A program made the translations under genes and the position numbers. The notes under the pieces are model-generated. The model saw only the letters and a list, made by a program, of their open reading frames with translations. It did no database searches and was not told the origin of the DNA. 50,120 nucleotides of DNA from Chiloscyllium plagiosum (lineage: Eukaryota), in assembly GCF_004010195.1 (NCBI RefSeq), contig NC_057749.1, positions 15,258,436 to 15,308,555 of the forward strand, written 5' to 3'. This document shows positions 1 through 50,120 of this stretch, in pieces. Position 1 is the first letter of the stretch, and each line of letters starts with the position of its first letter.

Positions 1-650
1 TAGACAGTGTGTTGAAAAAGGCATTTGGTATACTTACGTTTATTGGTCAGTGCATTGAATATGGGAAATCAAGTTGTGGCTGTACAGGACATTGGTTGGG
101 CCACTTTTGGAATATTGCATGCAGTTCTGATCTCCTTCCTATCGGAGTGATGTTGTGAAACTTGAAAGGGTGCAGAAAAAATTTACAAGGATGTTGACAG
201 GGTTGGAGGATTTGAGCTACAGGGGGAGGCTGAATAGGCTGGGGCTATTGGAGGCTGAGGGGTGACCTTTTTCGAGGTTTGTAAAATCACAAGGGGCATG
301 GATAGGATAAATAGAGAAGGTCTTTTCCCTGGAGTGGGGGAGACCAGAACTAGAGGGCATACGTTTAGGGTGAGATGGGAAAAACTTAAAAGGGCCCTAA
401 GGTGCAACGTTTTCACTCAGAGGGTGGTGCGTGTATGGAATGAGCTGCCAGAGGAAGTGGTGGAGGCTGGTACAATTATAACATTTAAAAGGCATCTAGA
501 TGGATCCATGAATTTAAAGGTTTTACAGGCCCAAATGCTTGCAAATGGGACTTGATTAATTATAGATTAATTATATATATTAGTATCTGGTCAGCATGGA
601 TGAGTTGGACTAAATGGTCTGTTTCCATGCTGTACAATCCTATGACTCTA
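1..650 (+). mobile_element. CR1/HER1-like LINE, 3' fragment (decayed ORF2 C-terminus and 3' UTR)
   Basis: Translation 262-555 (TRGHTFRVRWEKLKRALRCNVFTQRVVRVWNELPEEVVEAGTI) is typical of the CR1 ORF2 C-terminus; ends in the ctatgactcta tail. Confidence 0.9.
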
Positions 651-789
651 TCTTTGAAGTGACATGTCAACCCATGATATTCTAAGAGCCAGGAGTGACA
701 CCAACTGAATGATGGCAAATAGGCACCATTTACGCCAGGCAGATTCGAGGCTCTGTCAAGGGGCTCAGCCAATCTCAATTGAAGCAGTT

Positions 790-1030
790 GTGTGACATGG
801 TGTGAGCTCAAGGGAGCTTAGTTCAAATATTGCTGGGTTGAGAGAAAGGAAATGGTAGACTGCTGACTTAGATTATCATCCAATGAACCGAGTATCAGGA
901 AGTACGCGATTGCAGACCCAAAGGAGCATGAGCGTAGCTCATCCTCAGAGCTCTTCACTCGGGGAACCATCACTGGCTATCATTCACCCAAAGAATAGTC
1001 ACTGAGATGAGGCATAGGTGGGTCACAGAT
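790..1030 (+). mobile_element. Ancient LF-SINE-like remnant
   Basis: Degenerate similarity to the copy at 33680-33970 (…atcatccaatgaacc…ggaagt…aagaatagtcactgagatgagg). Confidence 0.35.
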
Positions 1031-1156
1031 GGTCAAATCCCGAAGCCAGCTCCTTTAGCCTTGGAAAATTGGAAGGCTGGTTAAGAAAAAGAACAATGAT
1101 GGGTGGGGATCTCACTGGTCCCACATTGTGTGTGTCATGGGGTCATCATTCTCATA

Positions 1157-1369
1157 GGAGAAACTGAGGTCTGCAGATGCTGGAGATCAGAGATGGAAAT
1201 GTGTTGCTGGAAAAGCGCAGCAGGTCAGGCAGCATCTAGGGAACAGGAGAATCGACGTTTCGGGCATCAGCCCTTCTTCAGGAAGAAGGGCTAATGCCCG
1301 AAACATCGATTCTCCTGTTCCCTAGATGCTGCCTGACCTGCTGCGCTTTTCCAGCAACACATTTCCATC
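1157..1369. mobile_element. Penelope-like terminal fold-back insertion with hammerhead motif
   Basis: 90-bp inverted arms 1190-1279 and 1282-1371, a 33-nt unpaired tail 1157-1189, and a 14-bp TSD tcatcattctcata (1143-1156 and 1370-1383). Confidence 0.8.
1250..1284 (-). ncRNA. Minimal type I hammerhead ribozyme motif
   Basis: Minus strand reads UUC-CUGAAGA-A-GGGC-UGAU-GCCC-GAAA-CG-UC-GAUU. Confidence 0.65.
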
Positions 1370-1661
1370 TCATCATTCTCATAACCAAGCCTGCATCCAG
1401 AGTAATCCTTCTCAGTGATCTTTAGGTCTCACATACCTTCAGCTAATCCTTTTCCTTTCACATCACCTCCATGTCAGAAACCATCATGCCTACAATGGGT
1501 GCACCTCACCCCAGAAAGGATGAGGGAGGTGGTGAGAAGAGGAAGGATGGGTGGCTCCAGAGAGACGCTGGTCTCCATCTCATAACCTTACCAGTTGTAG
1601 TGCTGGGTTAGAGTGGTGCTAAAAAAGCACAGCAGTTCAGACAGCATCCGAGGAGCAGGAA

Positions 1662-1697
1662 AATCGACGTTTCGGGCAAAAGCCCTTCATCAGGAAT
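1662..1697 (-). ncRNA. Minimal hammerhead ribozyme motif
   Basis: Minus strand reads AUUC-CUGAUGA-A-GGGC-UUUU-GCCC-GAAA-CG-UC-GAUU. Confidence 0.7.
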
Positions 1698-1860
1698 ACA
1701 GGCAGAGAGCCTGAAGGGTGGAGAGATAAGAGAGAGGATGGTGGGGGTGGGGAGAAAGTAACATAGAGTACAATAGGTGAGTGGGGGAGGGGATGGAAGT
1801 GATATGCCAGGGATGAGGGTGGAGTGGATAGGTGGAAAAGAAGATAGGCAGGTAGGACAA

Positions 1861-2765
1861 NNNNNNNNNNNNNNNNNNNNNNNNNNNNNNNNNNNNNNNN
1901 NNNNNNNNNNNNNNNNNNNNNNNNNNNNNNNNNNNNNNNNNNNNNNNNNNNNNNNNNNNNNNNNNNNNNNNNNNNNNNNNNNNNNNNNNNNNNNNNNNNN
2001 NNNNNNNNNNNNNNNNNNNNNNNNNNNNNNNNNNNNNNNNNNNNNNNNNNNNNNNNNNNNNNNNNNNNNNNNNNNNNNNNNNNNNNNNNNNNNNNNNNNN
2101 NNNNNNNNNNNNNNNNNNNNNNNNNNNNNNNNNNNNNNNNNNNNNNNNNNNNNNNNNNNNNNNNNNNNNNNNNNNNNNNNNNNNNNNNNNNNNNNNNNNN
2201 NNNNNNNNNNNNNNNNNNNNNNNNNNNNNNNNNNNNNNNNNNNNNNNNNNNNNNNNNNNNNNNNNNNNNNNNNNNNNNNNNNNNNNNNNNNNNNNNNNNN
2301 NNNNNNNNNNNNNNNNNNNNNNNNNNNNNNNNNNNNNNNNNNNNNNNNNNNNNNNNNNNNNNNNNNNNNNNNNNNNNNNNNNNNNNNNNNNNNNNNNNNN
2401 NNNNNNNNNNNNNNNNNNNNNNNNNNNNNNNNNNNNNNNNNNNNNNNNNNNNNNNNNNNNNNNNNNNNNNNNNNNNNNNNNNNNNNNNNNNNNNNNNNNN
2501 NNNNNNNNNNNNNNNNNNNNNNNNNNNNNNNNNNNNNNNNNNNNNNNNNNNNNNNNNNNNNNNNNNNNNNNNNNNNNNNNNNNNNNNNNNNNNNNNNNNN
2601 NNNNNNNNNNNNNNNNNNNNNNNNNNNNNNNNNNNNNNNNNNNNNNNNNNNNNNNNNNNNNNNNNNNNNNNNNNNNNNNNNNNNNNNNNNNNNNNNNNNN
2701 NNNNNNNNNNNNNNNNNNNNNNNNNNNNNNNNNNNNNNNNNNNNNNNNNNNNNNNNNNNNNNNNN
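1861..2765. other. Assembly gap (N run)
   Basis: 905 N. Confidence 1.
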
Positions 2766-2839
2766 TGTACTCTATGCTACTTTCTCCCCACCCCACCCTC
2801 CTCTCACTTATCTCTCCACCCTTCAGGATCTCTGCCTGT

Positions 2840-2875
2840 ATTCCTGATGAATGGCTTTTGCCTGAAACGTCGATT
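2840..2875 (+). ncRNA. Minimal hammerhead ribozyme motif with a slightly decayed stem II
   Basis: attc-ctgatga-atggc-tttt-gcct-gaaa-cg-tc-gatt. Confidence 0.6.
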
Positions 2876-3009
2876 TTCCTGCTCCTCGGATGCTGCCTGA
2901 AATGCTGTGCTCGTCCAGCACCACTCTAATCTAGACTCTGGTTTCCAGCATCTGCAGTCATTGTTTTTACCTAGTTGTAGTGCTGGGAAAGAAGATCCTT
3001 TTCCAAACT

Positions 3010-3270
3010 GACGGCAATTAAGGCCCTCAAATGGTCAAGTAATAGCCAATTAAGGGCCTCAGCCTACTACCGATCTGATTACCTATCTTCCCAATCAGCA
3101 AGAAAAATGGCTGGCTTCCCACTTGACACCATGGGTGGACGTCCACGATGACCTAACTACCTAATTGGTAACTGGAGGCATGGAGAAGAGACTGGTGCAA
3201 TGCCTCTGAAAACCACCAGCCCCCACCCTTGCCTTTTACACCACCTCCCTCTCCACATGACACCCACCCT
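3010..3270. mobile_element. Old non-autonomous DNA-transposon-like repeat with an internal palindrome
   Basis: aggccctcaaatggtcaagtaatagccaattaagggcct is an imperfect palindrome; a related copy lies at about 48050-48090. Confidence 0.35.
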
Positions 3271-4029
3271 GCAAAAAAACAAAAGAGGAAGATCTACCTT
3301 CTTGCTCTTAGAGTAGCCAACGACTGGCAGTCTTTTGGACTCAGCCTCCGATTGGCCACCGATGAGTCAGGATTCCGCAGTTGAGGTGTGTGATTTGTCA
3401 AGAAGCTCACTGGTCAGCTTTTTAACAAGCTGATTGGTGTGTGATCAGACATGCTGCAGGGCAGCAAGTTAGATGACAACTAATATATCTGTCCCCATAC
3501 TTAACCAGAGGAGGGAACAGTCTCAGCTAATATCCTGGCAGTTTATATCTTTGATATATAAATATTCACTGAGTACCATCCTGTACAAGTGCCAGGAAAG
3601 ATCAGTCTAATCAAATTCCAAAATAGAAATGTTAACTGTTGAACTAGACATTTCTTATTTGCACACAAATTAGTCATTGATTATAGACAAAAAAAACCTG
3701 TCCTATTGTTTTGCATCAAACAAGGAGACCTGTTCTGGGGATGGGAGTGGGCTTGATGGAGTGAGGGTGGCACATGTTTAAGGTTCCTTATACATCAAAT
3801 AAATTGGCTGTAAATCATTCTCCGAGTTTGTTATACGACAGTGAAGGGGCTTTGGAAATTCTCAGACAGCAGAGGTTTCACTTTCCCATTTGAGAGTGTG
3901 GGTACACACCAGCCTGAACTGATCTTAGAATAGGATAAAAGGCCAGCACAACATGAGGCCTGTACTGTGCTCTACTGTTCTATGCCTATGTTCCAACATT
4001 GTAGGAGAGCAAGAAGTGACTTGCTATGT

Positions 4030-4520
4030 CTGAGTGCAAACGTACCCCTGGAATTTCTGTGTTTGATATGTGTCATGACATTGCCCATGTACCCATGCTG
4101 TTTCCCTTGACGGTCGGAAAAGGGGAAGATGAGTTGATGTTTCCATGTATATCCTGCTCTTGTCCTTCTTAGTGGAAGTGGTCATGGGTCTGGAAGATAA
4201 TGTCAAATTGGTGAATTTCTGCAGCGCATCTTGTAAACAGTACATACTGCTGCTACAGAGCGTCAGCGGTGGAGAAAGTGGATATTGAAGGTGGTAAATG
4301 TGGTGCCAATCAAATGGGACGCGTTATCTTGGATGGTGTCAAACTTGTTGAGTGTCAGAGCTGCACTGGTCCAGGCAAGCGGGGAGTATTCCATTACACT
4401 CCTGACTTGTGTCTTGTAGACGATGGAAAGGTTTTGGGGAGTCAGGAGATGAGTTACTTCCCATAGAATTCCCATCCTCTGACCTGGCTTGCAGCCACAG
4501 TGTCTATATCGCTGATCCAA
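4030..4520 (-). mobile_element. Old CR1/L2-clade LINE reverse-transcriptase C-terminal fragment
   Basis: Translation LSIVYKTQVRSVMEYSPLAWTSAALTLNKFDTIQDNASHLIG is a typical post-RT motif. Confidence 0.8.
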
Positions 4521-4989
4521 ACTGTAAAGTAAGACCAAGTGAGTAAGGTACCAAAAGAACAATTGAGGTGCATTTCCCAGGAGGGATCGATGCTTTCAGG
4601 TAAGGAGGGCACACAACTGAAAACCAACCTCTAACATAAAAGACTACATTTTGACTCATAGTGTCAATGACCTAACTAAGAGATGAAAAAGAAATTATCT
4701 GATTTTGAGGCCCTCTTCGGAAAGTGACTGGCAGGCCAGCATCCCAATGTTTCGCTTGAAAATTGAGGATACCAATATCAACAGGAGGAAACATCGGGGG
4801 GTAGGAAACATTGGAGGATTACGATCCAGAGAAGGGGTCCCAGGGTCACCATGGATCAGATTGCTTTGGTAAGTTCACAACGCTTCAAAGCTTATATTTT
4901 ACAGTTCACTTTGTCCACCTGTGGAACTGCATACAGTGTGTATGCATAACTCTGACCAGTTTCTACCCAACAGCAACAGGGATCTGTTT

Positions 4990-6000
4990 GCAGCTTGTAT
5001 TTCCATATTAAGAGGGTCCAATAACCTGCTATAAAGGGTCATGAGGAAGATGGAATACCCTCCAATACAGTCACCGATGTGGAGTGTGGCACACTCCTGC
5101 TGTGAGAGTTGGACCCTAAACAAAGAGGCCGAGAGGAAGTTTAAAAATGTGGGTGGGGCAGAGAATGCACAGAATCAGCTGGATGGACAGAAAGACAAAT
5201 GAGTGGAATGGAGAAAGGACAGAAATTCAGCAATCAAGAATCAAGAGGTCCTTTGAAAGAGAAAGATAGCTAACGAAGGACATTAGGAAAGAAGAGCCCA
5301 ACACACACAAACGAAGCTGCATCAGGACACTATTCAAAAGGGCCACAACACACTGCAGTACACCAGGACTGCAAAAAGAAGAAGAGGAACACCTATACAA
5401 GGTATTCGCCAAAAACGGATACCCGCGCAACTTCATCAACAGATGCCTAAGAGAAAGACCACAGAACGAGGACATACCACAACCAAAAGGACTAGCCAAA
5501 CTACCATACATCAGGAGCATCTCCTTGAATGCATGCCCCCTAGTTTTAGGCATTTAATTCGACTGGGACAACACTACTATCATAGGGCAAGCCAGACAGA
5601 GAACAGCCAGGGAATTCCTAGAGGCATGGCATTCATCCACAAACTCCATCAACAAACACATCGACCTGGACCCAATATACCAACCACTACAGCGGACAGC
5701 TGAAACTGACAACCGGAAGCGGCAGGGACAGACCACTATAAACACCGGAGGAAACATCAAAGAAGCGCTTCGCAGGAGGCTCCTAAGCACTAATGATGTC
5801 GCCTAGCCAGGGGACGAAATGTTTGCAACAAAATCTTCCAGCTCGGCAAACAGAACCACAACAAACAAGAGCTGACCTGCCAACATGGAGAAGGAGAAAT
5901 CAAGACGAAAACAGAAAAGGAAGAAGACAATCCAGATGGGTGGACCATGCTGCGACATGGACCCCCAAAGAAAGATGGGTCACAGAAGAACCAAACAATG
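4990..6000 (+). mobile_element. Decayed RTE-clade LINE 3' fragment interrupted by a Penelope element
   Basis: CESWTLNKEAERK and RMHRISWMDRKTNE motifs (about 5095-5205); RKGRRQSRWVD after 5900. Confidence 0.65.
5297..5865 (+). mobile_element. Penelope-like element (RT thumb/GIY-YIG C-terminus and 3' pLTR), 5'-truncated and internally deleted
   Basis: PNTHKRSCIRTLFKRATTHCS…VFAKNGYPRNFINRCL and FDWDNTTIIGQARQRTAREFLEAWHS…NKHIDLDPIY; decayed hammerhead at about 5788-5826. Confidence 0.85.
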
Positions 6001-6532
6001 ACACTTGAGTGACAATGAACAAGCACCACAGGAAAGTGATTTGGACACAGGATGGTCATCATTATCTGAATAGGAATAGTCAATGTCAGTGTGTTAGAAC
6101 AGCCATCCAATTTTGAAACCATTGCCAACCAAATATATCAGGTGTAGGTACTCAAAATCAAACCTAAATATTGTTTATTCTATGATCTGCTGAAGTATAG
6201 ATTTCAGATTTGCTTTAATGATATCCAAAATAAATGGAGTTGTGGTTGAGTTGTTTTATGTGATTTTCTTTTTCCATTTCTTCAGTTTACTGGAGCACTT
6301 TTGAAGGAAAATCTGTTTGATCTGGTACAATCAGTAAGTTAAAGCACAACAGTACTGTTCGTTCTGTTACAAAGTGTACAACAATAGACAGCAGAAACAT
6401 TGAGATCTGCAGCAGAAAACAGCATGGAGAAAGTTATTTGACATCCATGAGAGTTAAAATTTCCACTACACTTGACTGACCAAATTAGATGGGACCATTT
6501 TATATTGGGTACCACTGGAGTGAGAGGAACTA

Positions 6533-7185
6533 CAGAGTCATAGAGACATACAGCACAGAAACAGACCCTCCACTCCAACTCATCCATGCCAACCAGATAT
6601 CCTAAATAAATCTAGTGCCATGTGCCAGCATTTGGCCCATATCCCTCTAAACCTTTCCTATTCTTATATCCATCCAGAAGCCTGTGAAATGTTCTAATTG
6701 TACCAACCTCCACCACTTCCTCTGGCAGCTTATTCTACATATGTACCATCCTTTGCATGGAAAAGTTGCTCCTTAGGTCCTTTTAAAATCTTTTCCTCTC
6801 TCACCATAAACCTATGCCCTGTAGATTAGATTAGATCCCTACAGTGTGCAAACAGGCCATTCGGCCCAACAAGTCCACACCAACCCTCCCAAAAGGGTCT
6901 CCCAAGAGAGTTTTGGGCTCCTCCACCCTGGGGAAAAGACGTTCTGCATTTACTCTATCAACCCCCTCATGGTTTTATAAAGATGACCTCTATAAGGTCA
7001 CCTTTCAGCCTCCAACGCTCCAAGGAAAATAGACCCGATCTATTCATTCTCTCCCTATAGCTCAAACCCTCCAACCCCGGCAACATCCTTATACATCTTT
7101 CCTGAACCCTTTTAAGTTTCACAACATCTTTCCTCTAGCAGGGAGATCAGAACTGCACGCAGTATTCCCATAGTGACCTAACCGG
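6533..7185 (-). mobile_element. CR1/HER1 LINE 3' fragment with an HE1 SINE tail inserted at about 6824-6895
   Basis: Reverse complement of the CR1 3' region; the tagattagattagatccctacagtgtg insert is a SINE tail. Confidence 0.85.
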
Positions 7186-7544
7186 GCAGCAGAATCAACA
7201 CTTCATCACAGTAATTCCCACTTCTCAATTTATAGACTTTTGTCTATTAGAGGATAATGATTGTATCCTGCTCAAGTGTGATACAATTGATCCATTATTC
7301 TACACAGCATCTGTTAAATAAATATTTCTTTAAAACAACACAAGTGGAATCAGTAAGAAAGACAAAGTGCACCAGCAATAAACCACAAAATGATTGTTTA
7401 CCTTCCACTTGAACTGTCTCGTAGTGTTTACTGTTGAAAATATTTTTATCTAGAGGTCAAACACCATTATTTCATTGATAAAAGACTGCTCTGTGACGAG
7501 TTTGATTACTTCAGGCTAAGAACCATTCAGCCACAATGCTTTGA

Positions 7545-7940
7545 CTCTGTTGGTTCAGGTTGCTTCCAAGTCAAAATGTCATGAGTTTGAGGCCTGGTCT
7601 GAAACCAACACTCCTATTCTCAGCTAACAGGCATCTAGTGCTACACTTGAGGAACTGTTCTGTTGTTTGACATGCTGCCCTTTGTGAAAAAAATGTTAAT
7701 TATAGTTTCAATTTGCTGCCTGAGGTTGCTATTAGAAGATACCATGGAACTGTCTGAAGACCAGGAAGGAGATGTTCCCTAACCAGTATTCTTCCCCATG
7801 CAGAATTATGGTTAAATGGTCTTAAAATAAATGTCATTTGTAGACTCTTAACATGCATAAAATGAATAGTATGTTGGGCAATCTAACAGCATTCACTGTA
7901 TTTGAATGTAAAAGACTCTGTGAAATGCTATGACACATAC
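7545..7940 (+). mobile_element. Old Deu-domain (SacSINE1-like) SINE
   Basis: Degenerate similarity to 35085-35490 (ctagtgc…gagg…gataccatggaactgtctgaaga). Confidence 0.5.
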
Positions 7941-8570
7941 TGAAAACCATGTGGGGTGAACTGGTCACATCAAACACCATGAGATTTGATAATTATTCCC
8001 CATGTATGGTTCTATAACTCTGCCTTACCAGAATGTCTTTTTACATGCTTTTCCTGCAATCCAGTTTACTTCTGGAAAGATGATATTTATCATCATTGTA
8101 ACAATAGTAACTTTTACATACTGCCATGTTATTCCAGTATCTAAGGTCAAGGCAGGTCTTTTTCATATAATCTTGTAGACAACTTGCTCCCATGCTAGGA
8201 TAATTTGTTTCCTTATTTTGCACCATGTGTTAAAAAGATTATAAGAGGTCCTTATTGGGCCAGTGGGTAAGTACATCACTCCTTTGTAAGACCACCTTGA
8301 TGCCTCTCTGACAGGAAATCATTAATGGGTCAAAACACCCTCAGCTCAGCACAGAGGACGCAGAAAACAATGTTTTGGCCCCAATCTCTTTTCTTCTAAT
8401 TACTCCCCTGTTGGACACTTATTGGGCTGAACCAGTCTTGGCATTCTATTTAACAGAGTTAGGCTTCAAATCCCACATCCATTGCTAGGATTGCTTGCTT
8501 CTAGCCCTATCTCAGACTTCTGCCAAGCAAGTGAGTATCCATGTTTTTGTTACATACAAATCCAATTCAA

Positions 8571-10005
8571 GTCATAGAGATGTATAGCATAGAAACAGAT
8601 TCTTTGCTCTAACTCATCCATGCCAACCTGATATCCTAAATTAATCCAGTACCATTTGGCCCATATCCCTCTAAACCCTTACTATTCATATACCCATCCT
8701 GGTACCTTCTAAATGTTGTCATCACACCAGCCTCCACCACTTCGTCTGGCAGCTCATTTCATACACACACCACTCTCTGTGTGAAACATTCCTCCATTAG
8801 GTTCCTTTCAAATCTTTCCCCTATCATCTTAAACTTATGCCCTCTAGTTTTGGATCCCCTAACCCAAGGAAAAGACCATGTCTATTCATCCTATCCATGC
8901 CCTTCATGATTTTATAAACTTCTATAAGGTCACCATCCCTCAGCTTCTAATGCTCCAGGGGAAACAGCACCAGCCAATCAGCCTTTCCCTATGGCTTAAA
9001 CACTCCAACCTTGGCAACATCCTTTCATTTTTGAACACTTGCAAGTTTCACAACACCCTACCTATAGCAGGGAGACCAGAATTGCACACAGTACTCTAAA
9101 AGTTGCCTAACCAATATCAGGTACAGCCGCAACATGATCTCCCAACTCCTATACTCAATGCACTGACCAATAAAAGCAAACATACCAAACGCCTTCTTCA
9201 CTATCCTATCGACCTGCAACTCCCTTTTTAAGGAACTATAAACCTGCACTCCAAGCTCTCTTTGTCCAGCAACACTCCCCAGGATTTTACCATTAAGTCT
9301 ATAAGTCCTGCTCTGATTTGCCTTTCCAAACTGCAGCACCTCACATTTAACTAAATTAAACTCCATCTGCCAAACCCCGGCCCATTGGCCTATCTGATTA
9401 AGATCCCATTGTACACTGAGGTAACCTTCTTCACTGTCCTCTACACCTCCAATTTTAGTGTCATCTACAAACTTACTAACCATATATCCTATGTTCCATC
9501 CAAATCATTTATATAAATGACGAAAAGCAGTAGACCCAGTACTGATCCTCCTGGCACCACCACTGGGTACAGGCCTCCAGTCTGAAAGGCAACCCTCCAC
9601 CACCACCCTCTGTCTTCTACCTTCAAACCAAATTTGCTAGTTCTCCTTGTATTCTAAGTGGTCTAATCTTGCTAACCTGTCTACCATGAGGAATCTTGTC
9701 AAATGCCTTACTGAAATCCATATAGATCATGTCCACCACTCTGCCTTCATCAAGCCTCTTCGTTACTTCTTCAAAAAACTCATTCAAATTCATAAGACAC
9801 AATTTCCCATGCACAGGTTGACTACCCCTAATCAGTTCTTGCTTTTCCAAATATAGGTAAATCCTGTCCCTCAGAATTCCCTCCAACAATTTGCCCAGCA
9901 CTGATATCAAGCTCACCAGTCAATATTTTCCTGGCTTTTCCTTATCACCTTTCTTAAATAGTGACATCATATTAGCCAAGCTCCAGCCTTCCGGCACCTC
10001 ACCTG
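8571..10005 (-). mobile_element. CR1/HER1 LINE, 5'-truncated, frameshifted RT
   Basis: ORF fragments containing YMDFSKAFDKIPH, SKFVDDTKIGG and LEYCVQFWSP. Confidence 0.92.
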
Positions 10006-10015
10006 CCGATCTTTG

Positions 10016-10105
10016 ACCGTCTTTCAGAAATTCCAACTGAAACGTCGACTCTCCTGCTCCTTGGATGCTGCCTATGCTTTTCCAACACCACACTTTTTGA
10101 CTCTT
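10016..10105 (+). mobile_element. Penelope-like pLTR fragment truncated within the hammerhead
   Basis: ctgaaacgtcgactctcctgctccttggatgctgcc…tttccaacaccacac. Confidence 0.65.
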
Positions 10106-10164
10106 CCAAAATGCTATCTAACTATCCCATCCTTCCATAGTTCTGTCTCATTCACCCACCATAA

Positions 10165-11020
10165 GGTTATAAGACATAGAAGTAGAGTAAGCCATTCAGC
10201 CCATCAAGTCTGCTTCGACATTCAGTAAGATCATGGTTGATCCGATCATCCTTATTTCCACTTTCCTTTCTCTCTCCCCATAACCCTCGTTTCCCCTACT
10301 ACAGTAATTAGAAATCTGTCCACCTTTGCTTTGAATGTAATTATTAACCCAATTCTATAGCCCTCTGCAGTAAAGAATTCCACAGACTCTCTACCCTCTG
10401 AGAAAGGAAATTCCTCCTTATCTCTGAGATGATGCCCTCTGGTCCTAGACTCTCCCACAGGGAGAAACAGCTTTCTGCATCTACTCTGTCAAGTCCCCTA
10501 AGAATCATGTATGTTTTAATAAAACTCTCATTCTTCTGTATTCCAATCTACTCAACTTCTCCTCATAAGACAATCCCTCTACACCCAGGATCTAGATCTT
10601 AGAAGACTAAACATGATAGGTATGGGAAGATATAATTCTGGGTAGTCCAGAACTACGGAACTAAATTTAGAGATACAGAGTAGACCATTTAGGAATAAGA
10701 AGATGAGAAATTTCTTCATCCGGAGAGTGGTGGGCCTGTGGAATTTTCTACCACAGGAAGTGATTGAGACAAAAACATTGAATGTTTTCAAGAAGGAGTT
10801 AGATATAGTTCTTGGGGCAAAAGGCATCAAAGAATGTGAGGAGAAAGCAGGAAGAGGGGACTGATTTGGATGATTGGCCATGATCATACTGAATGGTGGA
10901 GCAGATCCAAAGGGCTGAATGGCCTACACCTGCTCCTATTTTCTGTGTGGAGAGAACCTTTCTCTGGGCTGCCTCTAATGCCGATATATTTTCCCTTAGA
11001 GAAGGGACCCTAAACAATTC
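10165..11020. mobile_element. Nested older CR1 fragments (minus 10165-10590 and 10950-11020; plus 10590-10945)
   Basis: GESRTRGHHL (minus); gagaaatttcttcatccggagagtggtgggcctgtggaat (plus). Confidence 0.75.
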
Positions 11021-11046
11021 ACCACCTACGAATCTGCACTGGTTTC

Positions 11047-11282
11047 TGAAATAACTCCCCAGAGGCTGGTATCCTGTCACTAAGTCCCCCTTTATTTACA
11101 TATGGAGAGTCCTTGACACTGATCCAGCTCCCTCAGAGCCAGCTCTCAGAGTGAGCAGAACCTCTGACACGCCTGTTTATATCTGTCAGCTAGGGCTCCC
11201 TGATTGTACAAGATTAACAGCCCCTGTCAGGGAACTCATATTCTAAAAGATCCATCCGGCTGACCTTGTTACAACTACTACA
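11047..11282 (-). mobile_element. Solo LTR, 236 bp
   Basis: TG…CA ends, 5-bp TSD gtttc (11042-11046 and 11283-11287), minus-strand TATA-like tataaa and AATAAA. Confidence 0.85.
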
Positions 11283-11289
11283 GTTTCTA

Positions 11290-11600
11290 ATCCCCAAACT
11301 TATCAACTTTAAAATTCTTGCCATCATCTTCAATTCCTCCCAGAGTCTCATCACATTCTATTTTGGCAAGCACCTACTGTCTCATATCCTTCCTGCCCCT
11401 CTTGGTCCATCAACGCTGACCTCTCTATTTAAAGTTAAAAATCACACACCAGGTTGAGTTTCCTTCAAGTTCTCCACTATCAGTAGTAGAGATTTAACCA
11501 CCTTGGTCCCACTCTCTGGAACTCCCTGTCTAATCTTATTTTATCGTCAATTTATCCTCATCTCAAAACGCATCTTTTTAACTAATCTTTCGGCCTTCTT
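11290..11600 (+). mobile_element. Old L2-like LINE 3' remnant
   Basis: tttaaaattcttgccatcatcttcaattcctcc…ctctggaactccct, resembling L2 FKIL…LWNSL. Confidence 0.5.
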
Positions 11601-11644
11601 GATCTTTTGCCATGGCTTGGTATCATTTCCTTTAGCTACCTATA

Positions 11645-11868
11645 ATTAAAGTTGCCATGGTCCTCCTGAGCCAGAGGGCTGTTCCCTCATTAGAAAGAGA
11701 GATGACTAGCAGTGGTTTAACCAAAGGGTCATCACACCTCAGGTGATGGAGAGGTTCAGAAGCAGACTCCTTCATGGTAACCTCAGCTGTTACAGGCATT
11801 AAACCTCATTATTGGCATCAGTCTGCATTGCAAGACCAGTCATCCAGCCAACTGCATTAACTGACTAC
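11645..11868 (-). mobile_element. tRNA-derived SINE (old family)
   Basis: Minus-strand head gtcagttaatgcagttggctggatgactgg; a related head occurs at 12850-12912 (+). Confidence 0.5.
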
Positions 11869-12094
11869 CTATAATTAATCCCTCCAACCACTCTGTGAAG
11901 TGTTGGGATATTTGAGATTATTATATAAGCTTGAACCACTGGAACTGGCAGATAGGACTTCAGTTCAACTCTCCAACTGACAAATGGCACATGTAACAAT
12001 GTCATAATTCCTCCTTCCTGAAATGGAGAGTCAGCCTTGATGATAAGCACAGTGCCTCATAGAGATCTTACTGATGAAAGAATCCCTGATAGTC

Positions 12095-12290
12095 ATGGCG
12101 CTTTGGAAAAATGGTGAGAGTTCCTGCAGTTGACTACCCCCCAGCTGTAAATGTGGATATCAGGGGAGAACAGTCAGGTAGAGCTGTACGGACGCATCCA
12201 CACTCAAAATATCCCTACCTTTGTCAGGTTTTCCCTGACACTCACAATCTAGGTTCTGATATGAAGAATTGCAATGAAGAAGATGGGAAG
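12095..12290 (+). mobile_element. LF-SINE-like remnant
   Basis: gttcctgc…tgtggatatcaggggagaacag…gacactcacaatctaggttctgatatgaagaat. Confidence 0.5.
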
Positions 12291-12449
12291 TCTTACGGTG
12301 CATTGGGTAGCTTCCCTGATTGAGCTGGAAGCTCTGGATTCAAATACCACGCCAGGACATGACAGTCAAGAAAGGTGTGTTCAAAACACAGCCAAACAGA
12401 TTGAGGATCAACTTCTAACTCCTTTCAACAGATACAAATAGAATGAAAG

Positions 12450-12716
12450 ATCATAGAATCCCTACAGCGTGGAAGCAGACCATTCAACCCATTGAGTCCA
12501 CAGCGACCCTCCAAAGGACATCCCACCCAGATCCACCCCCCTGCCCTTTCTGTGGCCAATTCACCTGACCTGCACATCTTTGGACTGTGGGAGGAAACCA
12601 GAGCATCCGGAGGAAACCCACGCAGACACAGGGAGAATGTGCAAACTCCACACAGACGGTCACCCAAGGTTGGAATCGAACCCAAGTTCTTGGCACTGTG
12701 AGGCAGTAATGCCAAC
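12450..12716 (-). mobile_element. HE1-like (V-SINE) tRNA-derived SINE
   Basis: V-domain tgtgtggagtttgcacattctccc…ggtttcctccgg…tcccacagtccaaagatgtgcagg on the minus strand. Confidence 0.9.
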
Positions 12717-13880
12717 TAGTGAGCGGTGTCACCCGGGAGAGAGGCCTGGTAAGCCATGTGATGGACCAAGATCTACCATCACACTTCATAATTTGATGAC
12801 AACATGCATGTCCATATGCGTGTTGCCATAGCAACTCAGATTCCTTGTAGGGGGCAGTTGGCTGGTCAGCTGGTGTGGATTAGACTGGTACCAACATCAC
12901 AGGGTTTGATCCAAGCTCCTTCCGGTGCAGATCGTAATGCCTTGGGTCAGACCAGCCTTTGGAGAAATCTATAAATAGATGTGAGGAAGGTGTTGCTCAA
13001 AGACCAGCACCTCAAAAACAATCAGGCCTTCAGGAGAAGTGAACAGGAACGTTGAGCTACAGTGCATCATATTTGAAAGTTTCCATGTATTCTGACAATA
13101 GTATGAGGGATCAAAATTAATAGTTGCTCATACAAAAGAAAATCAAATGTGAGGACGAGTAAGAGCTGTAAACATTTTAAAAATAAACTAAAAGTCCTTG
13201 AATGCACGGACTCGGAGCAATTTCTGTGTGATAGCTCACACAGGATACTGCTCAGTATTGATCCAACCTGCCTTGGTTATACTACAGTCACAGTGGGATA
13301 AATTAGAGTATTTAACACAAAGGTCATGGCTCAAACTGCATGCAACTTATCCACAATCACCAACAGTGTGGTTTAACCATGCTGGTGTGACTCCAGACAA
13401 CATAGGCTGGGGGCGCTTGCATTGCAACACTGTCCCTAGCTATCCTACCTTCATTTTTAAAGATAGGTACTCTCAGTTTTCTCCTCTCTCCAAGTTGCTG
13501 ACTCATTCTTGCGTTTGGATTAATAGGGGCCATCACTGTTTAGAACCTTCTCCATTCTTTATGATTCCCAGACACTGGGTTAGATTTAGGCTTTGAGCAC
13601 TGATGTAAAACACATGATAGTCAGTGGGGAAAACCTCCCCCGATTTTAATTTCTGCTGAGCTTGGTAGGGCAGAGGAGTACAATGATATCATATACAGTC
13701 AAATCTGCCCCCAGGGTGTGGAGACACACTATTTGATTAGGGAGCACATAGTGGTAGAAATGGATTCGATAGAAAGTTCATAAAATGTCCATAAAATGTA
13801 GACAATTGGGGAATTATGGAGAAAGAGTGGCCATAAATTGGATAACACTTTCAAACAGCCAGAGCCTCTATGATGGACAG

Positions 13881-14200
13881 GGGGTGGCATAGAGGTAAGC
13901 ACTGCTGCCTCACAGTGCCAGGCAACCCCAGTTCATTTCTAACCTTGAGTGACTGTATTTGTGGAGTTTGCACGTTTTCCCCATGCCTGTGTGTGTTTAC
14001 TCTGGGTGTTCCAGTTTCCTCCCACAGTCCAAAGATGTGCAAATTAGGTGGATTTGCACGTAGTGTTCAAGGATGTGCAGGCTAGGTGAATTAGCTGTGG
14101 GAAAGTGGATAGGGTGGGGTGTCCTTCAGCGGATTGGTGCAGACTCGATGGGCCGAATGTTGTCAGTATTGACCTCCATCTGCACGGTAGGGATTCTATG
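13881..14200 (+). mobile_element. HE1-like SINE
   Basis: tRNA-like head, V-domain and gggattctatg tail. Confidence 0.9.
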
Positions 14201-14279
14201 AACAGAACGGCTTCCTTTAATGTAATATAATGGTCCAATAATGTTCCCACTCAATATCAACATAGACTCCTGGTCTATA

Positions 14280-14650
14280 ATAGAAGCATAGGACAGGTGC
14301 AGGCCATTTGGCTCACTGAACTCATTCTGCTATTCATCTAGATCATAGCTGATCATCTACCTCAACCCTATTTCTCCATACTATCCCCAAAATCCATGAC
14401 ATCTCTAATATCTAGAAACCTACAGATTTCTGTTTTGAACCAGCTCAATGATGGAGGTTTCACATCCCTCTAGAGTAGCAAATTCACAACCTATTCAGTG
14501 AAGAACCTCATCCTCAGTTCAATCCTGCCCTCATTCTGAGACTGTGCCCTCTGATTCTAGACCCCCATCCTCCCCACTCCCCCACCAGCCCCACCCAGTC
14601 AGAGGAAACAACCCTCTGCACCTTCCCTGTCAAGTCCCATATGTTTCAAT
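14280..14650 (-). mobile_element. Older CR1 3' fragment
   Basis: Similar to 10165-10510. Confidence 0.65.
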
Positions 14651-15180
14651 ACAAGGAACACTGGAGGGTGATCAGGTTAGTAATGTAATTTTCCCACCTC
14701 ACTGATGTGGGGAACAGTAAATCCAATTGCATTATTTCTCCCACCGGTGACTTTAGTGAGTTCCGCACTGACTGGGGATCTGAAGCTGGGATTTCCACAA
14801 CACACCGGGTGGTTCCATTAACCACTGGTGCCTTTGGGTAGGCATTTGCTCACTTTTACACCCAAATAAATCTAGGAAATGTTTACTAGATAGATTAGGA
14901 TTTGATTGACCCAAAGCGGTTTGTAAATTGGAAAAGAAAACCTCTAGATAACGTTAGTATTTAAGTGTGAAAGAGCAGTGGACAAGATGATGTGAATCAG
15001 GTGGTTTAAGAGCACTGTAAAATTCCAAATCATTCCAAGGTGTATAAAAGACTGGGAGAGTCAGCAGTTCTACAGTTCTGATTTTTCAGGAAAGAATGGG
15101 TGTTTTTGCATGGCCACCCCAATTTAGGAAGAGTGGTGTTTTATCCACCTCTTGATGTAATCTCCCCACCATACATTTCA

Positions 15181-15505
15181 GGGTGGCACGGTGGCTCAGT
15201 GGTTAGCACTACTGCCTCACAGCGTCAGGGATCTGGATTTCGTTCCAGCCTTGGGCGAAATTTACACATTCTCCCCTTATCTGTGTGGGTTTCCTCTAGG
15301 TGCTCCACTTACCTGCCACAAACCAAAGATGTGCAAGTTAGGTGGATTGGCCCTGTAGTGTCCAGGGATGTATAGGCTAGGTGAATTAACCATGGAAAAT
15401 GCAGAGATACAGGAATGAGGTGAGTCTGGTTGAGATGCTTTTTGAAGGGTCAACATAATTCGATGGGCCAAAGAGCCTGCTTCCACACTGTAGGGATTCT
15501 ATGAT
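15181..15505 (+). mobile_element. HE1-like SINE
   Basis: ggcacggtggctcagtggttagcactactgcctcacagcg head; tail present. Confidence 0.9.
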
Positions 15506-15819
15506 TTCCATTCAGCACCAGTCTGAGATGCATCAGACAAATGAGCAGTGGGTTACATTATTCACTAAAACTTGTATATTTCTGAGTAGCACCAATGACA
15601 CACGAGATCTCACATCTGTACTGTCTGCTGCCTCCATACAACATATAAACACTAAAAGGAATTAGATATTGCTGAGAAGAGAGACATGTTGTTGAAACTT
15701 TACTACTCATCTGGACGAACACAAGAAGGCCAAATTTTCAAACAATCGCAACAATTTACACTACAGAAGAAAAGGATGTTGACTGATAGATAAGTGGATT
15801 TTGATTGGCCCAGGGCTTG

Positions 15820-16400
15820 ACATAGACCATAGGGTTATACAGCATGGAAGCAGAGCCTTTGGTCCAACCAGTCCATGCCAAACATAATCCTGAACTAAAC
15901 TAGTCCCACCTGCCTGCTCCTGGCCCATATCCCTCCAAACCTTTCCTATACAATTACTTATCCAAATGTCTTTTAAACATTGTAATTGTACCCACATCCA
16001 CCACTTCCTCAGGAAGTTCATTCTACACGCAAACCACCCTGGTGTAAAAGATTTTCCCTATATCTTTTTTAAATCTCTCTCCTCTCACCTTAAAAAATAT
16101 GCCCCCTAGTCTTAAATTCTCCCACCCTATGGAAAAGACAACTACCATTCACCCTATCTATACTCTTCTTGATTTTATAAACTTCTCTCAACCTCTATGC
16201 GTTAGTGAAAAAGTCCCAGCCTATTCAGCCTTTGTAACTCAAACATTCTATATCCAGCAACATCCTGGTAAATCCCTTCTGAACCCTCTCCAGCCTGTTA
16301 ATATCCTTCCCATAACTGGGCGACAAGAACTGGACACAATATTCCAGAAGAGGCCTCACTGATTTCCCATACATGGCGTCAACATGGCGTCCCAGCTCCG
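15820..16400 (-). mobile_element. CR1/HER1 3' fragment
   Basis: RPLLEYCVQFLSPSYGKDINRLERVQKGFTRML. Confidence 0.88.
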
Positions 16401-16721
16401 AGAGCAACCATTGCTTTTTGAATGTACAACTGCCAGGAAGAGCCAGTGGAGGCTAGCAACAAGAGAGCAGTTCCGCAGTGCTGCAGAGTAAAATGACAGA
16501 ACTGACAGTATACTAACTGCCTTTGGAAGCTTGTCTTCGTAGTTATGAGTACAATACAAATGGAACATAGGATGCATTCAGTGCTCATTTGGAAAAAAAA
16601 TAATATATTGCTTGAGGCAAATTAGAAGATTCCACTTTAGAAGATCAATTCATGATTTCCAATCTTAGTTGACTTAGTTGATCTCTGTCAGAAGGTTCAA
16701 TTCAGAAAGAGTCAAAATGAA

Positions 16722-17040
16722 GCGGCACGATGGCACAGTGGTTAGCACTGCTGCCTCACATCGCCAGAGACCCAGTTTCAATTCCCGCCTCAGGTGACTC
16801 TCTATGTGGAGTTTGCACATTCTCCCCATGTCTGTGTGGGTTTCCTCCGGGTGCTCCAGTCTCCTCCCACAATCCAAAAATGTGCAGGTCAGGTTAATTG
16901 GCCATGCTAAATTGCCCGTAGTGTTAGATGAAGGGGTAAATGTAGGGGAATGGGTCTGGGTGGGTTGGGCTTCGGTGGGTCGGTGTGAACTTGTTGGGCC
17001 GTAGTGCCTGTTTCCACACTGTAAGTAATCTAAATCTAAG
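16722..17040 (+). mobile_element. HE1 SINE (full length)
   Basis: Head with A/B-box-like motifs, V-domain and aatctaaatct tail. Confidence 0.92.
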
Positions 17041-17139
17041 TAATACAAGTTTCTGAGTACCTTTGGACTAACCTCCTTCCCATCACAATAATGACATTTA
17101 GTGTGTTCTTAACATAGAAAATCAGACAGTGTTAAATGC

Positions 17140-18675
17140 CTTCTAACCCTATCCTTGTAACCTGCATTTCCCATCGCTAACCCACCTAGCCTACACACTA
17201 TTGGAAATTTAGCATGGCCATTGGTGGTGGGCAAGTTGTTGGAGGGAATCCTGAGGGACAGGATGTACATGTATTTGGAAAGGCAAGGACTGATTAGGGA
17301 TAGTCAACATGGCTTTGAGCATTAGAAATCACGTCTCACGAACTTGATAGAGTTTTTGAAAAAGTAACAAAGGGGATTGAGGAGGGAAGATCTATATCTT
17401 CAGTAAGGCATTCGACAAGGTTCCTCGTGGTAGACTGGTTACCAAGATTAGATCTCATGAAATACAGGGAGAACTGGCCATTTGGATACAGAACTGGCAC
17501 GAAGAGGGTGGTGGTGGAGGGTTGTTTTTCAGACTGAAGGCCTGTGACCAGTGGAATACCACAAGGATCGGTGTTGGATCCACTGCTTTTGTCATTTATA
17601 TAAATGATTTGGATATGAACACAGGAGGAATAGTTAGTAAGTTTGCAGATGACACCAAAATTGGAAGTGTAGTGGACAGCAAAAAAAGGTTACCTCAGAT
17701 TACAATGGGATCGTGATCAGATGGGCCAATGGGCTGAGGAGTGGCAGATGAAGTTTAATTTAGATAAATGTGAGCTGCTGCATTATGGGAAAGCAAATCA
17801 AAGCAAGACTTATACACTTAATGGTAAGGTCCTAGGGAGTGTTGCTGATCAAAAAGGCCTTGGAGTGCAGGTTCATAGCTCCTTGAAAACAGAGTCGCAG
17901 GTAGATAGGATTGTGAAGAAGGTATGCTTTCCTTTATTGGTCAGAGTATTGAGTACAGGAGTTGGGAGGTCATGTTGTGGCTGTACAGGACATTGGTTAG
18001 GCCACTTTTGGAATATTCCTTGCAGTTCAAGTCTCCTTCCTATCACAAGGATGTTGTGAAACTTGAAAGGGTTCAGAAAAGATTTACAAGGATGTTGCCA
18101 GGGTTGGAGAATTTGAGCGATAGGGAGAGGCTGAATAGGCTGAGGCTGTTTTCCCTGGAGCATCGAAGGCTGAGAGGTGACTGTATAGAGGTTTATAAAA
18201 TCATGAGGGGCATGGATAGGATAAATAGACAAAGTCTTTTCCCTAGGGTCGGGGAGTCCAGAACGAGAGGGCATAGGTTTAGGGTGAGAGGGGAAAGATA
18301 TAAAAGGGACTTCTGAGGCCAATTTTTCACACAGAGGCTGGTAGGTGTATGTAATGAGCTGTCAGAGCAAGTGGTGGAGGCTGGTACAATTGCAACATTT
18401 AAAAGGCATCTGGATGGATATATGAATAGGAAGGGTTTAGAGGGATATGAGCTGGGTGCTGGCAAATAGATTGGGTTGGGATATCTGGTCGGCATGGACT
18501 AGTTGGACTGAAGGCTCTGTTTCCGTGCTTTACATCTCTATGACTCTAATCCACCCTAATCTGTACATTTTGGGACCGTGGGAGGAAACTGGAGCAAACC
18601 CATACAGACATGGAGAGAACATGCAAACTCCACACAGACAGTCACACGAACGTGGAATTGAACCAGGATCCTCAC
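17140..18675 (-). mobile_element. HE1-like SINE split by a CR1 insertion (halves about 17140-17220 and 18549-18675)
   Basis: gcatggcca | aatccaccctaatctgtacatt joins into contiguous SINE sequence. Confidence 0.7.
17221..18548 (+). mobile_element. CR1/HER1 LINE, 5'-truncated RT region
   Basis: FVIYINDLD…SKFADDTKIG; LYRTLVRPLLEYS…ESRTRGHRF. Confidence 0.92.
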
Positions 18676-18810
18676 GGGTTTCCTTCGGGTGCTCCGGTTT
18701 CGTCCCACAGCCCAAAGATGTTCAGGTTAAGTGTATTGGCCATGTTAAATTTTCCATAGTGTGCAGGTTAGGTGAGTTGGCCATGGTAAATGCTTCCACA
18801 CTGTAGGGGT
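18676..18810 (+). mobile_element. Truncated HE1-like SINE
   Basis: gggtttccttcgggtgctccggtttcgtcccacagcccaaagatg. Confidence 0.75.
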
Positions 18811-19069
18811 CCTCTGAAATTTCTTACTTAGTCCTGGACCTCTTATCCTTAAAGTATGACTTTGGTTCTGGATCCCGCACCACTGAGAACATCCTTCCTT
18901 CACTCTAACCTGTCTAGTCCTGTTAAATGTTTTTATATTTCTGTGAAATACCCCGCTCATTCTTCTCAACTTCAGTGAATAGAATCCCAGGAGGGATCTC
19001 AGGAGATATTGATAGAGAGGGACATAAAGGCATTTGGCAAAACAGATTCCAGAGAGCTTGAAAGGGTTC

Positions 19070-19920
19070 AACTGCTGAGTCTCTCATCTCAGTTTCCTCA
19101 TCACGTTACAGCGCTGGCTCCAATCCATCTCTACCGGAGATCCTGTTCCACATTTTCGAATTGTACATACTTTGCTTATGACGAATGGACGCAACCGGCC
19201 ATCTGAAAAACCTGGGCGGGATTACAATGCTCGCTTTGGATCTGGAGCGAGTCGGCGAACACACAAAAAAACAGACTTAAAGACAGCGTTTGCAGGCACC
19301 ATGTGGCCCGTACATTAAAAAAATTCGAATAAATTAATGCATTTGCAGTTTGCGCTTGAAATGCACGGCATTCGCAAGATGCAACTCCTGTCTACGAGAC
19401 TGCATCGAAAAAATGTCGATTAATTTCGTAAAAGCGACCTTTCGGACGATGTTTACGAAACGATTTTTAAAATCCTTATGAAATCGCCATCAGATCGCGC
19501 TCCCGGAGGGAAACGTGCACCTCTTTAATTGGCTCGTTTCAAGCATTTTTTTCGCTCACTCCCCAAATAACAGAGGCAAAGATGGGAGGGAGAGGGCAAA
19601 GGGAGATGCAAGGGTTTTGTAAATTCTGTGCGTTTTGCACAGAGTGACGGCGAGAGGTTCGCACGCTAATGAAACATTCGCTGCTCATCTCGTCCTAAAT
19701 GTCAGTTCGTTGCTGAACACGCTTTTTGTTTTAATCTCCCCAGGACCGATGTGGGGTAAATAAATCGATGGATGTTATTAACAGTTTAAATTGGCTTTTT
19801 TTTCTTCTGGAAATATATTTCGGCGTACTTGGAGAAATTGCACTTAAAAAGCCAGGGGCTACTTATTGTTGTTTTACAGGACAGAATAATTCGACAAGAT
19901 TCGTTCAAACGAGTATATGC
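19070..19920. promoter_or_regulatory. CpG-retaining, transposon-free region (candidate promoter or enhancer)
   Basis: Visibly dense CpG compared with the CpG-depleted flanks; GC box gggcggg at about 19214; attgg at about 19528. Confidence 0.55.
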
Positions 19921-22009
19921 AATTAAATAATCCCTTTATGTATCCATTTATCTACCAAAATTGTTTTCAAGCCCAATTGGTGAAACATTAATTTATTTTT
20001 TTAAAAATCTGCATCCAACGAATAAATATAGTTCAAAAAAATTTTTCAAAAGGTGACCAATCATACTATATAATTAAACAAAACTTGGAATATGGTGACC
20101 TACATGGATTCAGTGACTAGCCCACTTCCCTGTTTTCAAGAAGCCTTTCTGAACGATTCAATCTTCAGCCCACACCCCTCCTCCCCCCGCCGTGTACCTT
20201 CACCCCTCCCGCCCAGTCGCCTCTGTTTTCCATTCTTCTTCATTGTAATCATCTCCCTGAACACAGTGTGACAGAACACTTGTGGCTAAAGTTATATCCC
20301 ATCAACCCTGGTTTATTTTAGTGTTCAATTTTGTGAACAATTTATTAATTTTGCATTATTTTGATGCGTGCAATTCACTGGGTCAGAAACCAGAGAGGAA
20401 AACATAATTTTGATGCCTTCCCCCATGTGTTTAATTGAACAACACATCTCAAAACAACACCAGTAATCTGCAAAATCAGTAAATTGTTAACCGGATTGGG
20501 ATTTATTGGTAAACTATTCTACAATCAAATGGACTATTTTAGTTTGTGTTATTCTTAAAGAAAGGACCATATTCATAAAAAGTTGTGCTAACCACAGTCT
20601 GAAAGTAACATACTTCTGTTGAGTAACTATGACTCAATTTATATACGGCAGGGCTGGCTATTCAAATGCAGTATGTCAGGAACAAATTGAGACTTAGTAA
20701 AGATTTCCTTACACCAGATTTGCATACATGTGGATTTGCCTGCATTCAGCAGGGTTGCTACAGCAATTATGGTGAATCCCTGTTTCTTTCTGGTTGGGGG
20801 TTGGTGGTTGGGAAGACTGGAAACAGAGTCCAGATGACATAGTTTTGCCTAAGGGATCCAATGCTAACACTATGAGATCACCCCAAACATAACAAAAGCT
20901 AAACTCTCCAGAAAGGAAAACGAGTGACTCATGTATGATATTTCATATACCCTACAATCATTTCACTTAAATTAAGATTACATTTTGCCAACTTGCAATT
21001 CTTCCTCAATTCGTTCAATCAAAATCCAAGAAAATTTGGTTGCAATTTTTCTGGTGGAGCAGTTGTTTTGTTCCAGCATAATGATTGCTTTCAATGGTAA
21101 GAACATTAAAACATGGTATCATTTATGGTTACAGGAGACGGATCAACAGCTTTCGAAGTTTAAAATGTTAGGAAACCCCCTCGAATACTGACACAATTTC
21201 AGGAAATCTCCTTGTCCTGGGTGTCTAGGAGGGTGTCCATTATCCTAAGAAAAACAGACCTTTCACTGCAGAAAACTCCTGCTATTTGTACAGAGCAAGT
21301 GAAGTAATCATCTGGTCAGTCAACAAGTACAGAGCAATACAGAATTCAGACGAAGGGAGATGTAAATCAGATCACGTTAATTACCCTTTTTAAGGCTACA
21401 AATCCAATTGGAAGATGTGTTAGATCTGATCCAGAATAAAACTTCACACATTTTATATTAAATCAGAATACAAATAAATATATTCAGGTAATTTAAATTG
21501 TTGTTTGGAGCAACTAGCCTGCTCTCTTTAGCTTTGACTCTCATGTACAAAGTCCTGCCAATTAATGAGACACATACACAGCATGTATTAGACTGGTGAC
21601 TGGTAGATTTCATTTACGTTTCTGATAATAAAGTTCTGGAAAATCAGAATGAGAAATAAAACTGTGACTGAACAGTTTGTTTCAAAAACTCTCAAATTAT
21701 TATTACATATCATGTGAAATTCCTTGTGTTTGAACGCAGTTGAAGGTAGTGCTCAGGTTGATTATGTTTCAGAGTTTCAACTGTACAATTTAACTTTGTC
21801 AATTACATCTGCCTTGTTGCTTTGGTTTTCAAAGTGTGTCAAAATAAAGAAAATATTTAAAGTACCATTCTGCATTCATACGATTATTAAGTAAACGAGG
21901 TGTTGTCGATATTAATTTCTACACAGTTTGCTTTAGTGATCAGCTATTTATTTACTGAGGGGAAATCAAGTGTGGGACGCTATCCAGGGGTAGAGCAGTT
22001 CACTTGATC

Positions 22010-22310
22010 GTATGTCTGCCATCAAACTCAATACCCATTCTCTCCAGCACTGCCACACAGTGGCTGCAATCTGTTAGTATCTGCACAACGCACTGCAACA
22101 GCTCACAGGTATGTTTTGACAGCCCCACAGCTGAAAATGATAAGAGTTGCAAAATCACAGGAATAGCAATAACTCCGAGTTGCTCCCAAGTGGCACACTA
22201 GTCTAAAGTATACACAGATCGGCATGGAGTTAGAATTCCAGAATTCTCAGCTTAACTTCACCAGTGCAAAGGTGATATGAACAGAATCTTCACCCCATTC
22301 TCAGGATAAC
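22010..22310 (+). mobile_element. Old CR1/L2-clade LINE 3' remnant
   Basis: cacagtggctgc…atctgcacaacgcactgcaacagctcaca; same family as 4030-4520. Confidence 0.6.
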
Positions 22311-22439
22311 CACACCGATGGACCAAAAATACGTTCTAGTCAACATCACTCACATGCTGATAAATGAATAATAACTCAATGGCTTCGGATCTTTATTTAC
22401 GCATTGAATTATGTTTATATAGTAACTTTATCTTAGTAA

Positions 22440-24050
22440 AATGACTCCTGTGTGACACAGAAGCACCAGCAAACAAAATTTGACCCTTAACCACAAAAGG
22501 AGATATGACATTAGAGATTCAAAGAGATCTTAAGTAGCAGATTGAAGTAGCAAAAGGAGTTGGAGAGTTTCAGGGAGAGAATTCCAGAGCATAGAGCCCT
22601 GGCAGCTGAAGGTATAATTGCCATTGGTGCACTGATTTTAATCAAGGAAGCACTAGAGTTGAAGATTGAAAGAGGACAGACACAGTCATACAGCAAGGAA
22701 ACAGATCATTCAGTCTAACTTGTCCACACTGACCAGACATCCCAATCTGCCTACTCCCATTTACCAGTATTTGGCTCATCTCCCTCTAAACCTTTCCTAT
22801 TCATGCATCCATCCAGATACCTTTTAAATGCTGTATTTGTACCAGCCTCCATCATTTCCTCTGGCAGCTCGTTGCATACACTCACCACCCTCCATGTGAA
22901 AATGTTACCCCTTGGGTCCCTTTTAAATCTTTCCCTTTTCACCTTAAATCTATTTCCTCTAGTTCTGGACTCCCCCACCGTTGGAACAAGACTTTGGCTA
23001 TTCACCCTATCCACGCCCGTATGATTTTACAAACCTCTATAAGGTCACCCCTCAGCCTCTGATGCTCCAGGGAGAAAAGCCCCAGCTTATTCAGCCTCTT
23101 CCTATAACTCAAACCCTCCAGTCCCGGCGACACCGTTGTAAATCTTTTCTGTAACCTCTCAAATTTAATAACATCCTTCCTATAGAAGGGTGACCAGAAC
23201 TGTACACCTTATTCTAAAAGTGGCCTCACCATGTCCTCTACAGCTGCAACATAACGTCCTAAATCCTATATTCAGTGTTTTGACTAAGAAGACAAGCGTG
23301 CCAAATGCCTTTGTTATCATCCTGTCTACTTGCGACTTCACTTTCAAGGAACTATGCGCCTGCACCCCTAGCTGTCTTTTTTTGGCAACACTTCCCAGGC
23401 CTTGCCATTAACTGTAAAAGTCCTTCTTTGAGGATTGTAAGAGAGAGGAGTGTTAGAAGAGAGGACAGAGAGAGGCAATATCAAGGATCGGAGTTTAAAT
23501 CAATCCATTGCTTAGCCCATAGTCACTGCAGATCAGCTGGCACTGGGATAATGAGTGAATGGGATTTGGTGCAAAGTAGGACATGGGCAATGGAGATGGA
23601 TCACTTCAAGTTTACATCTGACAGAATACAGGAGACCAGCAAGAAGTGCATTGACATTGTCAGAGGTAGCAAAGGAATAGATGAGTTTCAGCAGTAAATG
23701 AGCTAAGCCAAGACCAGAGTAAGACAATGTTATGAATGTGCATACAAGTGGTTAATGAAGGTCAGTTATGTGGTCAGAAGCTAATTACAAAGTTAAATGT
23801 AACACCAAACACGGAAAAAGTCTGGTTCAACTTCAGAATATTGCCCTGGAGAGGGATGGAGGAAATGGCTAGGGAACAATTTTTGTGATGGGGTCTGAAG
23901 ATAATGACTTCATCGTCTTATTGTTTAGTTAGAGGGAATTCTTGCTGACGCAGTACCAGACGTCGTGCCACCAGACAATTTATAAACAGTGGAGGGTTTG
24001 AGAGAAGTACTTGTGAGGCAGAATCTCGGGGCAATGTGGAAGTCAACACT
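22440..24050 (-). mobile_element. Old L2 LINE remnant interrupted by CR1
   Basis: agggagagaattccagagcatagagccctggcagctgaagg is a typical L2 3' region; continues after 23430. Confidence 0.6.
22680..23420 (-). mobile_element. CR1/HER1 3' fragment
   Basis: GESRTRGNRFKVKRERFKRDPRGNIFTWRVV. Confidence 0.9.
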
Positions 24051-24179
24051 ATGTTTTATATTGTCTACCACTTGCCCTAAACTGTCATCAGATTCCTGTT
24101 GAAGTTACACGAGTTAGAATTTAAATACCGAAATTAGCTGCGCATTGCTTTCAGTTGCTTACCCAGGATCTCAGTTAAA

Positions 24180-24305
24180 GAATCAAAGAATCATACAACA
24201 TAGAAATAGACCCTTTGGTCCAACTCATCCATGCCAACCAGGTATCCGAAATTTAACTAGTCCCATTTGACTGCATTTGGCCCTTATCCCTCTAAGCCCT
24301 TCCAG
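24180..24305 (-). mobile_element. CR1 3' tail
   Basis: gaatcatacaacatagaaatagaccctttggtccaactc. Confidence 0.75.
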
Positions 24306-24328
24306 TTGGTGAGTGGTGAGGAGGTTTT

Positions 24329-24637
24329 GATTAGATTCCCTACAGTGCGGAAACAGGCCCTTCGGCCCAGCCAGTCCACACCGACCCTCCGAAGAGTAAC
24401 CTACCCAGACCCATTTCCCTCCGACTAAGGCACCTAACACTATGGGCAATTTAGCATGGCCAATTCACCTGACCCGCACATCTTTAGACTGTGGGAGGAA
24501 ACCGGAGCACCCAGAGGAAACCCACGCAGACACGGGGAGAATGTGCAAACTCCACACAGTCACCCAAGGCTGGAATTGAACCTGGGACCCTGGTGCTGTG
24601 AGGCAGCAGTGCTAACCACTGAGCCACTGTGCTGCCA
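24329..24637 (-). mobile_element. HE1 SINE
   Basis: Near-consensus V-domain, head and tail. Confidence 0.92.
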
Positions 24638-25359
24638 CCAGGTATGTCGCTCGGAAGGACTATTGCCAGAAAATGTGGTAATATCGGAAGACCCAGGTGA
24701 ATTAGTAATTGTGGAAATGTTTTGGCCACAGTTTTTGGGGTAAAACCAGCCAGTTTTTACTGGATGGGGTACCTCAAGCTCTTTTCCAGTGAGTGTTGTT
24801 AGGTTACTGAACTGAAGGGAACATTAAAATTGGGTCTAAATATGTTCACACTCAAATATTTCCGATGGGTCTCCTTGAATAGCATTCAGAAGCAGGAAGT
24901 CCAGTGAAATTTTCTCTGTCTAACCAATTGCAACACTCCCTACTCTTTGAGATTAGCTAACTCAGGGTGAACATTAGCTTCCTGGATTAGGAAAATGGTT
25001 ACTTATGATGTAAACCCACTGGGTGACCCAGTGCATTACTGTTCTTCGCCGTTTTATCATCCCTTAATCAGACAGTACAAACGTTAGGACTTTAACTCCT
25101 ACAAATATATAGTCTTTTTATGTGAACCTTCAAATCTCTTGAAATAATCTTTTTGTCTATATGTACTCAAATAAGTTGATTTATCAAGATCAAATAAGGT
25201 TTTAGTTTATAAATATTGCACTAATTCATGTCATTCTCCTTAGTTTCCACCGAATAAAATGGAATAAAACAGTGTTTATGCCTTAAGTTTTCAGTTTTCA
25301 GATACAGCTTTAAATGTCAATGTTACATTTTTAAAAAATATTTCAGCAAAGGAAGAAAA

Positions 25360-25700
25360 CGAAGATTTCTATTTATAGGACACTTTAACCAGTCACTTAA
25401 GGATATCTTGAATATGGATTGGTTATTTTGATAAGCATAAGCAGTCATACTTCATGAGGTGTATTCCCCAGGACAAATGAGATGAATGACCACTTAGTGC
25501 ATTTTTGCCTGTTTTGCTTGAGCAAGGAATAATGCCCAGCTCACACAGGAAACTCCCTGCCTTTCTCTCAACAATACCATGTGTCCTTAAACTTCACTGG
25601 TTGGGAAGACAACTGTAATTTTTCATCCAAAGGATCAGCCTATTGGAGGATCAGCCAAGTTGAAGAGCTCAAACCTAGGGGTTGGAACCCAGACCATTAA
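25360..25700 (-). mobile_element. Old Deu-domain SINE remnant
   Basis: aactccctgcctttctctcaacaataccatgtgtcctt…tcatccaaagga. Confidence 0.5.
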
Positions 25701-26819
25701 TTAAACTTTGTTATATTTTAATTTAAGTAAATATTATTTCAAAATTTGACACTTTTGGTGCTGTTGGTATCTAAATTATTTGTAAAGTTTTTAAATAAGA
25801 TTTCTTGCAGACTTGTTAAGCTTACACATTTAATGGTTAGCTCCAGTGCTAAACTTAGGAAAAAGATACAATATGTGTGTATAAAACAATTATAATACAA
25901 AATTAAATAGAATTAGTCAACTGATATCCATGAGATGTCATACAACCTGACACAGGGTAGCATGTGTTATTTGAGAGCCAATGAATCAAAGTCTAAAGCC
26001 AAAGAGACAGCAGTATATAATATATAATTCTATTCAGCACAATATACTCCAACAGCTGTGCTTTTGAATATCCAGTACTACAATTTTGAACTTAACTTCA
26101 GCTAATGTAAAAATGCCATTACTGTGTTTTCACATTACCATTGTCCTCCAAGGTAATGAACACAGTATAGTGAAGGAAACGCAGGCTGAATTTATACTGC
26201 AAGTGTGACATCAAGAGGATGCAGTTCTTTGTACTGATACTGTAGTTATAGTAGTGAGGTCTTATGTCAGTGCCTAATGTGACAGAGATGCAAAGCAGAG
26301 CAAACATTTTAGGAAGAGGGGTTCTCATTGTGCTTTGGAGTTAGGTAAGATCACTTCTCCAAAATAATGCTGCATGGGTTTAACATTGTGAACGTAAAAA
26401 CTGCTTTGCTCTGACAATAAATTTGTGACGATCAGTTCTCAGCTTTGGGCTTCTGTGGAATGTCTCATTATTTGTAATAGTTGGAGATTTCTCTGCTGTG
26501 CTTGCCCACATTTATGACACTGACCCCTGCATATAAGGGCTTTTCTAAGTTGAACAAAATGGTAAGTACAAAATATGATCTAAAATTCATAGAATAGGAG
26601 GATGTGTCTCAGACTCAAAATGCCTGCCTAACTGGCCTCCAATCGTCCACCCTCCATAAACCTTAGCTCATTCAAAACTGCTGCAAAGCCAGTCCTGCAC
26701 CAATCTCTGTCCTTGCTAATATACGTTGACATCTGTCTTTAGATTACTTTAAGTCTTTGTTATTTTCACAGTTCTGTGTTCAGATTCTGTGTTCTTTAAA
26801 TTCTAGCCTCTCGTGTACC

Positions 26820-27190
26820 CCTCGTTCATCTTGCTCTACCTGTGACTCCACTTTCGGAGAACCATGCACCTGAACTCCAAGGTCCCTCTGCTCCACTACA
26901 CTTCTTGAGGCCCTACCATTCATTATGAAACTCCGGCCTTGATTTGACTTTCCAAAATCCAACACCTCACACCTATCCATATTAAACTCCATTTGCCATT
27001 TCCCAGCCCACTTCTCCAGCTGATCAATATTCTGGCTGCCATTTCTGATAACCTTCCTCACTGTCCACAATACTTCCTATTTTAGTGTCATCTGCAAACT
27101 TACTAATCGTGCCTTGTACATTCTCATCCAAATTATTGACATAAATAACAAACAGCAATGGGCCCAGCACCGACCCCTGAGGCACTCCGT
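26820..27190 (-). mobile_element. CR1 RT core fragment
   Basis: GVPQGSVLGPLLFVIYVNNLD…SKFADDTKIG. Confidence 0.9.
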
Positions 27191-27240
27191 TAGTCAAATC
27201 CAATGGTTTGTTTACTTGAAATGCAATTGTACAAAACCAA

Positions 27241-27599
27241 TCTGCATTTGTGATAATGTATTTGTACAAAGCTTTTTTTTATGAATAAGGTATGTTTTTG
27301 AAATAAAAGAAGATGCAGTTTTTCACTTTACACAAGTGAGTGTAGACAGTGAGGGTCAGCAGGCTATTCAGAAACAGTTGTCACAGCTGAGTCTGATCCG
27401 GACAGCTCAATTTCACATTTTCTGCATTTGTGATAATGTATTTGTACAAAGCTTTTTTTATGAATAAGGTATGTTTTTGAAATAAAAGAAGATGCAGTTT
27501 TTCACTTCACACAAGTGAGTGTAGACAGTGAGGGTCAGCAGGCTATTCAGAAACAGTTGTCACAGCTGAGTCTGATCCGGACAGCTCAATTTCACATTT
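27241..27599 (+). repeat. Tandem duplication, two copies of about 180 bp
   Basis: 27241-27420 is nearly identical to 27421-27599 (one T indel and one substitution seen). Confidence 0.95.
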
Positions 27600-27919
27600 G
27601 GAGAGTCTTTAGAGGCACGATGAGATGGACACCAATGCAAACTAGAGCAACATTTACTAAAGGATACCTGTTGTTCGCGGCAGTTGAAGAACTCTGTGCA
27701 GCAAACAATCAAATTATTTATGTTCTCTCAGAAACCTAATGGAGAGGTACAAAAAAAAATCTTCAGGGATTTAAGAACAATTCTGAAAAAAACACTTTAC
27801 AACACAGCTGAATCAAACCATAAGAGTTCAATAAAACACAACAAGACTGATCTCAAGCTGAGTCCTGGAGAATAACAAAGAAAGCCAAATTTGATCTTGG
27901 TTGCTGTAAAGGGTGAACA

Positions 27920-28240
27920 TGAAGATGTCTGGATGTGGAGAAACTGGGGGAAAGGTAGATCCTTTAGAGGTTGTGGGTAGCAGATTTAAAATGGAGATGA
28001 AGAGGAATTAATTATTTCAAAAGGGTTGTGAATCTATGGAAGTCAGAGTGCAGTGGATGGCAGGATCTCGAGTAAATTTTGAGGAGAAGATAGACAGATT
28101 ATTAATTAGTAATGGGTTGAAGGATTATGGAGAGGGGGCAGGATGGTGGATTTGAGGTCAGGATGAGATCAGCTCCGGTCGTATTGAATGGTGGAGCAGG
28201 CTCAAGGAGCTGAATTGCCTACTCCCAGTTCTTTTGTTCC
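27920..28240 (+). mobile_element. Older CR1 3' fragment
   Basis: gagatgaagaggaatt…agggttgtgaatctatggaa…ggagcaggctcaaggagctgaattgcctact. Confidence 0.7.
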
Positions 28241-28289
28241 AATGTTCCTGTCTCCCCTTTGAACCATGTCAGATATGGATCTGTTGGTC

Positions 28290-28555
28290 CCTCACCTCAG
28301 GTGACTGTCTGTGTGGAGTTTGCATGTTTTCCCCATATCTGCTTGGGTTTCCACCCACAAAGATGTGCAGGTGGATTGACCATGCTAAAATACCCATAGT
28401 GTCCAGGGATGTACAGGTTAGGTGGATTAGCCATAGGAAATGCAGGCTTACAGAGATAGAGTAGGGAGCTGGATCTCGCTGGGATGCTCTTTGGAGGGTT
28501 AGTGTGGACTCAATGGAACAAATGATCTGCATCCACACTGTAGGGATTCTATGAG
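28290..28555 (+). mobile_element. HE1-like SINE (5' truncated)
   Basis: V-domain and tail. Confidence 0.85.
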
Positions 28556-28719
28556 TTCCAGTTGCTTCAATTGTATTTATCTGTTTTTCCTTTCCTTTCT
28601 GCTTTAAAATCCTTTTTAAACCAATGTTTTCATCAATAGAATATGAATATTTTTTTCTTTGGCTCACACTCCTCTGCATTTTTATCCAATCATACTTTTG
28701 TAACTATTTTACATTTCTC

Positions 28720-28830
28720 AAATTCATTCCTTGAATGTGGGCATTGCTGGCTTAGCCAAGCATTTATTGCCTGTCTCTAGTGTCCCTTGAAAAGGTGGCG
28801 GAGAGATGCCTCCTTGAACCGCTGCAGTCC
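28720..28830 (-). mobile_element. Old LINE 3' terminus
   Basis: tgtgggcattgctggc…ccagcatttattgcc-like end motif. Confidence 0.5.
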
Positions 28831-29141
28831 ACATATTAAAAGTGCTATATAAATGTATATTGTTGTTATCTATCTACTTCCAAGTAATCTGCTTCTGATT
28901 TTTATCTAGTGACACTTGCTAGTACATGCACATTTGTGAAACTTGCAAGAATAGAAAACAACAATAATGAGGAAAGGTCATTCGGGTCCAGTTTAATGAT
29001 CATTTAAATTCCCAATTTGTGTTGGGGGTCAGGCGAAATGTTATAATTTCAATTACTTGACCTCAACTTGTCCATTTCTGGGTTTAATGCAGGTGAGGCA
29101 AGAAGCAGCTCTCAGAAAATGGGTTGACTATTTAAATATTT

Positions 29142-29320
29142 TAGAACATAGAACATAGAAAAATACAGCGCAGTACAGGCCCTTTGGCCCTCAATGTTGC
29201 GCCGATCCAAGCCCACCTAACCTACACTAGCCCACTATCCTCCATATGCCTATCCAATGCCCGTTTAAATGCCCATAAAGAGGGAGAGTCCACCACTGCT
29301 ACTGGCAGGGCATTCCATTT
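29142..29320 (-). mobile_element. Young CR1 3' end with (tagaaca)n tail
   Basis: WNALPVAVVDSPSLWAFKRALDRHM plus agaacatagaacatagaa. Confidence 0.85.
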
Positions 29321-30499
29321 TAGTGAAGTGTTCACCGCATTTAGTTCTAGCAACAGGATTTCCCAGGCCTCAGCAAACTCATTGCTCAAGGGAGGCAGGA
29401 ACAGCTTCCAGGAGAAGATCAATGCCTTTGCAAAACTCCTTGTGGGCCAGGTCCTCCCTTGCATCTCACTCACTTCCTCCTCCCACATCAGATCCTTTCT
29501 GCAGTCAGCAATCAGACCTTCCTCTTTGTCCCCCTGCCCCACAGTAATCAGAACCCCTCCTGTGCTGCCTGTAACAGCTACGGCCTGGACCACATGGTCA
29601 GCCAATACCAACACCACCGCTACCAACAACACCTCCCAACGAACCACCACCAATACCAGCTACCTGGTAGCACAATTTGTCAATCAGAGGATCCTGTCAA
29701 ATGAAATAGCCGTAGGTTGTGGATGCAGGGAAACTTGAACTTTCCAGATTTTCCATCTAAGACTTCACTCCTGCCTCTCCACAACCCATCTCTACCAACA
29801 TCTGGCAGTGTTCAGTCATGTAGAATCAACAATTAGACATATTTGGACTTGGTAACTCAAGAACTACATCCCAGCTTCAAGCAAGGTGGGTAAAATGTGG
29901 AAGAAGTTAGCATCCTCATTAAAAGATTTCCCAAAATAAGTAGCTGCGTGTCTGAATTCAGGATACATTAATGACAGAAAGATATAAACATACCGTCGAT
30001 ATGCAGAGTAACATAAATATCTGGAAAGGTTTATAATAATTCAGGTTCTATTGGCTGATGATAACAATATGAAAACTATGTACACTGCCTCCAGACAAAT
30101 AACGGATCCAGCAAGCATTTGCTGAATCATTACATGTGTTACAAACAAATGCTCACTCTCCATGAACCAAAGCATGACCTTATGCACAAAATATCTGATA
30201 ATGTAGCTAGCGCAGGATAAACAACAAACTCCTTATTCTTTTAATAAACTCACTAGAGTAATAGACAAAAGAGCACTCTGATAAACCATAAATCTCAGGC
30301 TTTGTACGAGAAACCAAGTTTATGAAGAAATAAGCTTACATGATGTTTCACAATCTGGTCCCTCTTAGGGTTGTACCTCTATTGTGTGCTAACACCAATG
30401 ATGCAAAATACATTCACGAGCTCAGAAATTCATGGAGTGCTCTGCTGAGTCCACTTCATCATCTCCTTGTTAAAGTGGAAATTCACTGAAGAAGTTCAT

Positions 30500-30935
30500 T
30501 TATAGAATTGTAGAATTTTACAGTAGAGAAGAAATCCATTCGACTCATTGTGTCTCTTCCGGCTCCAAAAGAGCTACCCAGCTAGTCGCATTCTCCAGCC
30601 ATGGCCCTCTAAAAGGCAACTATATTAGCGATGGAGGCTGGTATGATTACGACATTTACAAGGCATCTAGATCGGCATATGAATAGGAAAGGTTTAGAGG
30701 GACGTTGGTCAAATGCTGGCAAATGGGCCGATGTTTATATAGGGTATTTGGTCGGCATGGACAGGTTGGACTGAAGGATCTGTTTCCATGCTATATATCT
30801 CTATGACTCTATATATCCAGCTCTCTTTTGATCCTCCCAATGTAATCTTCACCATGCTCTCAGGGAGTGCGTTCCAAATCCTAACAACTCTCTGACAAAC
30901 TCTCCTCATCTCATTCCTACCTCTCTTGCGCACAA
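30500..30935. mobile_element. Older minus-strand CR1 with a plus-strand CR1 tail inserted (about 30630-30812)
   Basis: CQRVVRIWNALPES (minus); ggaggctgg…ctatgactct (plus). Confidence 0.7.
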
Positions 30936-31600
30936 TCTTGTATCAGATGGGTAGCTGCTTTTCAGCTTGTTTGAAGGTCGATTGATAACAAAAGATGACC
31001 CATTGTAAGCATTTCTTTCAATTTCAGATCAGTTAATCAAATTGGTTTCTTGCTGGTGTTAAAGCAGTTGCTTGGGTACTGGCCTCAGCACCACACTGAC
31101 CCACTTTCAATGAGAATGCAGAGCTGAGTAGTAAACAGGCCTCCCCTGTTGGGGCAGATAATCACAGTTAATGATTCTGCTTTACTTGTTCTTTGACCAA
31201 ATTCACACACAAAACAAATCTGAGGTGTCTGGCCAAACAATTTCAATCTGATGAGCCACTTCAAGGTACACAGCAGGAAATGTTATTATACATTATGGAT
31301 AGCCTACTTCCACCAAGTAATAATTAAAGTAGACAAAGTGGCTACAAAATTGCACAAGAAAATATGAAATAATAGATTCCTATGATTTAAAACAACACAG
31401 AGCATCAATTCATCATAATAAATCTGTACTGCTGAGTGAGAGCTCCATAACATTAAATTTTCAATGGTCTACAGGATACAGAGAACAAATAGTGAATTAG
31501 CTGTTTTGAACTTGGGCAGAGATAGAGATGATTGAATTGGGCTCAGTACCTTGAATTAGGAAGGGACAAGAAGAGTACCTGCTTCTGAACTCCATCCAAT

Positions 31601-32390
31601 GGAGTTAGGAGGTACTGATGCAGCTGTACAGGTGACTGGTTAGGCCACTTTTGGAATACTGTGTTCAATTCTGGTCTCCTTCCTATCAGAAGGATGTTGT
31701 GAAACTTGAAAGGGTTCAAAAAGATTTACAAGGATTTTTTTTAGATTTAGATTCCCGACAGTGTGGAAAAAGGTCCTTCGGCCCAACCAGTCCACACCAA
31801 CCCTCCAAAGAGTAACCCACCAGACCCATTTCCCCTCCGACTAATGCACCTAACACTATGGGCAATTTAGCATGGCCAATTCACCTGACTTGCACATCTT
31901 TGGACTGTGGGAGGAACACCCGGAGGAAACCCACGCAGACAGGGTGCTAGGTTTGGAGGATTTGAGCTGTAGGGTGAGATTGAACAGACTAGGGCTGATT
32001 TCCCTGCAGTGTGGGAGGTTGAGGGCTGACCTTATAGAGGTTTATAAAATCATGAGGGACATGGATAAGGTGAATTGACAAGATCTTTTTCCCCATGGTA
32101 CGGGAGTCCAAAACTGGAGGGCATAGGTTTAATGTGATAAGGGAAAGATATAAAAGGGACCTAAGGTGCGTGTATGGAATGAGCTGCCACAGGAGGTGGT
32201 GGAGGCTAGTACAATTACAACATTTAAAAGGCATCTGGATGGGTTATATGAATGGGAAGAATTTAGAGGAATATGAGCTAAAATGCTGGCAAATGGGAGT
32301 AGATGAATTTGAGATATGTGGTCGTTATGGATTAGTTGTACCGAAGGGTCTATTTCTGTGCTGTACATCTCCATGACTGTATGACTCCTG
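31601..32390 (+). mobile_element. CR1/HER1 3' fragment interrupted by an HE1 SINE
   Basis: LNRLGLISLQCGRLRADLIEVYKIMR. Confidence 0.88.
31740..31942 (-). mobile_element. 5'-truncated HE1 SINE
   Basis: ttagatttagattccc…ggaggaaacccacgcagacag. Confidence 0.88.
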
Positions 32391-32479
32391 AAAACTGCAT
32401 ACATATGGGTATTAGATAAAACAACATTTCAGCATGGAATAACTTTCTGACTCCACTGTGTTACTCTCCCAACCCCCAT

Positions 32480-32790
32480 GCGTCTAGTTTCTATGTGGGT
32501 GGCCACTCAATAAATGCCAGCAAGTGATTTGAACTGATGTGCTTGGGGTAGGTATCACAGCTGAGTATTATCCTGTGCTCACTCAACAGCCACACAATTG
32601 CACATTTTAGCAGGTCACTGGATAGCAATTAGGAGTGGGGACCCTGTTCCATTTTTTTCAATCCCAAGTCCAGAAGCGCTGACCATAATGGTAGAATCTC
32701 CTATATGTTGCTGTGGGAGAATTTAACTAACTTAGCGGAGACTGGGAACCTACAGAGAGGGGACCTACAGTTCAGTGACACACAATCTCT
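32480..32790 (-). mobile_element. LF-SINE-like remnant
   Basis: cagctgag…atcctgtgctcac…agcaggtcactggatagcaattaggagtggggaccctg. Confidence 0.6.
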
Positions 32791-33679
32791 ACCAGTGAAG
32801 GCATTGAGGAAGATCTGGAAGCGTTCTGTTGAATTATATATGTGTACAGTATTACAGGGCTAAATGATTCCTGTTTGATGACATTTAAAGCGATGTGCGG
32901 GTCCAGACAATCTACTCTGTGCTGAATCTGTGAGCCTTTCTTCAGCAGCACTCAGCTGTAAATAAATTTGTTTACCATCAGTGAAAGCACGCTGTTAATG
33001 AGTTCTTGTTTGGGTTTTATCATGTTTGCCAAAATTGATTTGTTTGATTATTCACTGACCTGATGAGTATCTCTGTTCTTTCTGCCTCTAAATTAAGACA
33101 TGAAATCATTGTAGATGACTTATTAGAACAAGAGACAGTAACTCTTTTGTTGCCCATTATAGGCTGGTTCTGCTACTGTCAGCAAACAAACTTACAAGTG
33201 TTTGAGACTGAATATTCCAAATGAGTTCGGATATCAGCAATTCACAATACATTCATTTTCTTTCTCTTTCCTTGAAGGTTTCAGCTTCATACTCGGCTAA
33301 ACATCATACATCGAAGGTACTCTCTCGAATTTTATTCAAGCAGACGCATTTTCATTTCTGAGAATAGACAGCCTGTGTCAGCAGTCAATCATCAGCATCA
33401 TTTCTAGCCTTCTTCTGCCTTCACCTGACATCTAAACAAATGCAATTAGTAGCAGGAGTCACTGGAGAGTGCTCAGCAGTGGAAATTTGAGCGACTTTTT
33501 TCATCATCTGAACCCTAAGTCGCTGAGCCCAATTGTAGCATTACCATTACTCGGTTGACTCAGCACAGATCACAAGTTGAACATAGAAGGTAATGTAGTT
33601 AGACAGGAATACCACAACTATAAAAATAGGTCCCTTCCTGATTGCTCACTTAGTAGTCATTGCAAAGTGCAGTACTGAC

Positions 33680-33970
33680 GCAGAGCAGTATAGTCTCTCA
33701 TGTATGATTCCTGGGCTGTGCTGAGCCAGCTTATCTCAGGGTTGCAATGAGATGCTCCAATTGGTCTCAGTGCCCTCAAAGGAAGGAAAGTGGGAAAATC
33801 AGTGCTGGTTCCTGCTCCTGAATAAATATCCCTGCTAGGAAGTGTGCATATATTGAGGGTAAATTAGGGATATGGTCTGGTTCAGTTGTGAAGGTGCCCT
33901 ATGGTTTAATAGATCAGCAATGCATCCATTTATGAAAAATGGCCAGTTGGGTAGGTAATGGAAGGAGCCA
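33680..33970 (+). mobile_element. LF-SINE-like remnant
   Basis: ggttcctgctcctga…cctgctaggaagtgtgc…tgaaaaatggccagttgggtaggta. Confidence 0.65.
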
Positions 33971-35084
33971 CCACATGAGGAAGCAGATCTCAACATAAAC
34001 TCACAGGCTTTGGAGGTTATCTGCAGCACTTATACTGCAGTCCCATTTGACATCAGTTAAGTCGACAATAACTTGAATTTATATAGCACCTATAACATAC
34101 TAGAAAACATGGCAAGACGCTTTGCCAGGCCATAATGTGAACACTGAGCCACACAAAAGAGGTAGTAGGGAAGGTCAAAATATTTTAGAACAGGTATGTT
34201 TTAAGGGTGACCCGCAGCAGGAGACGGAGGTTTTGGCAGTGTGGGGGAGGAGGTGAATTTCCAGAATTTAGGATGATCCAGTTCAAGACACAGGCACCAA
34301 AGGTGATCCAATGAAATCTGACACTATGCAAAGAGGCCAGATTGAAGGAGCACAGAGATCTCAGGGGATAATGGACATTTCACTAGCAATTTCAGACCAG
34401 GGAGAAAATAATCTTCAAAAAAAAATGAACAGACCACAATTTTTCATCTTTGTGAGCCAGAGTATAATATTAAAAACTAAGTGTATCCATATAATAAGTC
34501 CAAGATAATCAAGTCAAATTCAAAGTCCAGTGGCTTATAAGAGTTGCAACAAGATTGGGTGTGTAATTCAGTGAAAGGAACTCAGGTAAAATAAGTAAAA
34601 TGACTTTGAGATGAGTAATTAAGCAATGAGGAATAATTACTGCCATGTTTTTTTTTGCTGACTTTATTTTTAATTAAAGTTTTCCACTGGGTATAATTAC
34701 AACATGCCAGTGCTGTTTTGTGTACAAAACAATACAGTGTACAAACACATGAGGTTGATTTAGGCTATGCTCACTATTGTGATAACAATGAAATACTTCA
34801 GTATTACTTCACAATACCCTCTGAAATACTTCGCTGATGGATAAACGCACATTTCCATCACTGTCTGTTGTAATAATGCACATCATGCAAGTATCAAAAA
34901 GCAAACTCATTTCCATTCCTTTTCCTCTGAGTGCCCAGAGCGCTGGTCTCTGCACATCTGGATCGTAGTGGAATTAACTTATTTTTTTCTCAGTTACAAT
35001 CTCCATCCATTTTCTTTTAAACTAGTGGGATATATCCCTATCTATGCAGCAATTCTCTCATGTGCATTAACTCATTTTGAATGT

Positions 35085-35490
35085 GTTACTCAGTTGGTAA
35101 CATGCTTGTCTTCTGAAGCATAACACCTTGCTTTCAATTCCATTCCAGGCTTAAACAGGAGAAATCAAAGGCACTCTAGTGCAGCACTGAGGAAGCACTG
35201 CACTGTTGGAGGTGCTGTCTTTCAGATAAGATGTTAAGCCAAAGCCCCAGCTGCCTTCTTGGGTAGATGCAAAGATCCCACAGTGCTGTCTTGCAGAAGA
35301 ACAGGGGAATTCTCCCTGGTGTGTGCTGGCCAACATTTATGAACCATCACAGGATAAACAGATTAAATGGTCATGATCACATTGCTGTTTGTGGGAGTTG
35401 GCTGGGTGCAAATTAGCTGCTGTGTTTACACCAGGGACTCTACTTCAAAAAGTACTTCACTCGTCATAAAGCACTATCTGATATCTGGGA
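35085..35490 (+). mobile_element. Deu-domain SINE (SacSINE1-like)
   Basis: agtgcagcactgaggaagcactgcactgttggaggtgctgtctttcagataagatgttaa…agatcccacag…gaagaacaggggaattctccctggtg. Confidence 0.85.
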
Positions 35491-36722
35491 AGTGATTTTT
35501 TTTCTAAATTTCAAAAGACATCAAAGCTGAGTTCTATCATGTCCTCATTGAATGCCCACATGCTGGCATCATGTGGCAGTGCTGCTGGATGTGGAACAAT
35601 TGCAGGTGAACTTTCTGTTCCCTATTCCAGGAGACCGACTACTGACTGAACATGGCTTCGAATTCACAGTAAGAGCTGCAAACTGCTCCACAACGAACGT
35701 GACAATAACACATTGTCTATTTTGGCAGTAGGCACAAAGGCATGTTTAAACCTAGATAAACACACACATTTCAGCTTGTTATTGCCAGTAAATTACTGGT
35801 TTGCATTTTTTGAAATGTTGTTAATGCAGAAAAATTCATTTCAGCTCTTTTGATCCTCCCAGTTGTGCTGTGGCACCTGTGACGCAACATAATGAAAGAC
35901 TCTTGTTTATCACATCCAGCTCCTCAGCTGCCCTGAAGCCAATTCTTTGAGGAGCGTAAAAGAATGTACAAAAGGAAAACTGGAACAAGATTACAATTTG
36001 TTATTAAAGTTATTAAGTAAAGTTTTACTAACCTCAAATTATCTTAGAATCAGTGACAACAGGAGGAAAATATATGGTATACTCCACAAAAATACTAAGT
36101 TTTAAAATCACAGACTATTTGAAGCGAATTCTCTCTTTTGATTTATACAGAATCATAAACTGGTGTGTCCTACAGTTATGTGGTTAATATTTTACAACAG
36201 GCAGCAATAGCAGTTTGCATCAATGTTATAACTCCATCAGCTTCTGCCCCTGTGAGAGGTAGAGAACATGCTTTCTATGCACTGTTCCATCCAGCTATCC
36301 AGTTACTGAGACAGCTTTTACAGTCAGCTCCTTCAATAGCCCAATGAGCCATTTTATCTGCGCAGGTGTGCAGTGTTGAGTCAGCTGCCACTTGTTTGTG
36401 TGAACAGAATCACTGGGTGCTTGTGTCCCTGAGATAAGCAGAGGGAAGAAAAGCACAGGTGATCTACATACGGTCACTTCCCATAAAGCATGCAAGTATG
36501 TGGATGTTAGGTGATCCTGGTTGGCAGCAGTGGGCCTTTACAAATAAACAGTTTGTGGACACTATGTTTTGGCTGGTTTGAATACTGGATATATTCCACA
36601 GCTTGTGGAATTGTACTACAATAACAACTACTTATATTTATAAGGTACTTTTAATGCAATGAAACGTCCCAAGACATGTCACAGGAGCAAAATAAATTAA
36701 GTATGACATTGAGTGATATAAG

Positions 36723-36806
36723 CTGAAAATGTGTTGCTGGAAAAGTGCAGCAGGTCAGGCAGCATCCAAGGAGCAGGAGAATTGACGTTTCGGGCATGAG
36801 CCCTTC
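36723..36806 (-). mobile_element. 84-bp Penelope-like pLTR arm truncated in the hammerhead core
   Basis: Same module as 1190-1279; flanked by tataag direct repeats (36717-36722 and 36807-36812). Confidence 0.75.
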
Positions 36807-36984
36807 TATAAGGATCAGGTGAACAAAAGCCTGATCAAAGAGATAATTTTAATAAGTGTCTTAAAGGAGGAAAGTGAAGTCAAAAGGCAGAGAGATTGTA
36901 GGGTGAGAATTCCTGAGGTTTAGACCTCAAAAATGAAGTCATATTGGGATAATCACAATTGGAAAAGCACATTCACATTTGTTG

Positions 36985-37860
36985 GTGGTCCCTTGCAGAT
37001 GAGGAAGACTCTCTTCAACTCTCAGGGTGAATCCATAGGTAGCTGTGTAGACCAATGCGGCTACCGCATGTTCTGTCATACATGAGACAGGCGGTGGTCA
37101 CGGGAAGGGGTGAGTAGAGTGTTGGTGAGGTAATGCGACCCTTACACTGTTTGTGCCTGGCTTCTGCTTTTACCCGACAGCAAGCCTTGAGGTGCTCGAT
37201 GCCTCCCTGGATGCTCCTCCACTCTGGACAATCTTGGGCTAGTGATTCTCAGATGTATGTGGGAATGCCGCATTTCACCAGCTAGGCTTTGAGGGTATCC
37301 CTGAAGCTGGGTGTAGAGCACCTCCTTGGGTAGTCTCATGCGGATGACGTGCCCTGCCCATCCTAGCTGATCAAGGGTGGTCAGTGCCTCGGTGCTGGGG
37401 ATATTGGCCTGGTCAAGGACATTGGTGTTACTGTGTCTGTTTTCCCAGCAGATTCACAGGATCTTGTGCAGGCAGCATTGGTGGGACTGCTCCAGTGTCT
37501 TGAGGCGCCTGCTAAAGACAGTCCACGTCTCAGAGCCATACAGGAGGGCAGGAACCACCACAGCTCTGTATACCATGATCTTGGTGTCCGATCTGATATT
37601 GTTGCCCACAAGCATCCTTTTCTTCAGGTGGCCAAAGGCTGCGCAGGCACCCTTGGAGCGATGATGGATCTCTTTATCAATAGTTGCTTTGGCTGACAGG
37701 ACCCTCCCAAGATATTGGAAGTGGTCAACATTCTCTAGGGCCTCCCTATGAACCTTGATGATCAGGGATTTGCTCCACAATGGCAGGCCAGGTTGGTGGA
37801 AGACTTTTATCTTGCGGATATTCAGGGTGGGAGCCATGCTTTAATAGGTCTCCGTAAAGG
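36985..37860 (-). mobile_element. RTE-clade LINE 3' fragment
   Basis: LENVDHFQYLGRVLS…TKIMVYRAVVVPALLYGSETWT; RLPKEVLY. Confidence 0.9.
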
Positions 37861-38584
37861 GAAAGTGCAAGAAGCCCATTGAAGGACTGTGAATTTGGGG
37901 GAGATCACAGAGATGAAGGACAAGGCTACGGGAGGACTTAGAAACAAGTATGAGAATTTTAAAGTTAAGGCATTGCTTAACAAGGAAGAAGGAAAATTAG
38001 ATTTACAAAAGATTGAATAACTTCATAACCTTTTTTTCAACCCAGTATCTGGCAAGAACAGTACTCATACCGGAGGGTAACACAGAGCTTTTAGTAAAGA
38101 CCAACCTGATAGACTTCCAATTTTCTCTATCATTTACATGTTAGGGTGCAGTTCTCATAACACTTGATTGCACTTTGAATAATTTCCAAAATCTATTCTT
38201 GCAAAGGAATTTAAGTGAGTGTCATTTCCTCCGGTTGCTTAGATGAAGGTAGTTGTGCACATACATACAAATTAAATTCAGTGTTCAAAGGGCCAAACTA
38301 ATTCAAGGCAAAATATCTCATCCATAAATACAGGTTTAAAAATGCATATCATTTAGTTTTATTTTTGGCATGCAAAGTGACAAACTTTTGCACTCAGGAA
38401 TGGCTCTCGCTACTTCTCTCCAACAATGTACCTAACCTCACTCTCTCAAGGGTAGCATTTCTATTGCATCAGTAGGAATTTCTCTATTTGCATATTATAT
38501 AATGTTAATGCTTTCTTCCATTTCCAGTCTGTAGTGCAAACAGGGCAAATTAAAACATCTCCATGCTGTCTCCTCACAAAAAAT

Positions 38585-38880
38585 AACAGGAGGCCACTCA
38601 ATCCATCAAGCATATGCCAGCTCTTAGTGAGAGTCAACCAATCAGTCCTACTCCCCTGCTCATTCCTGCCCTTCAAATTTTGCATTTTGAAGCATTTAGC
38701 CAATTCCTTCTGAAAGTTACTTTTCAGTTGGCAATCACAACACCTTCTGACCAATAATTCCAGATCATAACAACTTGCCGCATAAAAAAGTCCTTCGTAT
38801 CATGCCAATATAATTATGCCAATTATCTTCAATCTGGATCTTCTGCTTCTTAACACTTCTGCCGGTTGAAATAGTTTTTT
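38585..38880 (-). mobile_element. Older CR1 3' remnant
   Basis: caggaggccactcaatcc…ttccagatcataacaact. Confidence 0.55.
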
Positions 38881-38887
38881 AAAAAAT

Positions 38888-39225
38888 AGCATCCCTACAG
38901 TGTGGAAGCATGTCACTCAGCCCATTGAGACTACACCAACCATCCAAAGAGCATCCCATCCAGATCTACTGTCCCCAAACAATCCCTATAACCCTGCATT
39001 TCGCATGGCTAACCCACCTAACCTTGACATTCCTGGACACTTTAAGCAATTTAAGCATGGCCAATCTGCCTAACCTGCATGTCTTTGGGCTGTGGGAGGA
39101 AACTGGAGCACCCAGAGGAAACCCATGCAGAAACAGGGAGAATATACAAACTCCACACGGACAGTCACCCAAGGCTGGGTTTGAACCCAGATCCCTGGCA
39201 CTGGGAGGCAGCGGTACTGACCACT
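38888..39225 (-). mobile_element. HE1-like SINE
   Basis: V-domain, head and tail. Confidence 0.88.
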
Positions 39226-39520
39226 AAATTTGGAGAGGGTGTATTCTTCAGGGTTGCACACAGCGTGGTTCTGGAGATTGATCAATTCCTGCAGTTTCCC
39301 GACCAATCCTGGAGGGTTGGCAGTTCTACGTGGGGCTGATTATTTGTTCAACTTGTTAGCTGGGGAGGAGGAGATTTTGGCTGTGTTCAAAACTGGGTTC
39401 AAGCAATGAGAAAGAACAGCAGTCTTGCACGGTGGTGGGGTTGGACATTACGGCAGTTTGTCTGAAGAATCATAGAGATGTACAGCATGGAAGCAGACCC
39501 TTTGGTCCAACTTGTCTATG

Positions 39521-39612
39521 ATGGAAATGTGTTGCTGGAGAAGCGCAGCAGGTCAGGCAGCATCTAGGGAACAGGAGAATCGACGTTTCGGGCATTAGCC
39601 CTTCTTCAGGAA
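39521..39612 (-). mobile_element. 92-bp hammerhead-bearing Penelope-like insertion inside a CR1 tail
   Basis: 15-bp TSD tccaacttgtctatg (39506-39520 and 39613-39627); minus strand reads UUC-CUGAAGA-A-GGGC-UAAU-GCCC-GAAA-CG-UC-GAUU. Confidence 0.82.
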
Positions 39613-39769
39613 TCCAACTTGTCTATGCTGACTGAAATAACTGCACAGACAACAGCATCCCAAGTCACCCTTTATTTACTTGTGCACAGTATACAGATTT
39701 TGAAGCTCCTGTTTTATTTTACTTTCCTTTTTTTTTCTAGAGGTAGTGCTTATTTTTCCTCAGCATCCA

Positions 39770-39902
39770 TGTTGTGTGTGTGCAGGTGTCGGATACAGTG
39801 AAGAACAAGTGTCTAAATCTTTATTTATATTCCACCACCAGAAAGAAAGGAAACACCAGAGTGACCAGTGACAAGCAGTACCCTTCTCAACAAAGGGCAA
39901 TA
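39770..39902 (-). mobile_element. Short LTR (133 bp)
   Basis: Minus strand T(A)TTG…CAACA ends, internal AATAAA, preceded by a polypurine-tract-like aaaacagggag. Confidence 0.65.
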
Positions 39903-41620
39903 CTAACTCCCTGTTTTAAAAAAAAATTATTAAACAAGGCACAGTTAACACAACAGTTAACATTAACAGCTGTATACAGAAAAACAGCAATTTTACAAGG
40001 GAGAGGAGCAGCAACACCAGGCCTCAAACCCGACCGTTCAACCAATTTTCGGGAAATTACAAACCTCAAATCCCAGTTTCAATCATTACAAACAGTAATA
40101 ATGACATTTGTACATACAAGACAGTCCAATTACATAAGAAACAGTGCATACAATACAGACCCCCAGAAAGTCCCCCCGTCCCTCCCACCTTCTGGCCACT
40201 CTAAGGCAGCCCACCCCTACGTACCTTCTGAGTCTCGGTCTGCCCTGACACACCTTTCGACCACCTGTAGGACAGCCCGCCCCGGTACCCGCCCGGGGTG
40301 ACAGCGGTCAGGACGGCCTACCCACCTTCCGGCTTCACTAACCACCCTCAGCACCTTCCGACCACCTCTAGGACAGCCTGCTCTGGTACCCGCCCAGGGT
40401 GACAGCGTTGAGGACGACCTACCCGCCTTCTGGCTCTTGGTCTGCCCCTACGTACCACTGGGGTCTCACCCACCCCGATGCGCCATCTGGCCCGTGGAAC
40501 TACCTTGACACACCTTCCACCACCTCTGGGACAGCCCGTCCCTTCCCCTGGGACGAAAGCGTGCAGGGCAGCCCACAATCCTTCTGGTACTCAGCCTGCC
40601 CCTTCGCGACTTCTGGCTCTCGGCTGCTCTGACACACCTTCCGACCACCTCTAGGACAGCCCGTCCCGATTACCCTTCTCGGGACGACAGCACTCAGAAC
40701 GGCCTACCCACCTTTTGGTTCTTGGGATGGCCTACCCACCCTCCAGCTTTTGGGACAGCCTACCAACCTTCAGGTTCACAGAATGGCCTACCCACCATCC
40801 GGCTCTCAGGGTGGCAGCTTTCAGATTGACCTATGAGCCTCCCAGCTCACAGTAATGCCTGCCAGCTCCAGGGACACACAAGACAGTGCAGGTGATAACC
40901 CCAACAAACCACATGACAGAATCAATTATCAGCCAACAGAGTCATTTCTGGTACACACAGAGTCCATTACCATAAACAGTTTTCTTCAAAATGTAGAGTT
41001 CATTCCCAGGAACAGAGTCCACTCCAGTATACAAAGTGCATTGTCAGAAATGGGGTCCACTCCAAACAGCAGAGTTCGTTGCTAAAAAACAGAGTCCACA
41101 ACCAAGGGCAGAGTCCACTCCTGAAGGCAGCAAATGCACACCCCCACAGCACACAGATATTCAATCTCCATGGAGTCCTGGCCCATCCTTGGAGAACCAG
41201 GCCCACTCACAGGAACATAGTACATTGTGAAGGTGCAGTTAACTCACAGGGGTTTGGTCCACTCCTGAAGACAAGGTCTTCTCCCAAAACTCCAGGATAC
41301 AGCAAGTGCTCACCTCCCAGCACACACACAGGTGTTCAGTCTTTGCAGAGGCCTAGGCCAAGGGTCAGGCCTACTCACAGGAACAGCTCTTCTGGAAAGT
41401 TGTAGTTTCTCACAAGGGCTCGGTCCAAACACCAAAACAAAAGTGAAGACACATCCAAAAAACAAAACAAACTAGTGTCCAAGGGTTAAGCCCGGCCACA
41501 AAATCAACATTGTCCTTTTCTCAAAAGTGAAAAAGAGTAACACACAGGCTGTAACCAGCCAGTGAAACAACAACCCCCCAATGAGGCCTGAGTCACACCT
41601 GAAACACATTTTGTGCATCA
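39903..41620 (-). mobile_element. Non-coding internal region of a putative non-autonomous LTR element
   Basis: Adjacent to the PPT and LTR; strong strand bias; internal tandem repeats; no recognisable gag or pol. Confidence 0.5.
40195..40815. repeat. GC-rich tandem array (four units of about 100-160 bp plus ggcctacccacc sub-repeats)
   Basis: Repeated cacctt(c)cgaccacctctaggacagcc…acagc…ggcctacccacc. Confidence 0.85.
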
Positions 41621-41714
41621 GGAGTTTAGAAATCAGTCCTCACTAAAGGAATACCAGTTAACAAACTGGCTAAATAATTCAGCCAGTTCAAGAATCAGAA
41701 ATCAGGAATCAGGT

Positions 41715-42012
41715 TGGTGCGATGGCTCAATGGCTAGCATGGCTGTCTAACATCACCAGGGACCCGGGCTCGTTTCCATCCTCGATCGATGGTCTGTATG
41801 GGTTTTCTCTGGGTGCTCCGGTTTCCTCCCACAGTCCGACGACGTGTAGGTTAGGTGGATTGGCCATGGGAAATTGCCCCTTGTGTCCAGGTGCGCAGGC
41901 TAGGTGGGTTAGCCATGGGAAATGCAGGGTTACGGTGATTGGTGGCATGTTCTTTGGAGGGTCGGTGTGAATTCGATGGGCCAAATGACCTTCCACACTG
42001 TAGGGATTCTAC
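41715..42012 (+). mobile_element. HE1-like SINE
   Basis: Head, partial V-domain and tail. Confidence 0.85.
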
Positions 42013-42724
42013 GATATATAATGACAGTACAGAAGCTAGCCCTACAAGAGGTGATACTTGCTGGAATATCATTCCACTGTTGATTGTATAGTACACTACA
42101 GTGTTTGTACAACTGGCCAATGGCCATTTTAAGCCTCCCCAATTAGCTACAAGAATTGTGAGGATCTGTATAGAATGGCCTCATGTAATGTTCCTATCCA
42201 TTCCCAATGTTCACCCAAATGTACTCACTCATAGGAAAAGGTTTAGGGGAAGGAAATGTCTACCTTTCTTACTCAAGAGTCTCAATTCCTCACAACCATA
42301 ACTCTCGCTCTGATCAACCTACGAATAGGAAATAGAAATTGAGCCGAAACTTTCCTGTTCCACACACTTGCGTCTCACATAGCATGGTGCATTTAGCAAC
42401 TATCTGGGTGGTGAAAATTAGCTATAATTTTAATCACAGAGGGAGCAAAATTCTACTCAGTCTTTTATTCCTCTGGTGTAAAATCAGAACTGAACTTCTG
42501 AGTTTTATGTCACAAACCGTCACACTCAAACTAATACCAGATACCTTGCTGATGGGCAGTTGAAAAAAAGGGTGAGGTTCCTTAAGTATGGAAGCTGGGG
42601 TTTCTATACTGCTTTAAAAAGTACAATTCTGAAACTCAGTTCCTCAGGAAGGAGCTTAGCCATACACACTCCAGCTAGCTGTAGCAGGCATTCAGCAGTG
42701 TTGTCATCTGTGTAGACTTCCCAA

Positions 42725-43115
42725 GTATGCGCTCTACTCTCAGCTCTGAAATGGCAGGTCAGCCCCAGGTGGACAGAAGTGGAGGTTCAGGGATACCCTC
42801 AAGGCCTCACTTAGTGAAGTGTAGCATTCCCACAGATACTTGGGTATCACTGGCGCATGACGGTCCCAACTGGAGGAGGAGCATCTGGGAAGGCGTTGAG
42901 CACCTTGAGACTTGCAGTTGGAAGCCAGGTGAAAACAGCGTCAGAGTGTGCTGCCACACCAATGCCCCATTCACCCCTTCCCATGACCACCACCTGTCCC
43001 AAGTGTAATGGAGCCTGTGGCAGCCACGTGGGTCTGTACAGCCACCTAATGACTCACCCTGAGAATGGAAGAGAGTCATCCTCGTCTGCGAGGGTCCACC
43101 AATGAATGAAATGAA
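42725..43115 (+). mobile_element. RTE LINE 3' end
   Basis: TCPKCNGAC…GLYSHLMTH zinc-finger-like C-terminus; aatgaatgaaatga tail. Confidence 0.85.
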
Positions 43116-43540
43116 AAACTCTGTGATCCACAAACAGAGCTTTTATCCAAAGAGACCCTGGACTATTTTTCCTAGACACATAAAATACTCTTCCCATTCA
43201 GGACAATTCCACTGATTGCTTACCTTTGTCCCCACCAACCCTCCCTCCTGAAGAGCCCACCTTTCTCACAGGCCCCTCTCCCATTCTGATCTATGATGTG
43301 GCTCAGATTAAGAGCTGCCAAATCACATCATCACCAACTTTACATCCAACTTTGTCGTAAGGGTCAAAAGTCATTGGTTTCTAACAAGTTTCAACCTAAA
43401 ACTCAGTGGGGCTATCTACACTCCTTAAGATATTGAAAAATATTGTTAATCACAACGTTCATGTCTGTTACCATTAGTTATAACCTGAGTAGGTATTTTG
43501 GTTAAGCCAGGAATTTCTAGCTAAAGTTTTTGACAAAAAA

Positions 43541-43759
43541 TACAGCATTCTGCTATAGTGCGTTCACATTAATGCGAGTTCACAAGCACACTATTGGCGA
43601 ATTGGAGACACTGTTTCTAAACCACAAAACTTTTAAAGTGTGTATTCATTATAACGCAATTCTGGCCCCATTAGTTTAAATGGAGCTGCTATTACACAAT
43701 CTTCTTATAACATGAGATCGCACAAGAACAGTTCCACTGCATTATAGCAGAACCGAGTA
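43541..43759. mobile_element. MITE, Tc1/mariner (Pogo/Tigger-like)
   Basis: Terminal inverted repeats ttctgctatagtgc and gcattatagcagaa, with TA at both ends. Confidence 0.7.
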
Positions 43760-44499
43760 GGAACTCAAAAAATACTTGGAACTCAATGTATGCTTACAGT
43801 GCATAGCACCATCTACTGTTTAGAAGTGGAAATATTTATTATCCTGTAATTCCTAATAATAGTTCATTCAGGAATGATGAACAACATCTGCTGTCCTGCC
43901 GAGTAATATTGCAAACTTGTCAAATGTGAGAATTTCAACTTTTGATTCTCCTAATTTTCAAGGCAGTTTAATATTGAGAGCTGAACTGTGGCAAATGGAA
44001 TTTATATAATCCTGTACAGTGTGAGGTGATGCATTTTAGTAGGCCTGAAAGGCAAGGGAGTGTATATTGAATGAAAGGATCCAAGGCACTACAGAGGATC
44101 AGAGGGACCTTGGTACAAATGGCCATAGACCCTGGAAGGAGCAGGATAGTTAGATAAGGTGATTAAGAAGGCATTTAGGACACTTGCCTTTATAGTCAAG
44201 GCAATGAGGGAGGATATGATGAAGCTGTATATAATGTTAGTCAGGCCACAGCTGGAGTACTGTTTACAATTCCGGTCACCACACTGTGGAACAGATGTGA
44301 TTGCATTAGGAAGTGTGCAGAAGTGATTCACCAGGATGTTACCTGGGATGGAACAATTCAGCTATGAAGAGAGACTAGATAGGTTGGTGCAGAGATTGCT
44401 GGAAAACCTTAGCAGGTCTGGCAGCATCTGTGGAGAGAAATCAGTTAATGTTTGGGGTCCAGTCACCTTTCCACAGAACTCATCATGGGGACAGTCGTG

Positions 44500-45860
44500 A
44501 CAGAGACGGAGGAACTGGGAGAAGGAATTGCTGGATGTCTTGAAAGGGTTAAAGGTGGATAAATCCCTAGGACCTGATCAGGTGTACCTGAGAACTCTGT
44601 GGGAAGCTAGAGAAGTGATTGCTGGGCCTCTTGCTGAGATATTTGTATCATCGATAGTCACAGGTGAGGTGCCGGAAGACTGGAGGTTGGCAAACGTGGT
44701 GCCACTGTTTAAGAAGGGTGCTAAAGACAAGCCAGGGAACTATAGACTGGTGAGCCTGACCTCGCTGGTGGGCGAGTTGTTGGAGGGAATCCTGAGGGAC
44801 AGGATGTACATGTATGTGGAAAGGCAAGGACTGATTCGGGATAGTCAACATGGCTTTGTGCGTGGGAAATCATGTCTCACAAACTTGATTGAGTTTTTTG
44901 AAGAAGTAACAAAGAAGGTTNNNNNNNNNNNNNNNNNNNNNNNNNNNNNNNNNNNNNNNNNNNNNNNNNNNNNNNNNNNNNNNNNNNNNNNNNNNNNNNN
45001 NNNNNNNNNNNNNNNNNNNNNNNNNNNNNNNNNNNNNNNNNNNNNNNNNNNNNNNNNNNNNNNNNNNNNNNNNNNNNNNNNNNNNNNNNNNNNNNNNNAG
45101 GACTTATACACTTAATGGTAAGGTCCTAGGGAGTGTTGCTGAACAAAGAGACCTTGGAGTGCAGGTTCATAGCTCCTTGAAAGTGGAGTCGCAGGTAGAT
45201 AGGATAGTGAAGAAGGCATTTAGTATGCTTTCCTTTATTGGTCAGAGTATTGAGTACAGGAGTTGGGAGGTCATGTTGCGGCTGTACAGGACATTGGTTA
45301 GGCCACTGTTGGAATATTGCGTGCAATTCTGATCTCCTTCCTATCGGAAAGATGTGGTGAAACTTGAAAGGGTTCGGAAAAGATTTACAAGGATATGGCC
45401 AGGGTTGGAGGACCTGAGCTACAGGGAGAGGCTGAACAGGCTGGGGCTATTTTCCCTGGAGTGTCGGATGCTGAGGGGTGACCTTCTAGAGGTTTACAAA
45501 ATTATGAGGGGCCTAGATAGGATAAATAGACAACGTCTTTTCCCTGGGGTCGGGGAGTCCAGAACTAGAGGGCATAGGTTAGGGTGAGAGGGGAAAGATT
45601 TTTATAAAAGAGACCTAAGGGGCAACTTTTTCACGCAGAAGGTGGTACGTGTATGGAATGATCTGCCAGAGGATGTGGTGGAGGCTGGTACAATTGCAAC
45701 ATTTAAGAGGCATTTGGATGGATATATGAATAGGAAGGGTTTGGAGGGATATGGGCCAGGTGCTGGCAGGTGGAACTAGTTTGAGTTGGGATATCTGGTC
45801 GGCATGGATGGGTTGGACCCAAGGGTCTGTTCCCATGCTGTACATGTCTATGAATCTAAG
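44500..45860 (+). mobile_element. Young CR1/HER1 LINE, 5'-truncated, containing a gap
   Basis: EVPEDWRLANVVPLFKKG…GNYRLVSLTS…QHGFVRGKSCLTNLIEFFEEVT. Confidence 0.93.
44921..45098. other. Assembly gap (N run)
   Basis: 178 N. Confidence 1.
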
Positions 45861-46511
45861 TCTTTACACGAAGCAGGATGAGATGATGTATAGTCAAGGT
45901 AACTGTGGGATTTGGTAGGGTTGTAATGGAAGTTCTGAGGAAGGGTGACCAGACCCAAAATATTAACTGATTTCTCTCCACGATGCTGCCAGACCTGCTG
46001 AGCGTTTCCAGCAATTTCAGCTTTTGTTTCTGCTTTCCAGTTTTTATCTAGTAATGCTGGACTTGTTTTCTTTAGAGTAAGAGATGGCTGAGTGGGGATC
46101 TTAATGAGTTATGAGAGGTAAAGACAGGGTAGATACATAGAACCCTTTTCTGTTAGCCGAGGATCGCTAACCAGGGAACACAATTTTAAGGTAAAGAGCA
46201 GGAGGTTTAGAGGGGATTTGTGGAAATAAAATGTTTTCACCTGGAGGGTTATGGCTATCTGGAACACATGCCTGAAAGAATGGTAGAGGTGGGAATTCTC
46301 AAGATATTTAAGAACTATTTAGATGATCACTTGAAATGCCATAGCTATAAGCCTAGAGTTGTAAAGTGGGATTAGAAAAGATGGATGTTCGGTGACCAAT
46401 GTGGCAATGATGGGCCAAAGGGCTTCTTTCTGTGCTGGAAAATCTCAATGACTCGGATTATATATTTGCATGTACACTAATGAAGAGAGAAATGCTGCCA
46501 AAGTTTGTAGT

Positions 46512-46707
46512 TGAAACTTTATTGCTGGAACAGCACAGCAGGTCAGGCAGCATCCAGGGAACAGGAGATTCGACGTTTCGGGCACAGGCCCTGGCCTGTG
46601 CCCGAAACGTCGAATCTCCTGTTCCCTGGATGCTGCCTGACCTGCTGTGCTGTTCCAGCAATAAAGTTTCAACTTTGATCTCCAGCATCTGCAGACCTCA
46701 CTTTCTC
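46512..46707. mobile_element. Penelope-like perfect fold-back insertion
   Basis: 82-bp arms 46509-46590 and 46593-46674, 2-nt spacer, 33-nt tail 46675-46707, 17-bp TSD ctgccaaagtttgtagt (46495-46511 and 46708-46724). Confidence 0.88.
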
Positions 46708-47119
46708 CTGCCAAAGTTTGTAGTCAAATGTGAGAATGCCAAATTTCAAACCTGTCAATGAATAAAACAAAAGTCACCATAATTTGTACTACAGGAGAAG
46801 AGAATGCTGAAGAGTCAACTCTGATTGGCTGGGGCTTTTCCACTGAGAAAACAATGAGGAAAATATTCAGCAATATCTGTCTCTTTAGGCAATTCAAGTT
46901 CTGTATTCCCAAACTACTGCTTATGTTTATATCCATAAACAATTAGACTTTATGTGAACGTTCATCAAAACGATGACAGAATCTGTCATATTTGTCCTCC
47001 ACCTTTCTTCCCAATACCTTTGAGTGAAGGGACAAGGTTTCAGAAGCTAGTCAAAATTTGCCCGGGTAGACAATGTTTATAAATGAGCTTCCATGGAAAG
47101 TGATGGCAGGCCTGCTGAC

Positions 47120-47240
47120 GCATGCACATAGAGCACACACACAGGTGCAGACACATACACACGCATGCATACAGATACATACACAAACTACACACGTGTA
47201 AGATAAACAAACACATCCATGCACAGATACACATACACAA
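47120..47240. repeat. Degenerate (CA)n microsatellite
   Basis: cacata/cacac-rich. Confidence 0.8.
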
Positions 47241-47564
47241 ACCCAATAATGAATACACTTGTCAGCAGAGCTCTGGAAGTGTTAGAACTCTGGCTGAATT
47301 TCCTCAAATTAATTCAGGCGTACAAACAGGGACTAGCTGTTGCTTTGGTTGAGATCAGCTAACACTGCAAAGATGAAGAAAAAAATCATGGTCTTTGTTG
47401 TTCCATACCACATCATATAATGTCTTAATCAACTGAGGCATCAGGAAGACCCCAAATTATGTGAATGGAAGGAAGAACTTTTTTTAAAGAATGTATGGAA
47501 AGAAACAAATAAGTAGAATAAAGATATTTATTTGGTGTTTCTAAAGTATGTTTCAGGGACATTC

Positions 47565-47690
47565 CAGACGGACTCGTGCCTGAAACGTCGACTCTCCTGT
47601 TCCTCAGATGCTGCCTGACCTGCTGTGCTTTGCCAGCGCCACCCTTTTCAATTCTGACTTCTCCAGCGTCTGCAGTCCTCACTTTCTCCA
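47565..47690 (+). mobile_element. Penelope-like pLTR 3' fragment with tail
   Basis: gtgcctgaaacgtcgactctcctg…ctccagcgtctgcagtcctcactttctcc. Confidence 0.75.
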
Positions 47691-48361
47691 GTTCCCTCAG
47701 TATGCTCATATCATCTTAGAGAAGATATGCTGTATATAAGCCCTTACTTCATTAAAGAATTGTTGAATAGTAAATGACCGCTGTGAGTTCTTGCTGTACA
47801 TCTAAGTGTTAGTCTGACAGACTGTTGCTTTTTGACTAGTCTGATACCAGGAGGGGTTTCCACTGCAAAGTTTAGCACATGTAAATTTTAAGCAAATCAT
47901 TAGGGCATGATTCTCCCCTCCCTGGAAGGTGGGAGAGAAGTCATAGTGAGGGTTAGCCCTGGAGAGAACCTCACCCCCTTCTCGTCACCTCTGCAAATTA
48001 AATGCTGGGTGGAAATATCTCCAGGCGACTTTCCTGTATCATCTGCATTTAAGGCCCTTAAGCGACCAATGAATGGCCATTTAAGGAGCTCAACCCACCA
48101 TACCCTCGATCACCCACCTCCTTGATGGGGTCAGAAAGGTTACTAGTTTCTCAACTGGGAACTGTGTGATAACTAACCCAACTGTGGAGTTAACAGGGTT
48201 GGTGATTGGGGAGAATGGGGCTGGGTTCATGTCTCTGCAAAGCCACCCTCTCACCCTTTCCTCTCACCCCCAACTAATGAGGAGAAAGTTAAAATAAAAA
48301 TCCTCTTGCCGCTGACCAGCCTAGACTGTTGGACTATAGCATCCAGAAGCTGCTGTCCTTT

Positions 48362-48520
48362 ATCATAGAGGTGTACAGCATGGAAACAGGACCTTCGGCC
48401 TAACTTGCCCATGCCACCCAGTTTTTACAATTTAAATCAGTCCCATTTGCCTGCATTTAGTCCACATCCCTTCATACTGATGACATCCAAGTACCTGTCC
48501 AAATATTTCCAAATGTGATA
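48362..48520 (-). mobile_element. CR1 3' tail
   Basis: tcatagaggtgtacagcatggaaacaggaccttcggcc. Confidence 0.75.
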
Positions 48521-48747
48521 GGGTACGATGCTTCCCCTCACCTGCCTCTCAGCTCTCCATGACAGGCAAGCAGATGAGTTATCTTGTTGGTTAGGGTGAA
48601 TGTACTCAGTGGCAGTGGCAAGTTGCCTTTCATTTAACATGCTCCTACATAGATAAATTACAGGAAAATTCTACCCTTATTTTTCCTTACAGGAGGCTGC
48701 CCTAAAAGCATGCTGAGTTTACAAGCAACACCAATAAGGTCCTATCA

Positions 48748-48880
48748 CAAAAGCAAAGTACTGAGGATGCTAGAAATCTGAAATAATAACAAAAAGTGCT
48801 GGAGAAACTCAGCAAGTCTGGCAGCATCTGTGGAGAAAGAAAGAGTCAATATTGACTCTAACATGACTCTTCAGAACTGA
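48748..48880 (-). mobile_element. Older Penelope-like pLTR fragment
   Basis: gatgctagaaatctgaaa…gtgctggagaaactcagcaagtctggcagcatctgtggaga…tcttcagaactg; same family as 44390-44480. Confidence 0.65.
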
Positions 48881-49942
48881 GGACTTTATGTAATAAAAAT
48901 GATATTTGATTCTTTCCTATGTAGAGTTTGCTGATCACAACCAGCGATGGTGTCTCTGGGATTGGAAACAGTAAAATGTGTAGGTTTGCTGTTCCTTATT
49001 GTTATCTAGCCAGCTTTGCTGGAAAGGCCAACATGGATATGTTGGGATTGGGGATGTGTCTGAGATTCCACCCCACCCCCCATCTCCACACCCACCCCCA
49101 AGCATTTAGATATAAAGAAGTATCATCAATGTGTTGGGAATAGATTCTTGTGCACGTGCGGCAAGCAGATCATTGCCCTCAGGAGAGGAAAGGTGAAAAA
49201 CTGATGAGAAAATGACAAGTAGAAAACACATTATGAAAATGACAGGAGTGCATTAAGTTGTTGGACATATCAATGGAGCATTGCAATAATTTGGGAAACA
49301 TCCAAATTGTCTTCTGTACTAAGTTACACTCCTGTGTTAAGGAGCCCTTAGGCCAGAACACGTCACAAATAAGCTTTTGGATATAGCTGGAACATACCGT
49401 GTAGATATATTTAAATTAGACAAAAAAAGTGCTACCTTAAAATCCCACAGGAAGTCCATGTTACTTTTACCTATATCCACTATTCAAATTACTTCCCTGA
49501 AGGCATTGACTCATGTTGGGATACTGTACCACAGATGCTGGCTGCTATCCCAAGCCTCACCCAAGTTGCTGTTCTCCATGTGTGGGCCGAGACACTGAGT
49601 GCCAATTGACAATCTGACTTTGGAGCTAACACAGCCAAGTTAGATCAATCGCTCACTTAATGTCCACCACTGAGCATGTTCCATCAGGAGTCGCACAGTC
49701 TGGGAAGCAAACTTGGAACTTTCTTGGTCTTCATGTTTATATCTGAAAGAAATTCATCATCCAGTTTCCTGCCCTCACCTCCCGAAGGAGCTGATCTGTG
49801 CTGAAGTATGATACAGTAAGTCCTTAGACCACTCTGATTAATCAAAAGCCATGACTCAGCGGGTAGCATTCTTGCCTTGAGTCAGAAAATATCCAAATCT
49901 CTCCCTAGAGATCTGAGCCCATAACTTGCATTCACATTTTAC

Positions 49943-50120
49943 TTAAAAATGTGTTGCTGGAAAAGCGCAGTAGGTCAGGCAGCATCAAAGGAACAGAGAA
50001 TCGACGTTTCGGGCATACGCCCTTCTTCAGGAATGAGGAAGGTGTGCCAAGCAGGCTAAGATAAAAGGTAGGGAGGAGGGACTTGGGGGAGGGGCGCTGG
50101 GAATACGATAGGTGGAAGGA
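49943..50120 (-). mobile_element. Penelope-like element end with an intact hammerhead motif (about 49999-50034), running off the window
   Basis: Minus strand reads AUUC-CUGAAGA-A-GGGC-GUAU-GCCC-GAAA-CG-UC-GAUU. Confidence 0.8.

Follow-up and report, generated by a model that had tools for sequence, protein, structure and literature searches.

Minimal type I hammerhead motifs of the Penelope-like kind in short, partly inverted insertions of a carpet shark genome

Minimal hammerhead ribozymes (min-HHRs) occur in the pLTRs of metazoan Penelope-like elements (PLEs) (Cervera and de la Pena 2014, PMC4209133), and their cleavage as dimers was also reported by Lunse et al. 2016 (as cited in PMC6765202). 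The PLE hammerhead has low activity in vitro and was dispensable for insertion in an anole assay (PMC11167929). Units of endonuclease-bearing (EN+) PLEs include an inverted, 5′-truncated copy and a 30- to 40-bp tail (PMC8557442). Animal non-LTR retrozymes are built from head-to-tail tandem units of 150–450 bp with canonical type I hammerheads (PMC7229834); a 2026 preprint (10.64898/2026.07.22.740005) admits minimal motifs and still requires tandem units. The available parts of PMC4209133 and two of its supplementary files make no mention of cartilaginous fish, and one preprint includes one chondrichthyan genome, for tandem retrozymes. In the literature searched, with subscription papers, Repbase and Dfam lying outside the search, we found no description of shark PLE hammerheads or of the 5′ boundary reported below.

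The window analysed here is a 50,120-nt stretch of the genome of Chiloscyllium plagiosum (NC_057749.1, positions 15,258,436 to 15,308,555). Its hammerhead motif belongs to the PLE minimal class known since 2014, and is neither a new catalytic RNA nor a new type of element; what it adds to the class is the carpet shark lineage and a very large copy number. Four intact minimal type I cores match the pattern CUGA(A/U)GA-A-GGGC-N4-GCCC-GAAA-CG-UC exactly, at the places near 1250, 1662, 39578 and 49999 (all minus strand) where an earlier note on this DNA had put them. Allowing up to three mismatches gives seven core matches, whereas none of 100 dinucleotide shuffles gives any. A structure-based descriptor, combining the core boxes with a stem II of at least four pairs, two helix I pairs and the palindromic 15.2/16.2 positions, recovers the same four cores without mismatch and a fifth, at 45935(+), with one; it found nothing in sets of 12 and 6 Markov-simulated windows.

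All four intact cores have the CUGANGA and GAAA boxes, an NUH cleavage triplet and the type I order. All four also have an extra A after A9 and a G10.1–C11.1 closing pair (both in 7 of 9 related rows aligned across families), lack loop 3, and have a C-G palindrome at 15.2/16.2, which pairs in 8 of the 9 rows. The four sequence hallmarks that PMC4209133 gives for PLE min-HHRs are thus all present, in keeping with the earlier note's assignment to this kind. With the described min-HHRs the shark motifs share a type I core without loop 3, the 15.2/16.2 palindrome, the unpaired base between 9 and 10.1, the G10.1–C11.1 pair and, less clearly, a short helix I (4–5 bp as described). They differ in a U-U mismatch in the helix I of most copies and in a helix II of 4 bp as against 7–8 bp in the Schistosoma families.

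Table 1. Hammerhead cores, hammerhead-bearing insertions and a PLE gene fragment in the window. TSD, target-site duplication.
Feature	Position	Strand	Description	TSD
pal1	1157-1369		head-to-head inverted pair of pLTR ends	14 nt, 1143-1156 and 1370-1383
pal1 minus arm	1157-1284	-	intact core, 35-nt tail	
pal1 plus arm	1282-1369	+	C3-U4 missing; CpG change in GAAACG box; absent from earlier note	
pal2	1608-2972		inverted pair about a 905-N assembly gap (1861-2765)	15 nt, 1593-1607 and 2973-2987
Partial family-A copy	10030-10105	+	GAAA box, cut site and tail only	none of at least 7 nt found
Family-A copy	36715-36811	-	first box damaged or absent (core remnant 36784-36811)	
Solo insertion, 92 nt	39521-39612	-	core 39582-39609; tail absent	15 nt, 39506-39520 and 39613-39627
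pal46	46512-46707		inverted pair, 36-nt tail on plus arm	17 nt, 46495-46511 and 46708-46724
Decayed family-A copy	47560-47690	+	helix I strand through complete 3′ end; deletion in first box	
Family-A copy	49946-50120	-	core 50003-50030; upstream pLTR for 90 nt or more, continuing past window edge	
Subfamily B, decayed	44385-44480	-	helix I and stem II differ from family A; same tail motif	
Subfamily B	45931-46060	+	one mismatch from descriptor; 4-bp helix I with changed pairs	
Subfamily C, decayed	48750-48880	-	related to family A	
Poseidon-type PLE ORF, 3′ fragment	5297-5870	+	RT thumb and C-terminus retained; lacks about 92 codons, among them the GIY-YIG core	
Different minimal hammerhead (family D), decayed	~5787-5830	+	at end of Poseidon-type fragment	
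Core	1254-1281	-	intact; predicted cut after 1254; sequestered in pal1 hairpin	
Core	1666-1693	-	intact; UUUU loop subfamily; in pal2	
Core	39582-39609	-	intact; in 92-nt solo insertion	
Core	50003-50030	-	intact; in copy 49946-50120	
Core	2844-2871	+	decayed, with U in place of both G10.1 and C11.1; sister arm to 1666-1693	

In the window, family A is present as 11 arms from 8 insertions (Table 1), three of them head-to-head inverted pairs with tails of 35, 36 and 43 nt, and the core is broken in 7 of the 11 arms. The roughly ten copies of the earlier note are these arms, and they are not independent, since 1254(-) and 1282-1369(+), 1666(-) and 2844(+), and the two arms at 46.5 kb are one insertion each. 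The copy that it called slightly decayed, at 2840-2875(+), has two changes, which abolish the G10.1–C11.1 pair, and its partial copies at 36790, 46570-46612 and 47575 were all recovered; the one placed at 10016 exists about 20 nt away, at 10039-10100(+). Target-site duplications of 14–17 nt were found at 4 of 12 flank pairs tested, a length of at least 14 nt arising by chance in 0 of 400 trials. Four of the eight family-A events show none, one of these lacking a flank inside the window.

The arms of pal1 mismatch at 2 of 88 positions, overlap by 3 nt at their junction and fold into a single long hairpin. In pal2, upstream pLTR sequence is retained in both arms and the plus arm carries the 43-nt tail; both arms of pal46 begin within the core, lack the CUGANGA box and are identical across 79 nt. 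The solo insertion starts 3 nt upstream of C3 and lies at the 3′ end of a LINE-type repeat. Upstream of the copy at 49946-50120 the sequence is homologous to that upstream of pal2 (0 of 300 shuffles); the DNA upstream of the 36.8-kb copy is not homologous to that of the family, as 74 of 300 and 157 of 300 shuffles align equally well. The window copies are textbook debris of PLE pLTRs. Features shared with the EN+ PLEs (Penelope/Poseidon and Neptune; PMC8557442, PMC3846280) and the anole Poseidon element PAc (PMC11167929) are 5′ truncation, a head-to-head inverted copy, target-site duplications, an optional tail of 30–40 bp at one end, assembly gaps at palindromes and copies that run through an uncut hammerhead. 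The shark differs from the EN+ PLEs in its duplications of 14–17 nt, against 8–10 bp in rotifer examples, and in whole insertions as small as 92–213 nt.

The family is very large, as the earlier note had supposed. A 341-nt stretch is aligned by 31,436 contigs of DNA run X1 and 21,978 of X10, nearly all on the element part, while its flank has the depth of one contig. Like the min-HHRs of PMC4209133, the motifs include thousands of dispersed singles, opposite-strand pairs 100–700 bp apart and several consensus families per genome, and the shark family looks larger than the 4,000–9,000 motifs of coelacanth and Xenopus given there. Across the family the core is better conserved than the loop: among the best 40 of 67 rows, variants fall at 4 of 5 free positions (loop and N7) and at 0 of 23 constrained ones (core and stem II; Fisher p=0.0002, or p=0.06 were all seven unlisted X1 rows in the core). 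The earlier note's contrast between a variable loop and a fixed core is supported across the family. Within the window the case is weaker than was claimed, because the copies were chosen for an intact core and, of the five loop variants cited, two are private changes: UGAU is one transition away from the UAAU of its sister arm in the same insertion, and at the first position of GUAU other letters make up 88% plus 9% of the depth in X1 and 99% in X10.

Helix I covaries between families. In nine related rows, pairs altered on both sides occupy 10 cells (0 of 500 shuffles), and 85% of cells are paired as against 19–47% in slid alignments; pairs 2.1:1.1 and 2.2:1.2 hold in all nine rows with changes on both sides, the third position is unpaired in five and the fourth is paired in seven. 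Family A itself has a weak helix I, in which three of the first four positions pair and the third is U-U. The predicted monomer fold is weak as well (helix I probability 0.0–0.49), and the 128-nt unit has a folding-energy z of 0.0, no better than shuffles. A structured tail was rejected on this value and on an RNAalifold model of four tails, in which none of 19 pairs is changed on both sides. For the four intact cores, the double-hammerhead fold lies 13.9–16.9 kcal/mol above the cofold minimum, in nearest-neighbour energies that ignore core contacts. The dimer folding proposed earlier lacks a local basis in the window: the closest same-strand intact cores are separated by 412 nt, and one of the two, 1254(-), has a stem II pairing probability of 0.0 within the pal1 hairpin. 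A local tandem dimer of 1254(-) and 1666(-) was ruled out, the former being buried in its own hairpin.

Could the motif be a chance hairpin in a repeat of no ribozyme ancestry? An Rfam search of the window returned six matches at E<=5, none to a hammerhead family (the miRNA matches among them are the two palindromes), the double fold sits above the energy minimum, and cleavage is a prediction from sequence. Against these points, four unalignable families and the PLE of another animal share the full set of 12 catalytic positions together with the extra nucleotide, the palindrome and a helix I that covaries, and we regard a chance origin as scarcely credible.

It is also highly improbable that the short module propagates itself as a non-autonomous retrozyme or SINE that is transcribed, cleaves itself in cis or in trans dimers, is circularised and reinserts. 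Such a module would suit the very high abundance, the 2,108 family reads among 12.96 million RNA reads (X21) and the derivation of animal retrozymes from pLTRs (preprint 10.64898/2026.07.22.740005), and the shark copies resemble retrozymes in being short, non-coding, hammerhead-bearing, pLTR-related and very abundant (PMC7229834 and the same preprint). Retrozymes, however, form tandem arrays, carry canonical type I hammerheads and yield circular RNAs, whereas the shark copies are solitary or inverted, minimal and variable in length. The earlier label "retrozyme-like" fails because no copy in the window is tandem: its three tandem arrays do not overlap the motif, and the inserted units are pLTR ends, truncated or inverted, that carry target-site duplications. 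Nor is the hammerhead of the canonical retrozyme type, which has a helix III stem-loop and a 6-bp helix I; here loop 3 is missing and helix I has 2–4 pairs. No copy starts at the cut site, both ends differ between copies, and most family-A cores are broken. The two strands contribute about equally to the RNA reads (488 and 399 at the core), and 97% of the reads continue into unlike sequence, as expected of read-through.

A PLE gene accompanies the core design in another animal. Its element, L001, has a Neptune-type gene with RT, a CX2-5CxxC linker and a GIY-YIG motif, and about 570 nt downstream the same 28-nt core design with a different, fully paired helix I; the 28–34 nt core is all that it shares with the shark family. 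In the window, the decayed family-D hammerhead ends a Poseidon-type fragment that matches P0001 at 92% and P0002 at 91%; its relatives give RVT_1 and weak GIY-YIG matches. A hammerhead beside an RT/GIY-YIG ORF is seen both for the L001 core design and for family D. No ORF was tied to family A by window frames, tail-frame protein search or tblastn: Pfam on 107 open frames of at least 78 aa gave RVT_1 on LINE fragments and weak unrelated matches, with nothing PLE-specific; the tail frame had no protein matches; the Neptune-type proteins P0011–P0017 had no tblastn match in the window; and scans of viral and prokaryote contigs for such a link were empty. The anole ORF starts at an ATG in loop II (PMC11167929); in family A this start was rejected, its frame ending 26 codons on.

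The motifs are very probably minimal type I hammerheads in the pLTR of an endonuclease-bearing PLE, likely of the Neptune clade, and the window copies its dead-on-arrival insertion products. The insertions would be short or 5′-truncated products of reverse transcription from the pLTR region, in some cases with a second, inverted arm, placed at staggered nicks that would leave the 14–17-nt duplications. Selection on the ribozyme would have acted on the source elements, in which cleavage after GUC could take place in a dimer or with the help of a protein; the genomic copies, mostly broken, solitary or hairpin-locked, presumably escape it and decay neutrally. Because copies continue through the cut site, the RNA copied was probably uncut at the hammerhead.

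Where the short copies begin bears on that RNA. Across families A, B and C, 6 of 14 arms start 3–5 nt upstream of C3 (two fixed by a target-site duplication or junction, four by loss of similarity) and none at the cut site, a boundary that suggests copies of the 5′ end of an uncut transcript. The available descriptions of the EN+ PLEs and PAc do not mention so abrupt a beginning immediately before helix I. We give nearly even chances to the reading that the 90–130 nt units are run-off cDNAs of that 5′ end: Pol II would initiate on an Initiator-like A that lies four bases before C3, and the PLE protein would begin reverse transcription internally some 90–125 nt downstream, run off the RNA end and sometimes turn to make the inverted arm. 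Besides the arm starts, loose contig ends pile up at 50033-50034 (165 and 232 in X1, 238 in X10; agreement 0.31–0.32), inversion joints lie at 50034-50037, and RNA-read depth falls from 785 to 228 over 50020-50055. The copy at 49946-50120 has an Initiator-like heptamer with its A at 50034; in this and the 48.8-kb copy it matches YYANWYY at 7 of 7 letters, against a background of 1.2% of positions. In L001 the equivalent A is preceded by a TATAAA at a distance of 33 nt, TATA and Inr motifs are known in pLTRs (PMC3846280), and the anole element shows internal initiation and use of unprocessed RNA (PMC11167929).

Other observations fit run-off less well. Four of the 14 arms start within the core and three reach upstream, and some loose ends belong to another subfamily with a different upstream, whose consensus resembles that of pal2. 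No pile-up of RNA ends was found in X21, a polyA single-cell library and so a poor test, and a cap-derived extra G is hinted at, as the first loose letter in X1 and X10 and not in X21. An AT-rich hexamer near -31 occurs also by chance in the unrelated DNA upstream of the 36.8-kb copy; a TTATCT box at -30 to -32, tried as a candidate for a conserved element and present in the two homologous upstream types, carries little weight for the same reason. It is less likely, in our judgement rather unlikely, that the boundary reflects stalling or template switching of the RT when it meets the hammerhead folded in the 3′ pLTR, instead of an RNA end. The 3-nt microhomology at the pal1 junction, the start of the pal46 arms within stem II and the scatter of breakpoints over 50023-50037 would fit stalling, but the weak monomer fold and unremarkable energy of the 128-nt unit speak against it, and stalling does not predict an Initiator match at the boundary.

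Taking the run-off reading further, we propose tentatively, and with somewhat more doubt than assent, that the commonest PLE product in sharks is a copy, 90–130 nt long, of the element's uncut and capped 5′ leader, in which the Initiator +1 A is also the first base of helix I and the RT starts internally and runs off. The copies, in their tens of thousands, would then record in the genome that the ribozyme is silent during retrotransposition and would map transcription and RT start sites to single bases. Since the family is so abundant and its ends are defined by target-site duplications, the starts and stops of copies can be counted relative to the cut site. Such counts directly test whether the template is cleaved, uncleaved or circular RNA, and the value of the family lies there and not in the motif. 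The earlier note had overlooked three decayed copies of related subfamilies as well as the decayed hammerhead at the end of the Poseidon-type PLE fragment.

All four hammerhead cores that the earlier note had called intact were located on the minus strand, and the partial copies it claimed are present, the one placed at 10016 sitting at 10039. A core search allowing up to 3 mismatches gave 7 matches in the window against 0 in 100 shuffles. A structure-based descriptor search of the window recovered the four exact cores, with zero in simulated windows, and added, with one mismatch, a copy of the related subfamily B at 45935. An Rfam scan of the window, proposed as a check, returned 6 matches with no hammerhead among them. 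The estimate of about 10 copies holds for arms, of which family A, the family of the four intact cores, has 11, but these represent 8 insertion events. Three decayed copies of related subfamilies, at 44385–44480 (−), 45931–46060 (+) and 48750–48880 (−), differ from family A in pairs of helix I and stem II, have a GUU-type cut site and share its tail motif.

Hammerhead cores, flanked insertions and the PLE fragment in the window
Feature	Position	Strand	Remark
Exact hammerhead core	1254–1281	−	core sequence match
Exact hammerhead core	1666–1693	−	core sequence match
Exact hammerhead core	39582–39609	−	core sequence match
Exact hammerhead core	50003–50030	−	core sequence match
Insertion	1157–1369		exact flanking duplication, 14 nt
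Insertion	1608–2972		exact flanking duplication, 15 nt
Insertion	39521–39612		exact flanking duplication, 15 nt
Insertion	46512–46707		exact flanking duplication, 17 nt
Poseidon-type PLE 3′ fragment	5297–5870	+	internal loss of ~92 codons

Judged by its sequence features, the shark motif is a minimal type I hammerhead of the Penelope-like element (PLE) kind, as had been proposed: all four hallmarks listed in the available portion of PMC4209133 are found in it, and a location of family A in a pseudo-LTR (pLTR) is strongly implied. Helix II is 4 bp long, and helix I consists of two pairs and a further single pair, usually separated by a U-U mismatch. In a helix I alignment of 9 rows (families A and B, the hammerhead of the Poseidon-type fragment, and L001, a metagenome contig with a PLE gene and the same core design), 85% of cells are paired; in slid controls of the same rows pairing drops to 19–47%, and both-sided changes occupy 10 cells (0/500 shuffles). 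Because the aligned rows are related and few, this covariation lends support rather than proof. In computed folds of the four window cores, the double hammerhead lies 13.9–16.9 kcal/mol above the cofold minimum; such a predicted cost would be in line with the low reported dimer activity and with the reliance of the anole PLE ribozyme on protein (available text of PMC11167929).

Twelve flank pairs were tested for target-site duplications (TSDs): 8 gave nothing or merely 7–8 nt matches, and the others are tabulated. Duplications of at least 14 nt occurred in 0 of 400 random flank pairs. Three events are head-to-head inverted pairs, with one arm longer by 35, 43 or 36 nt. These pairs and extra arm tails match the PLE layout in the available parts of PMC8557442 and PMC3846280, the former describing a 5′-truncated inverted copy, a 30–40 bp tail and assembly problems. 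Of the 11 family-A arms, 4 retain an intact core, and two of those share their insertion with an antisense arm. The two small palindromes are predicted to fold, on either strand, into hairpins of ~80–90 pairs, and inside its palindrome hairpin stem II of the intact core at 1254 has a computed pairing probability of 0.0. Transcripts of such perfect 80–90 bp hairpins, if any are made, could serve as double-stranded RNA substrates; the palindromes at 46555–46628 and 1231–1331 also yield spurious Rfam miRNA matches (mir-942, mir-680), under gathering score. The inverted insertion at 1608–2972, whose TSD is 15 nt, is interrupted at its centre by a 905-N scaffold gap (1861–2765) that may hide further element sequence.

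The suggestion of a very large family is borne out by contigs aligned to window stretch 49780–50120, 31,436 from DNA run X1 and 21,978 from X10, which are different organisms, with the flank of the element part at the depth of a single contig. These counts show tens of thousands of distinct variants, not a copy number. Scaling 8 events in 49 kb to a ~3 Gb genome, the whale shark size in the available text of PMC8455134, would give on the order of 10^5 or more copies, a figure that leans upward because the window was selected. The contig alignment favours young copies through its 82% likeness cut and depth weighting, and produced 40 listed variant rows and 27 further unlisted ones. The 40 listed rows entirely spare the 14 core, 8 stem II and 1 extra positions: 0/23 constrained positions vary, against 4/5 free positions (p = 0.0002) and 22/131 positions elsewhere (p = 0.046). 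The 7 unlisted X1 rows are all transitions by the run totals; placing every one of them in the core would raise p to 0.06. At 50000–50034 the listed variants are helix I 1.3 (10% in X1; U-U to U-A), helix I 1.1 (7–11%; a CpG), loop positions 1–3 and N7. Among the listed rows the claim of a varying loop on a fixed core stands, but its list of loops was overstated: UGAU differs by one transition from the loop in its sister arm, and in GUAU the G is a private mutation. Loop position 4 (50015) and a 19-nt tail motif (49968–49986) have no family-level variant among the listed rows; the tail motif is common to all subfamilies and is possibly a protein-binding site.

A family-A ORF was found neither in the window nor by protein search. 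L001 contains a frameshifted gene and, ~570 nt downstream of it, a hammerhead of the same 28-nt design in which helix I differs and is fully paired. Relatives of the gene (56–72% identity over the main segments) bear the RT and GIY-YIG motifs and a CX2-5CxxC linker; that linker marks the Neptune and Nematis clades in the available text of PMC8557442. Because L001 and the shark family have only the core in common, the link is an analogy. Family A is probably Neptune, which would also agree with the repeats of sharks. The L001 element (81–2333) is a frameshifted Neptune-type PLE in vertebrate-like host DNA within a metagenome collection; its CCAAT-like motif lies 41 nt, and its TATA motif 33 nt, upstream of the A at the start of hammerhead helix I. 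Within the window, the PLE fragment at 5297–5803 shares 92% identity with a protein of Hemiscyllium ocellatum and 91% with one of Chiloscyllium punctatum, which points to a carpet shark as the host. At its end the Poseidon-type fragment carries a decayed hammerhead of its own (~5787–5830), with a longer helix II, the window's fourth hammerhead family. At its N-terminus, gene model P0010 matches the pLTR of this fragment, resembling the anole element, whose ORF begins within the ribozyme (available text of PMC11167929).

Among 14 arms, the 5′ end lies 3–5 nt upstream of C3, the first core base, in 6 (2 fixed by TSD or junction, 4 by similarity loss), inside the core in 4 and at the cut site in none; 3 reach upstream and 1 is unclear. 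Contig loose ends and inversion joints cluster at 50033–50037, in two copies an Initiator-like heptamer (7/7 match) has its A at base −4, and in L001 a TATA box precedes the equivalent A by 33 nt. We read this, with slightly less than an even chance, as short copies that ran off an uncut transcript at its 5′ end. Against it, the pile is partly a subfamily with other upstream sequence, and RNA reads have no pile-up of ends. Stalling at the ribozyme is the rival source of the same boundary. RNA run X21 contributed 2,108 of its 12.96 million reads, similar in number on both strands, 97% of which continue into unlike sequence, and run X22 gave 0; the X21 pattern fits read-through of scattered copies and has no bearing on cleavage.

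From the observed motif, ends, duplications and variation, we infer as the most likely course, and with high confidence, that a source PLE bears the hammerhead in its pLTR, where selection would act. The element's protein would nick DNA with a 14–17 nt stagger, and reverse transcription would begin downstream of the ribozyme, at either of two positions, leaving the tail present or absent. Copying would pass through the uncut ribozyme, often stopping or turning soon afterwards, and the inserted copies, presumably neutral, would then decay.

The hammerhead catch was correct and belongs to a known kind. The 'retrozyme-like' label fell: non-LTR retrozyme identity was rejected by the tandem criterion in the available portions of PMC7229834 and preprint 10.64898/2026.07.22.740005, as no tandem array in the window contains the motif. 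Overall, the window consists of vertebrate DNA that is non-coding and rich in repeats, with LINE fragments bearing RVT_1 matches, numerous dispersed repeats and 2 N gaps. Upstream of the 36.8 kb copy, 36812–36900 is unrelated to the hammerhead family and presumably resembles the 3′ end of an L2 LINE. A 179-nt unit without hammerhead is duplicated in tandem, near-perfectly (98% matches), at 27241–27599, and may be an assembly duplication; 40251–40815 is GC-rich, with tandem repeats of 101 nt and 28 nt.
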